Assembly (NCBI GenBank): GCA_041742075.1
Contig: JBGSJJ010000004.1
Span: 35,900-99,899 of the forward strand
Direction: 5' to 3'
Length of the DNA: 64,000 nucleotides
Source of the DNA: Minisyncoccia bacterium
GTDB lineage: Bacteria > Patescibacteriota > Minisyncoccia > Phycocordibacterales > UBA918
Shown here: one piece after another, positions 1 to 64,000 of the stretch
Layout of the letters: each line of letters opens with the position of its first letter
How positions within the stretch are numbered: the stretch's first letter is position 1
Position numbers and translations under genes: made by a program
Notes under the pieces: model-generated
What the model was told of the DNA's origin: nothing
The model's database searches: none
The model's input: only the letters and a program-made list of their open reading frames with translations

Positions 1-105
1 TATTGAGCCATACCTGATTCGCCAAGGCCTACTTGAACGTACGCCACGCGGGCGAGTAGCGAGCGCAAGTGCCTATAGCCATTTACGAAATATATAGTTT
101 TAAAT

Positions 106-645
106 ATGTCTGGACATAACAAGTGGTCAAAAATAAAACACAAAAAAGCGGTCACCGACTCACAGAAAAGTAAGATTTTTTCTAAGCACTCAAGTTTGAT
201 TACAATGGAATCACGCAATGCCGGCGGTGATGTCTCTTCACCCACATTAGCGGCCGCTATCATTCGAGCGAAGCAAGACTCAATGCCAAAAGAGAATATT
301 GACCGTGCTGTGGCGAAGGGGGCTGGAGCTGAGAGTGCCTCACTTCAGTCGGTTCTGTTTGAAGCTTATGGGCCAGGCGGTGTAGCTATACTCATAACTG
401 CAGTAACAGACAATAACAACCGCACGAGTCAGGAGGTACGAAGTATCTTCACTAAATCAGGACTACTACTTGGCGCGCCAGGTTCGGCTCAGTGGGCGTT
501 TTCGAAAACTTTAGCTGGGTATGTTCCGCAAAATCCAACTGAACTAAATGACGAGGACGGAGAAAAACTAGCCCTCTTGATAGAGAAACTCGAAGATAAC
601 GATGACGTACAAGAGGTGTTCACGTCAGCTGATACACCTGACTAG
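106..645 (+). CDS. YebC/PmpR-family DNA-binding regulator (short form, 179 aa)
   Basis: N-terminus MSGHNKWSKIKHKKA...GGD...NIDRAVAKGAG and central EAYGPGGVAILI...TDN.NRT...VR match YebC family conserved blocks; acidic C-terminal end. Followed by hairpin terminator. Confidence 0.7.
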   Translation: MSGHNKWSKIKHKKAVTDSQKSKIFSKHSSLITMESRNAGGDVSSPTLAAAIIRAKQDSMPKENIDRAVAKGAGAESASLQSVLFEAYGPGGVAILITAVTDNNNRTSQEVRSIFTKSGLLLGAPGSAQWAFSKTLAGYVPQNPTELNDEDGEKLALLIEKLEDNDDVQEVFTSADTPD

Positions 646-659
646 TGAAATGCCTCATT

Positions 660-690
660 AAAAACCTTTCATTCGAATGAAAGGTTTTTA
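660..690 (+). terminator. rho-independent terminator (perfect palindrome AAAACCTTTCATTCG/CGAATGAAAGGTTTT followed by T-run)
   Basis: Read directly from the sequence 12 nt downstream of the yebC-like stop codon. Confidence 0.6.
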
Positions 691-770
691 CCTGGAGTGT
701 TAAAAAGGGTTTTAAGAGTCAAACCTGAAACTGTTTTGAAAACAGCTAACTATGCTATCCTTGATTCATT

Positions 771-1244
771 ATGAAAGTCCTCGGGATTGACCCTGGCTAC
801 GACCGGATGGGGGTGGCGGTGCTAGAAAAACAAGACGGGCGTGAAGTCCTCTTGCACTCAGACTGTATTTTGACGAATAAAAACCTAGCATTATCAGAGC
901 GTTTGTTTACGCTCGGTACTGAACTGTCAGCATTACTTGAAAAACACAGACCTGAAGCTGTGGCAGTTGAAACATTGTTTTTTAATAAAAACATCAAAAC
1001 CGCAATAGGTGTAGCGGAAGCGCGCGGTATCATTGTGTATCTCGCTAAGAAGTTTGGTTGTGTTGTCTATGAGTATGGACCACAAGAAATAAAGGTCGCG
1101 GTAACTGGATATGGTAACAGTGACAAAACGGCGGTTATTATGATGGTAAAAAAACTAGTTGAAAACGTTCCAGAAACTGCCCTCGATGACGAATACGATG
1201 CGATTGCGGTTGGTATAACTGCCCTTGCTCACAATCCTAACTAA
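771..1244 (+). CDS. ruvC: crossover junction endodeoxyribonuclease RuvC (Holliday junction resolvase)
   Basis: 157 aa; MKVLGIDPGY...GVAVLE start typical of RuvC with catalytic Asp in GIDPG; size matches. Confidence 0.85.
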   Translation: MKVLGIDPGYDRMGVAVLEKQDGREVLLHSDCILTNKNLALSERLFTLGTELSALLEKHRPEAVAVETLFFNKNIKTAIGVAEARGIIVYLAKKFGCVVYEYGPQEIKVAVTGYGNSDKTAVIMMVKKLVENVPETALDDEYDAIAVGITALAHNPN

Positions 1245-1331
1245 GATATACTCCGAGGCGTAGAACGTATCTTGCATAAAAGTAAATCGTCTGCTACAAC
1301 ATACACACAGTAATTTATCATAAATGTATAT

Positions 1332-1604
1332 ATGATCTTTTTTGGATTTAAATCAGACGATGAAGAAGAGGAAGAAGCTGAGGATGCAACACTTGATGAT
1401 GACATTCTTGATGAATTAGCCGAACCCGAAGCAGAGGAAGAAGTAGATCCACTGGCTGAAGGTTTTGGGGAGCTTCCGGTAGAAGAAGAGGAGGCTATCG
1501 GTAAAGCTTCAGAAGAGGATGAGGACGGAGAAACTGAAGAGGAACTAGAGGACGACGCAGAGGATGTAGATTTTGATAGCTTTGATGATGTAGATGAGAT
1601 GTAA
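1332..1604 (+). CDS. hypothetical small highly acidic (D/E-rich) protein
   Basis: 90-aa ORF almost entirely Asp/Glu. Its mirror-image Ser-rich ORF lies on the opposite strand, so only one can be real. Lies between ruvC and a bidirectional terminator. No clear RBS. Confidence 0.25.
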   Translation: MIFFGFKSDDEEEEEAEDATLDDDILDELAEPEAEEEVDPLAEGFGELPVEEEEAIGKASEEDEDGETEEELEDDAEDVDFDSFDDVDEM

Positions 1605-1685
1605 GACTGTCGCTGTCGCAAGCTCCAGCGAACCAGGCAGTCTTTCTGGCTAATGATGTCGCCTCCGCGACTCATATTTGAACGA

Positions 1686-1720
1686 TATAAAACACCTCAC
1701 TCTCGTGAGGTGTTTTATAT
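1686..1720. terminator. bidirectional hairpin terminator between acidic ORF (+) and tyrS (-)
   Basis: ATAAAACACCTCAC-TCTC-GTGAGGTGTTTTAT, with A/T runs on both sides. Confidence 0.55.
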
Positions 1721-1737
1721 CTATACCAGTAAACTTA

Positions 1738-2982
1738 CTACAAGTGTAGTTCAACCACTACTCGTAACTTTTTACCGCGTTTAAGAAGAATAGTCTGCCC
1801 GACAACATCCTTAGAAAACACATACGAAACATCAGTAATTACCTCATCGTTCACTGCCACCGCCCCACTCTCAACAAAGGTACGCGCCTCACGCTTACTG
1901 GTGGCAAGCTCTGCTTCCACTAGTGCATCAACAATACCAACACCAAAGGACATGGTTTTTGTGGGTGCATTTTTCTTTAACAACTCTAGTTCACTCATCT
2001 GTAGGTCCTTAAGAGGTACCGTACCAAACAATGCCTCAGTCACTCGTACTACTGATTCAGCTGAGTCAGCGCCGTGAACAAAGGCCACTACTTCTTTGGC
2101 GAGAATATTTTGAGCTAAACGTGTTTCAGGCGCTAGTTGATGCTTCTGCTCAATATCAGCAATTTCGGTTAGTGAGAGAAAAGTAAAAAGTTTTAAGTAA
2201 TCAATCACACTCGCGTCATCAGTGTTGAGCCAGAACTGGTAAAGTTCATAGGGAGAAGTCTTTTCGGCATCGAGCCAAACTGCGTTTCCTATACTTTTGC
2301 CAAATTTTTTCCCGGTAGTTTTATCAACTACAAGCGCCATTGTGAGTGCAAACACCGTATGGCCGGTAACTTTTCGAATATAGTCTACTCCTGAAATAAG
2401 ATTTCCCCACTGATCGGAACCACCAATCTGTAAATCGCAACCATAGGTAGTGTGAAGATGATAATAATCATAACTCTGAAGAAGTGCGTATGAGAACTCA
2501 GTATATGAAATACCCTGCTCACTTTGCATACGAGCAGATACCGCATCTTTTTTAATCATAGCGTTCACGGTAAAATGCTTACCTACGTTTCGTAAGTACT
2601 CAAACAATGAAAGCTTGGTAAGCCAATCGTAATTATTTACAAACGTAATGTCTCCAGTAGTAAGTTTTTTTATACCAACTTCCATCTCTTTCGCTTGCGC
2701 ACTAATGGTCTCTATTTCAGCTAGGGGACGTTCGGTATCTCGTCCGCCAGGGTCACCGATAAGCGCAGTTCCACCCCCAATAAGGAGATACACCTTGTGT
2801 CCAGCCTTAAGTAAGTGGTTAAGGAGCATGAATGGCACAAGGTTACCAACATGAATTGAGGTAGCTGTTGGGTCAATTCCGAGGTAAACGGTTCGTTTTT
2901 CTCCATCAAGAATCTCTCCTAAATCGTCGGTGGAAAACTGATAAACGAAACCACGCGCTTGAAGCTCTTCAGATAATTTCAT
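1738..2982 (-). CDS. tyrS: tyrosyl-tRNA synthetase
   Basis: 414 aa; class I HIGH-type motif (HVGN), KMSKS-type motif (KFGKS), C-terminal S4-like region. Confidence 0.9.
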   Translation of the reverse strand: MKLSEELQARGFVYQFSTDDLGEILDGEKRTVYLGIDPTATSIHVGNLVPFMLLNHLLKAGHKVYLLIGGGTALIGDPGGRDTERPLAEIETISAQAKEMEVGIKKLTTGDITFVNNYDWLTKLSLFEYLRNVGKHFTVNAMIKKDAVSARMQSEQGISYTEFSYALLQSYDYYHLHTTYGCDLQIGGSDQWGNLISGVDYIRKVTGHTVFALTMALVVDKTTGKKFGKSIGNAVWLDAEKTSPYELYQFWLNTDDASVIDYLKLFTFLSLTEIADIEQKHQLAPETRLAQNILAKEVVAFVHGADSAESVVRVTEALFGTVPLKDLQMSELELLKKNAPTKTMSFGVGIVDALVEAELATSKREARTFVESGAVAVNDEVITDVSYVFSKDVVGQTILLKRGKKLRVVVELHL

Positions 2983-3067
2983 ATAGGCACTATACCACAG
3001 CTATTATGACTGTATATATAGACAACTCATGCTACTATGGCCATAGTAGCCAACTTAGAACGAAGGT

Positions 3068-5338
3068 ATGAAGTATATAAAGAAGTATTTTAAAAAAGCA
3101 AAACGGTTTGTAAAACAACATGGTTTGGACCTCTTAATTGACGGCTTAATCGTGCTGTTTGTGGCTGGTTTAGTGATAGCCGGTGGTCTATTTATTTGGA
3201 TATCCACTCTAGAAATCCCTGACCTGTCTGCTTTTGAACAACGTCGCATTCTTCAGTCAACAAAAATCTATGACCGCACCGGAGAAGTTCTCCTTTATGA
3301 CCTCCACCAAGATGTGCGCCGGACAATTGTACCGTTTGAAGAAATCTCCTATCATATTAAAAATGCTTCCGTCGCAATTGAGGATGCAAATTTTTATAGT
3401 CACTATGGTATATCACCACGCGGTATTCTTCGCGCCGCTTTTTCTAACTTAGGTGAAGGTGACCTTTTGGGTGGTCAAGGTGGTTCTACTATTACTCAAC
3501 AGGTTATTAAAAACTCTATTCTTGAACAGGAAAAGCGTCTCACTAGAAAAGTGAAGGAGGCAATTCTGGCACTTAAAATTGAGCGGGTATTAACTAAAGA
3601 CGAAATTCTTTCGTACTACCTCAACGAATCTCCGTATGGCGGTACTATTTATGGCGTCGAGGAAGCTAGTCAAGCCTATTTTGGTAAAAGTTCTAAAGAT
3701 ATAACCCTCCCTGAAGCTGCTTACTTAGCTTCTCTTCCCCAAGCACCTACCTACCTATCACCTTATGGAGAAAATAAAGACGCCCTTGATGTCCGTCAGA
3801 AGCGCGTTTTAACCCGCATGAAAGAGCTAAACTTCATCACAGAAGAAGAATATAATTCCGCATCAAACACAGTGGTTGAATTCCAGCCTCAAGTATTAAG
3901 TGGCATTCGTGCTCCGCACTTTGTGATGTATATCAAAGAGCAGTTAGAAGAGAAGTACGGGGAGGAAGCGCTAGCCGAAAAAGGCTACCGAATTATTACC
4001 ACTCTTGACTATGAACTACAGGCTGAGGCGGAACGTATTGTAAAAGAAAAAGCGCTTGAAAACGTTACTAAGTTCAACGCCAGTAATGCCGGACTCGTTG
4101 CTATTAACCCACAAACTGGCGACATATTAACCATGGTAGGTTCGAGAGACTACTTTGATGAGGAAATTGATGGAAACTTCAACGTGACCCTGGCTAAACG
4201 ACAACCTGGTTCATCTATAAAGCCCTATGTATATGCCTCAGCTTTTGCTAAAGGCTATCGTCCAGAAACAATTGTCTTTGACCTTCCAACTCAGTTTAGT
4301 ACCGCTTGTGAACCATGGGATACCAGTAATGAGAACCCCTGCTACGCTCCAAAAAACTATAACAACATTTTCGTCGGCCCAATTAGTTTGCGTAATGCCC
4401 TCGCTCAGTCACTCAACATACCGGCAGTAAAAGTACTTTATTTAACTGGTCTTAAAGACGCCATTAAACTAACGTCTGACTTAGGTATAACAACTTTAAA
4501 TGACCCTGACCGACTGGGGCTTACGCTTGTGCTTGGTGGTGGTGAAGTAACCTTACTTGAACACACTGGTGGCTATGGTGTGTTTGCCAACGAAGGTGTT
4601 CGAGCTGACAGACGAAGTATTTTACGCATTGAAGACATTAATGGAAACGTACTTGAAGAACCAAAAGAAGTTACCACAAGAGTATTAGACCGAGATGTGG
4701 CCCTTATGATTTCAGACATACTTTCAGACAACAACGCCCGTACACCTCTCTGGGGAAACTACTCGCAAGTATTTTTTGGAGAGCGTGATGTCGCTGTTAA
4801 GTCAGGTAGTACCAACAACTCACGTGATGCCTGGATTATGGGATACACACCTAACCTCGCGGTTGGGGTATGGGTTGGTAATAATGACAATGCACCAATG
4901 AATGGTCTTTCCGGCTTAATCGCAACGCCGATGTGGCGACAATTTCTTGATATTGCTATTACAAAGATTGAAGATCAATCATTTCCCGAACCACCACCAC
5001 CAGATCCTAACTTAAAACCAATTCTTCGAGGTGCTATTATGGATCCGACGTTTATGCTTTCACAAGTTCAAGCTGGAAGTAGTTCACTTGACATAGCTGG
5101 TATAACTGACAACATCCACTCAATTCTTCACTTTGTTGATCGGTCTGATCCTACTGGACCATATCCAACCAATCCCGGCCGAGATGGTCAATATGAATAT
5201 TGGGAGTATAGTGTACAAAAATGGAAAGAATCTACGTATGGAGCACTTTTGGAATCAGTAAAAGCCGAGGAAACAATTAAAGAGGATGAAGAAGAGGAAG
5301 ATCCAGAACCTACACCACGCAGTAGAAGGTCTAGATAA
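3068..5338 (+). CDS. class A penicillin-binding protein (bifunctional glycosyltransferase/transpeptidase, PBP1A-like)
   Basis: 756 aa; N-terminal TM helix; GT51 motifs (EDANFYSHYGISPRGILRA, GGSTITQQ); transpeptidase region with SxxK-like STNN..KSG; acidic C-terminal tail. Confidence 0.85.
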   Translation: MKYIKKYFKKAKRFVKQHGLDLLIDGLIVLFVAGLVIAGGLFIWISTLEIPDLSAFEQRRILQSTKIYDRTGEVLLYDLHQDVRRTIVPFEEISYHIKNASVAIEDANFYSHYGISPRGILRAAFSNLGEGDLLGGQGGSTITQQVIKNSILEQEKRLTRKVKEAILALKIERVLTKDEILSYYLNESPYGGTIYGVEEASQAYFGKSSKDITLPEAAYLASLPQAPTYLSPYGENKDALDVRQKRVLTRMKELNFITEEEYNSASNTVVEFQPQVLSGIRAPHFVMYIKEQLEEKYGEEALAEKGYRIITTLDYELQAEAERIVKEKALENVTKFNASNAGLVAINPQTGDILTMVGSRDYFDEEIDGNFNVTLAKRQPGSSIKPYVYASAFAKGYRPETIVFDLPTQFSTACEPWDTSNENPCYAPKNYNNIFVGPISLRNALAQSLNIPAVKVLYLTGLKDAIKLTSDLGITTLNDPDRLGLTLVLGGGEVTLLEHTGGYGVFANEGVRADRRSILRIEDINGNVLEEPKEVTTRVLDRDVALMISDILSDNNARTPLWGNYSQVFFGERDVAVKSGSTNNSRDAWIMGYTPNLAVGVWVGNNDNAPMNGLSGLIATPMWRQFLDIAITKIEDQSFPEPPPPDPNLKPILRGAIMDPTFMLSQVQAGSSSLDIAGITDNIHSILHFVDRSDPTGPYPTNPGRDGQYEYWEYSVQKWKESTYGALLESVKAEETIKEDEEEEDPEPTPRSRRSR

Positions 5339-5618
5339 TGTCTTTAGGGGCATTCTGTGCCCCTAGACGACCCTTCAAATGAGTAAGGATATCTTTCTTA
5401 TGTAAAATAATTTCAGACTTTAGTGGTCCTGAAATAGTTATATAGAGTATCTTTGCGTTTGTGTTATACCTAATACTCTCTTTTTTTACTTCATATTGAA
5501 GAATATCAACAATAACCTCAATCGTAGTATTTATTACCGTTGATTGTGGTGCTTTTAAAATAGTTGTGTACTTATCAAAAAGATTTTGTATCTTCTTAAT
5601 ACCACCACCTCGCGTCAT
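5331..5618 (-). CDS. small hypothetical protein downstream of dnaN, possibly DUF721/DciA-like
   Basis: 95 aa; position immediately after dnaN; weak resemblance to the DUF721 pattern (..G.L.v.v.s....EL.....il..L). Assignment tentative. Confidence 0.3.
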   Translation of the reverse strand: MTRGGGIKKIQNLFDKYTTILKAPQSTVINTTIEVIVDILQYEVKKESIRYNTNAKILYITISGPLKSEIILHKKDILTHLKGRLGAQNAPKDII

Positions 5619-5619
5619 A

Positions 5620-6711
5620 CTATTTATTCATTGGCATTACTAAGTAACGAAGGGAAGAATCATGAACTCCTTCAATTACCATCGGTCGACCAATTCCAGC
5701 AAAGTGCATAATAATACTTTCGTCGGCAATAAAACTAAGTGGTTCAGAAACATACCGTTGGTTAAAGTTTAAAGCTAAATCTTCCCCCTCTGTCTGAGCT
5801 GGAATTGATTCTATTGTTGTACCAACTTCGCCACTGGTAGAAGTAATAATACATTCCCGACTTGAAACACTAATTCCGACTTGCATGAATTTATTTAAAA
5901 AGATATTTGTCTTTTTAAATGAATTTATAAGGTCATTTTTAAGTAATGTGGTGTGAGAACAATATTCCTTTGGAATAATTTGCTGATAATCAGGAAATGA
6001 ACCACTTATAAGACGTGAGGTTATATATATATCACTAAACGTTAACGAACATTGATTTTCATTGGTTTTAAATTCTGGATCACCTTCAAGTAAGTCACAC
6101 ACACGAGCCAACTCTAGGGCATTTTTTTGTGGAATAAGTATTGAATCAGTAAGAATTAAACCATTTTGAGAGACCGTCTTTTCCATTAAACGGAAAGAAT
6201 CTGTCGCCACAAAAGTTAGAGTGTGTTCTTTTTTTTGTAATATATACACACTACCTAACTCAGGTTTAATAGAAGATTGACTCGCGGCAAAAGCAGCAGT
6301 TTTTATACCGAGGGAAAATAGTGAACGATTTATCTTTTGTCCCGTACCATCTACTTTTGGAATTCCTGGAAATTCACTCTCAGGGATAGTTTTAATATTT
6401 GAAGTAGAACCATTACCTTCTATAACTAAAGTAGTTCCTTCAACCTTAAGGGTAATTTCTTTTTGGTTCATATACTGAACCGTTTGAATTAAAGTTTGAG
6501 CTGGTACTGCCACAATTCCCTCTTTAATTACCTTTGGCTTTAGAGTAGCTTCAATTCCTATCTCTAAGTTAGTTGCTGTTAGAACCAACGTATCACCAGA
6601 CACCTTTAAGAGAACACATTGAAGTACTGGGAGTGTCACATGTTTTGTACTTACCTTCCCTACTAATTCTAATTTTTCAAGTAAGTGTATTCTCTCAAGT
6701 GTTATGTGCAT
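5620..6711 (-). CDS. dnaN: DNA polymerase III beta subunit (sliding clamp)
   Basis: 363 aa; MHITLERIHLLEKL...VLLKVSGDTLVLTATNLEIGIE N-terminus typical of DnaN; directly downstream of dnaA. Confidence 0.9.
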   Translation of the reverse strand: MHITLERIHLLEKLELVGKVSTKHVTLPVLQCVLLKVSGDTLVLTATNLEIGIEATLKPKVIKEGIVAVPAQTLIQTVQYMNQKEITLKVEGTTLVIEGNGSTSNIKTIPESEFPGIPKVDGTGQKINRSLFSLGIKTAAFAASQSSIKPELGSVYILQKKEHTLTFVATDSFRLMEKTVSQNGLILTDSILIPQKNALELARVCDLLEGDPEFKTNENQCSLTFSDIYITSRLISGSFPDYQQIIPKEYCSHTTLLKNDLINSFKKTNIFLNKFMQVGISVSSRECIITSTSGEVGTTIESIPAQTEGEDLALNFNQRYVSEPLSFIADESIIMHFAGIGRPMVIEGVHDSSLRYLVMPMNK

Positions 6712-7070
6712 ATTATTTTTATTTTTAAATTTATTTGTCCGTACTATTAGGGGTGTGGATGTGTGGAAAAGTAGATTTCAGAGTGAGCTATATAGTTTTA
6801 ATTTTATACAAACAGCTATTCTAAGGTGTATAAGACTGTGAGTGGTTAGGTTTCGTTTGGGGATAGAAAAGAAAATTTGAACTACTACTGTGTATAGTAG
6901 TGTACCTATCAGTAGGTTATCCGTATACTGTACACCGGATAAGGTTATTGTATATACATTAAAACCACTTTACTACCCCTACTAATACGCTAGTTTTACA
7001 CAGATTTTCCCCACGTAAACAAACTATGAATACAAATAAAAATACTGGCTTAAAGCCAGTATTTTTATAA
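6712..7070. promoter_or_regulatory. dnaA-dnaN intergenic region with DnaA-box-like 9-mers (possible second origin cluster / dnaN promoter)
   Basis: TGTGGATGT (6754-6762), TGTGGAAAA (6762-6770), TTATCCGTA (about 6917), CCGGATAAGG (about 6944); 359-bp AT-rich non-coding. Confidence 0.35.
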
Positions 7071-8453
7071 TTATTTAAGAAGGAGGCGAATTTGTGTAAT
7101 CTCTTCTTCAAGCTCATTGTTCCCCTTTAAATCATTCTTTATCTTTTCACATGAGTGAATGACGGTGGTATGGTCTCGACCACCTAGTTTTTGACCAATA
7201 GCTGGGTATGAGACTTGAAAATCTTCCCGGAGAATATACATAATAAGTTGACGAGGTTTTACAATTTCTTTTCGCCTTGTCTTCTCATAAATTGAAGATG
7301 GATCAATTTCATAGTAGCGAGCAATTTTTTCTACTACATCAGAAACAGCTAAAGTTTTTCGTGGGCGGGTGCTGTTTTTAATAATAACCTTTACTTCCTC
7401 GAGTGAAAGTGAACGGCCAAGTAGTTGGGACTGGCACATAATGGTATTGAGTGCCCCTTCGAGTTCTCGAATGTTGCCTTCGATGGTAAAGGCGAGATGG
7501 TCAATTACTTCATCGATGAGGGTAATACCATTTTGTGCTGCTTTGGCCCTTAGAATAGCCCCTCTTGATTCGATATCCGGTGCTGGTATATCGACAATCA
7601 TTCCTTGAGCAAAGCGTGATTGAAGACGTTCAGCTAATCCAGAAAGAAGGGCGGGATGAATGTCACTTGAAAATACAATTTGCTTATTGTTATCATGGAG
7701 TGCATTAAAAAGATGAAACAATTCCTCCTGAGTTTTTTCCTTATTAGCGAGAAACTGTACATCATCCATGATAAGAACGTCATACTGACGATACTTATCT
7801 TTAAAACTATTAGCCGTGCCGTTTTGAAGGCTATTAAAGTAGTCGACAGTAAAGCGTTCACTGGTTACATAAAAAACTTTCTTTCCAGACCGCTTAAGGT
7901 GATTACCGACTGCTTGGATAAGGTGGGTTTTACCATGACCAGTTTTTCCGTAAATAAAAAGTGGATTGTATGAGATGCCCGGTTTTTCACTGACGGTCTT
8001 AGCAGCTGCATGAGCAAGAGCGTTAAAAGGTCCAACTACAAATGAATTAAAGGCATATTTAGGATTGAGGTTGTCACTTTTGTTGATGTAGTATTCCTCA
8101 AGTGGGAGGGCTGCATTTACCGTCATCGATTTAGAAGTTTCTTTTCGCTTGTCACTTCTTTGTATGACAACGTACTCAATACTTCGTACGTGTGGGGTAA
8201 GGTCACGCAGTACTTTTAGAATCATGGACTGAAACTTATCAGATAGCCAATCTCTCACAAAGACACTAGGTACGCCAAGAGAAATGGTTCCGTCTTCAAG
8301 TGAGCTAATATGGGTGTCTCTAAACCAAGTCTTAAAGTTGGCAGGAGTGATTGAAAGTTCAATAGTAACAAGCGCATCATCCCACAATTTTTTAACATCA
8401 ATCTGTTCTGTATGTATGATTGTGTTTGATGTGGGATGAGAAATTGGATTCAT
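7071..8453 (-). CDS. dnaA: chromosomal replication initiator protein DnaA
   Basis: 460 aa; AAA+ Walker A GKTGHGKTHL, Walker B VLIMDDVQF, C-terminal HTH DNA-binding domain. Confidence 0.95.
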   Translation of the reverse strand: MNPISHPTSNTIIHTEQIDVKKLWDDALVTIELSITPANFKTWFRDTHISSLEDGTISLGVPSVFVRDWLSDKFQSMILKVLRDLTPHVRSIEYVVIQRSDKRKETSKSMTVNAALPLEEYYINKSDNLNPKYAFNSFVVGPFNALAHAAAKTVSEKPGISYNPLFIYGKTGHGKTHLIQAVGNHLKRSGKKVFYVTSERFTVDYFNSLQNGTANSFKDKYRQYDVLIMDDVQFLANKEKTQEELFHLFNALHDNNKQIVFSSDIHPALLSGLAERLQSRFAQGMIVDIPAPDIESRGAILRAKAAQNGITLIDEVIDHLAFTIEGNIRELEGALNTIMCQSQLLGRSLSLEEVKVIIKNSTRPRKTLAVSDVVEKIARYYEIDPSSIYEKTRRKEIVKPRQLIMYILREDFQVSYPAIGQKLGGRDHTTVIHSCEKIKNDLKGNNELEEEITQIRLLLK

Positions 8454-8669
8454 ACAGAAACTTAGAACTTAGTAGAATGCATTATACGCTTCTCCCAAAA
8501 ACTGTAAACTTTTTTTTAAAATGTTGTCTGTTTTAGGTATGATTTTTTTTGCAACTATCAATTTCTGTGTATAAACTGTGTATAACAAGTTTGAGGAAAT
8601 AAAATATAGGCATACCTTGTCAAATATTGATACTAGTGTATATTAATCCGGTAATAAATACCCAGTTAT
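8454..8669. promoter_or_regulatory. candidate oriC / divergent dnaA and rpmH promoter region
   Basis: Two identical DnaA-box-like 9-mers TGTGTATAA (8566-8574, 8577-8585; one mismatch to TGTGGATAA) spaced one helical turn apart; long T/A runs (possible DNA-unwinding element, DUE); classic rpmH/dnaA divergent context. Confidence 0.45.
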
Positions 8670-8819
8670 ATGTCTAAACGAACCTATCAACCAAGTAAGC
8701 GAAAGCGCGCCACCACTCATGGTTTTTTGGTGCGATCTGCTACAAAAGCCGGAGCCGGTGTCCTTCGGGCCCGTCGCCGAAAAGGCCGAGCGCAATTGAC
8801 GGTAAAGAAGAGCGCTTAA
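8670..8819 (+). CDS. rpmH: 50S ribosomal protein L34
   Basis: 49-aa [52 protein letters not shown] (below the ORF-track size cut-off) matches the L34 consensus (MKRT.QPS.RKR...HGFR.RM.T..GR.VL..RR.KGR..L). Confidence 0.85.
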
Positions 8820-8856
8820 ACACTGGTTATTTTATTTCCGTGTATACTAGACGGAT

Positions 8857-9174
8857 ATGTTGGCTAAGAAAGAACGATTAAACCGAACTGCGTTTGATCG
8901 TTTTTTTGTATCGGGTAAGCGCTACAATAGCCCCTATTTTCAACTGATTTATACCCCTTATAAAAACTTCCATGGGTCGGTGGTGGTGGGAAAAAAAGTC
9001 TACAAAAAAGCCGTTCTCCGTAACCGTCTCCGCCGGCAGGTGTATGGTGTGTTGTATCGAAATAAGACAACCTTAAAGATAGGAGTCTATATTTGTATAG
9101 CAAAACCAGCCAGCACTTCCCTACTTAAAGGTACCATAATTATTGAACTAGAAAAATTACTCAAGCAGATGTAG
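8857..9174 (+). CDS. rnpA: ribonuclease P protein component
   Basis: 105 aa basic protein directly after rpmH; LNRTAFDRFF...RNRLRR pattern of RnpA. Confidence 0.85.
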   Translation: MLAKKERLNRTAFDRFFVSGKRYNSPYFQLIYTPYKNFHGSVVVGKKVYKKAVLRNRLRRQVYGVLYRNKTTLKIGVYICIAKPASTSLLKGTIIIELEKLLKQM

Positions 9175-9246
9175 AGGTTTTCGACAGTCCCCTCGTTTCG
9201 AGGTAGAATAGCTAAATTACACAAGATTCCTACCCCTTTAACTTTT

Positions 9247-9975
9247 ATGTTCAGTTTTATTTGGCACACATTTTTCTTTGACCCAATTTACAATGGTCTC
9301 GTCTTTTTTATAGATGTTATACCAGGTGGTGACGTGGGTTTGGCTATTATTTTTATTACAATACTCGTGAAAGTTATCTTATTACCTCTGTCTATAAAAG
9401 CAGCTAAAACTCAGGTCGTGATGCGGGAGATTGAACCAAAACTTAAAGAACTTAAAGAAAAAATTACTGACAGACAAGAACAAGCAAAAGCCATGATGCT
9501 TCTGTATAAAGAATCAGGCATTAATCCCTTCGCCAGTATCATCCTCGTTTTTTTACAGATACCGATTTTAATTGCCCTCTACTTAGCTCTTTCAAAAGGA
9601 GGTGGTGTACCACTACCGGCTATTAATACAGATATTTTATATACCTTTATTCCTAATCCAGAATCAGCCTCAATGCTTTTCTTAGGTATTCAAGATATAA
9701 CCCTTCGCAGTTTACCCCTAGCGCTCTTAGCGAGTGTATTTCAGTTCATTCATGGCTCACTTACTATCCCAAAAGCTACACCACGTGACCCGAATGTCCC
9801 ACTAACCCTTAAAGAAGACTTTACGCGTAACATGCACCTTCAGATGCGCTATGTGATGCCGATAATTATTTTCTTTGCGGGGTATACAATCTCAGCGGCG
9901 CTCGCACTTTATTTTGCTATCAGCGCTCTGATGGCGATTGGAACAGAGTTTATCGTGAGACGCTACCGAAACTAA
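9247..9975 (+). CDS. yidC: membrane protein insertase YidC/Oxa1 family (short Gram-positive-like form)
   Basis: 242 aa, multi-TM; follows rnpA; conserved LPL..K/ Q..M..I.P...EL segment. Confidence 0.85.
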   Translation: MFSFIWHTFFFDPIYNGLVFFIDVIPGGDVGLAIIFITILVKVILLPLSIKAAKTQVVMREIEPKLKELKEKITDRQEQAKAMMLLYKESGINPFASIILVFLQIPILIALYLALSKGGGVPLPAINTDILYTFIPNPESASMLFLGIQDITLRSLPLALLASVFQFIHGSLTIPKATPRDPNVPLTLKEDFTRNMHLQMRYVMPIIIFFAGYTISAALALYFAISALMAIGTEFIVRRYRN

Positions 9976-11093
9976 CCAGCTCCAATACCGAGAGTACAGG
10001 TCACCACACGATTTATAACACCGCTAGTAACTGGCGTTCCACCAGCTTGATTACACTGGGCAGTTTGAGCAGAGCAATTCCAACCCAATAACCCGAAATT
10101 ACACGGATACGTTTCGGTTCTCGTCGTGGCTGGTGGGTTAGCTGGATCATCTGTTGGAGTGTCTACAGAGTCTATAGGAGTACTGCGGGCACCATAACAA
10201 AGTACCTCTCCCGGGTTACTGGTATTGACGATGCCGAGTTGACTTCCACCACTACAGCGAGCAGTAATGACTGCATCAGTATTCCACGAAGTACAACGTT
10301 CAGCACTTTGTCTAAGACAGGTTGCTTCTAATCTGTCCATTTCACAACCGCCAACTTCAGTACAGTAGTCGAGTAGGTCAGCCCGTATATCGTCTGGAAT
10401 GTCTTCAGGTAAGCCAGGAACTATCGCCGGGTCAACAATTACATCACTGGGTTCTGGAATGATACAACTATATACAATTCCGGTAGCTGTTACATTTGTG
10501 ATACGTGTTTGCCTATCAGGACAACTTTCTGGTCCGGTGATCACGTCTGAATCAGGGTCTGGTTCGCCCGGCCCGGGAGGTTCTGGATTTTCACCGATAC
10601 CGTCACCATCGCTGTCTCTAGGAACGGGTCGATATTGCTGGCCACACTCTACATCGGCCCAGATGTTACCGATATTTTGACCACGTAAGGCTTCCCAGTA
10701 CGTTCCTCCACCAGAGACGGTTAATGCTTTGAGTACCGTGTCGACTATCGTCCATGCCCCAAGGAGTAAGACGAGGCCAATTAAGGCATTGACGAAAAAT
10801 ACTTTTGCTTTGGCGTAGGCGGCCTGGTTTCCACCTGAAAATACGAGTTTAAAACCAGCGTATATAAGCACTAAAGCGACAAAGATGGTCGAGATAGTAA
10901 CTATCCAATCCACCACCACGTCTATCTGCTGTACTAAGTGACAAAAGTTACATTCAGGGCCTTCACACACCACTAAGCCAGCTGGTCCCGGGTCTTGTGC
11001 GAAGCTGGTGCTAGGGAAAGCAAAAACACTCAGAACAAGGAAACTTATGGTGAGTAAAGAAAGTGTCCGCACGAAAAGTGAAGCTAAAGACAT
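9972..11093 (-). CDS. secreted membrane protein: signal peptide + two hydrophobic helices (VirB2/TrbC pilin-like topology) + about 230-aa Cys-rich extracellular C-terminal domain
   Basis: Signal peptide ...STSFAQ; CEGPECNFCH; TM1 VVVDWIVTISTIFVALVLIYAGF; loop SGGNQAAYAKAK; TM2 FVNALIGLVLLLGAWTIV; at least 14 Cys in the C-terminal part. Last gene of the T4SS-like operon. Confidence 0.5.
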   Translation of the reverse strand: MSLASLFVRTLSLLTISFLVLSVFAFPSTSFAQDPGPAGLVVCEGPECNFCHLVQQIDVVVDWIVTISTIFVALVLIYAGFKLVFSGGNQAAYAKAKVFFVNALIGLVLLLGAWTIVDTVLKALTVSGGGTYWEALRGQNIGNIWADVECGQQYRPVPRDSDGDGIGENPEPPGPGEPDPDSDVITGPESCPDRQTRITNVTATGIVYSCIIPEPSDVIVDPAIVPGLPEDIPDDIRADLLDYCTEVGGCEMDRLEATCLRQSAERCTSWNTDAVITARCSGGSQLGIVNTSNPGEVLCYGARSTPIDSVDTPTDDPANPPATTRTETYPCNFGLLGWNCSAQTAQCNQAGGTPVTSGVINRVVTCTLGIGAG

Positions 11094-11098
11094 ACGTG

Positions 11099-12295
11099 TT
11101 ATTGAACCAAAGCTGGGTCAAACACCCAGAGTGTGTTATCGGTCTTGTTTCTAAAGACAATCTTTGACCAATCATCAACCATAGACATGTTTGTGACATC
11201 AAGTTTTCTGCCGGCAGCGGTAAGTGGACTGAGGAAGAAGACGTTCTGTCCGGTTTCGAGGTTAAAGAACCAGAAGGTATCATCTGAAGTTAGGGTTCCT
11301 TTATACCACGCATCAATAAACGTCGTGCTGGTCTCGGCTTCTGGCACGGCACACCACATAAGGACACTATCTGGCCTGGAAAACGTACATTTCTCTGGTA
11401 GTAAGAGGTGATCTGTTTGGTATAGGGTTTTGGTTGGGGTCACTGTCTCACTAAACAGTACGCGATTTTGCGTATACGTATAGATAGAGGCGACATCGTT
11501 TTTGAGCATGACTAAACTAGCCCCACTATTTCCTATTGGAATAAGTGTGTTGTTCCTAATCTCATACGCATACCCTTCAAGGAGAGGAGATGGCTTGGTG
11601 TAAGTATAGATACCTTCTATGGTGTGACCCCACACTATTTTTAATTGACGAATTTTGAGTGAAAATAGTTCTTGGCGCACTTGGGTGTCGAGGTTGTAGC
11701 TATAACCTTTAGTTCCGTTTTGGTTCTCGAGGGTGTAGAGAATGACGCGATTATTTTCATAAGCAATATTGCTTGGATTTGGTGGTAAGGGAATAGTCTC
11801 TTGGGTTTCAGGCGACCCTTCCTCAAGCCCTAGTTCAGCCACAAAACTCGAACGGGTATTGTCGATGTAGGTGCTATAGACAACAGATGAGCCGTCTGGG
11901 GAGAACACAGCTTCGACTGACTGCGGAACCGTCATTTTAGATACGGAGGTCTCTTCCCCAGTAAAGAGATTTATTTCATAGACGTGTCCCACTCCCCGCT
12001 CGGCAAAACGGACTTTGGGATAGCCAGCTGTGGTTGTTATCACAAAACCAGAAGCAGGCCGGTTCGAGAGTAATTTAAGCGGGAACTTGGCGAGGGCTTC
12101 TGGGTCGGGAGTGGTATCAACGATCGACTCACTCTCTAGTTCCTGAAGTGGGCGATCTTCTCCGCCCGTAAAGCCGAGGTTAGTAAATATTTCCCCACCA
12201 GACTTAGGGGTACCAAAAAATAGTAAATACAACCATACTGAAATGAGTATGATAAGTATGAGTATTCCCCCGCCAATTAATATTCCTCGTTTCAT
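11099..12295 (-). CDS. N-terminally membrane-anchored hypothetical protein (T4SS-like operon)
   Basis: 398 aa; single N-terminal TM (ILIGGGILILIILISVWLYLLFF) then a large extracytoplasmic domain; start 3 nt-scale spacing from neighbours. Confidence 0.6.
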   Translation of the reverse strand: MKRGILIGGGILILIILISVWLYLLFFGTPKSGGEIFTNLGFTGGEDRPLQELESESIVDTTPDPEALAKFPLKLLSNRPASGFVITTTAGYPKVRFAERGVGHVYEINLFTGEETSVSKMTVPQSVEAVFSPDGSSVVYSTYIDNTRSSFVAELGLEEGSPETQETIPLPPNPSNIAYENNRVILYTLENQNGTKGYSYNLDTQVRQELFSLKIRQLKIVWGHTIEGIYTYTKPSPLLEGYAYEIRNNTLIPIGNSGASLVMLKNDVASIYTYTQNRVLFSETVTPTKTLYQTDHLLLPEKCTFSRPDSVLMWCAVPEAETSTTFIDAWYKGTLTSDDTFWFFNLETGQNVFFLSPLTAAGRKLDVTNMSMVDDWSKIVFRNKTDNTLWVFDPALVQ

Positions 12296-12304
12296 AAATA
12301 TAGG

Positions 12305-13177
12305 CTAAATGTTTTGACAAGAACAGCTCCTACCGTTATTTCCCTGATCCTGACATAGTAACGTTCGGGTCTCTGTGCCACAAAACTCATTGCCAGTACA
12401 GGCGTCGCCCGAAACTTGTGAAGTTGGTTGTGTCCACACACAAACTCCACCAGGATTAGTATTGTCGCCACCGCCTCCACCCGTGCCGTCAGCCCGGGTG
12501 ACATTTCTGAGAGCATCGAGCTCAGCCCTTTGCGCTTCAAGTGCGGCACGCATGTCAGCGTCAGAACCGGCACCTAAGGCATCAAGTTCAGCCAGGGCCT
12601 CATCTATGGCAGCTAACATGGCCTCTACTTGATTTCGGTCCATTTGGGCTAGGTTTAATCGAGCTGGGAAACAGAGGTATTGGTTTGGGATAAGATTTCC
12701 ATCAGCATCAGTAGCTTGCTCAAAGCGTCCAGGCAGAGCATCACACGCGAGACGACTAACCGCCACCGCATTGGGTTCGTCTCTCACAATTCCGATAGGG
12801 TTAAAGGTTGAGCGGTTATCCTCGCCTTCCCCCGATTCTAAGAAAGCTAGGTTGGTCAAACTGGTGTTGACGGTGTTCAAAATTATTACTGCCGCGAGCA
12901 CGATAAGCAAGCCAAGAATAGCGCCCCTGATGTCTCGCTTAGCATCTTCTTTACTCGTTACGATGTCGGAGAGAACGTACTTTACTCCCGCAATGGTGAT
13001 TTTAAGTAAGGCCAACACTGCCGCAATTGAGATAGAGAGAATATACAGTGCGTTTAGGTAGGCGTCGACGTCTATGTTGCCTTCGTCTACCCCCGGGATA
13101 CCAACCATAACCTGAAACTCCTGTGCAAAGGTATTGAGTGGGAAGAGGAGAGCGAGAACGATAAGTGTTTTTAACAT
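12305..13177 (-). CDS. second VirB2/TrbC pilin-topology protein with coiled-coil and Cys-rich C-terminal extension
   Basis: Signal peptide MLKTLIVLALLFPLNTFAQ; TM1 LNALYILSISIAAVLALLKITIAGVKYVL; charged loop SKEDAKRDIRG; TM2 AILGLLIVLAAVIILNTV; C-terminus ...CVWTQ...CTGNEFCGTE...CQDQGNNGRSCSC. Confidence 0.5.
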   Translation of the reverse strand: MLKTLIVLALLFPLNTFAQEFQVMVGIPGVDEGNIDVDAYLNALYILSISIAAVLALLKITIAGVKYVLSDIVTSKEDAKRDIRGAILGLLIVLAAVIILNTVNTSLTNLAFLESGEGEDNRSTFNPIGIVRDEPNAVAVSRLACDALPGRFEQATDADGNLIPNQYLCFPARLNLAQMDRNQVEAMLAAIDEALAELDALGAGSDADMRAALEAQRAELDALRNVTRADGTGGGGGDNTNPGGVCVWTQPTSQVSGDACTGNEFCGTETRTLLCQDQGNNGRSCSCQNI

Positions 13178-13180
13178 AAC

Positions 13181-14323
13181 TTAAAATCTAATTTGAAATG
13201 AATTACGAGCTGCACTGATGATGTCTGAGGCACTGCGAATCTGAAGTCCAACGGTATACTCAGCACTACCGCTGTCTTTACGAAGGGTTATTTCGTACGG
13301 GTTTTTAAGTGAACCGCTTACTTTCCTACCACCAAGTGTCCACGAGACACTAGCGCCAGAAGCCAGGCTACTCTTTTCTAAGTGGTAGGGTGCCCCAAGT
13401 ACCGTTATTTCATTGGCGGTCAAGTCAAATGGAGACTTAAGAGCTACTTCACTAATACCCCTAAGGGCGTTATTTTCATAGAAAATAAGTTCTCCTTCAG
13501 TTAAAGGTACGTCAATACTTTTTCGCCCAATACGGAGACCGTCAAGGTTTGAGACTTCAACCACTAGGGTGACTTCTTTGCGGAGTGGTGGAGAAAAGCG
13601 GATGGTGTTGCCTCCACGCGTGTTTCCCCCGTTTATTACTTTGTTTTCGAGCTTCCATACATAACTGAGGTCACTAGAACCTATGCCAGTACCGGTATAC
13701 ACGACTGCAGTAGCAGAAATAGGAGAATTAACGCCAGGCAAACTTCTACCCGCATAGAAAACCGGAGCGGTGGTATTGGCATCGATAATGATGTCTACAC
13801 GTATTGGTCTAAAGGTGTAGCTTGCGCTGACTTTTACCCCACTTTCCATAACGAGCTCGGCGCGGACTTCCTTTGTCTTACCTAGTGCGGGGCTGACAAT
13901 AGTAATTTTACGGAGACCTGTAAGAGCATCAATCCGGGCTCCATCGACATACCATACAATAATCGCACCGACGGTATTGAGTGAATAATCATCAAGTCGT
14001 ATTTCGGTAACCGTATCGGGTGGTGGAAAGCTCGGTGAGGCAATAAGGCTTGCTGGACTCCCATTGGTTTGAAATGACTGTATACCAGTCCCTTGACTCG
14101 GCGCATTGGTAGTAGGGAGGCTTCCGTTGAACTGATTTAAAGCGTTAATCAACGACTGCTCGTAGTCGCCTGCTATATTGGTATTGAGTCTATATTCAGG
14201 AAGGGCAATATCGCTTATTGACAAACCCTCACTATCTTCATCTGATTGTGCAAATGAGTTTTGCGCAATCATAAAACTAGTTATGATGAGGAGAAACAAA
14301 AATTTGCGAGCCCAATTTTGCAT
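13181..14323 (-). CDS. secreted hypothetical protein (cleavable signal peptide), T4SS-like operon
   Basis: 380 aa; N-terminal signal peptide ...QNSFAQ; beta-rich composition; no recognisable catalytic motif. Confidence 0.6.
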   Translation of the reverse strand: MQNWARKFLFLLIITSFMIAQNSFAQSDEDSEGLSISDIALPEYRLNTNIAGDYEQSLINALNQFNGSLPTTNAPSQGTGIQSFQTNGSPASLIASPSFPPPDTVTEIRLDDYSLNTVGAIIVWYVDGARIDALTGLRKITIVSPALGKTKEVRAELVMESGVKVSASYTFRPIRVDIIIDANTTAPVFYAGRSLPGVNSPISATAVVYTGTGIGSSDLSYVWKLENKVINGGNTRGGNTIRFSPPLRKEVTLVVEVSNLDGLRIGRKSIDVPLTEGELIFYENNALRGISEVALKSPFDLTANEITVLGAPYHLEKSSLASGASVSWTLGGRKVSGSLKNPYEITLRKDSGSAEYTVGLQIRSASDIISAARNSFQIRF

Positions 14324-14375
14324 AATTTAATCATAGCATAGCCACTAATTACAAAACTTTACTTGCGAACAGTCT

Positions 14376-15350
14376 TTAGGGACGATACGCATGCTGAACC
14401 ATAAAAGCCCAAATGATGACCGCGGGTATAAAGTTGAAAAATGGGAGAAAGTATATGATGAGACTGATAGAAAACCATACCCACAACAGTCCTTTCATGG
14501 AGTTTACTCCAGCTATCTGGTACGAAAGCCAGCCACCAACACAAAAAACAAAACCGGTAATGATATTTAAAGCATATCCAAGTATAGCAACCCCTAAAAA
14601 CATCTCAGCGACGTTTGTCCCGACCCAATTTACCCCACTCCCGAGGAAGCTACCGATAAACGGTACATAGGCAAGCGCGGCAGCAACCCCGTTTACTGCG
14701 GACTTAATGAGTGAGCCAGTACCGACTCCGAAGACAAAAATAAGGAAAAAAAATATTTGAATAGTACAGAAGCCAATTGCAAAGGTAATAAGCATCCTCG
14801 AAATAGTTTTGGCTGCTACCCGGGTGTAGAGGCTTTCACTTGACTCCTCTTCCATAGTCTCAAAGCCACGGGCAGTAGCTTGAGGGTTTTCTAAAACCGT
14901 AATAGTTTCTTCACCCACCTCGTCTTTCGGTTTTTTTTTCTCGGTGCGGTAGAGATTTTGCTTATCTTTGATGCTTTCTCCTAATAATGCCGGACGTCCC
15001 TTACGATCATCCCTGTCAGCTATAATGTTTCCCTCAGTATCCCAATCGTCTGAGGTGTTGGCAACACCGGGTTTTCGGTTTTGGTTGGCGGGAACCATGT
15101 CTTGACGACCCGTCTCCTTTGTATCGCTCATAAAGGGAGAGTTATAAATCACCCGGACGTTTGTCGGACTTTCTACTCGTGGAGCTTTAGTCGGATTAGC
15201 GGGGAGAGAAGAAACTTTTCTGTCATACGCATCAGTCCGGACACCAAAGCCACGTGGAATTTTAGGTGCTGGTGACTGACTTGAGTCAGTTCTACGAACA
15301 CCAGGATTAATGTCTTCAAAATAGGTGTCTTTTCTGTTTGGTTCTGCCAT
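14376..15350 (-). CDS. polytopic membrane protein (disordered basic/Pro-rich N-terminus, 4-5 C-terminal TM helices), possibly VirB6/VirB3-like accessory
   Basis: 324 aa; N-terminal about 170 aa low-complexity; C-terminal hydrophobic block FAIGFCTIQIFFFLIFVFGV ... ILGYALNIITGFVFCVGGW ... WVWFSISLIIYFLPFF. Confidence 0.55.
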   Translation of the reverse strand: MAEPNRKDTYFEDINPGVRRTDSSQSPAPKIPRGFGVRTDAYDRKVSSLPANPTKAPRVESPTNVRVIYNSPFMSDTKETGRQDMVPANQNRKPGVANTSDDWDTEGNIIADRDDRKGRPALLGESIKDKQNLYRTEKKKPKDEVGEETITVLENPQATARGFETMEEESSESLYTRVAAKTISRMLITFAIGFCTIQIFFFLIFVFGVGTGSLIKSAVNGVAAALAYVPFIGSFLGSGVNWVGTNVAEMFLGVAILGYALNIITGFVFCVGGWLSYQIAGVNSMKGLLWVWFSISLIIYFLPFFNFIPAVIIWAFMVQHAYRP

Positions 15351-15362
15351 ACCTGGTGTTGG

Positions 15363-17168
15363 TTAGCTATTGGCACGAAGTTCCTCGCGCGCTTTTTTAA
15401 TCTGAAGAATTTGGGATGGGTCAGAGGTAATAATTTGGTCCTCGGTATACGAGGCAATCACTTTAATCGCTACGTGCTTCATGCCGGCAAAGAAGATACC
15501 TTCCCCTACCCCACTTTCAAGGAGAAGAAACTTCTCTTCATCAGTTAGGTTGAATGTCTGTTGAATGTTATCTATTGCAGTCGGTGACTGCTTCATAAGA
15601 AGCTGAAGACTGGAGTTGGTGATCATCGGAATTCCGTATGGTGAGCGGAGGAAGTCGTCCACGTCTTGGGTAATCGTCGAAAGACCAAGGTAGTATTTTC
15701 GTCCACGTTTGGCGAGCATAAAGAGGAAAGACGCCGTGTCTTCACTTTTCATCATCCACCAGGCTTCATCGATTACCAAGAGTCGTTTAGTGAGGCGTCT
15801 TCTAATGGCACTCCAGATGTGGTTGGTGATGATGTACATTGCCACCGTTTTAAGCTCGTCTTCCATGTCTCGCAAGGAAAACACTACGAATTTTTGGTTG
15901 ATGTCGACGTTGGTTGGTTTGTTCATAAAACCAGACCAGGTACCTGAAGAGTATTTTTGGAGTCGAGAAATCAGTGAACCACTCCCCTCCATGCCGGCGA
16001 GCACCATTTCGAAGTCTGAAAGTAGTGGTGGTTCAAGGGTGCTGTAATCACTGGTTCCTGTAATGTCCTTAAGTGCATAGGTTTCGATAATGGCTTGGTC
16101 AATAATAGTTTCCTCCTCTGGAGTCAGTCCACCAAGCATGAGGCGGAACATACCCATCAGCTCGATAATATGCGAACGTAAAATATCGCTCGGACTCTCG
16201 TCAGGTTGTGCTATCGGTAAGTCAAACGGATTAATGTGGTGAGAAGAAGAAAGCGAAATATTGAAAAACCGACCACCGGTGGCTTCTGCTAGGTACTCGT
16301 ATTCACGCTCCGGGTCAATCACGATTACCTCGACCCCAAACATAAGTGAACGCAAAATCTCTAGCTTGGTGGTGTATGACTTACCGGCTCCAGAGGTAGC
16401 AAACGTAACGGAGTTGTAGTTGGTGAGCTGGAACCGATCGAAGAGGACAAGACTTGAGTTGTGGCGGTTGATGCCATAGAGGATACCGGTGTCCGACGTA
16501 AGGTCAAACGAAACAAACGGAAAGAAACTTGAAAGTGGGGCGGTGTTGAATTTACTGTGAATAAGTAGTTCGTCTGAACAAGTCGGGATCACACTCCGAA
16601 TCCCTTGCTCTTGCTGAAAGAGCGCTGGTTTAAGGTGAATCAGACGAGCATCAAGGATACTTTTTATTTCTGATTCGGTTTTATTTAAAACTGCCTCGTC
16701 CTCACCATAGATAGTTACATAGAGGCCCACATTAAAAAGCTTCTCTTCCGCCTGTTGAAGCTTGTCGCGCAGGTCTTCGAGGTTGCGCCAGGCGGCTTCA
16801 AGTTGTGGATCACGCACCATACCTTGTTCAGCGCGGATGTTTATTTGACTCTGTACCTCAGCTACTTTTTTCTGGAACTTCTTGAGTGTTTCAGCTGTAT
16901 CAATCGGGTGAATCACGATTGATACATCGAGTTCTTTTTCAATGTTAAGAATTGGCTCAAGCCAGCCATCGTTTAGGTAACGTGGGTAGGATACGGTGAA
17001 AAACGTTCGGGCATAGGTACCACTGATGTTTATGCTTCTGGTGTTAATTTCAATTCCCGATGGAGCGATAATGTCCTCTAGGGTAAGCAGTGCTTCAGAA
17101 ACCGCCGAGACGGAGTTATCATCAAAGTTTGAAGTTTTTTTTGGTTGTAAGAAGTCTAGTAAAGCCAT
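15363..17168 (-). CDS. virB4: VirB4/TrbE/CagE-family type IV secretion ATPase (ATPase-domain ORF)
   Basis: 601 aa; Walker A FATSGAGKSYTTK; Walker B LLVIDEAWWMM (DEAW typical of VirB4); size and motif order of the VirB4 C-terminal two thirds. Confidence 0.85.
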   Translation of the reverse strand: MALLDFLQPKKTSNFDDNSVSAVSEALLTLEDIIAPSGIEINTRSINISGTYARTFFTVSYPRYLNDGWLEPILNIEKELDVSIVIHPIDTAETLKKFQKKVAEVQSQINIRAEQGMVRDPQLEAAWRNLEDLRDKLQQAEEKLFNVGLYVTIYGEDEAVLNKTESEIKSILDARLIHLKPALFQQEQGIRSVIPTCSDELLIHSKFNTAPLSSFFPFVSFDLTSDTGILYGINRHNSSLVLFDRFQLTNYNSVTFATSGAGKSYTTKLEILRSLMFGVEVIVIDPEREYEYLAEATGGRFFNISLSSSHHINPFDLPIAQPDESPSDILRSHIIELMGMFRLMLGGLTPEEETIIDQAIIETYALKDITGTSDYSTLEPPLLSDFEMVLAGMEGSGSLISRLQKYSSGTWSGFMNKPTNVDINQKFVVFSLRDMEDELKTVAMYIITNHIWSAIRRRLTKRLLVIDEAWWMMKSEDTASFLFMLAKRGRKYYLGLSTITQDVDDFLRSPYGIPMITNSSLQLLMKQSPTAIDNIQQTFNLTDEEKFLLLESGVGEGIFFAGMKHVAIKVIASYTEDQIITSDPSQILQIKKAREELRANS

Positions 17169-17171
17169 AGA

Positions 17172-17807
17172 TTAATTTATACGGGGTGCGTCACCAGTGG
17201 TATCCCCCGGGTTAAAGATATGATAAAAAAGCTCAACTAATTCTTCATTCTGAAGTGGAACCGTGCGGACACCAATCCGAATCAGTCCCTGTTCAACGAG
17301 GGTAGACCGTTGCTCGAGTTGAACCCGGTATTCTTCAAACTGTTTTTCATCAAACAGTGACTTGTTCTTCTTACTACCAAACATAGAAGTGATACCCGAG
17401 GCTAGGTTTGCTTGAATCGGTGTGTACGGCACTACAATGAAAAAGTTTTTACTCATAATATCCACCTCAGTCGTGAAGGTGCGAATGAACTGCATGTATT
17501 CTCGAAGTTGAATTTGCATCAGGTCATTGTCTTGGATAGGTTCCCGAGCTTCGAGTAAGGCAAGATAGGGTGTGATGTCGAGTCGTCGTGACTGGATATA
17601 AAACTGAATCGAGAAATCGAGCGTGTTTAAAAAAGACTGAAATTGAGTCAAAATAGCCTGTTGTTCGTCGGCACTCTTAAGGGCGAAGTTGATTGAGGAG
17701 GCGAGTAAAATAGTGCAAAGTTTACCATCTTTTAAAACCACCACATTTTCTTTAATGTCGCGGACAGGGACGAAATCTTGAGTTGCTGGTTTTACGTTAG
17801 AAGCCAT
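17172..17807 (-). CDS. VirB4 N-terminal domain ORF (separated from the ATPase ORF only by an in-frame TAA plus one codon)
   Basis: 211 aa; same frame as the downstream ATPase ORF (...PRIN-TAA-TCT-ATG-MALL...); N-terminus VPVRDIKENVVVLKDGKLCTILLASSINFALKSADEQ resembles the N-terminal region of Gram-positive VirB4 homologues (from memory). Confidence 0.6.
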   Translation of the reverse strand: MASNVKPATQDFVPVRDIKENVVVLKDGKLCTILLASSINFALKSADEQQAILTQFQSFLNTLDFSIQFYIQSRRLDITPYLALLEAREPIQDNDLMQIQLREYMQFIRTFTTEVDIMSKNFFIVVPYTPIQANLASGITSMFGSKKNKSLFDEKQFEEYRVQLEQRSTLVEQGLIRIGVRTVPLQNEELVELFYHIFNPGDTTGDAPRIN

Positions 17808-17808
17808 A

Positions 17809-18225
17809 TTATTTTACTTTTTGGAGAGCCTGCATTTCTAGTTTACGGGAGAGCGAGTTTATACCTCCTTTACCAGTCGTGGGCATAGTCTGAATACCAG
17901 AAGCACTACGCGCGTCTCCCGACGCTCTATCTCGGTACACAACGTCAGTTCGTTTGTGCCAGTAGTACATCTTGGTTTTTTTGTAGTAGTTGACGACTGA
18001 TTCAAGAAAGATTGAAAAGGGACGGTTGTTCACTGGATAAAAAGCGAGCAGTAGGGCGAGGAGAGTAAGGGGAAGACCAATTAAGAGAAACACGATGAGT
18101 CCAAAGACAATGTACGAAACGACCCCAACCCCAACCCCGCCAGCTAGATACACGAATTGTTTCCAGGTGAAGGGACCAATGATTTTGTCTTCGATTTCAA
18201 TAAATTGAGGTACCTCAAAACGCAT
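17809..18225 (-). CDS. PrgI/VirB3-like small membrane protein
   Basis: 138 aa; MRFEVPQFIEIEDKIIGPFTWKQFVYL start and double-TM hairpin, typical of the PrgI family found immediately upstream of VirB4 in Gram-positive T4SS loci. Confidence 0.55.
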   Translation of the reverse strand: MRFEVPQFIEIEDKIIGPFTWKQFVYLAGGVGVGVVSYIVFGLIVFLLIGLPLTLLALLLAFYPVNNRPFSIFLESVVNYYKKTKMYYWHKRTDVVYRDRASGDARSASGIQTMPTTGKGGINSLSRKLEMQALQKVK

Positions 18226-18277
18226 ACATATGTATTATACATTGTACTTTACAATTAGCGGCGTAACTTATGCGAAC

Positions 18278-19204
18278 TTATCCCCGACCGTCGTTTGCTT
18301 GGTCGCTACTGAAGTCAGGCGTAGGTACCACCGGTGCTCGTTTTAGCAAGGCATCTTGCGCCACACTATGAATGATATTTTTATTGGCGTCCGGAGTTCC
18401 GTAGAGCTCAGGATATTTTTCTCGATACGCACCGTAGCCATGAATTCGTTCGTTGTCAGTATCCATGGTTCGAACAGGTGCTATGTCAGCAGGACGTTCA
18501 GTTTGGGGTGGTGGCGGAGTAGCAGTAAATGGGTTTGGGATATTGAGTGGCGGAACTGAGCTAACTGGTTTAGTTACCGGCAGTGGTTCAGAAACCACTG
18601 GTTCAGACAAGCTCGTGAGGCGAGCCGAAGAAGCAGGGCCGGCGATTGGTACCTGGGCGACTGACGGAATAGGGCTTGGGGCCACAGTATCGTACGTTGT
18701 ACTAGCGGTAGGAGGTATTACTGGTTGAAACACTGCTTGGGGTGGATTTGGTGCTGTTGCTACTGTGCTACGTGGGGCCGGAGTAGTTTGGGCAGACATA
18801 CCGGTCGGGACTGTTTCAGAGGCTGGTTTTAGGTAGTTTTTGGTAGTTGCTGAAGATGTTCCAGGTAGTGGGCTTTGTGGCAGTGGTGCAGACACAACGA
18901 CACTTTGCGCACTTTTTTCTTTGAGAGTTTTTACTGTTTGGGAAATTTCCAGAGCCAGACTCATTTGTATATCATCAGTTACACCGAGCGAACTAAGCTC
19001 ATTAAGCATCGACTTTAAATCAACGAGGCCAAGAAGATAATAGCTCATCGCAGTGGTAAGAGCTCGCCTATTTTTATCCTCGAGGTGGTGTTTTATAAGA
19101 AGAGCGGTGACGGCAATCGGAATTTGCTCTGAGTCAATCAGGGTCTTTACCTCAGCCGGAGCCTTGGTGTATGCGTCTTGAAATTTTTCCCAGTTACTTT
19201 GCAT
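18278..19204 (-). CDS. hypothetical protein with Pro/Thr/Ser-rich low-complexity C-terminal half (T4SS-like operon)
   Basis: 308 aa; N-terminal helical region, no TM; C-terminal PxxP-rich tract. Confidence 0.55.
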   Translation of the reverse strand: MQSNWEKFQDAYTKAPAEVKTLIDSEQIPIAVTALLIKHHLEDKNRRALTTAMSYYLLGLVDLKSMLNELSSLGVTDDIQMSLALEISQTVKTLKEKSAQSVVVSAPLPQSPLPGTSSATTKNYLKPASETVPTGMSAQTTPAPRSTVATAPNPPQAVFQPVIPPTASTTYDTVAPSPIPSVAQVPIAGPASSARLTSLSEPVVSEPLPVTKPVSSVPPLNIPNPFTATPPPPQTERPADIAPVRTMDTDNERIHGYGAYREKYPELYGTPDANKNIIHSVAQDALLKRAPVVPTPDFSSDQANDGRG

Positions 19205-19215
19205 ATGTGAATGAT

Positions 19216-21348
19216 TTACCTAAAGAATTCTGAACCGTAGACTGAGTTATTTGCCCAATTAGCCCATGGTCCTGGCGGTACGGTTGGAGAGCCACCTGGT
19301 GGCGGAACCAGACCTCCGGCATTAATTAAGACAGCTGTCATGAGTCTTATACGCTCGTTTTCGTTAATTCCGTTTTTCATACGAGCCTCAATAATTCTTG
19401 GGGTGATGTATCCAATCATTTCTGGACGAATCAAAGCGTCTACTGATAGTGTGCCGACGACTGCATCGCCACCAGCTAAGAGTCGTTGTCGTTGAGTAGT
19501 TTGATGTCCTACAGCAGTACCTCCAGTACGTAGAGCGGTATTCGTAGCTTCATAGATTGGAGCGGCTGCCGTTCCCCCGGTTTGAACAACACTAGCTGTT
19601 CCAAACTGCGCAACATTATTTTGTGCTGTGCGACGAGCAGCTCTAATAGCGTTGATGTCTTCGTTACTAAAGTTTCCTGAACCTTCAAGAGAAGTTATCT
19701 GAGCATCAGTAAGGTTAATAGCCACGTTACCATTTGTAAGTTGCCCGACGTCTAAGTTGGCACGTTCGCTATTTGACATCTCACGAATTGTTGTAGCAAG
19801 ATCTCGAAGACTGGTATCGAGCTCCCCAACGGTTCTGGTGTTGTCTTCTAAACCAGCTAGGTGTTCAGCAAACGCAACCTCGCGAGTCTGTTCAGCCAAT
19901 ACCTGGTTGTTTCTAATGTTTTGCTTTTTCTCAAAGGTGTTAACATCGTTTCGTGATTGTTTACCTCCGTACTTAGCAGATGCCGTGGCGTCAATAGCTT
20001 GCTGACGAGTTCGTGCAGTGAGTCCGACAGCACCGAGCGCAACCCGACCCACTCTCGCGCCGGCTGAATTACTGGTACTTAAACGAGCATTAGCCCGGGC
20101 AACGGCTTTCCCAACTCTCGTATCTGGATCACCAATACGGCCAAGAGTATTCCTTCCAACAAATGAACTCCCGCCTCCGACTAATGAACTCGCGCCTCCG
20201 ACTAACCTCCTTTGCACGCTTTGCATCGCGTTAAGTGACATAGAAGCGCCCCCGGCACCCATTTTCTTCGAAACAACGATGGCACCAACCATGAAACCAA
20301 GGGCAATTAAGTAAAACAAAATCGAAAGTGGCACGTCGTTACCAGTTTCTTCTGGGTTGAGGGCGATTTTGTTGAGGTTGTAGGTTGAACCAGCCTCAAA
20401 TGCCTGTGCGTGAAAGCCTATCAATACTTTGAAAGCAATAAAAATCATAAAGAAGTAGGCTGGAGCAAAAAAAGCTTGGTTTAAAAACCCACTCCACCAC
20501 TTACTGGTGTAGCCCTGAAACTTCGGTAGAATCATACCCAGGAACATAAAGGGTGAGAACATCATGTATATCACCAGGGAGATAAATCTAATAGTGAGCA
20601 TGATGGCACCTGCCAAAAACACCGCCGCTGAGGTGAGCATAAACACCAAAATCATAAGCAGGTAGCCAAAGCTCCGATAGCCTTCTTGGTCAATGGCTTC
20701 TGCCCCACCCAAGGCTTGGAGTCCGACGAGTTGCATAAACATAGCGTGTATACCAACACTCTCTGGGCTTTCGATATTTATGGTAGGAAGCGTAGCCCCT
20801 TCGGGAAAAACAGAGGCGGTGGTGTTAACTGTCTCTGCCATGAGGTTAAAAATTTGTATCGCGGCGATGTTTGAGAAGTCAACGATAAATTTTGCAAAGA
20901 AAAGACTAAAGTTTATGAGAAGCGCCGCCACAATCAAAGAACCAAGCGCTCGCTTGGCGCCACTATCGTCAGCGTTCCAGATAAGCTTCAGTCCAATAAA
21001 CACCAGTGCAAAGATAAATAGCATGTTAAAGACGTCTCGAATGATCACCCAGACCTCCTCAACTGCAATACCGATGTTGCCAAGCATCCATTCACCCATA
21101 CCGCGGACAAAGTTATTTACCGCAGCATCAAAGGCAATCCCGGCCAGCCAAACAGCAAAACCACCAATCTGCATGACAACGTGATAGAAGAAGGCAAAAA
21201 TCCAAGCCCCGACACCACTTTCGTCAGCGTCGACTACGGTTGGGGCAGTCCCTTGAGCATGAGATAGGGCCGGAAGCACGAAAAAGAGCGCAATACAAAG
21301 TATCGGGAACCAGGTTCTTAAAATGAGTTGTAATACAAAGTACTTCAT
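19216..21348 (-). CDS. VirB6/TrbL-like polytopic membrane protein with about 330-aa C-terminal extension
   Basis: 710 aa; signal peptide/first TM; at least 6 hydrophobic helices over residues about 50-390; C-terminal soluble region with coiled-coil-like segments. Confidence 0.55.
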   Translation of the reverse strand: MKYFVLQLILRTWFPILCIALFFVLPALSHAQGTAPTVVDADESGVGAWIFAFFYHVVMQIGGFAVWLAGIAFDAAVNNFVRGMGEWMLGNIGIAVEEVWVIIRDVFNMLFIFALVFIGLKLIWNADDSGAKRALGSLIVAALLINFSLFFAKFIVDFSNIAAIQIFNLMAETVNTTASVFPEGATLPTINIESPESVGIHAMFMQLVGLQALGGAEAIDQEGYRSFGYLLMILVFMLTSAAVFLAGAIMLTIRFISLVIYMMFSPFMFLGMILPKFQGYTSKWWSGFLNQAFFAPAYFFMIFIAFKVLIGFHAQAFEAGSTYNLNKIALNPEETGNDVPLSILFYLIALGFMVGAIVVSKKMGAGGASMSLNAMQSVQRRLVGGASSLVGGGSSFVGRNTLGRIGDPDTRVGKAVARANARLSTSNSAGARVGRVALGAVGLTARTRQQAIDATASAKYGGKQSRNDVNTFEKKQNIRNNQVLAEQTREVAFAEHLAGLEDNTRTVGELDTSLRDLATTIREMSNSERANLDVGQLTNGNVAINLTDAQITSLEGSGNFSNEDINAIRAARRTAQNNVAQFGTASVVQTGGTAAAPIYEATNTALRTGGTAVGHQTTQRQRLLAGGDAVVGTLSVDALIRPEMIGYITPRIIEARMKNGINENERIRLMTAVLINAGGLVPPPGGSPTVPPGPWANWANNSVYGSEFFR

Positions 21349-21359
21349 TCTCTATCGTG

Positions 21360-22583
21360 TTAACCGACGGGGTCTACCCCTGGTGGGTCGACAGGAGTGG
21401 CGGGATCGATTGGGGTATCAACAACCGGGTCGACTGGGTCTACCGGTGGCATGTCTGGGTCACCAACTACTGGGTCAATTGGGTCTTCTTCTCCTGGAAA
21501 GATTGGGTCAAATGGGTCGTCTGGGTCTGGAGGTGTGTCAGGGATGTTGATTATGATTGGGTCAGTATCCCACCTTGTAGGGTCGGGTCGGTTGGTTGGG
21601 TTATTGACGTCATTACCAAGTTGATCAAGGAAGCCAGTAGGACCGTCAGTTAGTCCGAGTAGTCCCCCGACGCCTTGGAGGGCTTGGTTGAGGAGTTGTT
21701 GGAAGAGTGCGCTGATAAGCTCATCTATTTCGTCAGCCTCAATCAAGGTACGCGGACCGACTGAAAGTTGAAAAGTGAGTGCTTCTGAAATAACCTGACC
21801 CGGTGTCTCTATCGTACAGTTGGTTGGATTGTCTGGATCTTCACAGCGCTTGACAGAGAGAAAACCATTACCGAAGTCAAGTAATTGACGCTCGTTTACC
21901 TCTACACCAGCAATCTTGGCGTTTAACCTGGCCTCAAGGGCAAACTTCTGACCAAGCGCAGTGTTTTCACTCGGACGTTGTGTCATTTCAAGCCAGGCTG
22001 GCCAACCGCCACCACCGATGAAGTCTCCGTTAAGGAAGCCTTCGATGTTGTTGGTAATATCGCTTAAGCGACACTGTGCCTCGTACTCCCGGGCATTACT
22101 TTGCTGTTCACGGAAAGAGTTGGTGACGGCAATCTGTACATCGAGTGAAAACGGTTCGCAGAGCCCGGCTAGATTACTTTGTGAAATAAACTCACCAAAG
22201 GTTTGGTCAGCCAGGTCAAGCGCAAATGCCTCGAGGTCTTGGATAAAAGCAGGACTACCCTGGAAACCACTGTTTATCCAGGTAAGAAGGCTTTGGGTCA
22301 TTGACTGTAAGATCATTTTGGCAAACCAAAATAGAAGTCCGTCCAGGGCAAATTCTTTAATTTGAAGTAGCCCTGTCATTTGAGCAGAAAATGTGTCGAC
22401 TTGGGCGTTGACGGTGTTTATGAAAACGTTAGCCTGTTGCGTTCCTTCAAGGGCAAAAGCTGCTTCAGCCCTCTTTAGTGAGCCCGTATGCGCAAAGGGT
22501 TGCAGGGTAAGCCCGGCCACTATTAATGTGATGAGCAGTACTGTACTTGGAGTTTTTAGTAGTTTTTTTAACATACACACCAT
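21360..22583 (-). CDS. secreted hypothetical protein with C-terminal Pro/Asp/Val repeat tail
   Basis: 407 aa; N-terminal TM/signal peptide; C-terminal ...PVDPVDPVVDTPIDPATPVDPPGVDPVG repeats (cell-envelope spanning or anchoring tail?). Confidence 0.6.
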   Translation of the reverse strand: MVCMLKKLLKTPSTVLLITLIVAGLTLQPFAHTGSLKRAEAAFALEGTQQANVFINTVNAQVDTFSAQMTGLLQIKEFALDGLLFWFAKMILQSMTQSLLTWINSGFQGSPAFIQDLEAFALDLADQTFGEFISQSNLAGLCEPFSLDVQIAVTNSFREQQSNAREYEAQCRLSDITNNIEGFLNGDFIGGGGWPAWLEMTQRPSENTALGQKFALEARLNAKIAGVEVNERQLLDFGNGFLSVKRCEDPDNPTNCTIETPGQVISEALTFQLSVGPRTLIEADEIDELISALFQQLLNQALQGVGGLLGLTDGPTGFLDQLGNDVNNPTNRPDPTRWDTDPIIINIPDTPPDPDDPFDPIFPGEEDPIDPVVGDPDMPPVDPVDPVVDTPIDPATPVDPPGVDPVG

Positions 22584-22585
22584 GA

Positions 22586-23458
22586 CTAAATTTGACCTTC
22601 TAAGAGCTGATAGAGACTGTCGTTCTCTCCAAGCTGCACCCCGCTCCCGGTAGTCAATTTTTTTCCGATATTGACAAGAGCTTGTGCCATACCAAGTACG
22701 TCATCTTGGTAACGGCTGAGCCTAAGCATGCCGAGCATGGGGTCATCAAAAGCACCACGCATGGCCTTCACGTCGTTTAGTACCGCATAGTAAGCGTTTA
22801 ACAAATTTAAATGTTCGGTCACGTACGCTTCTGGTACTTGAAGTAGCTGCATATCTATAATCATACCGCGGTACCCGAGAATAATGGGGTCTAGTCCCTC
22901 CAAATCCTGGGGGTTATTCGAACGTTGAGCTCTTTGCATGACGACTATTTCTGAGTCACCATCGTAGGGGTATTTCTGGATAATGTCTGCAATTGCGTTA
23001 CCGTAGGTGCGGAGTGATTCTTGGTCACCAGTAGCAACAATGACAATGTCGCTTTGGGTGAAGAGTCGATCTTTGGCTTTTTCAGCCAGGGCATTGGTAG
23101 CACCGGCGATAAGTTGTTCCTGCGGACGACTCACGGGACCAAGCGTCTCGTTGGTTACATATGCCTGAAAAAAAGCTACACTAAACTGATCAGTGAGAGA
23201 ATCTGGGTTCCACTCCGTACTGCTCCCAGTACTCGGGGTTATGATTTCGGTTCGCACTAAAGACTCCTGCCAGTCTGGCGTACCGTTGTTATTACTGTCG
23301 GTAACCTGTACGTAATTTCGTTCAGGTGCGTCAGTGACCACGACCAGTTCGCCATTTTCCTGAGAGCCGTTTTGTTTATCTTTTGTAATCACTACAAAAG
23401 CAATCAAGGCGATACCAAGTAGTAGGGCGACATAAACTTTCTTGTGTGAAGTCACCAT
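22586..23458 (-). CDS. N-terminally membrane-anchored hypothetical protein; first gene of the T4SS-like operon
   Basis: 290 aa; single TM (VYVALLLGIALIAFVVI) then extracytoplasmic domain; start abuts next gene. Confidence 0.6.
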   Translation of the reverse strand: MVTSHKKVYVALLLGIALIAFVVITKDKQNGSQENGELVVVTDAPERNYVQVTDSNNNGTPDWQESLVRTEIITPSTGSSTEWNPDSLTDQFSVAFFQAYVTNETLGPVSRPQEQLIAGATNALAEKAKDRLFTQSDIVIVATGDQESLRTYGNAIADIIQKYPYDGDSEIVVMQRAQRSNNPQDLEGLDPIILGYRGMIIDMQLLQVPEAYVTEHLNLLNAYYAVLNDVKAMRGAFDDPMLGMLRLSRYQDDVLGMAQALVNIGKKLTTGSGVQLGENDSLYQLLEGQI

Positions 23459-23466
23459 AGTAGTGT

Positions 23467-23530
23467 CTATACTGTATTAGTATAACAGTATAAAAATCAC
23501 ACTTTATACATATATATGTATAAAGTGTGA
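23467..23530. promoter_or_regulatory. operator-like palindromes in the promoter region of the T4SS-like operon
   Basis: Perfect 34-bp palindrome TCACACTTTATACATATATATGTATAAAGTGTGA (23497-23530), plus inverted repeat TATACTGT-N9-ACAGTATA (23468-23492) overlapping a TATACT -10-like hexamer on the minus strand about 35 nt upstream of the ATG at 23458. Confidence 0.45.
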
Positions 23531-23575
23531 TTAAGAATTGAATAACGAGTCTTTCTGTGTGTACAAACCTGGGGA

Positions 23576-24391
23576 CTAGTTTGGTATAGGTAGGTGCTTG
23601 ACGAGTTCAAGCCATTTTCTAAGCGACACGTCCTCTGCCCTGGTGGATACCGGTAGAGAGATGGTGGAAAAGATGTTGATAAGTTCGGCGCGGGAGTATT
23701 TTTTGGCTAAATTACCCAGTAGTTGCTTACGTTTTTGCCCAAAACCAAGGTGGAGCACGTCAAAAAAAAGCGCTTCGTCGACCCCTTCTAAACGATCTCG
23801 ACTGATGGCATAAATAGCAATGATACCCGAGTCCACTTTGGGTGGTGGCTGAAAATGACCACGACTGACGTCCCGTACATAGGTGGCGTCACCATAGACT
23901 TGGACGGAGAGCGAAAGCAGTGATTCCTTACTCCCTTTTGCGAGACTGCTGGTTGCGCGCTTAGCTACTTCCTTCTGCACCAAGAAAACCAGCGTCTTTG
24001 GTTGGGTACTCGAGGTAAGAAACAGCCTAAACAGTAACCCTGATAAGTAGTACGGTATGTTAGCTACTACTGAGTAAGAGCCGGCAGTTAACCCAAGTGA
24101 GCTGGGATCAAAGGTACGAACGTCAGCATGGGCTACGCTCAGTTGCCCGCTGGCTATAGCGTCCTTAAAGTTCTCATCAAGTACCGTGACCGCTCGTGGG
24201 TCGGCCTCAAGCGCGAGCACAGTAACTCCCCGAGCGAGAAGTTCCCGAGTTAAAACACCCGTTCCAGGCCCAATTTCAAGCACGGTTTCTCCAGGAGTTA
24301 ATTTACCGGCATCACACAACCACTTCGGGACAATGTCACTCGTGAGAAAATGCTGACCGAGTGATTTTTTAGTTTTAAAATCCAAGCTCAT
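23576..24391 (-). CDS. rsmA: 16S rRNA (adenine1518/1519-N6)-dimethyltransferase RsmA/KsgA
   Basis: 271 aa; SLGQHFL...VLEIGPGTGVLTREL SAM-binding motif characteristic of KsgA. Confidence 0.85.
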   Translation of the reverse strand: MSLDFKTKKSLGQHFLTSDIVPKWLCDAGKLTPGETVLEIGPGTGVLTRELLARGVTVLALEADPRAVTVLDENFKDAIASGQLSVAHADVRTFDPSSLGLTAGSYSVVANIPYYLSGLLFRLFLTSSTQPKTLVFLVQKEVAKRATSSLAKGSKESLLSLSVQVYGDATYVRDVSRGHFQPPPKVDSGIIAIYAISRDRLEGVDEALFFDVLHLGFGQKRKQLLGNLAKKYSRAELINIFSTISLPVSTRAEDVSLRKWLELVKHLPIPN

Positions 24392-24432
24392 AAAAGTACT
24401 GTAGGCTACGGAAGCTAAGTTGGCAAGAAGTT

Positions 24433-26388
24433 TTAATCAAGCCAGATGGTGCGCTCAAATCCTGATGGTGAACTGACGTGACCCCCGTCTCCTTCGAGGT
24501 GGTCTTCACTGATGTCCGCTAAAAATGATGATGGCGCGTTTATGCGCTGACTGCCAAAAATAACTCGCGTGTGAGCGTAAGTCAAAAATACTTTTTTCTC
24601 TGCACGGGTGAGTGCCACATAAAACAGGCGTCGCTCTTCCTCGACGTCGATAGTACTGTCATCGAGTCGTTCGTGTGGGAACAACCCCTCTTCGAGGCCA
24701 GAGATAAATACGTAGGGAAACTCCAGACCCTTCGCAGAGTGAATAGTCATCAGTCTGACCGCGTCTTGTTCCTCTTTGGCTTTAAGTTCGTCTTGGTCAC
24801 TCTGGAGAGCGGCGTTTTCAAGGAGTGTCTCTACCGCTTCTTCTGGTCCAAGCTCATCATAGCGAGTGGCGAGAGTAATCAGCTCACCTAAGTTTTCGAG
24901 TCGCATCATATCGTCATCCGTACCACTCTTCTTAAGCTCAGTTTCAATACCACTGCGTTTCATAATAAACCGAAGTGTTTCTGAAACCGGTTTTGTTCGT
25001 GCTTCGTCGGCAATGTCTGAAAGTATTTGATAGAACCGCTCCACTTTTTCCAGCGTCGCTCCTTTAAGCTCGCTCTGCTTCCCTTCAACAACTTTAAGCA
25101 TGGTCACTTTACCGATACCTCGGGTTGGTTCATTTATTACTCTAGCTAAATCAGCCGTACTTTCAGGGTTAAGCGCCAACCGTAGGTACGACAAAACGTC
25201 TTTTACTTCTTTGCGTTCAAAGAATTTAGTACCAAGGAGTTGGTACGGTACTTCAAAGTCGAGAAAGGCTTCCTCCAGCACTCGTGACTGAAAGTTAGTC
25301 CGATATAAGACAGCAATACCAGATGGTGACGCCCCGTCCTTAATCAGCATTTTAGCAGTGAGGGCAATGTACTGCGCTTCGTCAATTCCAGTTTGGGTAC
25401 TTTGTAAGGTAATTTTTTCACCATCATGGTTACTCGTGAAGACCTCCTTTGGAATACGGTTTTTATTCTTGGAGATAATACTGTTTGAGACTGCAATAAT
25501 GTTTTTGGTGGAGCGATAATTTTCTTCAAGGAGGATAGTTTGTGCGCCTGGAAAATGTTTCTCAAATTGGAGTACGTTTTTGATGTCTGCTCCGCGCCAG
25601 GAGTAGATGTTTTGATCGATGTCCCCTACCACACAGATGTTGTGTTTCTCTCCGGCGAGTAAACGAGCAATCTCAAATTGTACTTTGTTGGTGTCCTGGT
25701 ACTCATCAACATGCAAGTAACGGTAGCGGTTCTGGAGTACCTCGCGTATTACTGGATAGGACTGAAGTAAGCGAAGCGTTTTAAGAAGGAGGTCATCAAA
25801 ATCAAGCGCATGATCAGCGCGGAGGATTTTTTCATACTCACCCCAAACCTCGGCGGTTACTTTTTGGACGTATGAAGAAGCGTCGGTTTGAAAGGAAGTT
25901 TGCGAGATTGAGTCACCTTTAGCTCGTGAGATAGCACTCAAAATCTTCCGAGGTTCAAATTGCTTTGGGTCATAGCCAGTTAGTTCGAGGGCTTTTTTTA
26001 GCGCTCGCGTGCTGTCACTGCGGTCATATATAGTGAAGTGCCGGCGCAGGTTCAAGGTCTCATGGTGCTCACGCAGGATACGGACCCCAAGGGCGTGAAA
26101 GGTGGTTACTGTAGGCACACTCTCCAAAAGAGCGCGGTTAGACGGGGGGTACTTTGCCATGAGTGCCAGTACCCGCTCACGCATCTCTGAAGCCGCTTTG
26201 TTTGTGAACGTAACAGCTAGGATGTTGTGTGGATCGACGCCGGTGTGGATGAGGTGGACAATCCGGTGCGTAATCACTCTGGTCTTACCAGAGCCAGCCC
26301 CTGCGAGCACTAAGAGTGGACCGTCTAACGTGAGGACTGCTTTCTTTTGAGCGTCGTTTAGTCCTTCTAAATAGGCGGGTGAGGTCAT
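24433..26388 (-). CDS. pcrA: ATP-dependent DNA helicase PcrA/UvrD (superfamily 1)
   Basis: Helicase motifs AGAGSGKTRV (I), TFTNKAA (Ia), ...VDEYQDTN (II), GD..QSIY (III), TIHSAKGLEF (V/VI). ORF track extends to 26460, but the ATG at 26388 (MTSPAYLEGLNDAQKKAV) matches the PcrA N-terminus. Confidence 0.85.
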   Translation of the reverse strand: MTSPAYLEGLNDAQKKAVLTLDGPLLVLAGAGSGKTRVITHRIVHLIHTGVDPHNILAVTFTNKAASEMRERVLALMAKYPPSNRALLESVPTVTTFHALGVRILREHHETLNLRRHFTIYDRSDSTRALKKALELTGYDPKQFEPRKILSAISRAKGDSISQTSFQTDASSYVQKVTAEVWGEYEKILRADHALDFDDLLLKTLRLLQSYPVIREVLQNRYRYLHVDEYQDTNKVQFEIARLLAGEKHNICVVGDIDQNIYSWRGADIKNVLQFEKHFPGAQTILLEENYRSTKNIIAVSNSIISKNKNRIPKEVFTSNHDGEKITLQSTQTGIDEAQYIALTAKMLIKDGASPSGIAVLYRTNFQSRVLEEAFLDFEVPYQLLGTKFFERKEVKDVLSYLRLALNPESTADLARVINEPTRGIGKVTMLKVVEGKQSELKGATLEKVERFYQILSDIADEARTKPVSETLRFIMKRSGIETELKKSGTDDDMMRLENLGELITLATRYDELGPEEAVETLLENAALQSDQDELKAKEEQDAVRLMTIHSAKGLEFPYVFISGLEEGLFPHERLDDSTIDVEEERRLFYVALTRAEKKVFLTYAHTRVIFGSQRINAPSSFLADISEDHLEGDGGHVSSPSGFERTIWLD

Positions 26389-26743
26389 GTTCGACCACAC
26401 TATAGCATAGTTTACGTGAGCTCTTTTCCCCACAGACAACCTAGCCATTAAAGTAAGCAATACTTACTCATTACAGTCAATACTTATAATGTGGCTACTA
26501 GGCGGGTTCGTTTACGCTTCATATAACTCCACGCGAAAAGTGCATTACGTCAATTGCTTCCACTATTCAGTTTAGTACAATAGTTCCCATACCGACATTC
26601 GGTACGGAGGTGTCACTACCCTGACACAAAAGATTTCAGAAATTACTGTAGCGGTTGCAAACAAGCGGTGAGTCCATAACACATTCACTATAAAACAAAA
26701 TCTCGAAGACGCAGAGCCTCCACAAAGCACCTATAAAGAAGTT

Positions 26744-27787
26744 TTGGCTCAGCTGACAAAGAAAGCAAAAATAGCGTCGATGACGCGTCGGCGGTTTTTG
26801 TTTGAACTCGTGCCAGTGGTAGCACTTATTTTGGTGCCGGTATCAGTCCAGGCCAACATGATTGCCAAGCTGGCAGAACTTTTTGATACTGAAGTAATTG
26901 CCTATGAGAAAGAAGCGCCTTTTGATGCAACCGCCCTCTCCCTCTCTCTTTTAAGTGCCACCCAAAATCCAGTGCTTGAGTCAGCTACCGGAGGTGCCAG
27001 CATTACCTATGAAAATGGTGTACTTATTGCGACTGGTCCAGTGGGAAGAGACGCAATGGCTAAAGCACAAAGTAACAAAACGGGAGAAATCAGTGTCTAT
27101 GTAGTCCGGGACGGTGACTCGTTGTCACAGATTGCTGAAATGTTTGGCGTAACCTCAAATACGATTCTTTGGGCAAACGACCTTAAGAGTGCAGCGAGCA
27201 TCAAGCCAGGAGATACACTGGTTATTCTCCCGGTCGCGGGTGTACAACACACCGTCAAGAGTGGAGAAACGATTGCTTCCATTGTAAAAAAATATTCAGC
27301 AGAACTGGATGAGGTTTTGGCCTACAATAATCTAAGTAAGGAAGACACCCTTACTGCTGGTGAAGAAATTATTATTCCCGGTGGCACTATCAGTGTACCA
27401 AAGAGCAGTTCAGTCAGTGGATCAGGTGGTAGCGGTGGCGGAAGTGGACTGGCTCACCCAATGCCGGGAGCGGTTCGTTCTCAAGGTATTCATGGGTATA
27501 ACGGTATAGACTTTGCGCGAGTACCGGTTGGCACGACGGTGCGGGCGTCAGCTGACGGTAAAGTAACCGTAGCGAAAGCCAGTGGTTGGAATGGTGGCTA
27601 TGGAAATTACGTAGTTATTAAACACGCAAGTGGTGTACAGACTCTCTACGCGCACTTGAGCTCAGTTGACGTCGTAACCGGACAAGTTGTTTCCCAAGGT
27701 GATCGAATCGGTGGAGTGGGTAATACGGGACGATCTACCGGAGTACACCTGCACTTTGAAGTACGCGGGGGGAAGAATCCATTTTAG
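26744..27787 (+). CDS. LysM-domain M23 family metallopeptidase (peptidoglycan endopeptidase)
   Basis: 347 aa; N-terminal signal/TM; two LysM repeats (YVVRDGDSLSQIAEMFGV..., HTVKSGETIASIVKKYS...); Gly/Ser linker; M23 motifs HGYNGIDFA, ...YAHLS, GNTGRSTGVHLHFEV. Confidence 0.8.
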   Translation: MAQLTKKAKIASMTRRRFLFELVPVVALILVPVSVQANMIAKLAELFDTEVIAYEKEAPFDATALSLSLLSATQNPVLESATGGASITYENGVLIATGPVGRDAMAKAQSNKTGEISVYVVRDGDSLSQIAEMFGVTSNTILWANDLKSAASIKPGDTLVILPVAGVQHTVKSGETIASIVKKYSAELDEVLAYNNLSKEDTLTAGEEIIIPGGTISVPKSSSVSGSGGSGGGSGLAHPMPGAVRSQGIHGYNGIDFARVPVGTTVRASADGKVTVAKASGWNGGYGNYVVIKHASGVQTLYAHLSSVDVVTGQVVSQGDRIGGVGNTGRSTGVHLHFEVRGGKNPF

Positions 27788-28153
27788 ACGCATTACTTCG
27801 TTACGCTTCATAAAATAAAACTCACCGTACCAATAAGTACGGCTCGTTTTATTTTACTTGCGTGCCTCGTACTTCATTCTAAAATGAATCCCTCCGTACA
27901 ACTAAAAGATTGCCCAAGGCCGGTGTGACCTTGGGCAGCGTCAAGTGTTCAGAGCCAACGTAACTTGCTTGCACCGCGTTCACGCTTACTGCAGAATTGC
28001 TTGTCTATATACTTGAGACAATCCGCAACGTATTGGTCAAGCTCGTACACGTTGACACTGTGACGTGCCAGAATCTGCAGAATCGGGTCTTTAATTCATA
28101 TCTTCATACCACCTCTCCTAGGCACTGCAAATAAATTTCAGTAATGTTAAAAC

Positions 28154-29668
28154 CTAGAGTCGTACCCGATATTGCAACGCTTCGAGGAGGTGTGGAACTT
28201 CTATTTCACGCGAGCCTTCTATGTCGGCAATCGTTCTGGCTACCTTAATTACACGGTGATAACTGCGTGGTGATAAATTGAGCTTGGCACTTGAAGTCCG
28301 AAGCAAATCAGACACCTGGGGTGAGAGGGATACCTTGGCGTCTATATCGCGGGCGGACATTTCTGCGTTGCACGTGACCCCGGTGCCAGCGAGGCGGTTT
28401 TTTTGAGTCTCGCGCGCTGAAAGAATACTCGCTCGGGCAGTTGTTGTTTCTTCTGTCCCCGTCTGTTTTTTAGTGAGTGTCTCATAATCAACATGTGGTA
28501 CTTCAAGCCAAAGGTCGATCCGGTCAAGGATTGGTCCAGAGATTTTACCTTTGTAGGTTTCAAGGAGTGCGGAAGCAAAGTCGGTGGTTCCGTCTTCACT
28601 TCCCCGGTAGGGGTTCATGGCAGCGACCAAAATAAAATCAGCGGGAAAGAGGGCTGTTCCTTGCACGCGTGCGATTGAAACGACGCGGTCCTCAAGTGGC
28701 TGTCTGAGGGCGTCAATCGCTCGCCTATCAAACTCCGGAAACTCGTCAGCAAATAGAACGCCTTTATGTGCTAAAGTAACCTCGCCCGGTTTTGGATAAC
28801 TTCCCCCGCCGACTAAGCTGGTATAGCTGGCGGTATGGTGTGGACTACGAAAGGGTGGCTGAGAAGTTATTTCTTCAAGGTTACCCGCAATCGAATGTAT
28901 CGCTGTAACCGCCAGTGCCTCGTCGCGGGAAAGTGGTGGTAAGAGTCCTTGAAAGGCTCGTGCGAGCATGGTTTTGCCGGTACCCGGAGGTCCGACTAAA
29001 AGTACATTGTGTCTTCCAGCTGCCGCTATCAGAAGTCCCCGCTTCGCACTCTCTTGACCTTTGATGTCTTCTAAGCGAACGGTACTCGTCACCCAGGCAT
29101 CAGTGATAGTAGTGAGTGGCGTTGGTTTGATTGGTTTGTGCGTTGGTTTGGTTTCGTCGATATGATTGATAACTTCAGTCAGCGTAGAAGCACCAATGAC
29201 GTTTATTCCTTCTACAAGCGCTGCCTCAGCTTGATTTTCGATAGGTACCACGACCTCAGTAAAGTGATGGGCTTGCGCACAAAGTACAATCGGAAGAACC
29301 CCTTTAACCGGACGTAAGCTTCCGTCAAGCGTCAGTTCCCCAATGTACATTCGTTTGGTCGCGTTTGGTTGTAGTGAATTGCTCGCTATTAAATACGCGA
29401 GCGCAATTGGCAGGTCAAACAAAGGCCCCTCCTTTTTTATGTCAGCGGGAGCAAGTGAGATAACGATTTTTTGGTTTTGGCTTTTTGGAGAACTGAAACC
29501 AGAATTTTTAATGGCGGAGTTCACCCGATCTTTTGATTCTTCAATTGCCTTACCGGCTAAGCCAACTATTGAAAACGAATGCAGACCCCGCGAGAGGTCT
29601 GCTTCAACCGTAATTGGTATACCGCCGGTAACGCCACCTTGAGCTGTGTGTACCTGGGCAATCGTCAT
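28154..29668 (-). CDS. comM: YifB/ComM family Mg-chelatase-like AAA+ ATPase
   Basis: 504 aa; N-terminal Lon-like domain, Walker A LLVGPPGTGKTMLA, C-terminal ChlI-like region; family typical start MTIAQV..GG..G. Confidence 0.85.
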   Translation of the reverse strand: MTIAQVHTAQGGVTGGIPITVEADLSRGLHSFSIVGLAGKAIEESKDRVNSAIKNSGFSSPKSQNQKIVISLAPADIKKEGPLFDLPIALAYLIASNSLQPNATKRMYIGELTLDGSLRPVKGVLPIVLCAQAHHFTEVVVPIENQAEAALVEGINVIGASTLTEVINHIDETKPTHKPIKPTPLTTITDAWVTSTVRLEDIKGQESAKRGLLIAAAGRHNVLLVGPPGTGKTMLARAFQGLLPPLSRDEALAVTAIHSIAGNLEEITSQPPFRSPHHTASYTSLVGGGSYPKPGEVTLAHKGVLFADEFPEFDRRAIDALRQPLEDRVVSIARVQGTALFPADFILVAAMNPYRGSEDGTTDFASALLETYKGKISGPILDRIDLWLEVPHVDYETLTKKQTGTEETTTARASILSARETQKNRLAGTGVTCNAEMSARDIDAKVSLSPQVSDLLRTSSAKLNLSPRSYHRVIKVARTIADIEGSREIEVPHLLEALQYRVRL

Positions 29669-29671
29669 AGT

Positions 29672-30049
29672 TTAGCTGGCTAAGTCACCCTCCTCTTCAC
29701 GGTGCAGAATACAAGTGCGAGCCGCTGGGTTGGCGTCTAAACGCTCAGGTTCAATTGCTTCCCCACTATGCTCACATACACCATACGTCCCGGCTTCAAT
29801 TTTAGCGAGTGCTCTGTGGATGTTGTTGTAACGGGTTTCGAGGTCTACCACTAAAGCCGTCCTTGTACCTAAGTCTTCGTACTTATCAGCGAGCACATTT
29901 TCGTCAGCGTCGGCTTCACTGGTATCTTCAGCAACAGCAATCCAGTCAGCTGGAACGTCAGGGTTTTGAATGCCCAGTGAACGTAGTTCAGCCTCAACTA
30001 TAATACGTTCAGCTTCTAATTTTTCTTTATACTCGTGTGTGGTTGTCAT
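29672..30049 (-). CDS. DksA/TraR-family C4-type zinc-finger protein
   Basis: 125 aa; coiled-coil N-terminus and C-terminal CxxC...CxxC (GVCEHSGEAIE...AARTCILH). Confidence 0.7.
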   Translation of the reverse strand: MTTTHEYKEKLEAERIIVEAELRSLGIQNPDVPADWIAVAEDTSEADADENVLADKYEDLGTRTALVVDLETRYNNIHRALAKIEAGTYGVCEHSGEAIEPERLDANPAARTCILHREEEGDLAS

Positions 30050-30077
30050 ATAGGTAAGTATACCCTAGAGAAATACT

Positions 30078-31973
30078 CTAGCGAACGAGTGGTACAAGTT
30101 TTTCGATAGAGCCACTGCCGGTAGAAATGAGTACAGTATTTTGGTTTACAAATACATACACGATTCTTTCGACACCAAATTCATCATAGAGAATTCGCGC
30201 ACTTCGATTGGCTATGATGGCATCGGTAAAGAATAATGATTTAATGCTACTTTCAGTGCGCGCATTTGGATCAAGGGTGTTTGTAACGGGTGCCCCAAAG
30301 AGTGGAGCTAAGTCAGCACTCATGAATTCTTCCCAGGCCAGCATGCCGGCAAAGGTAGTGTCAAACTCCACTCCCTTCAAAATAATAAACGGTTGCTTAT
30401 TTCCATCCCCACCAAAGGTGAAGTCAGTAATTGAACGGACTAGTGAACCATTGAGTTTAGGGTTAAACACTTCAAGGATAATCTGTGCACCGGCCGGCTC
30501 CTCACGACCACTTTGGCCGAGGGCAGTTGGATAGATCTGGACAGGATCAGTTTCGTTTGTAATCGTGTCAAGAACAGCACCTAGGAGTTCAATCCGGTCT
30601 TGGGTGAGCATGACGGGAATCTGTTTAGTAACGGCAATCAGTGCCGGTGGCTGGGCAATGGTAATTGTGTAGTTTGGCTCTATGGTGCTCCCAAGTAACT
30701 TAAAGCTTACAAACACGCCAAGCGCGAGCGCGCCAATTATAATCAGGATGGTGAGGGTGAGTGTATTGGTGTTGGCATTTTTAGCAACTTCAATACCATT
30801 CTTAATCTCAAACCGTCTAATTTTTGGTATTAGTGTAATTTGCTTAGTGTCAGTAATTTTACGAGGAGCCTCGATTTGAGCTATGGGCATGGTCGACGGA
30901 GGAACTGGTACGGCCACTTCCACCAAAGGTTCAACTGGTGCAGAAACAGGCTCGGCTATTTCTTCTGAGACAGGGACTGTCGAAACTACTGCTTCTGGTA
31001 GTGGCGCAGTTTCACTGACGGAGTCTAGTGACTCGTCACTGAAATAGATCTCCTCCCCGCTTTGTTCAGTGTACGGTACTTGAGCGGGTATTGATTCTGG
31101 TCTAAATGGAGTTTCCCAGATGTAGGGTTCGGTATCCGCTGTCTCCACCACTGGCGGTTCAGGTAAAGTTGGTTCTACTACTTGAGGCAACGGTTCATTT
31201 TGAATAACGTGTGTCCAGCCAGAAGTATCTTCAGGTGAGTCGGTTTCTTCAACTCGATTTGTCAGAGTTTCAGTTTTAGCTTGTTTAAGTGTACTTTCCT
31301 GCTCACGTAGTTTGTGAGCAGCGAGCAGTGCAGCAAAATCATTTTTTGGCGCTTGGGCAGTTTCTGTAACTGCTTTTTGGATGACCTCATTTCTGCTCGC
31401 TGGTTTTTCTACAGGTGAGACTTCAGCTGTGACTGGTTTTACTGACTGACGGGAAAACCAGGTGTGTAGTGAATTAAAGATTGCAGTAAAAAAACCTTTT
31501 CGTGATCGCTTCTTGTCTTGAATAATAGTACCTGAGGGTAAGTCGTCATGACTGGTATCGTAGACAGTTTCGACGTCAGACAAAAGTGAGGTCTTTTTAG
31601 ATCGAGCACTCAAGGCCTGGATTTCATTTTTGAGCGACTCCTCGTGTTCGTTTACAAATGGTCGAGGTTCATCCTCGCTAGTAGTTACATCAGGCAGTGG
31701 TTCGCTCGGGCGAGTGTCGGTTGGCGGAGTATGTTCCACATGAGTCTCGCGCTCTAAAAATGATAACGCGTCTTTTCTTTCTTCACGGACAGTTTCTAAC
31801 ACCACCCTTGGTGCAGGAGGGATTTTTGTTTTTAAAGCGACTACGGGAGGTACTTCCTTTGGTGCTTCAGCTACTGGTTGTGGAGTGACCGCTGGCTGGC
31901 TTCGGGAATGTTCAACATCGTCCGCAAAGGTAATGACGGGACTTATGTTGTGTTGTTTTTTTGCGTCAGACAT
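30078..31973 (-). CDS. hypothetical membrane protein (disordered Pro/Glu-rich N-terminal half, one central TM, C-terminal globular domain)
   Basis: 631 aa; TM LTLTILIIIGALALGVFVSF near residue 400; no recognisable catalytic motif. Confidence 0.55.
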   Translation of the reverse strand: MSDAKKQHNISPVITFADDVEHSRSQPAVTPQPVAEAPKEVPPVVALKTKIPPAPRVVLETVREERKDALSFLERETHVEHTPPTDTRPSEPLPDVTTSEDEPRPFVNEHEESLKNEIQALSARSKKTSLLSDVETVYDTSHDDLPSGTIIQDKKRSRKGFFTAIFNSLHTWFSRQSVKPVTAEVSPVEKPASRNEVIQKAVTETAQAPKNDFAALLAAHKLREQESTLKQAKTETLTNRVEETDSPEDTSGWTHVIQNEPLPQVVEPTLPEPPVVETADTEPYIWETPFRPESIPAQVPYTEQSGEEIYFSDESLDSVSETAPLPEAVVSTVPVSEEIAEPVSAPVEPLVEVAVPVPPSTMPIAQIEAPRKITDTKQITLIPKIRRFEIKNGIEVAKNANTNTLTLTILIIIGALALGVFVSFKLLGSTIEPNYTITIAQPPALIAVTKQIPVMLTQDRIELLGAVLDTITNETDPVQIYPTALGQSGREEPAGAQIILEVFNPKLNGSLVRSITDFTFGGDGNKQPFIILKGVEFDTTFAGMLAWEEFMSADLAPLFGAPVTNTLDPNARTESSIKSLFFTDAIIANRSARILYDEFGVERIVYVFVNQNTVLISTGSGSIEKLVPLVR

Positions 31974-32062
31974 ACGCTAAGTATCTCATGCTTTTGAGGT
32001 GAAAATTTCGCCTCATACACAGGTAATAACCCGGTGCCCAAGCTGGCACCTTTTATACGCGG

Positions 32063-34168
32063 CTATTTTTCAGTGAGAAAGGCTGGTTCAGCTTGCTTGA
32101 TTGATAGGCCGATCTTTCCGTTTTCTACTTTCGAAATTACCACAGGTACTACCTGCCCTTCAGTTAGATAATCCTTGACGCTGACTACGCGAAACGTAGC
32201 CATCTCCGAAACGTGGATAAGCCCTTCGTTATAGTTGTCGAGTTTGGCAAAGGCGCCGAAGTCGGCGAGTCGTGTAATTGTGGCAGTTAGTTTTTCACCT
32301 ACGCTATAGACTTTCGTGAGAGCAGAAATACGGTCAGCAGCCAGACGTGCCGTTCCATTTTTTCCGGTAATAAACACCGTACCGTCGTCTTCAATAGTAA
32401 TTTCGTCTACCCCGGTGGCGTCCTTAATACCGTTAATAGTTTTACCTCCACTTCCAATCACGAGACCAATTTGTTCCGGCAAGATAGTGAGTGAAACAAT
32501 CTCTGGCGCTCGTGGGGAAATGTTTGGTCGAGGGGTTTGTATTTCAGCAGTGAGCACTTCTAAAATTGCGAGTCGAGCCACGCGAGCTTTTTCAAGCGCA
32601 CCTTCGAGTATCTCGAGACTAATCCCCCCTACCTTTACGTCCATCTGAATCGCCGTCACCCCTTCGGTTGTCCCCGCTACTTTAAAGTCCATGTCGCCAT
32701 GTTCGTCTTCGGGTCCTTGGATGTCAGTTAAGAGTACGTACGACTCACCTCTCGTCATAACACCGGAAGCAATGCCAGCCACTGGCCTAAGGAGTGGCAC
32801 ACCGCCATCCATGAGAGCGAGCGTGGAACCACACACTGCACCCATCGAGCTCGAACCGTTGCTCGAAAGTGTTTCAGATACTAAACGTATCGTGTAGGGA
32901 AATACACTGGTCGGCGGAATAAGTGGTAGGAGGGCTTTTTCAGCCAGTGCTCCGTGACCGATGGCGCGTCGATTGAAACCACCGACTCGTCCTGCTTCAC
33001 CAACAGAGAACGGTGGGAAGTTGTAGTGATGAAGGTAGCGTTTTTTAACGTCACTGGTTTCGATAGTGTCGACCACTTGAGCTGCTTCGGGTCCACCTAA
33101 GGTGAGAGCAGTAAAAATATGTGTTTCCCCTCGATAAAAAATACCAGAACCATGTAACACTGGTGAGACACCGCCAGCCTGAGCAAAGAGTGGGCGAATC
33201 TCGTCCATCTGGCGTCCGTCGGCCCGGACTCCCCGCTCGATTGCTCCCTTGTGTAGTTCCACGTCAACCTGCTCTTCAAAGTAAAACTCAAGTTGGGTTG
33301 AACCACATTCAATTTCAGCAGTCTTTACAGCTGAGATAAATTCGTCTTTAAGGGTATAGAGGTGAGCTTTACCAGTTTCTCCCGAAAAAAGAGTTGCAAT
33401 CAGTTTTGTACGCCAGCCATCTTCAAAAAATGCTACGACTGATTCTGGTATTTCGGGAAGACTGAGAGCTCGCTTTGGTTTACCAATTGTGGCGACGATT
33501 TGGCTTTGGAAAGTTTCAAGTAAGGCGTGTACCTGGGTACTTGCTTCCAGCACTGCCAGTATGTCACTTTCTTTAACTTCGTACGCGGCCGTTTCAATCA
33601 TGTTGATCTTGCCATGGTTGCCACAGGCGAGAACCTCAAACGTGAGCTTACCTTCCTCCCGGTCAACGTAGTTTGGGTTGATGATGATTTCTCCTGTGTC
33701 ACGTGTTTTACCAATCCGCACTGCTCCAATTGGACCAGCCCAGGGAATGTCTGAAACACTGAGCGCGAGCGAAGCACCGATGACACCAAGTACGTCGGGG
33801 TCTTCGGCACCGAGCGCAAGTACCGATACCACAATCTGAATGTCATGACGGATACGATGGTCAAACAATGCTCGTATCGTTCGGTCAATGATTCGTGCCG
33901 ATAGGATTGCCTCATCACTTGGCTTTCCTTCACGTCGTACAAACCGACTTCCTAAGATAGCACCGGCAGCGTAGAACTTCTCTTCAAACTCAACTGAAAG
34001 TGGAAAATAGGGCGCACTGTTTTCTCGTTTATTCATAACGGCTGTGACGAGTATGGCAGTCTCACCCATTCTCATGAGGACAGAACCATTTGCTTGTGAG
34101 GCGAGGTCAGTAAAATCTGCTGTAATTGTTTTTCCGCCAATGGTCACTGCAAACGATTGTTTTTTCAT
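32063..34168 (-). CDS. pnp: polyribonucleotide nucleotidyltransferase (PNPase)
   Basis: 701 aa; two RNase PH-like domains, KH and S1 domains at the C-terminus; downstream of rpsO as in the canonical rpsO-pnp operon. Confidence 0.9.
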   Translation of the reverse strand: MKKQSFAVTIGGKTITADFTDLASQANGSVLMRMGETAILVTAVMNKRENSAPYFPLSVEFEEKFYAAGAILGSRFVRREGKPSDEAILSARIIDRTIRALFDHRIRHDIQIVVSVLALGAEDPDVLGVIGASLALSVSDIPWAGPIGAVRIGKTRDTGEIIINPNYVDREEGKLTFEVLACGNHGKINMIETAAYEVKESDILAVLEASTQVHALLETFQSQIVATIGKPKRALSLPEIPESVVAFFEDGWRTKLIATLFSGETGKAHLYTLKDEFISAVKTAEIECGSTQLEFYFEEQVDVELHKGAIERGVRADGRQMDEIRPLFAQAGGVSPVLHGSGIFYRGETHIFTALTLGGPEAAQVVDTIETSDVKKRYLHHYNFPPFSVGEAGRVGGFNRRAIGHGALAEKALLPLIPPTSVFPYTIRLVSETLSSNGSSSMGAVCGSTLALMDGGVPLLRPVAGIASGVMTRGESYVLLTDIQGPEDEHGDMDFKVAGTTEGVTAIQMDVKVGGISLEILEGALEKARVARLAILEVLTAEIQTPRPNISPRAPEIVSLTILPEQIGLVIGSGGKTINGIKDATGVDEITIEDDGTVFITGKNGTARLAADRISALTKVYSVGEKLTATITRLADFGAFAKLDNYNEGLIHVSEMATFRVVSVKDYLTEGQVVPVVISKVENGKIGLSIKQAEPAFLTEK

Positions 34169-34264
34169 GCATTCTTAAGGTTGAGCTCTACTGGTTTTTA
34201 AACTCATCACTAATGAGGTCTACGTACCGGTGAGAGTTTCTGAATAATACTAGTGAGCATAACA

Positions 34265-34309
34265 AAAAATATGCCCAGGTGCACATGTGTGCACCTGGGC
34301 ATATTTTTT
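34265..34309. terminator. perfect 45-nt palindromic hairpin between NYN-domain gene and pnp (terminator / RNase III-type processing site candidate)
   Basis: AAAAAATATGCCCAGGTGCACA-TG-TGTGCACCTGGGCATATTTTTT. Confidence 0.5.
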
Positions 34310-34895
34310 AACGAGGTGGTTTATTTTTAATCACTTGCTGAATCTGTTTTTTAAGTGGTGACGGGCGCTTGTTGTTTCGCTTGTTACCCCTGAAGCCAAT
34401 CAGATACGTGTTTGGATCTTCGTCCATGTCAATGAAGTCATCAACTACTTCTCTGAAGCGAGAAGAAGCTGAACGACCAAAAGTAATTCCCTCGACTTGG
34501 CACCCCTGACTTTTTACATACTCAACGAGTGGAATAAAGTCACCGTCACCGGTTACGAGTACGATAGCGTCTACCTTCTTTGAGAGCTTGATAGCGTCGA
34601 CGGCCATTCCCACGTCCCAGTCAGCTTTTTTAGCACCGCCGTAAAAAATCTGCAAGTCTTTAGTTTTTATTTCGATGCCAATTTTTTCCAAAGCTTCAAA
34701 GAATGGTTGCTCTTCACCACTTTCAGTATTGACCACATAGGATGTGGCGCGCACTAGCTTCCGTCCACCAACCGCCGCTTTGAGGACGGCAGCAAAGTTT
34801 ACTTTGCATTGGTAGAGGTTTTTTGCACTGTGGTATAAGTTTTGAGTATCAATAATAATTGCGACCCGTTGTTCTGGTTGTCTAATTGATGACAT
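34308..34895 (-). CDS. NYN/LabA-like (DUF88) domain protein
   Basis: 195 aa; VAIIIDTQNLY...VLVTGDGDFIPLV pattern of NYN/LabA PIN-like nucleases; basic C-terminal tail. Confidence 0.65.
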   Translation of the reverse strand: MSSIRQPEQRVAIIIDTQNLYHSAKNLYQCKVNFAAVLKAAVGGRKLVRATSYVVNTESGEEQPFFEALEKIGIEIKTKDLQIFYGGAKKADWDVGMAVDAIKLSKKVDAIVLVTGDGDFIPLVEYVKSQGCQVEGITFGRSASSRFREVVDDFIDMDEDPNTYLIGFRGNKRNNKRPSPLKKQIQQVIKNKPPR

Positions 34896-35014
34896 ATATA
34901 TGTAGGTTAGTGCTGACTTAAAACGTCAGTCAAAATATTAAAATGCTTCGCCTAAACTAGTATACGCCTAACAAAAAAGATGTTCCACTAAGGTAACATC
35001 TTTTTTGAAACGAA

Positions 35015-35281
35015 TTATCGTTTGAGGCCAAGTTGCGCCACGAGCTTTTCGTACGCTTTGAGGTCTTTACGCTCAAGGTACTTCAAGTGTTTGCGACGGT
35101 CAGCTACCATTTGGAGAAGTCCACGACGTGAGTGAAAATCTTTTTGGTGCTTTTTAAGATGTTTTGCTAAGTCTTCAATCTGGCGAGTCAAAAGTGACAC
35201 CTGTACTTCTGGTGAACCAGAATCAGTATCATGTCGCTTGGCCGGTTTGATAGCGTTAGCTTTTTTTTGTTTTGTTAGCAT
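35015..35281 (-). CDS. rpsO: 30S ribosomal protein S15
   Basis: 88 aa; ...HLKKHQKDFHSRRGLL..V..RR..L.YL conserved S15 signature. Confidence 0.9.
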   Translation of the reverse strand: MLTKQKKANAIKPAKRHDTDSGSPEVQVSLLTRQIEDLAKHLKKHQKDFHSRRGLLQMVADRRKHLKYLERKDLKAYEKLVAQLGLKR

Positions 35282-35599
35282 AGTTGCAAGCGTTTAATGT
35301 GTAGTGTGTGTGGGTAGATAGGCCCAGTACAGCTCTACGTGTTAACCTGCGAAGGTTGACCACACTATAGCATAGAAATTAACATTTTGCAAGTTACACC
35401 GTATCTTTCCCGTTTGTAAAGGGACACGCCATTTTAAGTAAAATCCAAAGCCGAAATGTGTGGTGTATCCCTTTCCTTCCTTTGTTCGGTCATGGAACAC
35501 GTTCACTGTGTTCCGCGACACTCACCCGCTTGGTAGTCAAAAAAAGAGACCGGTCTAAAAAGCTTAATTTGCTATACTTACTAAGACGTATACATATAT

Positions 35600-36514
35600 A
35601 TGACTCTTACACAGCTCAAGCGACAATTCATGGAATACCTCGAGATTGAGCGGGGTCGAAGTGTCAAAACGGTTGAAAATTATGATCGCTACCTCACTCG
35701 TTTTTTTGCCTACGCCAAAACCGATGACCCGGCCAAGATTACTGAAGATATTGTTCGTGAGTTTAGAATGTATCTCAACCGTCAACCTGGCACGAAGGTC
35801 GGTGGACGGATGGACCCGATGAAGCGTCGGACTCAAAACTACTATTTGATTGCACTCCGGGCTTTTTTGAAGTATGTCCGCAAGCGTGGCGTTACCTCCC
35901 TCTCACCTGAGGTGATTGAGCTTGCGAAAGTGCCAGAGCGTTCGCTTGATTTGATTTCTCCAAATGAGCTCGATCGGCTTATGAAGGCACCAGCGAGTGA
36001 TACGCCCCAAGGACTCCGTGACCGAGCAATTTTAGAACTCCTATTTTCTACTGGCTTACGTATCTCTGAACTTTGTGCTCTTTCTATTGACGATGTTGAC
36101 TTAACGCGCGATGAATTTTCCGTCCGTGGTAAAGGAGACAAAGTCCGGGTGGTCTTTCTCTCTGACTCGGCTAAACACGCCATCAGCACTTACCTAAAGA
36201 AAAGAAAAGATTTAGACGACGCACTGTTTGTGCAGTATGGTAGAAAGGCACATGCCGCTAAAGACTTGCGACTCTCACCAAGAGCAGTACAGCGAGTACT
36301 AAAAACCTATGCTACTAAAGCTGGTATCACGAGAAAAGTCTCACCACACGTTATTCGTCATAGTTTTGCCACTGACTTACTCAGTAACGGAGCCGACTTG
36401 CGTTCGGTGCAAGCCCTCTTAGGTCATGCCAACATTGGTACCACCCAAATCTATACCCACGTTACCGACAAACATTTAAGAGACGTGCATAAAAAGTTTC
36501 ATAGTCGAAAATAG
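35600..36514 (+). CDS. tyrosine recombinase XerC/XerD family
   Basis: 304 aa; N-terminal core-binding domain; catalytic R..ELLFSTGLRISE, HVIRHSFAT, LLGHANIGTTQIYTHV (R-H-R-Y motifs). Confidence 0.8.
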   Translation: MTLTQLKRQFMEYLEIERGRSVKTVENYDRYLTRFFAYAKTDDPAKITEDIVREFRMYLNRQPGTKVGGRMDPMKRRTQNYYLIALRAFLKYVRKRGVTSLSPEVIELAKVPERSLDLISPNELDRLMKAPASDTPQGLRDRAILELLFSTGLRISELCALSIDDVDLTRDEFSVRGKGDKVRVVFLSDSAKHAISTYLKKRKDLDDALFVQYGRKAHAAKDLRLSPRAVQRVLKTYATKAGITRKVSPHVIRHSFATDLLSNGADLRSVQALLGHANIGTTQIYTHVTDKHLRDVHKKFHSRK

Positions 36515-36616
36515 AAAGAAGATTTTTGCTAGATAGTTTGACCACACTGTTTGCATACTACTTACAGATACGTATACTCTAACGTAGTTTCGTCATAGAA
36601 CACACAAGCAGAAAGG

Positions 36617-37126
36617 GTGCTTCGCATGCCATACGTTTACCGGTTGTGGATCTTTGTTTCGATTTTCTTCTTGGCAATGCCAACTTTAGCTTTCGAGGAT
36701 TGCCGGGAATCAGGAAACAGTGATGTGTGCATATTGCTTGCAAGTGATAGTGAGTCACAGGAAAGACCGGTTCCTTTACTAGAGAGACATACGTTTCGTA
36801 CGGCATTTAACGATTCGGGTTATGAGCTTGCGGCTTTTATGTTATGCAACGCTCCCGGCAGACTCTCGTGTGAAGTAGCAGAAGTACAACTCTCACAGCG
36901 GTTTGATTCGGAACCCTGTCGACAGCTTTACTTTGTAGCACTTGTAAATGGGCACGGATATCAAGAACCAATTCTTGCTTACTTCCATGCGATTGAGTTT
37001 GCAATGAAGGGAAGTTTTGGCAATCTACTGCCCGTTCGCACAAGTATGCCCGATACCGAAACAGGTCTTGTACCTTGCTTTAACACAGCATATGCCATAT
37101 TACAGCGTTGGCCTACCAGTAAGTAA
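36617..37126 (+). CDS. hypothetical secreted protein
   Basis: 169 aa; N-terminal signal peptide (LWIFVSIFFLAMPTLAF); followed by hairpin terminator ACAGGCGC-ATAAA-GCGCCTGT-TTTT at 37134-37160. Confidence 0.5.
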   Translation: MLRMPYVYRLWIFVSIFFLAMPTLAFEDCRESGNSDVCILLASDSESQERPVPLLERHTFRTAFNDSGYELAAFMLCNAPGRLSCEVAEVQLSQRFDSEPCRQLYFVALVNGHGYQEPILAYFHAIEFAMKGSFGNLLPVRTSMPDTETGLVPCFNTAYAILQRWPTSK

Positions 37127-37662
37127 GTAAAACAGGCGCATAAAGCGCCTGTATTTTAATAGTAAATTCAAGATAAATGATTCAAGAGAAGGCAGAAAAA
37201 ACAGTTTTCAAAGCCGGTAAAAATAAAGTCGGGCGCAAGCTATCGCTTGCGCCCGTTTCCCTGTGATGGCTTACTCCAGCGAGTCTGGTGATAGTACAAG
37301 ACCGAGCAGTAGAACTTATCGGGAGGCTTCTGGCCAGTGACTCGAACCGAAAAATTGGTACCCTCAGTCCGGCATTTTCTATTTGCACAGTGTTTCGTCA
37401 GTTGTGTATGCGCTACCGGTTGAGTGTTTTCCATTGATACCCTCTTTCTGAACCAATTGTTACTTTCGCAAATTTTCATGAGCTGGTCAAGCTACGCCGT
37501 AACTAGACTGCCGACTCTTGCGTACCAACATTCTCGGTGTATAGTCAGAAGTAGTACTATGCTCGTTCTTTGAAAGAACGACGACGCCTCACTCGTTGCT
37601 TGCCTTACTGTCCATAATAAAAAACGCTCTGGAAACGCTCCTTTTTAGTCTCACTGACAGAC

Positions 37663-38343
37663 ATGTCACACACCAAAAAGGAGAACTACATGATACGTTT
37701 CTATTTGACACTTGGTCTGCTTCTTTGTGCTGGTTTAGGACAAGCACTCGAAACAACAATGACGGCGCAGTCTGTCCGTGAACTTTTGACAGACAGTGGT
37801 TGCTCGGCAAAAATTCCCATCAAGTCTAAACCGGAAACATTATCGGCTAAACAAAGTGACCAGCTAGCTCAGATTGAAGCAAACGCTCGCTCCTTGTTAG
37901 GAGGATACAATGCTCGAGTTGATGTGGTGGGTATGGAGTGCGGATTTGAAGGACTACCGTTTGCGGTTGGTCACATAGTTACACCACTTAAATGTGAGCC
38001 ATTTATAAGGGCATGCAATGTTAGCTTAGAACCGCATGTAATTGTGTATGTGGCGCTTAAGTTTTTAGAGCGAGACGACCCTAGTCTGATTGATTGGGCT
38101 AGTCAGCATGTGTATTGTGCGGTGATGCGAAGCAGTGAATTTTCAAACAATACCTACATTCCCAAACTTGAAGAAGTTGAAGCCTGTGTCAGCTATAAGC
38201 TTGGTCGAGATGTTGACATGCATGCTTACTATTACCTCAGGTACTTAGAGCCAGACATAACGGGTGAGGCGATGATAGCGGCGCATCGTTTGTACAGCGA
38301 AATAATAAAAAGCAGTCTCGATGCCTACCCTGTACCCTGGTGA
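37663..38343 (+). CDS. hypothetical secreted protein
   Basis: 226 aa; signal peptide after MIRFYLTLGLLLCAGLGQA; Cys-containing; terminator follows. Confidence 0.5.
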   Translation: MSHTKKENYMIRFYLTLGLLLCAGLGQALETTMTAQSVRELLTDSGCSAKIPIKSKPETLSAKQSDQLAQIEANARSLLGGYNARVDVVGMECGFEGLPFAVGHIVTPLKCEPFIRACNVSLEPHVIVYVALKFLERDDPSLIDWASQHVYCAVMRSSEFSNNTYIPKLEEVEACVSYKLGRDVDMHAYYYLRYLEPDITGEAMIAAHRLYSEIIKSSLDAYPVPW

Positions 38344-38369
38344 GTTTTTCTAAAAAGGTAATGTAGACA

Positions 38370-38410
38370 AAAAACGACCGACCCAGAAGAGGTCGGTCGT
38401 ATTTTATTTC
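38370..38410. terminator. bidirectional hairpin terminator
   Basis: AAAAAACGACCGACC-CAGAAGA-GGTCGGTCGTATTTTATTT between convergent genes. Confidence 0.5.
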
Positions 38411-38427
38411 ATGCAGTAAGCCTTTGG

Positions 38428-38847
38428 TTAGTCTGCTGAGTAACAACCGACGAGTGTGACACTCTCGGCTACGGTAGTAGATGCACCATTTCTGATTTGA
38501 AGCATTCGTGATGAGCCGACTTCAGACTCAACACACGATACCATCTTGTTAGTGATTTTAAGCTCAGTCTCTTCGATACCGAGAGTAATAAGTGCTTGCT
38601 GTTGTAGTTCTGGTAGTCGAGCAGTCTCGATAGTAAAGGCTACCTCGTCGGCGTCTGTGGGCGCCGTTGGTGTTGTGGTTGGAGTGGCAGAAGTCGGAGG
38701 TGTATTTGTGGGCTGGTTCTGAGAAACCCCAGATGGAGTGGTAGTGGCGGTATTGCTTAAAGTCGTATCAGCCGTCATTGTGCCTAAAAAGTAGCCAATC
38801 ACGAGCCCGACAATTCCGGCGATGACTGTTAGTACTGTAGTGTTCAT
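38428..38847 (-). CDS. membrane-anchored hypothetical protein with Thr/Pro-rich linker
   Basis: 139 aa; N-terminal TM; TPPTSATPTTTPTAPT linker; small C-terminal domain with 2 Cys. Confidence 0.5.
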   Translation of the reverse strand: MNTTVLTVIAGIVGLVIGYFLGTMTADTTLSNTATTTPSGVSQNQPTNTPPTSATPTTTPTAPTDADEVAFTIETARLPELQQQALITLGIEETELKITNKMVSCVESEVGSSRMLQIRNGASTTVAESVTLVGCYSAD

Positions 38848-39064
38848 ATATTTATTTATATTAGTTAATGCGTCGGGTGTCTTGTGTTTATTGACCTTGC
38901 TCCACGTACTGAATCATGAGTAATAGACACACGAATAATTCTTACCATTACAGCCGGGAAATGGAGTTATGTATTACAAAGTAACCAATTTCTGGTGACT
39001 TGACTCGTGTGGCTACTTTTTGTACTGTCTCTAGGAGCTGGTCTAACCTTTTGAAGCAAAGGAG

Positions 39065-39430
39065 GTGAACATGTCTGATGCGATAACTGTTGTTGAAACT
39101 ATTATGCAAGCAACCGGCGACTTCTGTTCACTGCGTATAAAGAGATCCACTGATACGCTTGAGGTACTAACAACCAGCACGTTCACACTGAGTTTTGAAA
39201 TTGACAATACTGGCTTGTATATCCATTACCTCGAAACCTCCACTCGGCTATCTGGGTATGCCCGCACTGTTCTTGATAGTCTGATTGAGCTCGCCAGGAG
39301 TGTATCTCTGCCAATTGTGGCGGTGAATGTACAGCCAGACTACAGTTCTTTTTGGGAACACTTTTCATTTAAACCCTGCTCAGGGAAAATTGGGTATGAT
39401 GTAAACTATATCCTCGAGTTTGAGAAGTAA
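39065..39430 (+). CDS. hypothetical protein
   Basis: 121 aa ORF preceded by AGGAGG-like RBS (AAGGAGGTGAACATG). Confidence 0.45.
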   Translation: MNMSDAITVVETIMQATGDFCSLRIKRSTDTLEVLTTSTFTLSFEIDNTGLYIHYLETSTRLSGYARTVLDSLIELARSVSLPIVAVNVQPDYSSFWEHFSFKPCSGKIGYDVNYILEFEK

Positions 39431-39479
39431 TTTTTCAAGTAGGTACATACTGTGGTGCGCTTCCGGGCGCACCTTTTTC

Positions 39480-39797
39480 TTACGTAGCAGACAGAGTGAT
39501 TGACAGGGCGACCAGGTCAGACGGTGCTTTAAATGCACCTTGCGCACTAATATAGAAAAAGGCGTCGCCAATGACGAACTTGTGGAGTTTGAGGTTAAGG
39601 TTGTTTGCTACTGGCGTTTGCGTAAAATAATCGTCGCTCTCGGTAGTACCGAAAAACCCACCATTGCCATCGCTCGCAAAACTGACGGGCGCACTATGCG
39701 CTCCCGCAAGGTCAAAAGTGTCGAGGGTATAGAAAGCCAAACTCTCCTGCGGAGCAAAAGAGAAAATGAAAATTAAGAGTAGGGTGAGACGAAACAT
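39480..39797 (-). CDS. small hypothetical secreted protein
   Basis: 105 aa; signal peptide MFRLTLLLIFIFSFAPQESLA. Confidence 0.45.
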   Translation of the reverse strand: MFRLTLLLIFIFSFAPQESLAFYTLDTFDLAGAHSAPVSFASDGNGGFFGTTESDDYFTQTPVANNLNLKLHKFVIGDAFFYISAQGAFKAPSDLVALSITLSAT

Positions 39798-39847
39798 TGG
39801 ACGCTACTGTACTACGGATTTGAAGTGTGTCAAGTATTTGGACTCTT

Positions 39848-39963
39848 GGGGAAACGGTCACTCTCGTGGATATTTTAGTTCACTCCACTCCTAAAATATC
39901 TCACTCACTCGACCCCCACTCGTGTCGACCCAGAGGGTCCTCGACACTCGGTTCGATTCCCCG
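39848..39963 (+). repeat. 116-bp direct repeat, copy 1 (ends in tRNA T-arm-like GGTTCGATTCCCCG)
   Basis: Identical in all 116 positions to 41716-41831 by manual alignment. Confidence 0.8.
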
Positions 39964-40137
39964 TGAGTCGCACAACGGCAAACGACGACAACACTATCGT
40001 GTTGTCGTCGGCCGATTGTGGACTATAGGGGAAATTTACCGAACCAATTTAGGGACTATTTGATGAAGTTCTGGGTGACGTATCAGTCCTGCCCTACCCT
40101 GCAACAGATTTTATAAAAGAATAATCAAACCGAATTA

Positions 40138-40821
40138 TTACAAGGTTTTAAGCATCTGTCGCATCATTTCTATCTCCGCTGTCTGTGTCTCCATAATCGC
40201 CTTGGTCAAGTCAGTCATTTCCTTGTGTTCGATGTGTGGTTGTACGCTCTGTGCCATCATTATTGCTCCCATGTGATGCATGATCATGTCTTCCAAAAAT
40301 ACCTTATCCAAAGCAGCTCCACTTAATGCTGATAGGTCGCGCATCATTGGTTTGTAGTCTTTAGGATCAGCTACATATGCTTCACCATACCAGCTCTGGT
40401 ACCAACTTTTCATCATAGCGATTTCTTTCTCTTGAGCCACCACAATATCTTCAGCCAGATTCTTAATTTCAGGCGTCGAACCACCACGTGCGAGCACTTC
40501 CTTTGCAGTATCTACTGCTTCTTGGTGATGTGGAATCATCCCTTCGAGAAACTCACGTTCACTTTTCACCATCATCATTGAGTGATCCATACCTCCCATC
40601 ATGCCCATACTAGAATCAGTGTTACTGGTCGGTGTCGTTGGTTTCCCCATAAGTGACCCGTCAGGCATACGGTGCATCCCAGCTGGAACATCATCTTGGG
40701 AATGCATCCCACCGTTCATGCCCATTGAGTAATCAGTGGATTTGGTATTAAAGCTATATGCAACTGCTCCAATAACAAGTACAGCGAGTCCAATAATGAT
40801 TATGATTGATTGATTTTTCAT
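40138..40821 (-). CDS. DUF305-domain protein (copper-resistance associated), Met/His-rich N-terminal region
   Basis: 227 aa; N-terminal TM; MxxM/MGM repeats; two DUF305 signature blocks (MIPHHQEAVDTA and MIMHHMGAIMMA). Confidence 0.7.
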   Translation of the reverse strand: MKNQSIIIIIGLAVLVIGAVAYSFNTKSTDYSMGMNGGMHSQDDVPAGMHRMPDGSLMGKPTTPTSNTDSSMGMMGGMDHSMMMVKSEREFLEGMIPHHQEAVDTAKEVLARGGSTPEIKNLAEDIVVAQEKEIAMMKSWYQSWYGEAYVADPKDYKPMMRDLSALSGAALDKVFLEDMIMHHMGAIMMAQSVQPHIEHKEMTDLTKAIMETQTAEIEMMRQMLKTL

Positions 40822-40831
40822 ATTTATTTTG

Positions 40832-41377
40832 TTACATGACCATGGTCATACTGTTAAGCATCAAAAGCATCCAAAGACACATACCGATCATGAAGGTTGC
40901 CTCAATGATTGTGACGGTTGAGAGTGGGAGTTTGAAGTATGTGCCAAGACACACACAGTGGAGCGACTCTTTCTTCATGAGTGACTGCAAAGCTCCGAAT
41001 AGACTAGCGCTGTATATAAACAGAGTGATAAGTGTCGCAGGAAAAATCAAGAGCTGGAGAATAAAGAGGATACCGAGGGTAATTTCTAAGAACGGATATA
41101 CCTGAGCGTATACAATGCTTTGCTTAGCCAGTGGATCATATTTAGCAAATCCTTCTGCAAAACCAACTACGTCTGATAGTTTAATAACTCCAAAGAATAC
41201 CAGTACCCAACCCATCAGGTGGGACATATAGTCTGGGTACATATGGAACTGTACGGTATATAAAGAAACGACTGCGGCCACAACGTAGATTAGTGCAATT
41301 GGCCAGTATGACCAGATACTTGCGGGAGTTGCATGATGTATTTTAACCGTACTGTTTGTTGAATGATGATGTTCCAT
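40832..41377 (-). CDS. 4-TM membrane protein (DoxX/MauE-like) with His-rich N-terminus
   Basis: 181 aa; MEHHHSTNSTVKIHH N-terminus; four hydrophobic helices; CVC motif; sandwiched between csoR and the DUF305 gene. Confidence 0.5.
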   Translation of the reverse strand: MEHHHSTNSTVKIHHATPASIWSYWPIALIYVVAAVVSLYTVQFHMYPDYMSHLMGWVLVFFGVIKLSDVVGFAEGFAKYDPLAKQSIVYAQVYPFLEITLGILFILQLLIFPATLITLFIYSASLFGALQSLMKKESLHCVCLGTYFKLPLSTVTIIEATFMIGMCLWMLLMLNSMTMVM

Positions 41378-41379
41378 AT

Positions 41380-41649
41380 TTATTTTCGTTTTAAACGATA
41401 CACTTGTAATATTTCTCCAACAGGTTTCTTTACGTCTCCTGACTTAATTTGATTCACTACACAATGTGAAAGGTGCTCTTCAAGTAGTATGTCTTCAATA
41501 TTTGAAAGAGCTTGCTTTACGGCTGAAGTTTGCGTGATGACGTCAATGCAGTATGCATCTTTCTCAATCATGCCCTGCAGTCCACGTACCTGTCCCTCGA
41601 TTATTTTAAGACGACGGACTAACTTCTTGTGTGATTCTTTCATACACAC
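41380..41649 (-). CDS. csoR: CsoR/RcnR-family metal-sensing transcriptional repressor (copper-sensitive operon repressor-like)
   Basis: 89 aa; RLKIIEGQVRGLQGMIE..YCIDVITQ...H..HC pattern with the C-H-C metal-ligand triad. Confidence 0.75.
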   Translation of the reverse strand: MCMKESHKKLVRRLKIIEGQVRGLQGMIEKDAYCIDVITQTSAVKQALSNIEDILLEEHLSHCVVNQIKSGDVKKPVGEILQVYRLKRK

Positions 41650-41715
41650 AAGTATACCCCCTAGGGGGTATTTTGTACAAGTATTTGCTTCGTGAAATAT
41701 TACCCGTGAACTATA

Positions 41716-41831
41716 GGGGAAACGGTCACTCTCGTGGATATTTTAGTTCACTCCACTCCTAAAATATCTCACTCACTCGACCCCCACTCGTGTCGACCCA
41801 GAGGGTCCTCGACACTCGGTTCGATTCCCCG
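41716..41831 (+). repeat. 116-bp direct repeat, copy 2
   Basis: Identical to 39848-39963. Confidence 0.8.
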
Positions 41832-42062
41832 CTCGTCTCACAAAATACAATCATTGAAACTAACGTTTCAATTTCATTATTTTGTGGACTCACGGGGAAT
41901 GATCCCACGGTCACTAAGTAGAATTGTTCGCTTCACTCCAATTCTTCTAAGTTCCGCTGGACGCGCCTCACTCGCCTGACGGCATCGCTCCGGCGGTTCG
42001 ATTCCCACGAAAGGCGCGCAGGCGCCTTTCTCGTGAGCCCACTCGCTCACTTTGTTCACTCG

Positions 42063-42133
42063 TGGACTCACGGGGAATCGAACCCCGGACTCATCCATGC
42101 CATGGATGCGTATTACCTCTATACTATGAGCCC
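42063..42133 (-). tRNA. tRNA-Ala (anticodon GGC)
   Basis: Minus-strand read GGGCTCATAGTATAGAGGTAATACGCATCCATGGCATGGATGAGTCCGGGGTTCGATTCCCCGTGAGTCCA: 7-bp acceptor with G3:U70, D/anticodon/T arms fold, anticodon loop AT-GGC-AT, discriminator A. Confidence 0.75.
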
Positions 42134-42377
42134 AAAATGGTGTGGGCGTTATTGTACTAGAATTTTTAAATATTGCACCCAGCCAATTGACCTGTGGATA
42201 AAAAATACTAGCATGATTATTTTAAAGGCGTATACTAGTAGAGCCGGGGTCATTCAATCCCTAGCAAAACCAAGCAGGGAGACACGTCCCTGCGCCAGAG
42301 CTCTCGAACTATATTGTGTACTTTTAAAGTACAAACACAATCTAGCTCCAGAGCTCTTTTTATATACGGCTCGTACG

Positions 42378-42422
42378 ATAAAAATAAACCCGAGAAGCTG
42401 TTGCTTCTCGGGTTTATTTTTA
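42378..42422. terminator. bidirectional hairpin terminator
   Basis: AAACCCGAGAAGC-TGTT-GCTTCTCGGGTTT flanked by T/A runs on both strands. Confidence 0.55.
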
Positions 42423-42437
42423 AGGTTGTACCTATGG

Positions 42438-43319
42438 TTAGACCTTTTCAATCTTGGCTTCCGCCTTGAGTCCTTCTAGAATTACGGCAATCTGCTCCTG
42501 CTCTTTTTGGTTTTTGATTTCAGCAATTACCTGGTCTTTAACTTCAGCTAGAGGTGGAATACCGGCTTCTTCACCACCAAGCGAATCATAGAATGCCTGT
42601 ACGTCAGCATCGCTCACTTCGACTGGAGTAATTTTTGTATCGAGGTACGCTTGGATATGGAGGTTATCGGCAATGTTTTTCTTTAGTGTTTCGAGTGTAA
42701 GCTTGTACTGAATGAGTAGTCCATCAAAGGCTTCCTGACCACCATTTTGAGTAATAAGGGTGTCAATTTCTTTTTGTACTACCTCATCGCTCGGTCGGTC
42801 TACTGAAGCACTGGCTGCTTGTCTTAAGAGTTCATTGTTGATAGTAATTTCGTAGGCCTGAGTTTCAATCTGAGCCTTGACGACCATGTCGTTTAAGTCC
42901 ATGCCATTTTGTGCTGCTCCTTGTGAAAGTTGTGTGGCACTTTCTTCAAGCGCCCCTCGACTTATCGCTACTCCATTTACATAAGCAACAGCCTCAGAGG
43001 ATTGCTTATCAGTCAGTTCCCCTGTTTCGGCTTCTAACATCTCAGCTTTATCTGGTCCAAACTGTAGGTAGGCCACCCCCGCTAGAGCCAGTACGACAAT
43101 GGCTATCCCAGCAAAAAAGTAAACTGACCGATTATTGTTGGTTTGGGTGCCAGCAGTAGAGGTAGTCGTTTGAGCTGGTATTTCGTCGGCCATATCGACA
43201 CTCGAAGTGGGAGCCAGGTCGGCAATATCAGCTGTATCAACAGAAGCGGGCTCTACTGGCGGGAGATTTCCCTCAGTGTTTGGTTCGTCTTGTGGATGTA
43301 CGTTTTCTTTCTCGTCCAT
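42438..43319 (-). CDS. membrane-anchored SurA-N-terminal-domain / PpiD-like periplasmic chaperone (no obvious PPIase domain)
   Basis: 293 aa; acidic N-terminus, one TM, then a helical chaperone-like region (VAYVNGVAISRGAL...); assignment by pattern only. Confidence 0.45.
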   Translation of the reverse strand: MDEKENVHPQDEPNTEGNLPPVEPASVDTADIADLAPTSSVDMADEIPAQTTTSTAGTQTNNNRSVYFFAGIAIVVLALAGVAYLQFGPDKAEMLEAETGELTDKQSSEAVAYVNGVAISRGALEESATQLSQGAAQNGMDLNDMVVKAQIETQAYEITINNELLRQAASASVDRPSDEVVQKEIDTLITQNGGQEAFDGLLIQYKLTLETLKKNIADNLHIQAYLDTKITPVEVSDADVQAFYDSLGGEEAGIPPLAEVKDQVIAEIKNQKEQEQIAVILEGLKAEAKIEKV

Positions 43320-43426
43320 ATACTAAATGCATTATTTCGTTACCTCGATAATAAGTATGTACACAGTATCACGTCTGATAATTTTGTCATGGGGGTACTC
43401 ACAGTCGCCCGTCATATGTACGTGCC

Positions 43427-45832
43427 CTACAGAGCAACGTCAGCTATGTCAAGCGTAATCAGGTCACCTTTTTGAATTGTTCCGCCAATAATCTTTTGGG
43501 CTACCGCTTCCTCAATCACGTCTTGAATAACTCGTTGCATCGGCCTTGCACCAAAGACGGGATCATATCCCTTATGAACGAGTGCTACTAAGAGGGCTGG
43601 TGTAATCGTGAGTCGATACCCCTGACTCTCAATCCGTTCGCTTAAGGAACGTAACATAAGTTGCGCCACCGACTGTTGCTGGTTTTCTGATAAGGGTTCA
43701 AAGATAATAGTGTTGTCAAAACGATTTATCAATTCTGGCCTAAAGATGCCCTCATCGATTATCTTGTCGATAATCTCTCTTGAGAGAGTGTTTAAGTCAA
43801 CGCCGGTTTGGAGAGCATCAATAATATGTCTACTTCCCGCATTACTGGTGGCAATAATAATGGTGTTGCGGGCATTGATGCGGTTGCCTTGCCCACTGGT
43901 GAACATACCCTCATCAAGTATTTGGAGAAATACGTCGTGCACGACGCGAGTAGCCTTCTCAAGCTCATCAAGGAGAAGTACCGTGTACGGATGTTCTTGG
44001 AGCAGTGCTGGCAATACCCCACCCTCCTCACTGTTACCGATTAAGTGACCGAGTCGGTCTTCAGTACTGTATTCGGACATATCAAGCCGAATCATTTTTT
44101 CTTCGTCACCAAAGAAAGTATAAGCCAGCGCTTTTGCAGTCTCAGTTTTTCCGACACCGGTTGGTCCAAGGAAAAGGAATGAACCAAGCGGACGTTCACT
44201 GTTTACTATCCCCGCCCGTGCCCGGCGCATGGTGCGGGCAATGGCCGTCAGGGCAGCATTTTGACCGATGACCCGCGCATGAAGGGTTTCTTCTAAGTGG
44301 AGTAAGAGGTCGCGCTCACCTTGGGTAACGGGACCAACCGGCATGCCGGTTTTGGTAGCAATTATGCTGTAGATAGTTTCCGCCGTATACAGCCCGCCTT
44401 CTGGCGTCCGACTGGCAATGTCGGTTAAGAGCATCACTGCCTTGTCTGGCATAACGCCGTCTACCAAATAGCGGTCTGCTCCAATCGCAATCGCTTCAAG
44501 CGCCGGGTAGGTAAAGATACCGTTTTGCTCATTATGAGGCGCAATTGATTCCAGTAGTAAAATGGTGCTCTGTTGACCAGGTTCTTCGATGAGGATTTCA
44601 TCGAAGCGACGGACAAACCCAGGCGACTTAGAGAGGACATTATGAAAGTTTTGTGGTGTATCAAGCGCAATCACATGGAGTTCTGGCATTGATAAGTACT
44701 GATCCAGCAATTCCGGAATATATACCCCAAGCGCCTCAGCTTCTTTAATAAACGTACTGATGTTTTCTATAACAAGCGTAATGTTTCCCGCTCGGGCTGA
44801 TTCATTCATGAGGACAATAAAGGTCCGCTCAAACTCTGACTTGTCACTATGTGTGGAGAATAAAGCATCGGTATCAAGCGCGATAAACACCTGGTCCATT
44901 ACAGACGTAATCGCTTCGCCACGCTTGATGCGATCAGCTAAGGCAATCACGATGTCCATCTTACCGACCCCTTCGGCACCCACTATGAGGGCATTGGCTG
45001 ATTGATTGCGCGCTAAAGCTTCTTCGAGCTGTAGCACAAACGGAAGGGTAAAGTCATAGTTGCGAGTGAGGTTGGCAAAAACAGCGGAACTGTAAATGCT
45101 CTTGGTGTATTTTTGAATATAGTAGGTGTGCCCATAGGTAAGTGAACGACCAAGGCCTTGGGTTTGTGAAAGCATATCTTTGCCCCACCAACGCTCCCTC
45201 CGCTTATGGTTGTGAACTGAAAGTACTACCCAGGACAGCGCACCGAGAAATTGTTCAGGTTGTACTCCACTGGTTGCTAATACTTGCTTGAGACTTGTAT
45301 CATTTTGCAGTAAATAGGTACCGATAGTTATGAGCGTAATTAAGTTTGACCCATCAACCGGTATTTGCTCGGCAGTGATAGGAGTGCGTGGTGCAGTAAG
45401 GTACGCAGATATCTGCTCCGGACGAAGGCCACTTCGAAGGAGCACTAGTTCACCAAGTCTAGAAGTAGCAAACCCTTTGCCGATATCGTCTTGACTGTAG
45501 CTCAGCGCCTCGGCTACCTCATACGTACTGCCCTTTACCGGTCTTTTATCTAGACCAATAATGCTGTTAAGACCAAAGAAGTAAAAATAATTATGGTAGC
45601 TATAAATAAGGAGCTGTTCGATCCAAAGCGCCGTGCTCATGAGAGTAATAGCAATTACATAATTGGCGTAAACACTTTGACCAAGCGCGGTAAGACCAAT
45701 ACTGGCTAGACCGGTTAGAAGGGCGATACTAGCAAAAAGAATCCGCAGGCGGTGCATCCAAGGGCGCGCCAAAATGTTGCCAAGATTGACGGCTGGGCGG
45801 TGGTGTCTAATGGCGTCTTTAAGGCTATACAT
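43427..45832 (-). CDS. Clp/Hsp100-family AAA+ ATPase with N-terminal transmembrane segments and degenerate first nucleotide-binding domain
   Basis: Two hydrophobic helices at the N-terminus; two Clp_N-like repeats (SGLRPEQISAYL, SGVQPEQFLGAL); first nucleotide-binding domain (D1) with Walker A GAEGVGKM and Walker B-like VIEN (degenerate); second nucleotide-binding domain (D2) intact (GPTGVGKTE; LLLDELEKA; sensor/Arg finger), C-terminal small domain. ORF track start 45868 trimmed to ATG 45832 (MYSLKD) to avoid overlap. Confidence 0.75.
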   Translation of the reverse strand: MYSLKDAIRHHRPAVNLGNILARPWMHRLRILFASIALLTGLASIGLTALGQSVYANYVIAITLMSTALWIEQLLIYSYHNYFYFFGLNSIIGLDKRPVKGSTYEVAEALSYSQDDIGKGFATSRLGELVLLRSGLRPEQISAYLTAPRTPITAEQIPVDGSNLITLITIGTYLLQNDTSLKQVLATSGVQPEQFLGALSWVVLSVHNHKRRERWWGKDMLSQTQGLGRSLTYGHTYYIQKYTKSIYSSAVFANLTRNYDFTLPFVLQLEEALARNQSANALIVGAEGVGKMDIVIALADRIKRGEAITSVMDQVFIALDTDALFSTHSDKSEFERTFIVLMNESARAGNITLVIENISTFIKEAEALGVYIPELLDQYLSMPELHVIALDTPQNFHNVLSKSPGFVRRFDEILIEEPGQQSTILLLESIAPHNEQNGIFTYPALEAIAIGADRYLVDGVMPDKAVMLLTDIASRTPEGGLYTAETIYSIIATKTGMPVGPVTQGERDLLLHLEETLHARVIGQNAALTAIARTMRRARAGIVNSERPLGSFLFLGPTGVGKTETAKALAYTFFGDEEKMIRLDMSEYSTEDRLGHLIGNSEEGGVLPALLQEHPYTVLLLDELEKATRVVHDVFLQILDEGMFTSGQGNRINARNTIIIATSNAGSRHIIDALQTGVDLNTLSREIIDKIIDEGIFRPELINRFDNTIIFEPLSENQQQSVAQLMLRSLSERIESQGYRLTITPALLVALVHKGYDPVFGARPMQRVIQDVIEEAVAQKIIGGTIQKGDLITLDIADVAL

Positions 45833-45836
45833 AATA

Positions 45837-46289
45837 TTAGAAGATAAGAAGCAAGATACCCCACACAAAAAGACCCACGATAAGACCCGGTGCAGTAAGC
45901 CAGAAGATATAGATAAACAAAAGTGATACTACCTCAATGAGGAGCGCTAGAAGGCCGATCAAAATAATGATTCCTCGTACGAGTGCACCGAGTAGTCTGG
46001 AGAAGAACCCGATTACAACAACTCCGGCGATAGCTTCAAAGTCGAATTTTCCACCACTGGTTTCAGTCATTCGCTTCCATGGTGCAAAGAGTGAACGAAG
46101 CAAAAGTGGTATGGAGAAGAAATGGACGGTGAACCACAGCATGTTTTTCCAAATATGGAGAATCAGCCAGAGGGCAATCGTGTAATGCCAGACCAAATAG
46201 TGGTTAAGGAAAAGGAGCGAAGTCATATATATAGTATAGCGTGCGGGGCGCGCGCTAAAGGCGCCCCCCTGTGTATCGCTCGCCCACAC
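45837..46289 (-). CDS. hypothetical integral membrane protein
   Basis: 150 aa (true start may be the internal MTSLLF); 3-4 hydrophobic helices. Confidence 0.5.
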   Translation of the reverse strand: MWASDTQGGAFSARPARYTIYMTSLLFLNHYLVWHYTIALWLILHIWKNMLWFTVHFFSIPLLLRSLFAPWKRMTETSGGKFDFEAIAGVVVIGFFSRLLGALVRGIIILIGLLALLIEVVSLLFIYIFWLTAPGLIVGLFVWGILLLIF

Positions 46290-46558
46290 ACTTGCAATCT
46301 CTAGTGACTATGCTTAAATAGCCAAGCCATGAGTTTTGGCCGTAGTCGGCAGGGATGCGTACACCCACCCCACCCCTCGCTTCCTCGCATTCTGTCGACT
46401 ACGAATACCCCCCCTGTGGTGTGATCAAGGAGGGTTTGGGCACACCCATCGCTCAAATCCAGACCCTCCTTGGTTGCACTGTTCCGGTCCGCGTCATTTT
46501 GACCGGACTTTTTCTTTTCTATCGTTGTGTTTATGTTGCCAGCTACTATAATACGGAG

Positions 46559-47356
46559 ATGAAAATTTACTCCTGGAACGTCAATGGTATTCGCGCGGTC
46601 CATAAAAAAGGTGCCTTACAGTCGTTTATAGCCAAACATCAGCCAGATATCCTTTGTTTGCAAGAAACTAAGGCCAATCAGGACCAAATTGAGGTAAATC
46701 TCCCAGAATATGAAGAATATTGGTGTTCCGCCGAGAAAAAGGGTTACTCCGGGACGGCTATTTTTACAAAGATCAGTCCAGAAGACGTATTTTATGGCCT
46801 ACCGTCTCATATTTCAGACAAATACGCCTTGACTGACCAATATGGTGACACGACTACCGAAGGTCGGGTCACAACCCTGGAGTTTGCGGACTTTTACGTG
46901 AGTACCGTGTACACCCCAAATGCCAAAGACGACCTGTCGCGTATCCCAATGCGCCTCGCTTGGGACCCAGCCTTTTTGGAGTACATGTGCGAGTTACAAG
47001 AAAACAAACCCGTCATTTTTTGTGGCGACTTAAACGTCGCCCACCAAGCGATCGACCTCGCCCGGCCCAAAGAGAATGAAGGCAAAAAGGGTTTTACTTC
47101 CGAGGAACGAAAGGGTGTCGACGCCATGCTCGAAGCAGACTTTTTTGATACCTTCAGACACCTCAACCAAGCCGGCGAAAACTACACCTGGTGGTCAGCT
47201 TGGGGTGGCGCCCGCGAACGAAATGTCGGTTGGCGGATAGATTACGTGTTTGCTTCAAGTCCACTTAAGTCGCTTCTAAAGTCAGCGCGCATTCATGCTG
47301 ACGTGATGGGCAGTGACCACTGCCCGGTCTCTATCGACCTAGCCCTTGAGCTGTAA
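46559..47356 (+). CDS. xth: exodeoxyribonuclease III (Xth/ExoA family AP endonuclease)
   Basis: MKIYSWNVNGIRA...LCLQETK..., ...WDP..., ...GDLNVAH..., SDHCPV motifs of the EEP-fold ExoIII family. ORF track upstream extension lacks similarity, and the ATG at 46559 has a GGAG RBS. Confidence 0.85.
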   Translation: MKIYSWNVNGIRAVHKKGALQSFIAKHQPDILCLQETKANQDQIEVNLPEYEEYWCSAEKKGYSGTAIFTKISPEDVFYGLPSHISDKYALTDQYGDTTTEGRVTTLEFADFYVSTVYTPNAKDDLSRIPMRLAWDPAFLEYMCELQENKPVIFCGDLNVAHQAIDLARPKENEGKKGFTSEERKGVDAMLEADFFDTFRHLNQAGENYTWWSAWGGARERNVGWRIDYVFASSPLKSLLKSARIHADVMGSDHCPVSIDLALEL

Positions 47357-47716
47357 ACTCATGCTTTTACAACCACACGAAAGAAAAATTTGTCAAACAG
47401 TGTTTCGTGAATACTCAAAAAAGCCTTATTATAGTTGATATAATCAGGCAATACAAAACGTGTCTTTTATAAAGGACACGTAAAATAAGTTATCAACAGT
47501 TATCCCCAATAATGTCCTTTACACTCAGTTATAAAGGACATACTATACATGAAGGCCCAGAGAGGGCGAGCAGAGGTATCCGAAGTTCTCACCGGAAGCA
47601 CAAGCTTCTACCGAGAGCTTCGGATATTTCCCTTAAAGAGTACCTTCAAAAATTAATGAGTTAATACCTCCAACTCTAAGTTCATAACATCCCACCAAGT
47701 AAAGCAGTTGATTGAT

Positions 47717-47773
47717 GGGTAGTAACAGGGAGACGAATCAGTGGAGACGGATTCGAATCCCGGTGACTACCCA
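47717..47773 (+). other. 57-nt tRNA-like minihelix (perfect 7-bp acceptor stem GGGTAGT/ACTACCC + TTCGAAT T-loop-like motif, no D or anticodon arm)
   Basis: GGGTAGTAACAGGGAGACGAATCAGTGGAGACGGATTCGAATCCCGGTGACTACCCA; too short for a canonical tRNA. Embedded in a 900-bp ORF-free region. Confidence 0.2.
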
Positions 47774-48249
47774 TTTAAGTCAACACAATGTTCACATAAA
47801 TACTATAAGAACAAAAAACTTTACACAAAGCACTAAAGAGCCACCTATTGGGAAATCTCACTGAGATACCCCACTGAAGCAATAGTCTTCATCTTAGGCT
47901 CGAAAAACCAAAGGCCTAGGGCAACCGGCAGCAAATCACCTTTCACCACTGATTAGCTTCCGATTACCCTAGGTCTTTTTTATTTCTAGACTCATTTCTG
48001 GCACATTGCTTCACAAATCAGGCATAATTTTTCCTCGCTGTATGTCTATATACCACTCGTAAAAATTATACCTGATTTCTTCGCACTGCACTCAGAACTG
48101 AGTCTAGAAATTATTAACACCGTTATCGATATGTGAAAAACCGGACAAGAGTAGTTTGAGACACAAGATCATGTCGTTTTGTGGATATGGTCACCCACAG
48201 GTACTAGGACCAGCCCCGTTTATTCAAAACGGGGTTTCGCTTTTTCTAA

Positions 48250-49719
48250 TTATACGTTGTGTTCCTTGGCTATTTCAGCTAAGGCCGCCGCTTCCTCCTC
48301 AGCCTGTTTGGTTTTTCCTGCCTCAGATAGGGCTATCAGTTCAGCTTCAGGTAGTGCCAGTAAAGCTTTGGTGCGTTCCTCGAGGTAGTCTGGCGTATTC
48401 TTGCTGGTATCAATCAGTACCTCTTCTAGTAATGCGTGCAGTACATATCCTAGTCTTTTCCCCTGCTTTTCCCCAGAGATTTCCATAATTTTATCCCCAG
48501 TTATGTTGAGTAGTTTTACTGAAATTGGGTCGCGTAAGGCCTCATCTACCATGGCTTTATACTTGCGAAAGCGGAACGGCTGTTCTTTAGGTCGACCCGT
48601 ACCAATCCGATCACAGACTCGTAAGTTAAGCAGGTTATCAATTTGGTCTTCACCAATCCGGACAATAGTCCGCCTGACTGCCGAGAGCGTGATTTCGTCA
48701 GGGTCCGAGAAAAACATGTGCCAACGAACCAACTTCTCTACCGTGTCTATTAGTTCGCGCGGTAGCTTTAATCTATCGAGGATTTTCCTAGTCATTCTGG
48801 CTCCAATCACCTCATGACCAAAGAAGCTGTATTGCTTATTTTTACCACCTTCTCTTCGACTCGCCGGCTTCCCGATATCATGAAGTAATGCAGCGAGGCG
48901 CATTTCAGTACTGTACCCTTTGTCTGCGGCCGCCTGCAGAGTTCTAAGGAGGTGCTCATAGACGTCGTAGGCATGAATACCGCCCTGCTCGCAACCTATC
49001 GAAGCCTTAATCTCTGGTAGGACTGTATCGATAAGTCCGAGTCGTTCAAGAAAGATAATACCTTGCATTGGGGTCGGTGAGTCGATAATGCGGAGAAACT
49101 CTCCCGCCACTCGTTCGATGGAGATACGTTCTATTTGCTTGTTATTTCTACTAATAGCCGCCATGGTTTCTGACTCAATAATGAAGCCAAGTTCTGACGC
49201 GAGTCGTACTGCGCGCATCATGCGAAGCGCATCTTCTAAAAAGCGTTCGTCCGGGTTACCTACCGCTTTAAGACGTTTTTCGGCAATGTCTTCCCTGCCA
49301 CCATAAAGATCAACCACTGACTGGTCTTTGATGCGGTACGCAATAGCGTTTACGGTAAAGTCTCGGCGCGCGAGGTCATCATGTAGCGAGACACCAAAAG
49401 CCACGCTGTCAGGCCGGCGAGCATCACTATAGCCACTTTCAGTTCGGTACGGAGTTACTTCAACGACTGCTAAGCGCGGGTCCACGGCGGTTTCATTTTT
49501 CACACCAACCGTACCGTAGTCATTATTGCAAAAGCTATCAGGAAAGAGCGCTTGAATCTGGTCAGGATGGGCACTCGTGGTAAAGTCCCAGTCCTTAGGT
49601 ACTTTACCGAGCACGAGGTCCCGCACACAGCCACCAACTATATACGCTTCAAAGCCACCCGATTCGAGCGTATTAGCGATAGTGTGGACTTCGGGCGGTA
49701 TGTCAGTCAAACGAATCAT
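48250..49719 (-). CDS. cca: CCA-adding tRNA nucleotidyltransferase with HD domain
   Basis: 489 aa; polymerase-beta head GGCVRDLVLG...DWDF; HD-domain LHDIGK; C-terminal helical tail. Confidence 0.8.
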   Translation of the reverse strand: MIRLTDIPPEVHTIANTLESGGFEAYIVGGCVRDLVLGKVPKDWDFTTSAHPDQIQALFPDSFCNNDYGTVGVKNETAVDPRLAVVEVTPYRTESGYSDARRPDSVAFGVSLHDDLARRDFTVNAIAYRIKDQSVVDLYGGREDIAEKRLKAVGNPDERFLEDALRMMRAVRLASELGFIIESETMAAISRNNKQIERISIERVAGEFLRIIDSPTPMQGIIFLERLGLIDTVLPEIKASIGCEQGGIHAYDVYEHLLRTLQAAADKGYSTEMRLAALLHDIGKPASRREGGKNKQYSFFGHEVIGARMTRKILDRLKLPRELIDTVEKLVRWHMFFSDPDEITLSAVRRTIVRIGEDQIDNLLNLRVCDRIGTGRPKEQPFRFRKYKAMVDEALRDPISVKLLNITGDKIMEISGEKQGKRLGYVLHALLEEVLIDTSKNTPDYLEERTKALLALPEAELIALSEAGKTKQAEEEAAALAEIAKEHNV

Positions 49720-49779
49720 AGATAGGGGTATTGTAACAGATGTAGGCAGTAAAATTTTTAAAGATTTATGACCACACCG

Positions 49780-50097
49780 CTAAAAAACGGTGTGGTCAGG
49801 CACAGTCGGAGGATAGTCAGCTACCATTTTTTCCAGCCAAAGCCTGGCTACGTGTAACTCACCTTGAAGTAGTTCGCCTCTCGTTATCTCAGTGGTAGTA
49901 AGTACGACCTCGTTTGTGGCACGCCGGAGGTTTTCTGGTACCGAATATCGACAGAAGAAGGCTACAAATATGCCGTCTTTACGGCGCCTCAGTACCTGGC
50001 GGACCTGCCAGCTTTTTCCTACAGCACCTTGCCATAAATGACCAGTGTAAAGATGGGCGTCTCGTAGAGTCGACTCAAAGAAGTAGCCGTCATCCAT
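49780..50097 (-). CDS. hypothetical protein
   Basis: 105 aa; its stop overlaps a perfect 10-bp inverted repeat GACCACACCG-N8-CGGTGTGGTC (49781-49808). Confidence 0.4.
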   Translation of the reverse strand: MDDGYFFESTLRDAHLYTGHLWQGAVGKSWQVRQVLRRRKDGIFVAFFCRYSVPENLRRATNEVVLTTTEITRGELLQGELHVARLWLEKMVADYPPTVPDHTVF

Positions 50098-50294
50098 GAC
50101 GTTGTGTCCTTTTTAAATGAACCCCTAAAAACTAACAGTACGTGAAAGTAAGGTAATTAACAAGTTAGTTTGTAACATAAACCAGGGTCTGGTTGAATAT
50201 CACACCAAAAAGTAGTATAATGCGTCAACAAAATAAGGTATTTTGACCCAATCGGCACCAATGTGTAAAGCAGTTTCCACATTGTTCCTCATTT

Positions 50295-50366
50295 GCACCC
50301 GTGGTGAAGTGGATATCATTACTGTCTTCGGAACAGTCGTCCTAGGTTCGAGTCCTGGCGGGTGCA
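50295..50366 (+). tRNA. tRNA-Arg (anticodon TCG)
   Basis: GCACCCGTGGTGAAGTGGATATCATTACTGTCTTCGGAACAGTCGTCCTAGGTTCGAGTCCTGGCGGGTGCA; acceptor GCACCCG/CGGGTGC, anticodon loop CT-TCG-GA. Confidence 0.75.
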
Positions 50367-50586
50367 CAAACGGCCGGCCTGAAAGCAATAGCTATCAGGC
50401 CGTTTGCCGTTTGTAGCACCCGCCAGGACTCGAACGGCGGAGTCGGGGACCCTTTGGGCCGACGAGCCGCGTCCAGCGTTCTTAGTGAGCAAAGCGAACT
50501 TAGAAAAAGCGGGACAAGTCCTGGCGGGTAAGAAACCACTAACTATTTAATGGAGACTTGGATTGAAATGTTACACTTAAGTTACT

Positions 50587-51060
50587 ATGACAGATTCACA
50601 TTTCACTGAACAACTCATTAAAGGTAAGATTGCTGAAATCATTTTTGCCCAAATGGTACGCAGTACTGGGGCGTATGCTGTACTAGAGTTTGGCTATGAG
50701 AAAACATTGCCCGAACTTGCCCACCTGCACCCAAAAGGTAAAGGAACAGCGGAGACAATTGAAATCATTAAGCGAGCGCCTGATTTCACTATAATTAACC
50801 ACAAAACTAAGGAGGTTCACTTGGTTGAAGTTAAGTTCATGTCTACGTTATCGAACTCTGCAGTTTTGCGTACAGCGCGAACAATTCAACAGTCATGGAA
50901 GAGCGCAGCCCTTTTTCTAGTCACTCCGACTGGCTTTTATTTTGATACAACCGCTAATATCATTGCATCCAAAGGGGCAATTAAGGCCTTTAAGCACAAA
51001 CGGATTCCGGCAAAAACACAAGCAAAGTATATAGAAGTACTTTCGAAGTTCATTCACTAA
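50587..51060 (+). CDS. hypothetical protein with putative PD-(D/E)XK nuclease motif
   Basis: 157 aa; APDF...EVHLVEVKF matches the PD-x(n)-(D/E)xK core; weak, motif-level only. Confidence 0.45.
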   Translation: MTDSHFTEQLIKGKIAEIIFAQMVRSTGAYAVLEFGYEKTLPELAHLHPKGKGTAETIEIIKRAPDFTIINHKTKEVHLVEVKFMSTLSNSAVLRTARTIQQSWKSAALFLVTPTGFYFDTTANIIASKGAIKAFKHKRIPAKTQAKYIEVLSKFIH

Positions 51061-51150
51061 AACTCTGCAACTCTAGCTTTAAGTCTAACTGTAGGTATTT
51101 AATGTATCCATAAACTGAACCCATGATATAGTATTTAAAATACTAGTCTT

Positions 51151-51819
51151 ATGGTTCGGAATGAGAAAAAGCTCGATTTAGCAACACATTATCGCAAACG
51201 TGGTTATTCGTATAGTGAAATAGCGAGTATTGTCGGGGTTAGTAAGAGTACCGTTAGTGCGTGGTTATCTAAAAAAACCTTTTCTAAGAAGATTCGAACG
51301 GAAAATGTTGAACGAGCTGGCAGGGCAAATGCAAAGCGTCTCTCGCTTATGAACAAGGCGAGGCAGAAAGATCGCGTGCGAAGCTATGAAACTGCGCTTA
51401 AGGTCGCTGATACCGAATTCCGCCACTACCGGCATAATCCCCTCTTTATGGCCGGCCTGATGCTGTATATGGCTGATGGCGACTGTACGAAGACGACCAC
51501 CATTCGTCTTTCAACTACCAATATCCCGGTGCACGCCATCTTCAGGCGCTTTGTTAAGCAATTCTTAACAGCGGAAACTAGAGACGTGCGTTTCTGGCTT
51601 TTACTCTATACGCACCAGTCTGAATCAGTTTGCGTACGAACCTGGGCCAAAGAATTGAAGCTGACTAAGGACCAGTGGTACAAAAACCAGCAAATTGAAA
51701 GCCGAAGTAGCAAAGAAACGTTGCATTTTGGCGTTGGTAATACTATAATCGGCAGTACTCTTTTGAAGAAAAAGTTGCTCTATTGGATAGAAATAGCAAC
51801 GAAAGAGTTAAAAAAATAA
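51151..51819 (+). CDS. helix-turn-helix DNA-binding protein with uncharacterised C-terminal domain
   Basis: 222 aa; N-terminal HTH YSYSEIASIVGVSKSTVSAWL. Confidence 0.5.
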   Translation: MVRNEKKLDLATHYRKRGYSYSEIASIVGVSKSTVSAWLSKKTFSKKIRTENVERAGRANAKRLSLMNKARQKDRVRSYETALKVADTEFRHYRHNPLFMAGLMLYMADGDCTKTTTIRLSTTNIPVHAIFRRFVKQFLTAETRDVRFWLLLYTHQSESVCVRTWAKELKLTKDQWYKNQQIESRSSKETLHFGVGNTIIGSTLLKKKLLYWIEIATKELKK

Positions 51820-51823
51820 AAAT

Positions 51824-51894
51824 GCGGCCATGGTTAAGTGGTATAACGAGTCCTTGCCAAGGATTAGTCGGGGTTTCGATTACCCCTGGCCGCA
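51824..51894 (+). tRNA. tRNA-Gly (anticodon GCC)
   Basis: GCGGCCATGGTTAAGTGGTATAACGAGTCCTTGCCAAGGATTAGTCGGGGTTTCGATTACCCCTGGCCGCA; perfect acceptor stem, anticodon loop TT-GCC-AA. Hairpin terminator at 51908-51936. Confidence 0.8.
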
Positions 51895-52147
51895 CACATA
51901 TTTTCAGCAAAAAAGTCCCCAATCGGGGATTTTTTGCTTTGAAAATAGTGTGCGGCCAGAGCAACCTGCTGGGAGCAGGTTGCGTGGGTAATCGAAAAAG
52001 CTTTTGAGATAAATTATGAGTTTTCGAAATAATTTATCCAAAAGGTGTACTGCTCCTGTAAGGAGGCGAATTTACCCCTGGCAATAATGAACGTAGTGAG
52101 AAATTCTACCTAGGATTCCGGGGATCATTACCCCAGGGACATAATCC

Positions 52148-52447
52148 TTAATTCCCCTCCCCCGCCAATTCTTCAATGCGCGACAATAAACCATCAAGTT
52201 CAGATTGCTCAGCTATATCTATGCTGTAATCAGGATCTGTATCTTTAAGCTTGCCATAGCCAGCACTCATCCCGCTTGTAATCCAAGCCTTAGCTAAGTC
52301 GTTATGAGATAAACTCAAGTCCTTAGCCTTATTCCAGTGGTTCATGATAGCTACTTGGAGGGCAAACTCTTTCATGCTGTGGACGCCTTCAGTAATGATT
52401 TGCCGTGCGTGCTCAGGCTCAATCGGTGATTCCATATTCATATACAC
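52148..52447 (-). CDS. hypothetical protein
   Basis: 99-aa ORF, no recognisable motif. Confidence 0.4.
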   Translation of the reverse strand: MYMNMESPIEPEHARQIITEGVHSMKEFALQVAIMNHWNKAKDLSLSHNDLAKAWITSGMSAGYGKLKDTDPDYSIDIAEQSELDGLLSRIEELAGEGN

Positions 52448-52727
52448 GTATCATAACCCATCCACCCTATTCATAACTAAAATAGTTTTCCCCACAGTCG
52501 CATAGAAATTGCTTCTTTTATGAAAAGTGCATAAGTCAGTGGACAGGTGGATAAAGGACTGTCTGATAAAAAGTCTATACTAGGCATTTTACGGCCCAAA
52601 ATATAGTTAATTGTGTCTTTAAGGCATCTATAATAGAAATTCACTACGTTTCACGTGGCACATAATACTGTTACACGTGAAATGAGGCATTCTTACAGAG
52701 GTTACAGTACTTGCTATACTTAAGAGA

Positions 52728-53132
52728 ATGGCGAGTAAGCAAAGAAATAAGGATATTGGTAAGATCGGCGAAAGCATTGCTGCTGAATTTCTTAGAAACA
52801 AAGGTTTGGTTATACTTGAGATGAATTACCTAAAAAGCTTCGGAGAGATAGATATTGTTGCACGTGGAACTAAGGGGATTCATTTTGTCGAAGTAAAGAC
52901 AGTTACACATGAAACCAAAGCAGACTTGGAACACGCAGTTACACATGAAACGTGGCGACCAGAGGAGATGGTCCATTCCCACAAACTTCATCAAATAGCT
53001 AAGGCAATAGAGGCTTGGCAAATGGAGCATAGTTACACGGGAAACCTTCAAATTGACGTAGTAGCCGTTAGACTAGTGCCACGTGAAACATATTCAGTGA
53101 TAAACTACGTTGAGAACGTCATAATTGACTAG
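52728..53132 (+). CDS. YraN-family (UPF0102) endonuclease-like protein with internal 12-aa duplication
   Basis: GKIGESIAAEFLRNKGLVILEMNYLKSFGEIDIVARG...IHFVEVKT matches the YraN signature; in-frame tandem repeat VTHETKADLEHA/VTHETWRPEEMV from a 36-nt-period DNA repeat. Confidence 0.6.
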   Translation: MASKQRNKDIGKIGESIAAEFLRNKGLVILEMNYLKSFGEIDIVARGTKGIHFVEVKTVTHETKADLEHAVTHETWRPEEMVHSHKLHQIAKAIEAWQMEHSYTGNLQIDVVAVRLVPRETYSVINYVENVIID

Positions 53133-53239
53133 ACTTTGTTTCATATGGAACAGAGGCTGGCCGCTTCATATGAAACGAAGTATTAAAAGCTTAAATTAGC
53201 AAAATATCCCTTAAAGGACATAGCTGTCCTTTATAACAA

Positions 53240-53626
53240 CTAAAACTTCTTAAGTATTTCCTCAACGGAAGATACCCAGGTAATGGCAGGGTGGTAGTGG
53301 AACATGGCAAGAGCTTTGTTGCCTTCATCGACAGCAAAAATCTGTATTTTATGTTCCTTTTCCCAGGTAGCGAGGGCAGCACCTAATTCAGCAAATACAC
53401 CATTTCCATCAGCGTGAGAAAGCAATATATAGACATCTGAATCAGTCACCCCGCGTACTGCCTGTTCAGCAAATTTTTCAGCCTCGGCAGTGTTTTCTTT
53501 AGATGGCTTTACCATCGGCAGGGCGGTCCAGTGAAACGTAACATTGTGCCCGAGAGCAAGAATGGCTTGAAAAACGCGCTCTACCTCATCTGAATTGGTC
53601 GATCGACCGGTAACAAAAAATTTCAT
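53240..53626 (-). CDS. nucleoside 2-deoxyribosyltransferase-like (Rossmann-like) protein
   Basis: MKFFVTGRS... and ...VYILLSHADGNGVFAELGAALA resemble the NDT-family G-rich loop and catalytic-Glu block. The ORF-track start at 53644 is GTG; the ATG at 53626 is preferred. Confidence 0.45.
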   Translation of the reverse strand: MKFFVTGRSTNSDEVERVFQAILALGHNVTFHWTALPMVKPSKENTAEAEKFAEQAVRGVTDSDVYILLSHADGNGVFAELGAALATWEKEHKIQIFAVDEGNKALAMFHYHPAITWVSSVEEILKKF

Positions 53627-54002
53627 ATTATTAAAGTGTATCACAGCCGATTGTGGTAATTATGTAACTATATGCTATGATTTGTCGCACTAAGAGGGGA
53701 TTATCTTGTTAATCAACTTAGTAAAGTATGTTTTCAATCGGGGTGTAAGCATAGCTTTCACCCCAGAATTCGAAGAAAAGATTCGCAAGCAAGTTTGTAG
53801 TCAGCCTTCTCGTTCGGGGTGTATGTATTCGCATACGTCACCCGATTGGCTGTAAGCAAAGCTTGCACCCTCTCATTGTTCGGTCATACCGTACAGCAAG
53901 CTAAGCTTGCTACAAGCACCGGCGCGATTGAAAATCAAAGCTAGCTTTTATTTTCAATCGCGCCGCTACTTGAACTCAAGTACGGTACGACACTCACTTC
54001 TT

Positions 54003-54073
54003 CGGGGTGTAGCATAGTGGTAGTGTACGCGGTTTGGGACCGTGTGGTCCGGGTTCGATTCCCGGCTCCCCGA
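54003..54073 (+). tRNA. tRNA-Pro (anticodon TGG)
   Basis: CGGGGTGTAGCATAGTGGTAGTGTACGCGGTTTGGGACCGTGTGGTCCGGGTTCGATTCCCGGCTCCCCGA; anticodon loop TT-TGG-GA; one acceptor mismatch. Confidence 0.7.
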
Positions 54074-54074
54074 C

Positions 54075-54120
54075 AAATACAAACAGCGAGACCTTCTTGG
54101 TCTCGCTGTTTGTATTTTCG
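54075..54120 (+). terminator. rho-independent terminator after tRNA-Pro
   Basis: AAATACAAACAGCGAGACC-TTCTT-GGTCTCGCTGTTTGTATTTT. Confidence 0.6.
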
Positions 54121-54445
54121 GCGAGGGAATCGAAGCCCGATTGAGCTATTTTATGAGGTAACGAAATAAAATAGCCAATTGGGGTACTGAAACTGTAAGT
54201 TTCGATTCCCGGCTCCCCAACAAATATAAAAGGCTGGCAAATGCCAGCCTTTTATATTTGTTGGGGAGAGCAAGCAAACTGCTTTGCTTGCGTCCGGAAT
54301 CGAAAGCCGCAGTGATGTGAGCTTGCGAACGAACGAGATGTGGTTAGTTTATGTAATTTGTGATTGATTCCTGCTCAAAAGTATTGCAAAACCACAAAAG
54401 TGTAGTATAGTTTTAATTGGATAAACACATGACAGGGAGGTCATC

Positions 54446-54757
54446 ATGTCAGTCAATGAGTTTAGAAAACAAAGAATCATCGTCCAGCCGGAGAAATTCG
54501 TCGTGAAGGGTCCTGGTGGGGAAACCTACCAACTCGAGCCTGCCCGGTTGAGCGACCGCAAGGTGATCAATTTTCTTAAGGCTGTGTACGAGCCTGGCAA
54601 GCTGTCAGGCTCGGTCACCATCGAAGGTGATAAACGGGTTGAACTTTATCGCTGGTTTGGCGATGAAGTGATCTACAGCGCGCGCAATTTTCCAGATACA
54701 CCCTGGCAAGGCCTCCGTCATCTCGAGGTGCCAGGTGCACAAGTGACGAGACTGTAA
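54446..54757 (+). CDS. hypothetical protein
   Basis: 103 aa; GGAGG-like RBS (GACAGGGAGGTCATCATG); hairpin terminator CACCCGACCGAAG-TACG-CTTCGGTCGGGTG + T-run follows at about 54770-54810. Confidence 0.5.
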   Translation: MSVNEFRKQRIIVQPEKFVVKGPGGETYQLEPARLSDRKVINFLKAVYEPGKLSGSVTIEGDKRVELYRWFGDEVIYSARNFPDTPWQGLRHLEVPGAQVTRL

Positions 54758-54827
54758 GGCCTCCAGTAAACACCCGACCGAAGTACGCTTCGGTCGGGTG
54801 CAAATTTTTTATGCTACACTTGCTGGC

Positions 54828-55259
54828 ATGTTAGAGCGCCAAGAAGAACACTTTATTGGCAAGATTGCCCAAAAAGCGATTATTATAAATGATAATCAAG
54901 TCCTCCTCGTACGTGACGGAAGAATGTCTGAAGAAATTTGGGAGTTACCAGGCGGTCGTTTGAATGTGGGCGAAGAAGCACGCTCTGGTTTAGCACGAGA
55001 ACTGAAAGAAGAACTTGGGGTGAATTTTACAATCCACGAGGTGGTTCACATGGAACAGTTTAAACAGGGAAGCGAAGGTACTATTGCGTTTATGATTGCC
55101 TACCAGGCAACCATGGAGAATCCTGAAAGTGTCTTTGAGCCGGACCCAACTGAAGTGGCAGAACTGAAATGGGTGAGTAGGGAAGGGCTTGAGACGATGG
55201 TAATCTTTCCTGAGCATCGGCGGGCACTAGAGGTTTTTTATTCGCAATCACCTATATAA
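54828..55259 (+). CDS. NUDIX hydrolase
   Basis: NUDIX box GGRLNVGEEARSGLARELKEELGV (Gx5Ex7REUxEExGU). The ORF-track GTG start at 54798 lies inside the upstream terminator, so the ATG at 54828 is preferred. Confidence 0.75.
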   Translation: MLERQEEHFIGKIAQKAIIINDNQVLLVRDGRMSEEIWELPGGRLNVGEEARSGLARELKEELGVNFTIHEVVHMEQFKQGSEGTIAFMIAYQATMENPESVFEPDPTEVAELKWVSREGLETMVIFPEHRRALEVFYSQSPI

Positions 55260-55262
55260 ATT

Positions 55263-56186
55263 ATGATTACCTATTACTTTCGCACCCTGAAAGATGATTC
55301 CCTTAAAACCGTTACTGACATTCGGACTGGTGTTTGGGTGCATGCGGTTTCTCCAACTGATGAAGAGGTAGCGAAGCTCGTGGCTGACTTTGCGCTTGAT
55401 GCGGACATTTTGCGCGACGCGCGGGACTTCTTTGAAGTCCCGCGCCTCGAGCGTGCTGGTACACTTACCTACTTCTTTACCCGCTACCCGTTTGACGACA
55501 AGCAAGAAGACAGCGACACTGCACCTCTGCTTATGGTGATGGGGGAGTCGTTTGTGCTGACGCTCGCAGTGCGCGATGTCCCGCAGTTTACAAAGATTTT
55601 TGATGGTTCGTTTGTGGTGCATACAACCCAGAAGGCTAAGTTTTTTATCCAGATTATGGATTTACTCACAAGGGCGTTTGATAGTGAGCTCGTTCGACTC
55701 AGGAAGGGTGTGCAAAAAGATCGCGCACGGCTCAGGCGAATTGGGCCACGGGAGATTGAGCGTTTGGTAGAATACGAAACACAGCTCAATAGCATGGTGG
55801 ATGCGCTTATACCGACCAACAGCTGGCTTCAGCAGGTGACAACGGGAAACATCATGCAACTCTATAGCGATGATGTGGCCTTAATGGAGGACTTACTCAT
55901 TGCGAACAATCAGGTGGTGAACTCAGCGCGTTCGGTACTCAAGACGATTCAAAACGTGCGCGGGGCCAGTGAAGCGATTATGACAAGTCGTCTCAACAAT
56001 GCCCTTAAGGTACTCACGGTCCTCACTATTCTTCTAACGGTACCGCTTGTTGTTGCTTCACTGTATGGCATGAACGTGCCACTGCCGGGACAAACCAGCC
56101 CGTGGGCGTTTCCGGTGATTGTGTTGGTTGTCTGTGTGATTATGGGCGGGCTTACACGTTACTTCCAGAAGAAAAATTGGTTTTAG
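55263..56186 (+). CDS. corA: CorA-family Mg2+/Co2+ transporter
   Basis: 307 aa; two C-terminal TM helices with signature YGMN motif. Confidence 0.8.
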   Translation: MITYYFRTLKDDSLKTVTDIRTGVWVHAVSPTDEEVAKLVADFALDADILRDARDFFEVPRLERAGTLTYFFTRYPFDDKQEDSDTAPLLMVMGESFVLTLAVRDVPQFTKIFDGSFVVHTTQKAKFFIQIMDLLTRAFDSELVRLRKGVQKDRARLRRIGPREIERLVEYETQLNSMVDALIPTNSWLQQVTTGNIMQLYSDDVALMEDLLIANNQVVNSARSVLKTIQNVRGASEAIMTSRLNNALKVLTVLTILLTVPLVVASLYGMNVPLPGQTSPWAFPVIVLVVCVIMGGLTRYFQKKNWF

Positions 56187-56342
56187 GCACCCCTCATTTT
56201 TGACACACTACTTTGTTGCACTTCGGCATCTGTCGCTCATCGTATATCAATACGTTTCGCTCCCGCTACCTCGTGCGCCTCGTATTGTATCCAAAAATGA
56301 GGAGCACCAGCTGAAATAATTATGAAATACTAGTAGGTATCT

Positions 56343-56948
56343 ATGAAACAAGTTTTATTTATTCACGGCGGTTCAGCCTACACAGAATACGATGCCTTTC
56401 TTCAGCACCTAAAGACAAGTGAACTTCGGAATCCAACCAGTGACCGGCCGGTGCGGTGGAGCGACACCCTTCGCTTGGCACTCGGTCATGAGTATGAGGT
56501 GTTTACACCAAGCATGCCAAATAAAGACAATGCCAAGTATGAGGAATGGAAGATTTGGTTTGAGCGACATTTTGAGTTTCTACAAGATACGGCAGTTCTC
56601 ATTGGCTGGTCACAGGGTGGGTGGTTTTTGTCTAAGTACCTGATTGAAAATAGCACACCGTTTACCATCAAGGCGCTATTTCTTGTAGCGGGACCGTTTG
56701 AGTCTGAGGATTTTGGTGGTGAAGATGGTGGTGATTTTGTGTTTGATACTACCAGAGTAGGGGAGTTGTCAGGGAAAGCAAAGCGGATTTTTATTATGCA
56801 TTCACAGGATGACTTTGTGGTGCCGTATGCTCACGCGCTCAAGTATAAAAACGCACTTACAGATGCTGAATTGGTGACCTTTACCGACCGGAACCATTTT
56901 TTACAACCAGAGTTTCCGGAATTGATTAGGATGATTGCATCTCTCTAA
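56343..56948 (+). CDS. alpha/beta-hydrolase (YdeN/RBBP9-like serine hydrolase)
   Basis: 201 aa; nucleophile elbow GWSQGG; Asp/His candidates (HSQDD, NHF). Confidence 0.6.
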   Translation: MKQVLFIHGGSAYTEYDAFLQHLKTSELRNPTSDRPVRWSDTLRLALGHEYEVFTPSMPNKDNAKYEEWKIWFERHFEFLQDTAVLIGWSQGGWFLSKYLIENSTPFTIKALFLVAGPFESEDFGGEDGGDFVFDTTRVGELSGKAKRIFIMHSQDDFVVPYAHALKYKNALTDAELVTFTDRNHFLQPEFPELIRMIASL

Positions 56949-56986
56949 AAAAGAAGCACCCCACCAGCAAGCTGGCGGGGTGGAGG

Positions 56987-57664
56987 TCAGTTGATGGCTT
57001 TGGCCATAACCATGAGCTCATCAGTTGTCGCTTCGTTCTTGAACAAACCAAGTGCTTTCTGCTCGGCAATGAGCCGGCCGGCGAGCTTTACAAGCCCAGA
57101 AGGGATAAATGGGTCAAGTCTTCGAGGGGAGCGCACGTTTAGTGTGTGCAGGGTGAGGATGTTCTGATAGTAGCCGACTGCTGCCTCCTCACCCTCCGAA
57201 CCGATGAAGCCGACGTGGTACGCCATCCCGACTAAGGAGCGCAGGTAGCGAGGGGTTACCATCCCCTGAAAATCACGCCCGGAAGCGACCCGGTACAGTT
57301 CGCAGTGGACAATCTCATGAAGAGTTCGTTTTGTCTCCCACAACTTTGCATGCCGCCAAACCCGCTCCTCGTGCTTCAGGTGAAACTCGCTTTCGATACT
57401 TTCGCCCAAGTAAATAGGGTTCCCGGAGGAATAGTCGTGGTAGATGTCCATAAAGCATTTATTAACACTGTCCCTTTGTGCGGCTGAAAAGAATCGGTCG
57501 ACGATGAACGCGCACAATGGCGTAGACATCACGACTGCGCAAGCCATGACATCACCGAGCGTTTCATCAATCTCATCATTGTCTTTGGTTTGAGTCATAG
57601 GAGCAGGTCTCCAGTTGGGTGTACAAGCTGTCCGTACAGTAAAGTACTTTTTGGCACTTGTCAA
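56987..57664 (-). CDS. hypothetical protein
   Basis: 225 aa, no recognised motif; divergent from the ECF sigma gene. Confidence 0.45.
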   Translation of the reverse strand: MTSAKKYFTVRTACTPNWRPAPMTQTKDNDEIDETLGDVMACAVVMSTPLCAFIVDRFFSAAQRDSVNKCFMDIYHDYSSGNPIYLGESIESEFHLKHEERVWRHAKLWETKRTLHEIVHCELYRVASGRDFQGMVTPRYLRSLVGMAYHVGFIGSEGEEAAVGYYQNILTLHTLNVRSPRRLDPFIPSGLVKLAGRLIAEQKALGLFKNEATTDELMVMAKAIN

Positions 57665-57757
57665 TATTTTACAGTAGTTTTAGTTCCACTCTCTATCCCT
57701 GTGGATAACTTGAAAGAAAATGCTATTTAGAGCGTCTACATATATAATGGTTCTTAC

Positions 57758-58348
57758 ATGGCTGTTGCAAGCAAACCAAACAACATACCAAAGGACCACG
57801 AAGAGCGTTTTTTGAAGGCTTTCGATGAGTATAGCGACGCCCTCTTTCGTCACGCGTTTTTGCGCATAAATGACCGAGAGCGGGCAGTTGACGTGGTACA
57901 TGATGCGTTTGCCAAGGTTTGGACCTACGTCCGGGCCGGGCACGAAATCAAGTCCTACCGACCATTTCTCTATAAAGTGCTCAATAACCTCATTATTGAT
58001 GAATACCGCAAGACCAAAGAAGCCTCACTTGATGCGCTTCTTGAGATTGACGGGATTGATGAAGGGACATTTGCTGAGCTCCAAGAAGATGGCGTTGACT
58101 CAATGATCGCTAATCTTGATGGGCAAAAAGCCTTTGATCTTCTATCAGAGCTACCCGACGTATATCGAGAAGTACTCATCTTACGTTTCGTCGATGAACT
58201 CGGTCCTAAAGAAATGAGCGAACTCATCGAAGAAACAGAAAATGTCATCTCGGTCCGCTTGCACCGTGGGCTTAAGCTCCTCCAGGCGCTGGTTGAAAAA
58301 GCTGAAAGCACCGCTACTGGCAAACGCGCCAAACCAAAAACCACCTAA
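57758..58348 (+). CDS. RNA polymerase sigma-70 factor, ECF subfamily
   Basis: 196 aa; region 2 (FLKAFDEYSDALFRHAF...AVDVVHDAF) and region 4 HTH (VLILRFVDELGPKEMSELIEETENVISVRLHRG). Confidence 0.8.
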   Translation: MAVASKPNNIPKDHEERFLKAFDEYSDALFRHAFLRINDRERAVDVVHDAFAKVWTYVRAGHEIKSYRPFLYKVLNNLIIDEYRKTKEASLDALLEIDGIDEGTFAELQEDGVDSMIANLDGQKAFDLLSELPDVYREVLILRFVDELGPKEMSELIEETENVISVRLHRGLKLLQALVEKAESTATGKRAKPKTT

Positions 58349-58349
58349 C

Positions 58350-59855
58350 ATGAAGCAATTCAACCAACAACTCCAAAAGAAAGCTGACGCAGTAAAAATG
58401 CGAGTAGCAGAAAAGCGCGAACTGCGTGAGCGGGTTATTTCCTATATGGAGTATCATCCGCTTCCAGCCGAACTAAAAGTAGCGACAAAAAGTCGCACCG
58501 CTCTCGCGAAAGAAATCATGTCTGACCCATTTTGGGTGTTTAATATAAATACAAAGTATGTCCAAAGTGGCTTGGTACTTGGAGCCCTCATTCTGTTTGT
58601 AGGCGTACCGACTTTGGCTGAAAAGTCTCTTCCGGGTGATATTCTCTACAACATGAAAGTGAGTGTGAATGAAGAAATTCGTTCCACCCTCGCTTTTTCA
58701 CCATACGCAAAAGTGGAATGGGAAGCAGAGCGACTAGAGCGTCGATTGTCTGAAGCTCGACTCCTCTCTCAAGCCGGCCGACTCACTGAAGCAGTCGAGC
58801 AAGAAGTGGCAGATGCGGTTAAGAAGCACTCAGACTCAGCGCATGAAACTATTCTTGCTATGCACGAGACGGACAGTGAAAATGCCATTTTGGCTGAAAT
58901 AGCTTTTGCGTCGGTACTCGAAGCACAGGCTGACATTTTGAACCTACAAGGACCAGTCACATTGGCGGTATCAGACGCAACCGATGAACCAACAGTTGCA
59001 ACCACAATTGCTCTTGCGGTAGCAGATGCTCGTACACAGACCGAAAACTTTGACCCGTCAGCGGTGACGCCAGAAAAACTCTTTGCGCTCATTGAGCGAG
59101 ACACCACGTACGCCGAAGAATTATTTGGATCAATTAGCTCTGATACCTCAAAAGAGGAAGCCGATAGTATTGACAGACGGCTCGGTGACATTGGCCGTAA
59201 AGTAGTGTTGGCCCAAGAAAAAATGGCGATGTTGGTTGAAATGGGGATTACCGTCGAAACAGTTGAAGCCGCCAGTGACATACAACCGTCAACTGAAGTA
59301 CCAACTTCTACTGCCGAGCTTAGTGTGGCGCTTACCACCTCGTCAACCAACGTCCGAGAAGAAGAAACAAAACAACTGATCGCGTTACTTAGAACAGCTC
59401 TCACTGATACACGTAAGCTGATTAGTTTCATGACTGACATTGAAGTCAGAAACTCAGTTACTGTCGAGAACCTCGTCCCGATAACCCTAACCGATGAAGA
59501 ACGAACTCAGCTGGTTGAAAAACAATTACGCGAGATCGAGGTTCTTCGCGCTGAGATTGACACCCTAGTCATTGAGCCAATGCTTGAAGAAAAAATAGTT
59601 CCTGCGGTAGCGGAAGCAGTCGCGAAGGCAGAGCAAGCAACCGCAGCCCTGAAAAGCGGATTGCTGGCTGACGCAGAAGTGTTTGCTCGTGAATCCTTGG
59701 CACTTATAACTGATTCACGTGCCCTTCTCGTAGGCAGTGCCGTGCTCCCGGAAATTATTTCAGGTGACATTAGCACCAGTACTGCAACCAGTACCGAAGG
59801 GTCTCCGCTTGAAACTACGACCGAAGAAGCGACCAGTACGGAGCCAGAAGTGTAA
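58350..59855 (+). CDS. putative membrane-spanning anti-sigma factor (cytoplasmic N-terminus, one TM, large extracytoplasmic domain, Thr/Ser/Glu-rich C-terminal tail)
   Basis: Starts 1 nt after the sigma-gene stop (the ATG at 58350 is preferred over the ORF-track 58242 start, which overlaps the sigma gene); TM LVLGALILFVGVPTLA; position is diagnostic for ECF anti-sigma partners. Confidence 0.5.
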   Translation: MKQFNQQLQKKADAVKMRVAEKRELRERVISYMEYHPLPAELKVATKSRTALAKEIMSDPFWVFNINTKYVQSGLVLGALILFVGVPTLAEKSLPGDILYNMKVSVNEEIRSTLAFSPYAKVEWEAERLERRLSEARLLSQAGRLTEAVEQEVADAVKKHSDSAHETILAMHETDSENAILAEIAFASVLEAQADILNLQGPVTLAVSDATDEPTVATTIALAVADARTQTENFDPSAVTPEKLFALIERDTTYAEELFGSISSDTSKEEADSIDRRLGDIGRKVVLAQEKMAMLVEMGITVETVEAASDIQPSTEVPTSTAELSVALTTSSTNVREEETKQLIALLRTALTDTRKLISFMTDIEVRNSVTVENLVPITLTDEERTQLVEKQLREIEVLRAEIDTLVIEPMLEEKIVPAVAEAVAKAEQATAALKSGLLADAEVFARESLALITDSRALLVGSAVLPEIISGDISTSTATSTEGSPLETTTEEATSTEPEV

Positions 59856-59871
59856 GGGCTCGTCGTATAAC

Positions 59872-59912
59872 TAATAAAATACAGGCGAGCTGTGCTCGCC
59901 TGTATTTTATTA
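59872..59912. terminator. hairpin terminator (perfect palindrome)
   Basis: AATAAAATACAGGCGAGC-TGT-GCTCGCCTGTATTTTATT. Confidence 0.6.
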
Positions 59913-59946
59913 GGGATAGATTTGTACTATAATGCGCTTTTAGGGT

Positions 59947-60726
59947 ATGAATACAAAAATCTTAGCTATTCAATTTAGAAAAAGTCCCACCTCGGCACTA
60001 CTTGAACAGCAGAGTGTGGTACGAGAAATTGGAGCCTCAGCGGTGGTGGATTTTGTGTCGGCGCTTGAAGATAGCCTCGCCTGGGATTACCCAGAATCGT
60101 TTATGGAAGCGTACCAAGGAGTGATTTTGGGAGGCTCAGGCGATTTTGATTTTGATGGCGGGAGGGATGAATTTGATGAGGCAAAGCAGATATCCTTTGT
60201 GTTTCTTGAGAAGTTGCGTCCGCTTTGCGCGTATATATTTAGGCACGACATCCCAACGCTGGGTATATGTTATGGACACCAGATAGTAGGAGCCTTTGCC
60301 GGTGCGCAGGTTATAAACGACCATGAACAAAAAAAGAGTCGTTCACACGAAGTAACGCTTGTGGTCGATAAAAACGAACACCGTATTTTTGCCGATGTAC
60401 CCGATTCTTTCTTTGCTCACTACGGACATAAAGATTCACTGGATAGGGTGCCGGAAGGTGCCATACTTTTGATAGAAGGCGGTCGGGAATGTAAGGTGTC
60501 AGCCCTTCGCTACAAAAATAACATCTTCACTACCCAGTTCCACCCCGAACTCACCTTTGAAGATATGATTCTGCGCATTGAAGCTTCGCCCGGATATCTC
60601 CCAGAAGGGGTAGTGGCTGAAGAAGTGTTTCGGAAAGACCCGCATTCAAATAAGATTATTCAGAACTTTGGTACGTTTGTGGTGGAAGAAGCCAAGCGCT
60701 CGACAGAGAAAGATTTTTCCGTATAA
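59947..60726 (+). CDS. class I glutamine amidotransferase-like protein
   Basis: 259 aa; catalytic Cys elbow LGICYGHQ and His/Glu near FHPE. Confidence 0.65.
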   Translation: MNTKILAIQFRKSPTSALLEQQSVVREIGASAVVDFVSALEDSLAWDYPESFMEAYQGVILGGSGDFDFDGGRDEFDEAKQISFVFLEKLRPLCAYIFRHDIPTLGICYGHQIVGAFAGAQVINDHEQKKSRSHEVTLVVDKNEHRIFADVPDSFFAHYGHKDSLDRVPEGAILLIEGGRECKVSALRYKNNIFTTQFHPELTFEDMILRIEASPGYLPEGVVAEEVFRKDPHSNKIIQNFGTFVVEEAKRSTEKDFSV

Positions 60727-60811
60727 TGGCTACCATGCATACAAACACACGTTTCTACTGGTTTAGTTCGCGGAAACTCGGACAAGCTTTTGGTGTGTAG
60801 TTCTCTACTTC

Positions 60812-60856
60812 AAACCAGCCCCGAGTTTCCAGACTGGAAACTCGGGGCTGGTTTCG
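60812..60856 (+). terminator. long perfect hairpin (21-bp arms), terminator candidate
   Basis: AAACCAGCCCCGAGTTTCCAG-A-CTGGAAACTCGGGGCTGGTTT followed by a T-rich stretch. Confidence 0.4.
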
Positions 60857-60969
60857 TTTGTTGGCCGAGGTGAATGCTTAGCTTAGAGAGCAATCACCTC
60901 GGCACGCAATCCTGCGTGTTGAAACCAGCTACCGCTTAGGCGGATGAGCACAGTATAAGGACAGAAAGA

Positions 60970-61143
60970 ATGGGTACTGATACCAAAGACAATGCTTCTT
61001 TGCAGAAACAGCAGGGAGAAGTTGAGAAGAACAGCGGTGAGAACCGAACCGTTCCTTCGAAAATTGACCCGCACGCCCAGTTCGATGATGGAATGGGCGA
61101 CGAGCCGGTCGACAAGAAGAAATTTCGTCGAAGTGGCTGGTAG
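60970..61143 (+). CDS. possible small protein (57 aa)
   Basis: ORF below the track cut-off with AAGGA upstream and a hairpin terminator downstream; overlaps a likely spurious minus-strand ORF; low confidence. Confidence 0.2.
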   Translation: MGTDTKDNASLQKQQGEVEKNSGENRTVPSKIDPHAQFDDGMGDEPVDKKKFRRSGW

Positions 61144-61283
61144 AGCCTCAAGCGGAAGCGACTGACATGCCAAGCAGGAGCCCAGTTCCTCTACCGCCTG
61201 CTAAGCCGGCGCCTACCAAGCCCGGAGAAGCACCAAAACCAACTAAGCCACTCCCACCACCTGGGTGGAGTTAGCTAAAGAGC

Positions 61284-61318
61284 AAAGGACGCCACCCTGG
61301 CGTCCTTTCTGATATTTG
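61284..61318. terminator. hairpin terminator (convergent genes)
   Basis: AAAGGACGCC-ACCCT-GGCGTCCTTT followed by a T-rich stretch. Confidence 0.45.
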
Positions 61319-61328
61319 ATTTGAACCG

Positions 61329-62402
61329 CTATTCGAGGTTGAACTTGAGCATTGTTTTTAAAAACGGGACGAGTGTTTGTGAAAAAATGTCGGCACGGAG
61401 CGGAAGGTCACCACTCACATTTTGAGCAAAGGAAAATCCTGTCTCTTCGGTGATGGTGCGGTCAATATATGAAAGCGAAACGGCTCGCAAACTACCAACC
61501 CCAAAACGAGTATCATCGCCACGGGTTGAAATTATACCAATCGCATTCCCGTTAGCATCGGCCACGGGTCCACCGGATGATCCTTGTTCACCAATACTAG
61601 TTCCAGCGATTGAAAATAAATCGACATTGTTCGAGCCAAACGTCATGAGCTCGGTAATCCTGGTACCCACCTCAATGCCCCTAAGTGGCGCGTTCGCCCC
61701 TTCCCGAGCTAAGACTTGTGCCGGGTACCCAGCAGCACGTACAGGCCCTTCTAGCGTCGTACGGGTTAGCAGGTTGGTGTCAACCGCGATGGCGGGGAAG
61801 AGAGCTGGCATCGGTGCGTCGTCGACACTACCGGTGACGTACAAAAGTGCATAGTCACGTTCACCCGTTCCTTGTGGTGAAGTTTCGCCGAGAAGCTTAG
61901 CATTTTCTTGCACCCAAGCAGGGGAAATGTAGAGCAGATCGGTTGTATAGGTTGGTACGGCAGGTGTGCCGGTGCGAATGATACATTCGCCACTTCCACC
62001 CATTATATCTTCAAGGAGTAAAAATTGTGCTACGTGCGCGTTCGTGAGAATAACGCCGTTTTCACTGACAAAAAATCCTGAGCCAGTCGTTGAACGCGTA
62101 TATTCTGGAGTGGTAAAAGTACAAAAAATATTTACCAAAGCTTCAAGCGGTGAGGCCGATTTCTGAGGTCGTAAAATACCATCAACGACCGACGCGCCTT
62201 GATAGACACTATTTTCAAGCAGGATTCTTGGAATACCACGTCCATCGTCGTGTTTGCTCGGAAGTTCAACCAGTTGGGCTTCTTCCGCTTTGGTTTGATT
62301 ATTTTCTACACTGAGGTAGGGAGCAATTACGCCAGCCAGGCTCGTCGTAAACGCCAGATAGAAAGCGAGGAGGCCAAATATGGTGTCAGTAATATAGTGC
62401 AT
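61329..62402 (-). CDS. trypsin-like S1-family serine protease (HtrA/DegP-like catalytic domain, no obvious PDZ)
   Basis: 357 aa; N-terminal TM; catalytic His in TNAHV, Asp, and Ser in GSSGGPV. Confidence 0.75.
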   Translation of the reverse strand: MHYITDTIFGLLAFYLAFTTSLAGVIAPYLSVENNQTKAEEAQLVELPSKHDDGRGIPRILLENSVYQGASVVDGILRPQKSASPLEALVNIFCTFTTPEYTRSTTGSGFFVSENGVILTNAHVAQFLLLEDIMGGSGECIIRTGTPAVPTYTTDLLYISPAWVQENAKLLGETSPQGTGERDYALLYVTGSVDDAPMPALFPAIAVDTNLLTRTTLEGPVRAAGYPAQVLAREGANAPLRGIEVGTRITELMTFGSNNVDLFSIAGTSIGEQGSSGGPVADANGNAIGIISTRGDDTRFGVGSLRAVSLSYIDRTITEETGFSFAQNVSGDLPLRADIFSQTLVPFLKTMLKFNLE

Positions 62403-62468
62403 CTTGGCTATGAGTATAACAAATAACGCTAGAAATCTAGAGTGATAAGTGCTAGAATGGCGAACATT

Positions 62469-62539
62469 GCGGGCATAGTTTAGTGGTAAAATGTCTGCCT
62501 TCCAAGCAGAATATCAGGGTTCGATTCCCTGTGCCCGCA
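62469..62539 (+). tRNA. tRNA-Gly (anticodon TCC)
   Basis: GCGGGCATAGTTTAGTGGTAAAATGTCTGCCTTCCAAGCAGAATATCAGGGTTCGATTCCCTGTGCCCGCA; perfect acceptor stem; anticodon loop CT-TCC-AA; terminator-like hairpin downstream (62585-62630). Confidence 0.8.
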
Positions 62540-62656
62540 CATACTAGTGAGACCTATCGAGAGGCTTAAACACCTCACAAACATCGGTAAGTCCAGCTAA
62601 CAAAAAGATCACCCAACGGGGCGATCTTTTTGTTATTTAAGCACAATTTGAGTTAT

Positions 62657-63361
62657 TTAATATGGGATTCCAGTAAACAACTTCGCGGCCTTCAGAGTAT
62701 GAAGTGTGTTCATTGGTAAGTCGCCGGATAAATCATTCAACATTAATCTCGCAGCAACCTCTGGCTTCTTATCCCTATCGAGATATCCAATAGCAAAATC
62801 GACAACGTTTTTAAGAAAAGTTTTTGTGACAGTAACCCTATCTGTATATTCATTCACCTCCTTTGGAACAGAATACCCAACCACCCAAGCGTCATCATTG
62901 AAATCAACTCCATATTCGCCCGGGAATATTCCAGCGGTGTGTCCGTCAGCGCCAATGCCCATAGTGGCAATCACTACACCATCTCTATTTTGCTCTTTCC
63001 ACGTATGGAGTGCGAGATCAAATCGGTCACGTAACGCTTCCATAGTTTCACCTTCGAGCACTTTCGTGGAAATATAATTCACTCCTTGTTCAATGCAGGT
63101 TTTGTAGAAGCTTGTTTGCTCTAGTTGAGCGAAGTTATTTACTGCTGGATCAATGGAATAACGTTCATCAAGCACCGTAACAGTGATATGAGAACCAAGA
63201 ACAGTGGTCGGTACGAAGTCTAAAATGGTGAACGCAGATCCACCAGAAAGAATGAGAAGAATTGGCTTGACTTTATTCTCCTCCAATAAAACACCAAGCG
63301 CCTTGCCTGCATCTTCTTTTGGTGATGTAGTCTCGATAACCTCCATACTATTCTTTCGCAA
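62657..63361 (-). CDS. pgl: 6-phosphogluconolactonase
   Basis: 234 aa; LSGGS... and MGIGADGHTAGIFPG signature of the Pgl/NagB superfamily; adjacent to gnd. Confidence 0.7.
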   Translation of the reverse strand: MRKNSMEVIETTSPKEDAGKALGVLLEENKVKPILLILSGGSAFTILDFVPTTVLGSHITVTVLDERYSIDPAVNNFAQLEQTSFYKTCIEQGVNYISTKVLEGETMEALRDRFDLALHTWKEQNRDGVVIATMGIGADGHTAGIFPGEYGVDFNDDAWVVGYSVPKEVNEYTDRVTVTKTFLKNVVDFAIGYLDRDKKPEVAARLMLNDLSGDLPMNTLHTLKAAKLFTGIPY

Positions 63362-64000
63362 TTACTTTGTGTCCACCAAACTGATTACGCATAGCAGCGA
63401 CGAGCTTGCCAAGATATGACTCTTGCTCTCGTGTTTTCTTTCTTTGTGCGAGTGCGGCTTCAAGTACTTTCACATCACCTAGAGTGGTAATATGCTCCAT
63501 TTCAAATTCAGTTTCACCTTGAGGCACTTCTCCCTTGATGGCGTCGATCTGACCTTCTTCATATGCTTCACGGAGCCACGAAACAAGCTTGCTCGTGATA
63601 ATACTTTCGTGCTCGTAAGGTTTGAGTACCGCACGAAGATCAATTCCAAATTCGTCTTCATGCTCATGGAGCACCGTCATCCCTTCAGCAATTGCACCCA
63701 TCATGCCGTACTCAATGCCGTTGTGAATCATCTTTACAAAATGCCCAGCTCCTTCCTTACCTACACGAGCGTAGCCATCTTTTGCGGCCAGCGCTTTGAA
63801 TATGTGTTCGTGATCAGAAAACACATCTACGCCCCCACCGACCATAATTGAAGCTCCATGCCGTGCACCTGTCATGCCACCTGAAGTACCACAGTCGAGA
63901 AAGTTGAGATCCTTGGTCTTCAATTCTGCATGTCGTCTAATCGAATCTTTATAAAAACTATTTCCTCCGTCAATAATAGTATCGCCACTCGCAAGAAGTG
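63348..64000 (-). CDS. gnd: 6-phosphogluconate dehydrogenase (decarboxylating), 3' portion; gene continues beyond window end
   Basis: HFVKMIHNGIEYGMMGAIAEG and ...DGGNSFYKDSIRRHAELK... match Gnd; reading frame is open to position 64000 (ORF-track start at 63923 is a TTG inside the gene). Confidence 0.8.
   Translation of the reverse strand, partial: LLASGDTIIDGGNSFYKDSIRRHAELKTKDLNFLDCGTSGGMTGARHGASIMVGGGVDVFSDHEHIFKALAAKDGYARVGKEGAGHFVKMIHNGIEYGMMGAIAEGMTVLHEHEDEFGIDLRAVLKPYEHESIITSKLVSWLREAYEEGQIDAIKGEVPQGETEFEMEHITTLGDVKVLEAALAQRKKTREQESYLGKLVAAMRNQFGGHKVIAKE

Follow-up and report, generated by a model that had tools for sequence, protein, structure and literature searches.

Twelve genes on the minus strand of the window (the whole 64-kb stretch of DNA analysed here) raise the question of what a type IV secretion system (T4SS)-like apparatus is for when no DNA-transfer genes accompany it. 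The first-pass annotation had described a co-directional cluster of 12 genes at 9972-23458 that encodes a Gram-positive-style apparatus, and had argued that it is not a classical conjugative element but resembles chromosomal loci of small-genome episymbionts. The ORF listing shows exactly these 12 co-directional minus-strand ORFs, and their sequences identify them as a T4SS-like operon. The genome belongs to a Kaiserbacteria-like member of the Paceibacteria, and the operon is of the chromosomal, non-conjugative T4SS-like kind that adjoins dnaA in ultra-small Patescibacteria. We are highly confident of its identity and architecture as a Patescibacteria-type T4SS. The best overall explanation, which we regard as probable, is that it is a vertically inherited chromosomal system derived from monoderm MPF_FATA conjugation machinery.

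Organization of the operon

The genes, termed g1 to g12 in the direction of transcription, are separated by gaps of 2, 11, 11, 52, 1, 3, 12, 52, 3, 9 and 5 nt. The packing is thus as tight as had been claimed, with a measured range of 1-52 rather than 0-52 nt. For comparison, we examined 80 related loci out of 573 relatives confirmed by tblastn; counts below refer to these 80 or to those among them whose relevant flank is complete.

Table 1. Features of the operon and its surroundings, in window positions
Feature	Position	Strand	Length (aa)	Assignment	Basis
g1	22586..23458	-	290	Bitopic envelope protein: N-terminal TM segment, Ca-binding motif, four-helix-bundle ectodomain	
g2	21360..22583	-	407	Signal-anchored protein: all-alpha ectodomain, Pro/Asp-rich tail	
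g3	19216..21348	-	710	'Extended' VirB6/TrbL-like polytopic membrane protein	Hydropathy, orthologues
g4	18278..19204	-	308	Helical N-terminal region (~100 aa), then Pro/Ser/Thr/Ala-rich tail (13% Pro)	
g5	17809..18225	-	138	PrgI/VirB3-like TM-hairpin protein	Pfam, hydropathy
g6	17172..17807	-	211	TrsD-like, detached N-terminal domain of VirB4	NCBIfam
g7	15363..17168	-	601	VirB4 ATPase of CD1110/MPF_FATA type, comprising the central and C-terminal P-loop parts	NCBIfam, Pfam, PDB
g8	14376..15350	-	324	N-terminal ~180 aa predicted disordered/cytoplasmic, then 4-5 C-terminal TM segments	Hydropathy
g9	13181..14323	-	380	Sec-secreted, tandem Ig-like beta-sandwich domains	
g10	12305..13177	-	290	VirB2-like pilin module, C-terminal ectodomain (~180 aa, 8 Cys)	Pfam, NCBIfam
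g11	11099..12295	-	398	N-terminal TM anchor, TolB-like beta-propeller ectodomain, two invariant Cys	
g12	9972..11093	-	373	Second VirB2-like pilin module, C-terminal ectodomain (~250 aa, Cys- and Pro/Asp-rich)	Pfam, NCBIfam
ksgA-g1 intergenic region	23459..23575	-		Inverted repeats	
LysM + M23 protein	26744..27787	+		Peptidoglycan endopeptidase	Pfam: M23 8e-30, LysM 8e-21

Motor and membrane core

The VirB4-family ATPase proposed from its Walker motifs is g7, which scores 368 bits against the NCBIfam conju_CD1110 model (cut-off 325; profile positions 164-734 of 752) and matches the Pfam TraG P-loop (3e-25) and AAA_10 families, as well as the PDB structures 4AG5 (VirB4, 1e-41) and TrwK (7e-6). 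Both motifs can be read in the protein (SGAGKS for Walker A, DEAW for Walker B), and its monoderm CD1110/MPF_FATA type agrees with the Gram-positive-style label.

The gene directly upstream had been taken as unknown, but NCBIfam identifies g6 as the N-terminal domain of VirB4, or TrsD. It matches VirB4_plasma at positions 101-248 (E 3.8e-10), TrsD (E 1.8e-7), TIGR00929 VirB4_CagE at positions 7-179 and CD1110 at positions 2-102; each of these matches spans just a fragment of its model and therefore stays under the curated cut-off. It is also similar to a 274-aa ORF upstream of a Pontibacillus VirB4 (E 3.5e-30) and to an Embleya PrgI-TrsD fusion (E 7e-14), and in 78 of the 80 related loci listed of 573 the TrsD-like gene stands apart as an ORF of ~210 aa. 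Since g6 falls on CD1110 positions 2-102 and g7 on positions 164-734, VirB4 is, to judge from sequence, split here into an N-domain gene and an ATPase gene.

A PrgI/VirB3-like protein had been placed immediately upstream of VirB4. The PrgI identity holds, as g5 exceeds the Pfam cut-off (E 1.1e-9; 39.1 bits against 27) and has a hydrophobic stretch of ~40 residues, but g6 lies between the two. By analogy, g5 would be the membrane anchor for VirB4. The VirB6/TrbL-like assignment of g3 likewise stands in part. Hydropathy places a signal-like N-terminus and ~7 TM segments within residues 1-360 and a hydrophilic domain of ~350 aa at the C-terminal end; g3 itself matches no Pfam family and no VirB6 profile, and matches the CD3337/EF1877 mobilome membrane protein family of NCBIfam only weakly (E 0.006). 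However, 9 of 45 positional orthologues match PF04610 TrbL/VirB6 (best E 2e-8), and a g3 profile weakly matches a 753-aa protein upstream of PrgI in an Embleya conjugative locus (E 5e-4). We thus call g3 VirB6/TrbL-like through its predicted orthologues, not through its own sequence. Among the 54 upstream-complete loci, PrgI and TrsD genes are each present in 54, and a VirB6-like gene in 53. Profile searches, which the first-pass annotation had suggested as a check, therefore matched PrgI, a CD1110-family VirB4 and the VirB2-like pilins described next, with VirB6 reached via orthologues only.

Pilin modules with disulfide-rich ectodomains

Two proteins had been noted for their VirB2/TrbC topology, and both are recognizable as pilin modules. 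With 34.6 bits (E 2e-8), g12 is above the Pfam T4SS_pilin gathering score of 26.6, and it also matches TrbC (8e-4) and the Mbov_0395 pilin-like family (E 5e-5). With 23.9 bits (E 4e-5), g10 is just under this score, and it also matches DUF4134 in Pfam and the Mbov_0395 pilin-like family in NCBIfam (E 0.0016). Each module consists of a signal peptide and two TM segments (residues ~1-110 in g10), the two proteins are paralogous through it (E 1e-4), and g10 is homologous to both pilin-like ORFs of the Pontibacillus locus.

What distinguishes these proteins is the C-terminal extension. All Cys residues of g10 lie within it, g12 has 16 Cys in all, and the g12 extension is unique, with no tblastn match among the 80 related loci (of 573). 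Across 66 loci, the extensions have a median length of 135 aa; their number of Cys is even in 55 of 56 cases (p = 1.6e-15), and their Cys density is 3.9%, versus 0.36% for the cytoplasmic proteins that these loci encode. Pilin modules in this lineage thus carry hypervariable, disulfide-rich C-terminal ectodomains, a feature that we did not find described in the available portions of Wang 2023 or Quiñonero-Coronel 2025. With a domain of 180-250 aa on every subunit, packing into a filament might be blocked; g10 and g12 may then not be pilus subunits but surface proteins anchored in the membrane.

Envelope and accessory proteins

Six secreted or membrane-anchored proteins had been described as lacking recognizable domains, but three of these have fold-level assignments. 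The g9 protein has an N-terminal signal peptide ending in AQ; its profile matches the Ig domain of phage T4 Hoc (E 1.6e-4), and 13 and 5 of 42 orthologues match BiPBP_C and Ig_3, respectively. In g11, a TM segment at residues 4-22 precedes a domain whose profile matches TolB structures (E 4e-7 to 6e-6), with PD40 matches in 2 of 41 orthologues; C303 and C315 are invariant. These genes are present in 57 (g9) and 61 (g11) of 62 downstream-complete loci. The third, g1, combines its four-helix bundle with a thrombospondin-type-3-like Ca-binding motif (D54..D58-G59..D62-W63-x-E65). The g2 protein has four conserved Cys (C142, C171, C247, C256), and its AF2 model is poor.

A further supposed secreted or membrane 'unknown', g4, has neither a TM segment nor a signal peptide by hydropathy. 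In almost all related loci, an ORF of 150-320 aa takes the place of g4, between PrgI and the VirB6-like gene; mean column identity is 13% and the 48 members have no Pfam family in common, i.e., the gene is kept by position and evolves fast. Similarly, g8 corresponds to a 230-400 aa ORF after VirB4 in most related loci, is conserved by position only (mean column identity 11%), has no Pfam family and is unrelated to the VirB6-like profile by hhalign. The search for a VirB8-like fold among the 'unknowns' detected none, and the operon yielded no VirB8-like or VirB1-like component.

Genomic setting and descent

Orthologous operons next to oriC in related genomes had been suggested as a check, and the dnaA-adjacent arrangement does recur. 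All 80 examined relatives (of 573) are Patescibacteria, mostly Paceibacteria/Kaiserbacteria MAGs, as expected from the proposed likeness to episymbiont loci, and their VirB4 proteins are 68-94% identical. Non-Patescibacteria VirB4s of the CD1110 type, from Bacillota and Actinomycetota, are at most ~35% identical. The same gene order, between pcrA-ksgA on one side and yidC-dnaA-dnaN on the other, is found in ~60 Paceibacteria species, with the order of the housekeeping neighbours dnaA, dnaN, rpmH, rnpA, yidC, ksgA and pcrA conserved as well. Among loci with the respective flank complete, yidC is present in 61 of 62, dnaA in 59 of 62 and ksgA in 48 of 54. Median identity is 71% for VirB4, versus 60% for DnaA and 39% for DnaN, and the surface proteins of the operon are 26-38% identical or undetectable among relatives. 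Such a gradient is consistent with a motor that is conserved and a host interface that changes rapidly. Fixed synteny and a VirB4 conserved above DnaA point to vertical descent under strong selection, unlike a mobile element, and on these sequence comparisons we consider the cluster vertically inherited. The idea that proximity to oriC provides a high gene dosage found no support here: GC skew is flat in the window, and transcription of the operon would run head-on into a fork from dnaA.

Two flanking features deserve mention. Between ksgA and g1, a perfect 17+17-bp AT-rich palindrome (23495-23532) is followed by a T-run, and a second short inverted repeat lies directly upstream of the g1 ATG. 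Only the palindrome core, TATACATATATATGTATA, recurs, in the related locus L005 and approximately in L001. These repeats may be a ksgA terminator and/or an operon promoter-operator. The LysM + M23 protein resembles DipM/MepM-like proteins in NCBIfam, which are general cell-division hydrolases. The order M23(-)-pcrA-ksgA-g1 occurs in ~11 close relatives, an M23 protein immediately follows VirB4 in the Pontibacillus locus, and M23/LysM domains on VirB1-like proteins are noted in PMC12102498. The protein is a possible, if weakly associated, functional stand-in for the missing VirB1-type hydrolase.

Proposed role and alternatives

The cytoplasmic-membrane core comprises the g5 hairpin, the two-piece VirB4 (g6 and g7) and the extended VirB6-like g3. 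By analogy with studied T4SSs, g5 would tie g6/g7 to the membrane beside g3. ATP hydrolysis by g7 would pull pilin modules out of the membrane, and these would stack into a short filament or stalk crossing the cell wall. Their hypervariable ectodomains would be displayed outside and recognize the host-cell surface, while the lineage-specific g1, g2, g9, g11 and g8 would take the place of VirB8- and VirB1-type parts of other monoderm systems. The purpose is then most likely not conjugative DNA export but host-cell contact and the passage of either signals or macromolecules from the host, for which import is slightly favoured. That the operon both builds a pilus and mediates host contact is, on the same analogy, about evenly balanced; to our knowledge, a pilus has not yet been seen on any Patescibacteria T4SS. 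The operon agrees with the Patescibacteria T4SS already in the literature (Wang 2023; Quiñonero-Coronel 2025), and the implied novelty of the locus does not hold, because this kind of system was published in 2023-2025. Such systems are widespread in the phylum, usually lack a relaxase and lie beside dnaA and ksgA (PMC12102498), and in Southlakia epibionticum the T4SS is essential for epibiotic growth independently of comEC (PMC10633639; PMC12857230).

A machine that draws in host DNA as a nucleotide source without a coupling protein, like Helicobacter ComB or archaeal Ced, is one alternative, as the VirB2-, VirB3-, VirB4- and VirB6-like set present here, without VirD4 and VirB11, is the minimum of the ComB kind. 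Patescibacteria lack nucleotide synthesis (PMC10633639), and import of DNA or other macromolecules is favoured by the authors of PMC12102498. Nonetheless, we judge DNA uptake fairly unlikely: no DNA-binding or nuclease component was recognized within the operon, the weak partial match of g7 to CedB (E 4.5e-10) is limited to the P-loop core common to all VirB4/HerA ATPases, and comEC is dispensable in S. epibionticum while the T4SS is essential (PMC10633639; PMC12857230), so import would need some other membrane channel. Export of toxins or effectors to the interior or surface of the host cell, either directly or by Sec and then T4SS as in Bordetella Ptl, would make cargo of some secreted 'unknowns'. 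Exporters without a coupling protein exist, namely Ptl and Brucella VirB (PMC12102498; PMC12857230), Wang et al. offer export as an alternative (PMC10633639), five operon proteins have Sec signals or anchors, and the fast-evolving, Pro-rich g4, which has no signal peptide, could be a substrate. Yet profile searches turned up neither toxins nor enzymes nor any known effector domain among the operon proteins, a chaperone or recruitment module was likewise not seen, and g9 and g11, kept by position in nearly all relatives, look structural; this role is distinctly unlikely.

Conjugation or DNA mobilization, by an ICE or its remnant with coupling protein and relaxase elsewhere in the genome, is suggested by the conjugative CD1110 family of g7 and by the nearest non-Patescibacteria relatives, which include a true conjugative locus on an Embleya plasmid with T4CP, relaxase and NlpC/P60. 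Our view is confined to 64 kb, and the gene for a coupling protein could lie beyond it, as T4CP homologues are common in Patescibacteria (most genomes) but distant from virB4 (PMC12102498). However, as the first-pass annotation had claimed, profile scans of ORFs detected neither VirD4 nor VirB11 nor a relaxase, whether in the operon or elsewhere in the 64-kb window; they took in every ORF of at least 144 aa, and the four remaining ORFs of at least 120 aa (121-134 aa) are too short for such proteins. There is also no integrase adjacent to the cluster and no composition break, and the cluster keeps its housekeeping order and high VirB4 conservation across species, as described above, which upholds the earlier view that this is not a classical conjugative element. 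The corrections made above to the VirB4, VirB6 and domain assignments leave that view intact. The same source reports relaxases in only 103 of 3,035 genomes and a non-essential T4CP in S. epibionticum (PMC12102498). Conjugation is thus highly improbable.

Comparison with known systems

A vertically inherited Patescibacteria-type T4SS of monoderm origin has its closest described counterpart in S. epibionticum (SEML1_0006-0019; Wang et al. 2023). Both clusters contain a VirB6-like gene, PrgI, TrsD-like and a VirB4 of ~600 aa in this order, plus VirB2-like pilin genes; both lack relaxase and T4CP, as in the phylum-wide survey of Quiñonero-Coronel et al. 2025; and both are chromosomal, near the genome start/dnaA, with ksgA, rnpA and rpmH close by. 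In S. epibionticum, by contrast, virB4 is followed by peptidase/lysozyme genes, the pilins are short (~127-139 aa) and form an array of six, and an NTF2/VirB8-like protein is present. The operon here encodes only two pilin modules, each bearing a Cys-rich extension (180-250 aa), together with TolB-like propeller, Ig-like, Ca-motif/four-helix-bundle and Cys-stapled helical proteins, and no VirB8-like fold was detected.

With the monoderm MPF_FATA systems (CD1110/CTn2-Tn916; pGO1 with TrsD; pCF10 PrgH-I-J), the operon shares a VirB4 above the CD1110 equivalog cut-off, PrgI, TrsD and VirB6-like partners, and the lack of outer-membrane core proteins. Conjugative MPF_FATA systems are generally described without VirB2 pilins and on mobile elements, whereas the operon has VirB2-like pilins and a chromosomal housekeeping setting; it does not have their coupling ATPase, relaxase, VirB8-like protein or dedicated cell-wall hydrolase. 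Helicobacter pylori ComB also runs without VirD4 or VirB11, with VirB2/3/4/6-like parts, but it has a diderm outer-membrane core (ComB7-10) and passes DNA to ComEC; we know of no sequence-level link to this operon past the common VirB4 family.

Finally, the module order is matched on an 897-kb replicon of Pontibacillus sp. ALD_SL1 (NZ_CP062975, 351-361 kb), where two pilin-like genes are followed by a 779-aa hypothetical protein and a small protein, then a TrsD-like one (E 3.5e-30), a short VirB4 (E 7e-111) and finally an M23 hydrolase, with no T4CP or relaxase annotated within 9 kb. This locus differs in that it is not beside dnaA, its VirB4 is ~34% identical, its pilins (145-151 aa) have no extension, and no homologues of g1, g2, g4, g8, g9 or g11 were found there. 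The Mbov_0395/0397 pair of pilin-like protein and VirB4 in mycoplasma ICEs is related to the same layout. The Pontibacillus locus thus suggests that a layout with pilins and a split VirB4 also occurs beyond the Patescibacteria.

Operon layout and flanking genes

The first-pass annotation had described a 12-gene minus-strand operon, which the ORF list of the window confirms: exactly 12 minus-strand ORFs, here numbered g1 (22586-23458) to g12 (9972-11093), lie within it, separated by spacers of 1-52 nt. It is flanked on both sides by housekeeping genes (see the table), and the G+C content shows no break at either edge.

Coordinates (in the window) of the operon and of the features discussed with it
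Feature	Coordinates	Strand	Remark
dnaN	5620-6711		downstream flank of g12
dnaA	7071-8453		downstream flank of g12
rnpA, rpmH			downstream flank of g12, between yidC and dnaA
yidC	9247-9975		downstream flank of operon, convergent with g12
T4SS-like operon, g1-g12	9972-23458	minus
Antisense ORF inside g3	20693-21184	plus	163 aa
Antisense ORF inside g2	21961-22365	plus	134 aa
8-bp inverted repeat	within 23462-23490		just ahead of g1 start codon
17+17-bp palindrome	23495-23532	minus	ksgA-g1 spacer
ksgA	23576-24391		upstream flank of g1
pcrA/uvrD	24433-26460		upstream flank of g1
LysM-M23 endopeptidase	26744-27787	plus	upstream flank of g1, 3.3 kb from operon, opposite strand
YifB/ComM-type ATPase			upstream flank of g1, beyond LysM-M23 gene
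631-aa ORF	30078-31973	minus	between DksA/TraR-type zinc-finger gene and pnp
ECF-type sigma factor	57758-58348		overlaps start of DUF5667 gene
DUF5667 protein	58242-59855		537 aa

The 117-nt spacer between ksgA and g1 contains a perfect AT-rich palindrome (AATCACACTTTATACATA TA TATGTATAAAGTGTGATT) followed by a T-run, and a second, shorter inverted repeat. The palindrome core TATACATATATATGTATA recurs in one related Patescibacteria locus (L005) and approximately in another (L001), and is absent from more distant relatives. Since what is kept is a short AT core in two relatives only, we do not claim that the palindrome is an operator. The spacer is far shorter in many relatives, so the transcription unit may start upstream of it in some genomes. 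Scans for sigma-70 promoters and terminators gave background-level matches only.

Two plus-strand ORFs antisense to g2 and g3 stand out by an unusual composition with much Ser, Ala, Pro and Cys; most likely they do not code for protein and only shadow the genes on the minus strand. Elsewhere in the window, the 631-aa ORF has no Pfam or NCBIfam match, and a weak relative (26% identity over one third of its length) occurs in identical context in a related locus (L033). The overlapping ECF sigma factor and DUF5667 genes may constitute a sigma/anti-sigma-like pair of a type typical of Patescibacteria.

Absence of DNA-transfer genes

All window ORFs of at least 144 aa were scanned with Pfam, and the least clear ones also with NCBIfam; the four unscanned ORFs of at least 120 aa measure 121-134 aa. 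No VirD4/TcpA coupling ATPase, VirB11 or relaxase was found among the ORFs of the 64-kb window, as had been noted from the sequence before any database search, and the sole recombinase is XerC/D-like and lies 12 kb from the operon. The operon does not show the context expected of a mobile element (integrase or att boundaries, patchy distribution). The earlier conclusion that this is not a classical conjugative element thus agrees with the lack of a coupling ATPase and relaxase in the window and with the fixed housekeeping synteny described below, and the operon is, judging from its sequence, without the defining features of a conjugative MPF_FATA element or ICE.

A split VirB4 motor and its membrane partners

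The VirB4-family ATPase and the PrgI/VirB3-like double-TM protein of the first-pass annotation were both recovered by profile searches. The 601-aa g7 protein carries the Walker A (SGAGKS) and Walker B (DEAW) motifs, scores 368 bits against the NCBIfam CD1110-family VirB4 equivalog (cut-off 325), and matches the Pfam TraG P-loop family (3e-25) as well as the structures of Thermoanaerobacter VirB4 (4AG5, 1e-41) and R388 TrwK (7e-6). The g5 protein, a PrgI/VirB3-like TM hairpin, matches Pfam PrgI at 1e-9, above the gathering score.

The CD1110 match of g7 spans only positions 164-734 of 752. The 211-aa g6 protein, which the earlier note left unrecognised, aligns with the N-terminal stretch of four VirB4 models (their first 100-250 positions) and with the TrsD family, at E 4e-10 to 5e-5, identifying it as the VirB4 N-domain/TrsD; on its own it has no match in the PDB. 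As g7 lacks the N-terminal part of the profile and g6 matches that very part, VirB4 is split here between two genes. The N-terminal and P-loop domains and both Walker motifs are all present, but on two ORFs 3 nt apart rather than on a single polypeptide. The split recurs in 78 of the 80 best among at least 573 relatives, and is therefore ancestral, neither a frameshift nor a sequencing artefact. Together, the PrgI/VirB3-like and TrsD-like genes sit immediately upstream of g7.

The 710-aa g3 protein was originally called VirB6/TrbL-like, a claim that holds only through its orthologues. Hydropathy indicates about seven TM segments, preceded by a signal-like N-terminus and followed by a hydrophilic region of some 350 aa. 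While g3 itself matches no VirB6 model and only weakly the CD3337/EF1877 family, and its profile finds nothing significant in the PDB, 9 of its 45 positional orthologues match Pfam TrbL/VirB6 (PF04610; best E 2e-8). On the strength of these orthologues we accept g3 as a probable 'extended VirB6'.

Pilin modules with variable Cys-rich extensions

The two proteins of VirB2/TrbC topology, g10 and g12, hold up as carriers of a VirB2-type pilin module: hydropathy shows in both a signal peptide and two TM helices joined by a short loop, and Pfam and NCBIfam profiles match. Against T4SS_pilin (gathering score 26.6), g12 scores 34.6 bits, above it, and g10 23.9 bits, just below; both weakly match the mycoplasma-ICE 'Mbov_0395 pilin-like' family, and the two are paralogous (E 1e-4). 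Neither has the small size of VirB2/TrbC pilins (about 70-130 aa when mature): g10 has 290 aa and g12 373 aa. In the lineage, an iterative search with both modules found 70 pilin-like ORFs, with a median of 279 aa, in 66 of the 80 best among at least 573 loci.

In the pilin-like ORFs of these 66 loci, an extension of up to 479 aa (median 135 aa) continues beyond the pilin module. The extensions cannot be aligned between species, and tblastn with g10 covers about 36% of the protein, the pilin module only. Cys makes up 3.9% of the extensions, versus 0.36% of cytoplasmic proteins from the same loci, and 55 of 56 extensions carry an even number of Cys (binomial p = 1.6e-15). All 8 Cys of g10 are in its extension; g12 has 13 in the extension and 3 ahead of TM1. 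The enrichment and the even counts are strong evidence that the extensions are disulfide-bonded extracellular domains. Such hypervariable Cys-rich extensions do not appear in the consulted sections of the published accounts of Patescibacteria T4SSs.

The termini of F-type pilins lie on the exterior of the pilus, so that by analogy ectodomains of the g10/g12 type would decorate a filament. Alternatively, they may block polymerisation, and g10/g12-type proteins may be plain membrane-anchored surface proteins.

Accessory envelope proteins

We aligned the remaining proteins with positional orthologues from related loci. The g11 protein combines an N-terminal anchor with a TolB-like β-propeller (its profile matches TolB structures at E 4e-7), and its orthologues share two invariant Cys. 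The g9 protein is a Sec-secreted string of Ig-like domains, whose profile matches an Ig domain of phage T4 Hoc (1.6e-4) and whose orthologues contain BiPBP_C in 13 of 42 cases and Ig_3 in 5 of 42. For g1, the PDB profile search gave nothing significant, and the fold search returned generic four-helix bundles only (chemoreceptor ligand-binding domains and designed proteins); we do not infer a sensor function from such generic matches. The g2 protein has a conserved all-α ectodomain with four conserved Cys. Its model is weak and without a structural neighbour, and neither the PDB profile search (nothing significant) nor tblastn against 72,556 plasmids gave a match.

Conserved by position only, with a mean column identity of 11-13%, are g4, which has no TM segment and a Pro-rich tail, and g8, which has a disordered N-terminus and four to five TM segments. 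Neither belongs to a Pfam family, even across 41-48 positional orthologues, and g8, considered as a possible VirB6 relative, showed no relation to the VirB6-like profile.

The earlier note had proposed a search for VirB8- and VirB1-like folds among the unassigned proteins, three of which could be given a fold (g9, g11 and g1). No NTF2/VirB8-like fold was found in the operon, where folds were assessed for g1 (four-helix bundle), g2 (unassigned all-α), g9 (Ig-like) and g11 (β-propeller). Nor was a VirB1-like fold found, and no operon protein is a recognisable peptidoglycan hydrolase.

Conservation and genomic position

A search with g7, using one genome per GTDB species, gave at least 573 relatives confirmed by tblastn, of which we examined the best 80. 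All of these are Patescibacteria, with VirB4 identities of 68-94%; those that carry a name are for the most part Kaiserbacteria, Paceibacteria and Parcubacteria, and the top match is Ca. Kaiserbacteria HKST-UBA34 (94%). These similarities strongly suggest that the g7 VirB4 falls in a Patescibacteria clade nested in MPF_FATA.

In flank-complete loci, the recurrent order is pcrA-ksgA-g1-g2-g3-(g4)-g5-g6-g7-(g8)-g9-g10/g11-yidC-dnaA-dnaN. TrsD and PrgI are present in 54/54 of these loci, VirB6-like in 53/54, ksgA in 48/54, yidC in 61/62 and dnaA in 59/62, at a median virB4 to dnaA distance of 5.4 kb. The housekeeping synteny is thus fixed in about 60 species among the best 80 of at least 573 relatives, and the check proposed in the earlier note, whether orthologous operons lie next to oriC, finds them close to dnaA.

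Median identity across related species is 71% for VirB4, 60% for DnaA, 59% for PcrA, 56% for TrsD and 39% for DnaN. Identity drops to 26-38% in the envelope proteins, and tblastn detected no g4, g8 or g12 in the related species' loci (among the best 80 of at least 573). Because VirB4 exceeds DnaA in identity while the envelope proteins are poorly conserved, the cytoplasmic motor is under stronger constraint than the replication initiator, and the exposed parts turn over fast. Such a pattern is characteristic of a machine that is essential and passed on vertically while its outer face evolves rapidly, and not of a mobile element.

We could not place the replication origin from GC skew and DnaA boxes. 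The cumulative skew of the window hardly varies (minimum at about 10989), and 9-mers resembling DnaA boxes occur dispersed, except for two tandem copies of TGTGTATAA at 8566 and 8577, upstream of dnaA. A position 'next to oriC' thus rests on the dnaA/dnaN/rpmH/rnpA/yidC gene set only. To the right of dnaA, the minus strand carries about 75% of coding bases. With an origin at dnaA, replication would meet the T4SS operon, ksgA and pcrA head-on, which is not easily squared with the 'gene dosage/high expression' rationale in the literature.

Possible mechanism and significance

With the components, the division of the motor, the lack of genes for DNA processing and vertical inheritance demonstrated, a mechanism can be proposed by analogy. 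The g5 protein would anchor g6 and g7 beside g3 in the membrane; VirB4 ATPase activity would pull out pilin modules and build a stalk or filament across the wall; and the part that touches the host and spans the wall would consist of the variable Cys-rich domains and of the Ig-like, propeller and helical-bundle proteins.

That no coupling protein is present speaks against the export of cytoplasmic substrates by the classical route. The options left are adhesion or pilus assembly alone, import as in ComB/Ced systems, and two-step export as in Ptl. Among these we favour, with modest confidence, a host-contact conduit with import. A more far-reaching reading, which we consider rather unlikely, is that the pilin of this lineage, more than a mere pilus subunit, is a conserved membrane/pilus module joined to a hypervariable disulfide-locked ectodomain, and forms, with a lineage-specific envelope set (the TolB-like propeller, the Ig-like protein, the Ca-motif four-helix bundle and the Cys-stapled helical protein), a new wall-spanning, host-range-setting, importing monoderm T4SS. 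If this were true, the variable tips of a wall-spanning T4SS would set host range, and the machine would import host material.

The T4SS of Patescibacteria is among the few machines known to be essential for episymbiosis in a very large, mostly uncultured bacterial diversity. The present locus is a clean, complete Paceibacteria example, and its component list exceeds that in the consulted sections of the published HMM survey by the split VirB4, the extended VirB6, the TolB-like, Ig-like and four-helix-bundle envelope parts and the variable Cys-rich pilin ectodomains. This list, and the contrast between an ultra-conserved motor and a hypervariable surface, offer targets for structural work and host-range studies.

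Comparison with known systems

Using Tn-seq, Wang et al. 2023 found that the Saccharibacterium Southlakia epibionticum, the only species for which this requirement is shown, cannot grow as an epibiont without an 'apparent T4SS' (SEML1_0006-0019); they likened it to the conjugative systems of Gram-positive bacteria, from which it differs in having pilins and in lacking a coupling protein and a relaxase (PMC10633639). The survey of Quiñonero-Coronel et al. 2025 describes VirB4 in 2,417 of 3,035 genomes, nearly all in one clade nested in MPF_FATA, with TrsD, PrgI/VirB3, VirB6 and VirB2-like genes near virB4, relaxases in only 103 of the 3,035 genomes, and a Paceibacteria T4SS locus near dnaA, dnaN, ksgA, rnpA and rpmH (PMC12102498). 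A 2025 review treats these as a new T4SS subgroup and speculates that uptake from the host goes through a conduit formed by a pilus (PMC12857230).

The window likewise has TrsD-like, PrgI/VirB3-like, VirB6-like and VirB2-like genes near virB4, in a cluster near dnaA, dnaN and ksgA without relaxase or T4CP in the 64 kb. It shares every sequence-testable feature of this family, with similarity strongly suggesting its clade placement. The resemblance to chromosomal episymbiont loci proposed in the first-pass annotation is supported by these features and by synteny, but the implied novelty is not: the kind is already published, and the detail added here is useful but incremental, with no new principle. 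The S. epibionticum prototype differs in having six short pilins, an NTF2-like protein and peptidase/lysozyme genes after virB4, and conjugative MPF_FATA elements and ICEs have a VirB8-like scaffold and a dedicated peptidoglycan hydrolase, neither of which was found in the operon.

Among 72,556 plasmids, the best tblastn matches of g7 were VirB4s of the CD1110 type from Actinomycetota and Bacillota, and their identity did not exceed about 35%. An Embleya plasmid (NZ_CP108778) encodes, in a row, a VirB6-like protein, a PrgI+TrsD fusion, VirB4, T4CP, relaxase and NlpC/P60, by its gene content a genuine conjugative layout. Its T4CP and relaxase directly follow virB4, whereas the window has neither. 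Its 349-aa 'PrgI family' protein (7365-8414 of the extracted locus, L082) matches both g5 and g6, which makes it a fused PrgI-TrsD protein like SCO6880 and the reverse of the split in the window. Profiles of g1, g2, g4, g8, g9 and g11 found no credible counterpart in this locus or in that of Pontibacillus described next; the sole match at E ≤ 1, with g1, was spurious (8.9 bits).

On the 897-kb replicon of Pontibacillus sp. ALD_SL1 (NZ_CP062975, 351-361 kb), positions 3042-14060 of the extracted locus (L083) encode a pair of pilin-like proteins, one protein of 779 aa and a small one, a TrsD-like protein that matches g6 at E 3.5e-30, a short VirB4 (E 7e-111) and an M23 hydrolase of 1050 aa. The locus adjoins flagellar genes, and the annotation shows neither T4CP nor relaxase within 9 kb. 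It is a pilin-bearing, apparently non-conjugative monoderm T4SS outside Patescibacteria. As it combines pilins with a split VirB4, this layout is not exclusive to Patescibacteria.

Follow-up and report, generated by a model that had tools for sequence, protein, structure and literature searches.

VirB2-like pilins and pilin arrays have already been described in the T4SS clusters of Patescibacteria (PMC12102498, PMC10633639, PMC12857230), with examples that include cluster SEML1_0006-0019 of Southlakia epibionticum ML1 and that of Nanosynbacter lyticus TM7x, as well as a broader survey (PMC12102498). The published accounts treat these pilins as small proteins of VirB2 size, and the survey detected no adhesins (PMC12102498). 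The locus analyzed here, located in a 64-kb window (the whole stretch of DNA under study) from an ultrasmall bacterium of the Patescibacteria (CPR), belongs to the published type of Patescibacteria T4SS cluster, close to dnaA (PMC12102498). It shares with the described arrays a PF18895-type pilin module, a chromosomal MPF-FATA-like T4SS with VirB4, TrsD, and PrgI, a position adjoining dnaA, rnpA, yidC, and ksgA, the absence of any observed relaxase from the cluster, and several divergent pilin paralogues, about 25% identical, that stand in tandem or one non-pilin gene apart. Unlike the pilins of the published arrays, the two pilins of this locus (A and B) and those of about 60 related Paceibacteria-type genomes carry a hypervariable, probably disulfide-rich ectodomain of 48-356 aa. 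This architecture is routine in the lineage and appears to be undescribed, with no mention of it found in the literature searched.

The conjugative pilins VirB2 (Ti plasmid), TrbC (RP4), and TraA (F) share with A and B a signal peptide and a pair of hydrophobic helices with a short charged loop, and like them are encoded together with VirB3 and VirB4. Classical propilins are about 100-145 aa long, mature to about 70-80 aa, carry no extra domain, and work in diderms. Compared with these pilins (PF04956), A and B have 180-225 Cys-rich residues added beyond helix 2.

Two VirB2-like pilin-module proteins in a T4SS operon

A sequence-only reading of the window had proposed two paralogous proteins with VirB2/TrbC pilin topology, each fused to a large Cys-rich extracellular domain. 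Both open reading frames are real and, like all features described below, lie on the minus strand: pilin A (373 aa) at 9972..11093 and pilin B (290 aa) at 12305..13177. Their paralogy extends over the N-terminal ~110 aa only (25% identity; E 2e-4; BLASTP), with no relationship between the C-terminal parts. The Cys richness of A and B is no accident of composition: their Cys counts are the two highest among the 60 long open reading frames of the window.

Pilin A consists of an A-type VirB2-like module and an orphan Cys-rich ectodomain, and its stop codon and that of yidC overlap by 2 nt. A Sec signal peptide is predicted at residues 1-32 (10998..11093), ending in PSTSFA before QDPG, on the basis of a hydrophobic segment over these residues, an AF2 helix at residues 3-30, and small residues at -3/-1. 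The pilin module (residues 33-150; 10644..10997) comprises a CEGPECNFC motif, in which CNFC forms the CxxC, followed by helix 1, an SGGNQ…KAK loop, helix 2, and a conserved W145…C150; the C, SGG, VD.V.K, W, and C columns are invariant in the alignment of A-type relatives. Hydrophobic segments (Kyte-Doolittle) cover residues 56-88 and 92-126, and AF2 places helices at 50-85 and 90-126 (pLDDT 70-84), with SGGNQAAYAKAK as the short, charged loop between them. An acidic, Pro-rich linker and the orphan ectodomain make up residues 151-373 (9975..10643) and contain 12 Cys, including those of a terminal four-Cys mini-module (residues 329-369; 9987..10109; C-x8-C-x6-C-x3-GG-x14-C). With C43, C48, and C51 before helix 1 and C150 just past helix 2, the total for A is 16 Cys, where at least 14 had been claimed.

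Pilin B combines a B-type VirB2-like module with an orphan ectodomain. Its predicted signal peptide (residues 1-18; 13124..13177; AF2 helix 3-16) ends in LNTFA before QEF, a conserved cleavage site of the A-x-A/Q type that is in alignment register across homologues. The module (residues 19-110; 12848..13123) contains a VGIPGV motif, helix 1, the charged loop SDIVTSKEDAKRDIRG, helix 2, and NT.L, with AF2 helices at residues 37-69 and 74-103 (pLDDT about 80); a PLVGIPGV…SDIVTSKEDAKKDI module is common to B and 19 homologues. All 8 Cys of B are past helix 2, in the ectodomain (residues 111-290; 12308..12847), and the protein ends in CSCQNI. In both proteins, the proposed order of signal peptide, helix, short charged loop, and helix is borne out by hydropathy, AF2 helices, and the -3/-1 residues, which together with the Cys distribution form the basis of the predicted topology.

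Profile searches, which might have pointed to an unrelated family, assigned A to PF18895 (T4SS_pilin; 34.6 bits; Pfam cut-off, 26.6) and left B just under the same cut-off (23.9 bits); against TrbC (PF04956), A scored 20.0 bits, under the cut-off of 27.9. PF18895 was matched by all 34 A-type relatives and by 57 of the 68 B-type relatives, and short A-type relatives reached the TrbC/VirB2 cut-off (32.0, 29.1, and 27.9 bits). These matches and the T4SS operon context uphold the pilin-topology reading. Compared profile to profile, these pilins and seven real VirB2/TrbC proteins of 98-121 aa aligned in register, but the match was weak (P 0.019; probability 2.5), and a Foldseek search against the PDB returned nothing significant.

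The A and B genes are tightly packed into one operon together with VirB4, TrsD, and PrgI. Between the two pilin genes sits g398 (11099..12295), encoding a conserved membrane-anchored protein whose gene is a neighbor of the pilin gene in 60 of the 62 related loci, and upstream of pilin B is g380 (13181..14323), encoding a conserved secreted protein present in 57/62; neither has a Pfam or NCBIfam match. The T4SS core of the operon (15363..21348), with synteny kept in 45-53 of the 62 loci, encodes a VirB4 ATPase (15363-17168; TraG P-loop, E 3e-25), a TrsD-like VirB4 N-domain (17172-17807; TrsD, E 2e-7), PrgI/VirB3 (17809-18225; PrgI, E 1e-9), a 308-aa protein, and a polytopic protein of 710 aa that may resemble VirB6 (CD3337/EF1877, 15.5 bits, far short of the cut-off of 120). 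The gene order g380-g398-pilin-yidC-dnaA is kept in ~55 of the 62 species-level genomes compared.

Cys-rich and hypervariable ectodomains

A search of 1.84 billion representative proteins yielded no true homologue of the A ectodomain (residues 151-373), and comparison with 100 or more related ectodomains yielded no relative. That of B was without a BLASTP partner among the related ectodomains, and P0022 was the only homologue with a similar layout. Neither ectodomain matched Pfam even at E ≤ 1, nor did either match a known adhesin or carbohydrate-binding family. AF2 modeling of the C-terminal domains, suggested by the sequence-only reading, gave a confident full model for neither: it was informative for residues 140-228 of B (pLDDT 61-90), whereas the A ectodomain and the B tail stayed below 50. 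The B model contains a helix plus beta-hairpin unit (residues 138-171, flanked by C145 and C169) and a helical hairpin (181-228), followed by a Gly-rich linker and a six-Cys tail (246-290). The four-Cys mini-module of A also recurs in B-type pilin ectodomains; a local HMM made from its instances matched 15 pilins (A at E 1.8e-9) and none of the ~3,100 other open reading frames in the loci.

Almost every one of the 62 related genomes encodes a pilin with an ectodomain of 48-356 aa, and in most of them this extended pilin is the sole pilin of the locus. The fusion had been thought unusual, which is true in comparison with classical pilins but not within this lineage, where it is the rule. The architecture is modular: a natural short form of 122 aa stands at the same position in locus L005, and in P0016, L012, L050, and L054 a Cys-rich domain lies N-terminal of the hairpin instead. 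Across the related loci, Cys accounts for 4.3% of ectodomain residues versus 0.33% in syntenic neighbor genes, a 13-fold enrichment, and 58 of 60 ectodomains have an even number of Cys (p about 1.6e-15). A-type relatives have three Cys before helix 1, always together with an odd number past helix 2 and thus an even total, which fits a disulfide joining both extracellular ends. Enrichment, even counts, and A-type parity all argue for the module ends being outside, and on this predicted topology the proposed fusion to Cys-rich extracellular domains stands.

Among the 62 loci, each pilin module finds all others, and its nearest relative is 51-100% identical (at least 65% in all but five). Divergence within the locus is greatest in the ectodomain, and most ectodomains have no detectable partner among the related loci. 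Loci L003 and L004 are 99.6% identical in dnaA, 98.6% in VirB4, and 97.5% in the module but 48% in the ectodomain; for L028 and L029 the values are 98.9% for dnaA and 21% for the ectodomain. In two genomes, tandem paralogues have virtually the same module DNA (391 bp at 99.7% in L019; 481 bp at 100% in L055) and diverge abruptly beyond it. "Evolved" T6SS VgrG/PAAR proteins and polymorphic toxins likewise join a conserved structural or trafficking module to a sharply bounded, interchangeable C-terminal domain. The pilin paralogues resemble them in their identical 5' and unrelated 3' parts, and one relative has a T6SS-type amidase domain; the secretion machine is a different one, however, no immunity gene was found here, and the payloads are mostly Cys-rich orphans. 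PilV, the minor pilin of the R64 thin pilus, has a C-terminal segment that is switched by a shufflon and is thought to set partner-cell specificity. It too is a pilin with a variable C-terminal part serving a conjugation-type machine, but it is a type IV pilus protein rather than a VirB2-type pilin and varies by site-specific inversion within one genome; the 64-kb window showed no sign of such inversion and no further pilin-like open reading frame besides A and B.

Possible roles of the ectodomains

The most likely interpretation is that the pilin module serves to display host-contact domains that can be exchanged. Sec export would remove the signal peptide, and the two-helix hairpin would insert so that its two ends face outward and the basic loop lies in the cytoplasm. 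The conserved module would then be the part recognized by the T4SS, either built into its surface structure or docked there, and the exchangeable ectodomain, on a flexible linker and presumably stapled by disulfides, would end up outside the cell or filament. There it could touch the host cell surface, binding it or, in hydrolase-bearing relatives, cutting the wall. Since the ectodomain evolves faster than any other piece of the locus and is swapped wholesale between close relatives, we infer that it determines host-contact specificity. The adhesin or contact role put forward in the sequence-only reading is plausible and fits the hypervariability, although rapid divergence could reflect weak constraint instead of selection for specificity. 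A filament of extended pilins would need room for a domain of 100-350 aa per subunit, which may be sterically difficult. We know of no Paceibacteria T4SS for which a pilus or surface display has been demonstrated.

Peptidoglycan hydrolases in the ectodomain position of relatives open a second possibility, that of an envelope-attacking payload. P0004 has a Tae3-like amidase there (E 9e-20), the L058 paralogues have Peptidase_M15_3 (8.5e-16) and SLT (PDB 6TA9, E 7e-5; Pfam SLT, 17.2 bits) domains, and about 7 of the 34 long A-type pilins carry SLT, SLT_3, or M15_4/VanY. Monoderm VirB1-type wall hydrolases (pIP501 TraG and PrgK) combine a membrane anchor with SLT and CHAP domains; they and the A/B relatives, with SLT, M15, or CHAP-like Tae3 on the pilin module, are alike in being membrane anchored, extracellular, and T4SS encoded. 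In the pilins, however, a VirB2-like hairpin takes the place of the single-helix anchor, and A and B themselves lack a hydrolase signature. It is unlikely that the A and B ectodomains are enzymatic or toxic payloads of unrecognized fold, delivered by the pilin module against the host's or the cell's own wall as equivalents of VirB1 hydrolases or T6SS amidase effectors rather than as adhesins. Hydrolases at exactly this position favor such a role, but the lack of any Pfam match for either ectodomain, and of any homologue for that of A, speaks against it. The L058 hydrolase payloads, moreover, are without Cys, whereas A and B appear to carry short disulfide-closed units more typical of binding or scaffold modules; the confidently modeled part of B, a helical hairpin and a small helix/beta-hairpin unit, does not look hydrolase-like; and no candidate immunity gene follows A, which yidC abuts, or B.

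The hairpin might also be a membrane anchor only, making "pilin" a misnomer for proteins that never polymerize and serve as static accessory subunits of the T4SS at the cell surface or across the wall. A pilus is generally absent from Gram-positive-type T4SSs (PMC12102498, PMC10633639), the only pilin of most related loci bears a bulky domain, this domain occurs on either side of the hairpin, and the similarity to real VirB2 is weak. We nevertheless regard this as improbable, given that module conservation, with its invariant helix and loop motifs, exceeds the needs of an anchor, that the paralogue modules of L019 and L055 are (nearly) identical in DNA, as expected if all copies must fit one assembly, that short relatives of classical pilin size exist, and that pilin arrays are essential in Southlakia epibionticum (PMC10633639). 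Very unlikely, in our view, is a C-terminal region that acts as a pro-domain, cut off at maturation and then secreted as a product or degraded. TrbC and VirB2 do lose short C-terminal peptides during maturation, and a conserved (I/V)N(P/T)xL motif and flexible linker right after helix 2, a paralogue divergence point 17-35 residues past the module, and the short form in L005 would all suit such processing. Yet profile searches (Pfam/NCBIfam) revealed no TraF-like or other maturation peptidase in the cluster, and a discarded piece would have no need of 4-20 paired Cys or enzymatic domains. The first A-type Cys past helix 2, furthermore, makes up an even number with the N-terminal Cys triplet, which argues that the tail, or its beginning at least, is kept in the mature protein.

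We therefore favor, as the probable reading, A and B as genuine VirB2-like (PF18895) pilin-module proteins of the dnaA-proximal chromosomal T4SS of a Paceibacteria-type Patescibacterium, with the exchangeable ectodomain as the putative determinant of host-contact specificity. If this is true, the ectodomain may decide which host cell is contacted.

Pilin module and operon context

Pilin A (9972-11093, minus strand; 373 aa, 16 Cys) and pilin B (12305-13177, minus strand; 290 aa, 8 Cys) have the layout of classical TrbC/VirB2 pilins, with a predicted signal peptide and then a pair of hydrophobic helices connected by a short charged loop. The predicted leaders end at AxA-like sites read from the sequence (SFA/Q in A and TFA/Q in B), and the helices, also evident from hydropathy, lie at residues 50-85 and 90-126 of A and 37-69 and 74-103 of B in AF2 models with a pLDDT of 70-84. 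Classical propilins consist of this hairpin module alone and are about 100-145 aa long, whereas A and B continue past it for 223 and 180 aa, respectively. Three of the Cys residues in A are located ahead of helix 1 (CEGPECNFC), one (C150) past helix 2, and 12 in the tail; all eight in B are in the tail. The sequence-only reading had described a pair of paralogs, each with a cleavable signal peptide, a helix-charged loop-helix segment, and a long Cys-rich C-terminal addition, and this description stands with small corrections. A and B resemble each other only toward the N terminus, where an alignment of 110 aa is 25% identical (E = 2e-4).

The assignment of the module to the VirB2/TrbC-type pilins, also proposed in that reading, was supported by matches to Pfam family PF18895 (T4SS_pilin; curated cutoff, 26.6 bits). 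A matched this family above the cutoff (34.6 bits, E = 2.1e-8, model positions 5 to 70 of 71), B scored below it (23.9 bits, E = 4.3e-5), and a protein occupying the position of B in a related locus (L005) scored 27.3 bits. All 34 relatives of the A module (A-type) and 57 of the 68 relatives of the B module (B-type; E <= 1e-3) matched the same family. Against TrbC/VirB2 itself (PF04956; cutoff, 27.9 bits), A aligned over nearly the full model (positions 11 to 97 of 98) but under the cutoff at 20.0 bits, and no match was listed for B. Three short A-type relatives of 131 to 137 aa reached the PF04956 cutoff (32.0, 29.1, and 27.9 bits), a link between the module and genuine conjugative pilins. 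Both A and B also matched the NCBIfam mycoplasma ICE "pilin-like conjugal transfer protein," far under its cutoff. Profile alignment with hhalign to seven real plasmid VirB2/TrbC proteins gave an in-register but weak match (P = 0.019). A Foldseek search against PDB structures returned no significant match, and a search of the B-family profile against PDB sequences returned no match. The module is likely homologous to VirB2.

The two pilin genes lie next to the dnaA region of a Patescibacteria-like chromosome, in which dnaA (7071-8453) is followed by rnpA and then yidC (9247-9975, plus strand). The yidC gene converges on pilin A, and its stop codon (TAA, 9973-9975, plus strand) overlaps that of pilin A (TAG, 9972-9974, minus strand) by 2 nt, leaving no intergenic room for terminators. 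Beyond yidC is a tightly packed minus-strand operon that encodes, in order of transcription, proteins of 290 and 407 aa, a 710-aa polytopic membrane protein with a weak match to CD3337/EF1877 (VirB6-like; 15.5 bits against a cutoff of 120), a 308-aa protein, PrgI/VirB3, a TrsD-like VirB4 N-domain (17172-17807), the VirB4 ATPase (15363-17168), a 324-aa membrane protein, g380 (13181-14323), pilin B, g398 (11099-12295), and pilin A, with gaps of 3 to 9 nt between B, g398, and A. The VirB4, TrsD, PrgI/VirB3, and VirB2-like genes near dnaA correspond to those of the MPF-FATA-like chromosomal type IV secretion system (T4SS) of Patescibacteria (PMC12102498), and the split of VirB4 into an N-domain gene and an ATPase gene (15363-17807) is as in those systems; the counterpart of their VirB6-like gene is the weakly matching 710-aa protein. 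No relaxase family was found among the cluster proteins scanned, and a search across the window for further pilin-like open reading frames that could serve as silent cassettes found none.

The products of g398, which has an N-terminal membrane helix, and of g380, which has a signal peptide, matched no Pfam or NCBIfam family. Among 62 related loci, g398 adjoins the pilin gene in 60 and g380 does so in 57, which marks them as conserved pilin partners, and both diverge faster than the cytoplasmic T4SS components.

Distribution and divergence of the tails

A scan for the B-type module, using one genome per species, recovered these 62 loci from Kaiserbacteria, Paceibacterota, Nomurabacteria, and Parcubacteria-type metagenome-assembled genomes, several of which carry the label Saccharibacteria. 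About 50 of the loci have the order g407 - VirB6-like - PrgI - TrsD - VirB4 - g380 - g398 - pilin - yidC - dnaA, and about 15, including the closest relatives of the window, have the alternative order g380 - pilin - g398. The VirB4, TrsD, and PrgI/VirB3 genes with which A and B share an operon are conserved in 48 to 53 of the 62. The pilins range from 119 to 477 aa, with 48 to 356 aa (median, 162 aa) past helix 2, and in a few loci the extra domain precedes the hairpin. A naturally short B-type pilin of 122 aa occupies the same position in L005 (6062-6430), 93 bp ahead of yidC, so that at least one lineage can dispense with the ectodomain. An artifact of gene fusion or assembly was rejected, since more than 60 independent genomes have the same architecture in one continuous open reading frame. 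The fused ectodomain is thus near-universal in this lineage, and the earlier view of the fusion as unusual holds in comparison with classical propilins but not within the lineage, where it is the rule.

The modules all find one another in searches, with nearest neighbors that are 51 to 100% identical (at least 65% in all but five), and most tails have no detectable partner among the related loci. In two closely related pairs of loci the contrast is direct. Between L003 and L004, amino acid identity is 99.6% for dnaA, 98.6% for VirB4, and 97.5% for the pilin module but 48% for the tail; between L028 and L029, the values are 98.9% for dnaA, 87% for the module, and 21% for the tail. Two genomes have tandem pilin paralogs with shared DNA: those of L019 (9890-10759 and 11977-12747) have 391 bp of DNA in common at 99.7% identity and those of L055 (7771-8613 and 9773-10633) have 481 bp at 100%, in both cases covering only the module, past which the genes diverge abruptly into unrelated 3' parts. 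This pattern suggests that the module has undergone gene conversion or that the tail has been replaced.

An exhaustive HMMER search with the A tail against 1.84 billion representatives returned only A itself and two spurious matches to repeat proteins, and no relative was found among more than 100 related tails. Neither ectodomain matched Pfam at E <= 1, nor does either have a recognizable SLT, lysozyme, CHAP/NlpC, or M15/M23 domain of the kind carried by monoderm VirB1-type hydrolases. AF2 was unable to predict the A tail (pLDDT below 50). For B, a partial model contained a helix and a beta-hairpin flanked by C145 and C169 and a confidently placed helical hairpin (residues 181 to 228), followed by a Gly-rich linker and a six-Cys tail of low confidence; a similar layout was seen in one related protein only (P0022).

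Cysteine pattern and hydrolase payloads

Cys makes up 4.3% of the tails compared with 0.33% of the syntenic neighboring genes. Of the 60 tails with at least one Cys residue, 58 have an even number (binomial p of about 1.6e-15), and the median distance from the last Cys to the C terminus is four residues. One of the two odd-count tails is that of A, in which 13 Cys residues past the helices are complemented by the three ahead of helix 1. The whole A-type family has three Cys residues ahead of helix 1 and either one (short forms) or an odd number (long forms) past helix 2; the simplest reading is that disulfides connect the two ends of the protein, both of them extracellular. Fifteen of the pilins contain a four-Cys mini-module of approximately 40 aa, C-x(8-14)-[YF][DN]C-x6-C-x3-GG-x(10-20)-C, which is absent from the approximately 3,100 other open reading frames of the loci; A has one copy at its C-terminal end (residues 329 to 369), and B has none.

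Elsewhere in the window, two small open reading frames with hydrophobic leaders (36617-37126 and 37663-38343, plus strand) encode proteins with 6 and 7 Cys residues and no Pfam match. The window also encodes a MauE-family membrane protein (40835-41377, minus strand; PF07291, 41.8 bits). MauE is required in methylotrophs for maturation of a disulfide-rich subunit, and the protein in the window could be relevant to oxidative folding of the pilin tails.

In some relatives, the same module is joined to a recognizable enzyme. Two B-type paralogs in L058 (8923-9813 and 9875-10798) have Cys-free tails, which match Peptidase_M15_3 (8.5e-16) and an SLT-like lytic transglycosylase (PDB 6TA9, E = 7e-5). 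A metagenome scan for the A-type module recovered short (127 to 145 aa) and long (230 to 396 aa) forms, often side by side, with no homolog of the T4SS genes of the window within 6 kb. The 34 long forms included three with SLT (7.5e-17), three with SLT_3 (PF18896), one with Peptidase_M15_4, and one with VanY. The C-terminal domain of P0004 (L063, 3789-4700), one of the three closest relatives of A, matched PDB 4HZ9 (E = 9e-20), which is the type VI secretion system (T6SS) amidase effector Tae3 (PMC11796386). These hydrolase tails indicate that the pilin module carries several kinds of extracellular domain. The 12.7-kb L063 locus also encodes a second A-type pilin (2230-3225), a 184-aa gene between the two pilins, and a convergent 166-aa gene after P0004, and none of the T4SS genes of the window was found in it. 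M15-like domains guessed from sequence in the related proteins P0002 and P0003, and an SLT domain guessed in the second L063 pilin, were unsupported by Pfam and PDB searches and are not claimed here.

Proposed host contact and exchange of ectodomains

We infer that the tails are extracellular and disulfide bonded, displayed by the T4SS, and in contact with the host. For A and B, a role in host contact or specificity is favored; each tail is made up of small, disulfide-closed units and has no catalytic signature. Given the hydrolases carried by relatives, the tails could instead be an unrecognized enzyme or toxin, and like polymorphic toxins and other "evolved" carriers these pilins have a conserved N-terminal carrier joined at a sharp boundary to a C-terminal domain that can be replaced, the abrupt boundary being known from related loci (L019, L055, L003/L004, and L028/L029) rather than from the window itself. 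Polymorphic toxin carriers, however, have a toxin domain, and none is recognizable in A or B; they also have an immunity gene directly downstream, whereas A is followed by the convergent yidC and B by g398. The enzyme or toxin alternative seems unlikely.

A simple "decorated pilus" model meets a difficulty in that the extended pilin is alone in most related loci, so that any filament there would bear a bulky domain on each subunit, whereas the short-plus-long A-type arrays are compatible with an arrangement of major and minor pilins. The hairpin might be a membrane anchor that does not polymerize, which we regard as quite unlikely; that the tail is a pro-domain that is cleaved off appears very improbable.

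A broader reading, put forward here tentatively, is that the VirB2-like module of Patescibacteria serves as an all-purpose scaffold for delivery (an "evolved pilin"). Recombination at a fixed site immediately past helix 2 would swap one ectodomain for another, unrelated one, and the choice of ectodomain would set which host an epibiont can attach to or breach. Some of these ectodomains would be orphan disulfide-rich binders, built in part from the pilin-specific four-Cys mini-module, and others would be peptidoglycan hydrolases, including the T6SS-type amidase.

The T4SS as a whole is already known. VirB2-like pilins of the Patescibacteria T4SS have been reported to be essential in Southlakia epibionticum (PMC10633639) and have also been reviewed (PMC12857230), and the published accounts treat them as small pilins (PMC10633639, PMC12102498, PMC12857230). 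In the single system tested, epibiotic growth depends on the T4SS and its pilin array, and the machine has been described with no linked adhesin or effector (PMC10633639, PMC12102498); adhesins were not detected (PMC12102498), and a pilus is called a possibility only (PMC12857230). No mention of a fused pilin ectodomain was found in the literature searched, which covered less than all journals. As far as could be established, a VirB2-like pilin bearing an ectodomain, with an exchangeable tail, is an undescribed variant, common across one large branch of the Patescibacteria.

These proteins may bear on how Patescibacteria recognize and exploit their hosts, and they point to a reservoir of small, disulfide-rich folds unrelated to any known ones. 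If the pilin module itself carries the contact or attack domain, then the part of this highly conserved, origin-proximal locus that evolves fastest becomes a concrete candidate for host specificity, and the idea of structural subunits bearing an added working domain, known from the T6SS, would extend to T4SS pilins. Should the "evolved pilin" proposal hold, these genes would be host range determinants of a very large and mostly uncultivated bacterial radiation.

What the first reader, a model, noticed from the sequence alone, without database searches (positions are those of the whole stretch)
17160..17180. VirB4 ATPase is split by a single in-frame TAA (…PRIN-TAA-TCT-ATG-MALL…)
The 211-aa N-domain ORF (17172-17807) and the 601-aa ATPase ORF (15363-17168) are in the same reading frame. 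They are separated only by TAA and one Ser codon, and together would give an 813-aa protein of canonical VirB4 size. This could be (i) a genuine two-polypeptide VirB4 with termination-reinitiation coupling, since an ATG follows 3 nt after the stop, (ii) a recent nonsense mutation or pseudogenisation of the central ATPase of the apparatus, (iii) programmed readthrough, or (iv) a sequencing error. Each alternative has different functional implications for the whole system.
Basis: seen in the sequence. Interest (0 to 1): 0.55.

Follow-up and report, generated by a model that had tools for sequence, protein, structure and literature searches.

The report
Conserved two-gene VirB4 (TrsD plus ATPase)
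The "broken" secretion-system ATPase is the normal, already described arrangement in Patescibacteria (CPR bacteria): a small TrsD-like gene encodes the N-terminal piece of VirB4, a separate gene encodes the rest, and their shared reading frame here is a coincidence.

Summary
On the minus strand a 211-aa ORF (17172-17807) ends in TAA, followed by TCT and the ATG of a 601-aa P-loop ATPase ORF (15363-17168) in the same frame.

It is not a lesion, a recoding site or an error. The same split sits at the same position in 57 of 57 related species-level Patescibacteria genomes. The downstream gene lies in frame +1 in 25 cases, +2 in 21 and 0 in 12, counting the window. All three stop codons occur, and spacers run from 1 to about 400 nt. 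In two genomes a whole unrelated gene sits between the halves.

Both halves are under strong purifying selection. The small ORF models confidently as a standalone domain whose only good structural matches are TrwK/VirB4. The two ORFs cover consecutive, non-overlapping parts of full-length VirB4 profiles.

Staphylococcal plasmid pSK41 has the same trsC-trsD-trsE order and the same breakpoint. A 2025 paper (PMC12102498) already reports TrsD next to VirB4 as the commonest type IV secretion component in Patescibacteria.

The arrangement is already known, so interest is low.

The parts
17809..18225 (-). PrgI/TrsC-type (VirB3-like) small protein, 138 aa, directly upstream; 1-nt spacer to the next gene
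   Evidence: Pfam PF12666 PrgI, E 1.1e-9, 39.1 bits against a cutoff of 27. A PrgI homologue lies directly upstream in 51 of 55 related loci with enough flank. pSK41 TrsC at the same position also hits PrgI weakly.
17172..17807 (-). TrsD-like gene: a standalone N-terminal subdomain of VirB4, 211 aa, ending in TAA at 17174-17172
   Evidence: Precomputed Pfam PF26593 'TraC-like'. NCBIfam hits to the N-terminal positions of VirB4 models and to TrsD/TraD, all below their cutoffs. hhalign against pSK41 TrsD: probability 86%, E 4.7e-6, 175 columns. AlphaFold2 pLDDT 91.5. The 14 best PDB fold matches are all TrwK/VirB4.
17166..17174 (-). Junction: TAA stop (17174-17172), 3-nt spacer TCT (17171-17169), ATG start (17168-17166)
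   Evidence: The spacing is typical of this operon, whose other junctions are 1, 2, 3, 5, 9, 11, 11, 12, 52 and 52 nt (from the ORF coordinates). There is no stable RNA structure (z = 0.28).
15363..17168 (-). Short-form VirB4 ATPase, 601 aa: the rest of the N-terminal domain plus the P-loop C-terminal domain. Walker A is TSGAGKSYT; Walker B is LLVIDEAW.
   Evidence: NCBIfam conju_CD1110, 368 bits against a cutoff of 325, model positions 164-734 of 752. Pfam P-loop_TraG, AAA_10 and DUF87. PDB 4ag5 VirB4 C-terminal domain, E 1e-41, and TrwK 446-741. End-to-end BLASTP match to pSK41 TrsE from residue 3 against residue 2.
9972..22583 (-). Surrounding chromosomal type IV secretion operon: tightly packed minus-strand genes including two T4SS_pilin/VirB2-like proteins and several large proteins with no family match
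   Evidence: It is flanked by dnaA/dnaN (5620-8453) and ksgA/uvrD (23576-26460).

Best explanation
The two ORFs are two real genes of a chromosomal Patescibacteria type IV secretion operon, in the order prgI/virB3-like, trsD-like, virB4. The 211-aa product is the first folded subdomain of the VirB4 N-terminal domain, made as a separate polypeptide (the TrsD/TraD type, Pfam 'TraC-like'). The 601-aa product is the remainder of VirB4: the rest of the N-terminal domain plus the ATPase domain. The boundary falls in what is a flexible, length-variable linker in the rare fused relatives. Translation stops at the TAA, and the ATPase is started independently at the ATG 3 nt downstream. The short A/U-rich unstructured spacer suggests that ribosomes already on the operon mRNA do this (inferred). 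The two proteins then presumably reassemble non-covalently at the membrane, with the small subunit next to the VirB3-like PrgI protein (inferred from what is known of VirB3-VirB4 contacts). Shown here: the conservation of the split, the homology of each half and the tiling of the two halves. Inferred: translational coupling, physical reassembly and docking to VirB3. The shared reading frame in this genome has no functional meaning.
For: (1) The 120 best of 7,067 homologues of the small ORF are all 187-232 aa at 69-100% identity. Of the best 150 cluster representatives at 50% identity, only 2 are about 800-900 aa.
(2) In 57/57 species-level genomes the small ORF stops at the same place and the ATPase ORF starts just after it. 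Frame offsets are +1 in 25, +2 in 21 and 0 in 12. Stop codons are TAA in 39, TAG in 16 and TGA in 3. Spacers are 1-13 nt in 43, 16-148 nt in 13 and about 400 nt in 2.
(3) In L025 and L035 a 117-119 aa 23S_rRNA_IVP gene (PF05635, E 1e-35) lies between the halves.
(4) Synonymous differences are saturated (pS 0.75-0.95) while pN is 0.11-0.18 for the small ORF and 0.05-0.11 for the ATPase ORF.
(5) The halves tile full-length VirB4 profiles without overlap. On conju_CD1110 they cover 2-102 and 164-734; on VirB4_plasma 101-248 and 292-893; on TIGR00929 7-179 and 249-724.
(6) The small ORF folds confidently on its own (pLDDT 91.5, pTM 0.81, with a low-confidence tail at 199-211). Its 14 top PDB matches are all R388 TrwK/VirB4 chains (probability 1.00).
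(7) pSK41 has trsC(PrgI-like)-trsD(227 aa)-trsE(672 aa). The ATPase ORF aligns to TrsE from residue 3 against residue 2 to the end (E 9e-37), and the small-ORF family aligns to TrsD over 175 columns.
(8) PMC12102498 reports 2,272 TrsD homologues in Patescibacteria, 1,664 of them next to virB4. It describes TrsD as a remote homologue of the VirB4 N-terminal portion and as essential in S. epibionticum ML1.
(9) TAA is the commonest stop of long ORFs in the window, 27 of 47.
(10) A Logan assembly of run SRR28170465 is 100% identical over window 15910-20807.
Against: No protein-level evidence exists for this genome, so two separate products are inferred from comparative genomics. The NCBIfam TrsD/TraD hit (31 bits) is far below the curated cutoff (200), so the link to staphylococcal TrsD is remote and rests on profile-profile comparison, synteny and the shared breakpoint. 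The local Pfam copy gave no hit for the small ORF. Coupling by termination-reinitiation cannot be told apart from ordinary independent initiation: gene starts in this window show no more Shine-Dalgarno-like pairing than random positions, so the lack of such a site at the junction is uninformative. Start-codon assignment in the most divergent loci (L049-L057) is approximate, because the alignments begin at ATPase-ORF residues 25-28.
Confidence: 0.93

Rival explanations
1. Programmed stop-codon readthrough (or another recoding event) at the TAA yields an 813-814 aa fused VirB4, at least as a minor product.
For: In this genome the two ORFs share a frame, with only TAA plus one codon between them. 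Rare relatives are truly fused: P0189, 797 aa, from Colwellbacteria, and P0232, 898 aa. So a covalent fusion is compatible with function.
Against: Only 12 of 58 orthologous junctions are in frame, and 46 are in frame +1 or +2, where readthrough cannot fuse the products. Some in-frame cases carry a second in-frame stop in the spacer (L004, L046). Two genomes have a whole gene in between. The stop is TAA followed by T, which is regarded as an efficient termination context in E. coli (my own knowledge, not tested here). No stable RNA structure flanks the site (z = 0.28). TAA is the ordinary stop codon of this genome.
Confidence: 0.03
2. A recent nonsense mutation has pseudogenised the central ATPase of a decaying secretion system.
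For: A single in-frame stop within what looks like a canonical-length VirB4 is the usual signature of a fresh nonsense mutation.
Against: The stop sits at the same position in all 57 related genomes even though synonymous sites are saturated, and both halves have low non-synonymous divergence. The ATPase ORF starts with a conserved ATG and a conserved N-terminal motif, MG(I/L)(L/F)DF, which is also recognisable in pSK41 TrsE. All neighbouring operon genes are intact.
Confidence: 0.01
3. A sequencing or assembly error created the stop.
For: The window probably comes from a metagenome-assembled genome, where single-base errors do occur.
Against: A separately produced Logan assembly of run SRR28170465 is identical over 4,898 nt including the junction, although it may derive from the same reads. 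Fifty-seven assemblies from other projects show the same split.
Confidence: 0.01

Closest known systems
TrsD-TrsE of staphylococcal conjugative plasmids pSK41/pGO1 (pGO1 subclass of the MPF_FATA class)
   Same: Same three-gene order: VirB3/PrgI-like TrsC, then the ~210-230 aa TrsD, then a ~600-670 aa VirB4-like ATPase. Same breakpoint: the ATPase ORF aligns to TrsE from residue 3 against residue 2. The small-ORF family aligns with TrsD over almost its full length (hhalign 86%, E 4.7e-6). The pSK41 genes are separated by 14 nt and lie in different frames (coordinates).
   Different: The sequences are very divergent: 24% identity for the ATPase, and only a 44-residue BLASTP segment for TrsD. The NCBIfam TrsD score is far below its cutoff. 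pSK41 is a conjugative plasmid with relaxase genes, whereas this cluster is chromosomal, next to dnaA, with no relaxase or coupling protein identified among the ORFs scanned.
Patescibacteria type IV secretion system as catalogued in PMC12102498 (Microb Genom 2025), including the essential TrsD homologue of Ca. Southlakia epibionticum ML1
   Same: The component set matches: VirB4, TrsD, PrgI/VirB3 and VirB2-like pilins. The location also matches: chromosomal and near dnaA, dnaN and ksgA. This locus is an instance of that system.
   Different: Nothing substantive. In the passages I read, the paper calls TrsD a remote homologue of the VirB4 N-terminal portion with no assigned function. Those passages do not state the exact tiling of VirB4 profiles, the breakpoint shared with pSK41, or the random frame relation shown here.
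Canonical single-chain VirB4 (R388 TrwK; CD1110-family and other monoderm VirB4 proteins of about 750-830 aa)
   Same: Together the two ORFs cover the whole profile. The ATPase domain matches 4ag5 and TrwK, and the small domain matches TrwK structurally.
   Different: Here it is two polypeptides rather than one. The cut lies inside the classical N-terminal domain, about 210 residues in, not at the boundary between the N-terminal and C-terminal domains.
VirB3-VirB4 fusion proteins of some conjugative systems
   Same: They show that gene boundaries around the N-terminus of VirB4 are evolutionarily plastic (mentioned in PMC12102498).
   Different: The direction is opposite: fusion rather than fission. 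No VirB3-VirB4 fusion occurs here.

Membership tests
TrsD/TraD-type protein (NCBIfam NF041427; Pfam PF26593 'TraC-like') | Scores above the family's curated threshold | tested here: inconclusive
   NCBIfam NF041427 scores 31.2 bits, E 1.8e-7, against a cutoff of 200, so that threshold is not met. The protein database's precomputed annotation gives PF26593 'TraC-like' for the identical protein and for all 120 best homologues. The local Pfam copy returned nothing for this ORF, so I could not re-score it.
TrsD/TraD-type protein (NCBIfam NF041427; Pfam PF26593 'TraC-like') | Full-length homology to a prototype TrsD | tested here: met
   hhalign of the 87-sequence family alignment A2 against pSK41 TrsD gives probability 86.4%, E 4.7e-6, over 175 columns (8-203 against 32-217 of 227).
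TrsD/TraD-type protein (NCBIfam NF041427; Pfam PF26593 'TraC-like') | Standalone ~200-230 aa protein encoded between a VirB3/PrgI/TrsC-like gene and a VirB4-like ATPase gene | tested here: met
   The window order is PrgI (138 aa), then 211 aa, then 601 aa. pSK41 has TrsC, TrsD, TrsE. PrgI lies upstream in 51/55 related loci.
VirB4 ATPase family | P-loop ATPase domain of the VirB4/TraC/TraG type with Walker A and B motifs | tested here: met
   The 601-aa ORF scores 368 bits on conju_CD1110 (cutoff 325). It hits Pfam P-loop_TraG at E 3e-25 and PDB 4ag5 at E 1e-41. GAGKS and VIDEAW are visible in the translation.
VirB4 ATPase family | VirB4-type N-terminal domain present | tested here: met
   The domain is supplied across two genes. 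The small ORF matches N-terminal positions of three VirB4 models and TrwK structurally. ATPase-ORF residues 1 to about 225 cover the remaining N-terminal positions.
VirB4 ATPase family | Single polypeptide of about 750-830 aa | tested here: not met
   A conserved stop and restart occurs after about 210 residues in the window and in 57/57 relatives.
Programmed stop-codon readthrough / recoding site | The in-frame relation of the two ORFs is conserved among orthologues | tested here: not met
   Frame offsets are 0 in 12, +1 in 25 and +2 in 21.
Programmed stop-codon readthrough / recoding site | A stimulatory RNA structure or special context at the stop | tested here: not met
   Folding z-score is 0.28 for 17090-17210(-). 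The spacer sequences are not conserved.
Pseudogene (recent nonsense mutation) | The disruption is absent from orthologues, and constraint is relaxed | tested here: not met
   The split is present in all 57 relatives. pN is 0.05-0.18 against pS 0.75-0.95.
Translationally coupled gene pair (termination-reinitiation) | Translation of the downstream gene depends on translation of the upstream gene | not testable with these tools
   Only spacing can be scored: 1-13 nt in 43/58 junctions. Shine-Dalgarno-like pairing is no stronger at gene starts than at random positions in this window, so its absence at the junction says nothing.

The most novel reading that the evidence does not exclude
The identical breakpoint in pSK41 TrsD/TrsE and in the Patescibacteria pair could mean a single ancient fission, or an ancestral two-gene state. 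That would link the chromosomal Patescibacteria system specifically to the pGO1-type subclass of monoderm conjugation systems. The rare fused Patescibacteria forms (Colwellbacteria P0189, where an 'MGG' sits where the ATPase start would be) would then be secondary re-fusions. On this reading, encoding the first VirB4 subdomain separately is functionally meaningful. For example, it could act as a detachable VirB3/PrgI-docking adaptor whose amount can differ from that of the ATPase hexamer. This would give TrsD, which has 'no function assigned', a concrete and testable role.
Probability: 0.3. Interest if true: 0.35.

Novelty: already known. Interest (0 to 1): 0.12.

Why it matters
For annotation, this junction should not be flagged as a pseudogene, frameshift or recoding site, and the secretion system should be counted as intact. 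Automated pipelines and first-pass readers will meet this pattern in most Patescibacteria genomes. Biologically it matters only modestly. It makes explicit that TrsD plus the short VirB4 together equal one canonical VirB4, cut in a flexible linker. That gives the uncharacterised but essential TrsD protein an obvious working hypothesis: it is the membrane-proximal, VirB3-facing subdomain of VirB4.

Tried and rejected
- Local Pfam scans of the small ORF found nothing, even at E <= 10. The precomputed family PF26593 returned nothing from the local copy.
- A PDB sequence-profile search with alignment A1 found nothing at E <= 1. A fold comparison was needed instead.
- The first AlphaFold2 model, from a shallow 19-sequence alignment, was poor (pLDDT 60.6) and was not used. 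The 87-sequence alignment A2 gave pLDDT 91.5.
- The Shine-Dalgarno analysis was meant to test coupling. It was uninformative because gene starts in this window show weaker anti-SD pairing than random positions.
- dN/dS ratios could not be computed because synonymous sites are saturated in nearly every comparison. Only pN against pS is reported.
- An RNA structure search at the junction found nothing (z = 0.28).
- Two literature leads were dead ends. The FEMS nomenclature review does not mention TrsD. The pELF plasmid paper's TraD is a VirD4-type protein and is unrelated. The main text of Guglielmini 2014 does not mention TrsD by name, so the statement of TrsD-VirB4 homology is cited through PMC12102498.
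- An alternative genetic code was considered and rejected. TAA is the commonest stop of long ORFs here.
Full report
**Observation.** On the minus strand the text reads ...CCC CGT ATA AAT TAA TCT ATG GCT TTA CTA. The TAA is at 17174-17172, the single spacer codon TCT at 17171-17169 and the ATG at 17168-17166. The ORF table lists 17172-17807(-) at 211 aa and 15363-17168(-) at 601 aa. Translating 15363-17807 in one frame gives one internal stop and 813 sense codons.

**What the two ORFs are.**
- The 601-aa ORF is a VirB4-type P-loop ATPase. It hits Pfam P-loop_TraG, AAA_10 and DUF87. It scores 368 bits on NCBIfam conju_CD1110, above the cutoff of 325, covering model positions 164-734 of 752.
- By sequence it matches the solved VirB4 C-terminal domain 4ag5 (E 1e-41, residues 225-582) and TrwK of plasmid R388 (TrwK 446-741 against residues 252-556).
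- The gene directly upstream of the pair (17809-18225) is a PrgI, VirB3-like protein.
- The 211-aa ORF has no hit in the local Pfam copy. The protein database carries it as PF26593 'TraC-like'.
- NCBIfam gives the 211-aa ORF sub-threshold hits to the N-terminal positions of three full-length VirB4 models: VirB4_plasma 101-248 of 894, TIGR00929 7-179 of 792, and conju_CD1110 2-102 of 752. It also hits the 201-position TrsD/TraD family.
- For each VirB4 model the 601-aa ORF covers the following, non-overlapping positions (292-893, 249-724 and 164-734). The two ORFs therefore tile one VirB4 rather than duplicating a domain.

**Structure.** A shallow alignment gave a poor model (pLDDT 60.6). An 87-sequence alignment at 32-79% identity gave a confident standalone alpha/beta domain, with pLDDT 91.5 and pTM 0.81. 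Only the last ~13 residues have low confidence. Foldseek against the PDB returned 14 leading matches, all chains of TrwK/VirB4 from the R388 cryo-EM structures (8rtd, 8rtb, 7o41, 7o42, 7o43). Their probability is 1.00, E runs from 1e-4 to 5e-3, and query-normalised TM-score is about 0.5. The next match drops to probability 0.30. The tool does not report target coordinates, so the N-terminal placement rests on the NCBIfam profile positions.

**Is the split conserved?** Yes, and this decides the question.
- A search with the 211-aa ORF found 7,067 homologues. The 120 best (69-100% identity) are all 187-232 aa long. Where they carry names, they are labelled Kaiserbacteria, Parcubacteria or 'VirB4 component'.
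- An exhaustive search of 50%-identity cluster representatives found 2,305 hits. Of the best 150, only two are VirB4-sized: P0189 at 797 aa and P0232 at 898 aa.
- I fetched the locus from 57 species-level genomes of Patescibacteria, variously labelled Kaiserbacteria, Paceibacterota, Nomurabacteria, Minisyncoccia and 'Saccharibacteria'. I then located both halves by tblastn.
- In all 57, the small ORF ends in a stop at the equivalent position, and the ATPase ORF begins just downstream with ATG (one TTG).
- Counting the window, the ATPase start is in frame +1 in 25 cases, +2 in 21 and 0 in 12. The stop codon is TAA in 39, TAG in 16 and TGA in 3. The spacer is 1-13 nt in 43 cases, 16-148 nt in 13 and about 400 nt in 2.
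- An in-frame arrangement is thus, if anything, under-represented against the one-third expected by chance. Some in-frame spacers contain a second in-frame stop (L004, L046).
- The two 400-nt spacers (L025, L035) each contain a complete 117-119 aa gene of the 23S rRNA intervening-sequence protein family (PF05635, E about 1e-35). A fused product is impossible there.
- The start assignment is less exact in the most divergent loci (L049-L057), where the alignments begin at ATPase-ORF residues 25-28.

**Selection.** In comparisons with the five closest loci, synonymous differences are saturated (pS 0.75-0.95). Non-synonymous differences are 0.11-0.18 for the small ORF and 0.05-0.11 for the ATPase ORF. 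Both genes, and the stop between them, have been kept through long divergence. The ATPase ORF also has a conserved N-terminus, MG(I/L)(L/F)DF(L/I), which argues for a real, fixed start codon.

**Sequence error and genetic code.** A Logan assembly of run SRR28170465 is 100% identical to window 15910-20807, junction included. It may rest on the same reads, so the cross-genome evidence is the stronger argument. TAA is the commonest stop of long ORFs in the window, 27 of 47, so there is no sign of reassignment.

**How the junction works.**
- Within this operon the distances between successive minus-strand genes are 2, 11, 11, 52, 1, 3 (this junction), 12, 52, 3, 9 and 5 nt, from the coordinates. 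The VirB4 junction looks like any other gene boundary here.
- The RNA around it is A/U-rich and unstructured (z = 0.28).
- I tried to test for a Shine-Dalgarno site. Gene starts in this window show less anti-SD complementarity than random positions (mean -1.66 against -2.83 kcal/mol). The absence of such a site at the junction is therefore uninformative.
- The most economical mechanism is ordinary termination at TAA and independent initiation 3 nt later, probably by ribosomes already on the message. This step is inferred, not shown.

**Where the cut lies.**
- In the fused relative P0232, a stretch of about 100 residues rich in Pro and Ala links the two parts.
- Many standalone homologues of 300-440 aa carry long Pro/Ala/Gln-rich tails after the domain.
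- P0189 is fused through a short linker. It comes from Candidatus Colwellbacteria and has three cluster members.
- Together with the low-confidence C-terminal tail of the model, this places the break in a flexible tether between two independently folding units.
- The cut is about 210 residues into the classical VirB4 N-terminal domain. It is not at the boundary between the N-terminal and C-terminal domains.

**Comparison with what is known.**
- Staphylococcal plasmid pSK41 (NC_005024) carries trsC (135 aa, a weak PrgI hit), trsD (227 aa, annotated 'TrsD/TraD family conjugative transfer protein') and a 672-aa DUF87 ATPase at the position conventionally called TrsE. The trsD and ATPase genes are 14 nt apart and in different frames.
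- The window's ATPase ORF aligns with that ATPase from residue 3 against residue 2 through to the end (E 9e-37).
- The small-ORF family aligns with TrsD over 175 columns (hhalign probability 86%, E 4.7e-6). Plain BLASTP sees only a 44-residue segment.
- So the gene order and the breakpoint are both shared with pSK41.
[quoted passage not shown] It counted 2,272 homologues, 1,664 of them associated with VirB4.
[quoted passage not shown] S. epibionticum ML1 is listed as essential, and that these clusters are chromosomal and often near dnaA, dnaN and ksgA.
- The window matches this description. It has dnaN at 5620-6711, dnaA at 7071-8453, ksgA at 23576-24391 and a UvrD-type helicase at 24433-26460. 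Two T4SS_pilin-like genes lie inside the cluster.

**Verdict.** Options (ii) to (iv) are rejected, and the in-frame relation is a coincidence.

This analysis adds three small points that I did not see in the passages of the literature I read: the exact tiling of the two genes onto VirB4 profiles, the breakpoint shared with pSK41, and the random frame relation with occasional gene insertion. They suggest, but do not prove, a single ancient fission and a role for the small protein as the VirB3-facing subdomain of VirB4. That VirB3 contacts VirB4 and anchors it to the membrane is stated in PMC12102498. Its docking to the N-terminal domain in R388 is from my own knowledge of that structure and was not tested here.

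Noticed in passing
L025:4155-4514 and L035:4161-4514: In two related genomes a complete 117-119 aa 23S rRNA intervening-sequence protein gene (PF05635, four-helix-bundle type) is inserted exactly between the trsD-like and virB4 genes. I did not examine why this family lands there or whether it marks a mobile insertion.
   Followed up: partly
window 5620-8453 and 8454-9246: dnaN (5620-6711) and dnaA (7071-8453) lie about 1.5 kb from the end of the secretion operon. The ~800-nt gap at 8454-9246, which contains no ORF of 120 aa or more, could hold the replication origin. I did not search for DnaA boxes, and GC skew shows no clear switch within the window.
   Followed up: no
window 9972-11093 and 12305-13177 (minus strand): Two proteins with T4SS_pilin/TrbC-VirB2-like N-terminal regions are 373 and 290 aa long, much longer than classical VirB2 pilins. 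Their long C-terminal parts have no family match.
   Followed up: no
whole window (gene starts): Predicted gene starts show weaker complementarity to the anti-Shine-Dalgarno sequence than random positions (mean -1.66 against -2.83 kcal/mol). This suggests largely SD-independent initiation in this organism. Start sites were taken as the first ATG, so the result is rough.
   Followed up: partly
P0173, P0248, P0147, P0165 (relatives): Many standalone TrsD-like proteins carry 100-230 residue C-terminal tails rich in Pro, Ala, Gln and Thr. The fused P0232 has a similar ~100-residue linker. The variable disordered extension at the split point is unexplained.
   Followed up: partly
P0189 / P0271 / P0272 (Candidatus Colwellbacteria): A rare genuinely fused 797-aa version exists within Patescibacteria. 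An 'MGG' sits where the ATPase start would be, and about 20 residues are missing relative to split forms. This is suggestive of a secondary re-fusion.
   Followed up: partly
window 19216-21348, 18278-19204, 13181-15350, 21360-22583 (minus strand): Several large operon genes (710, 308, 324, 380 and 407 aa) have no Pfam family. The 710-aa protein has only a very weak hit to the CD3337/EF1877 mobilome membrane protein family (E 0.006). It may be the VirB6-like channel component.
   Followed up: no
window 30078-31973 (minus strand): A 631-aa ORF between a Mg-chelatase/ComM-like gene and a PNPase gene has no Pfam match.
   Followed up: no
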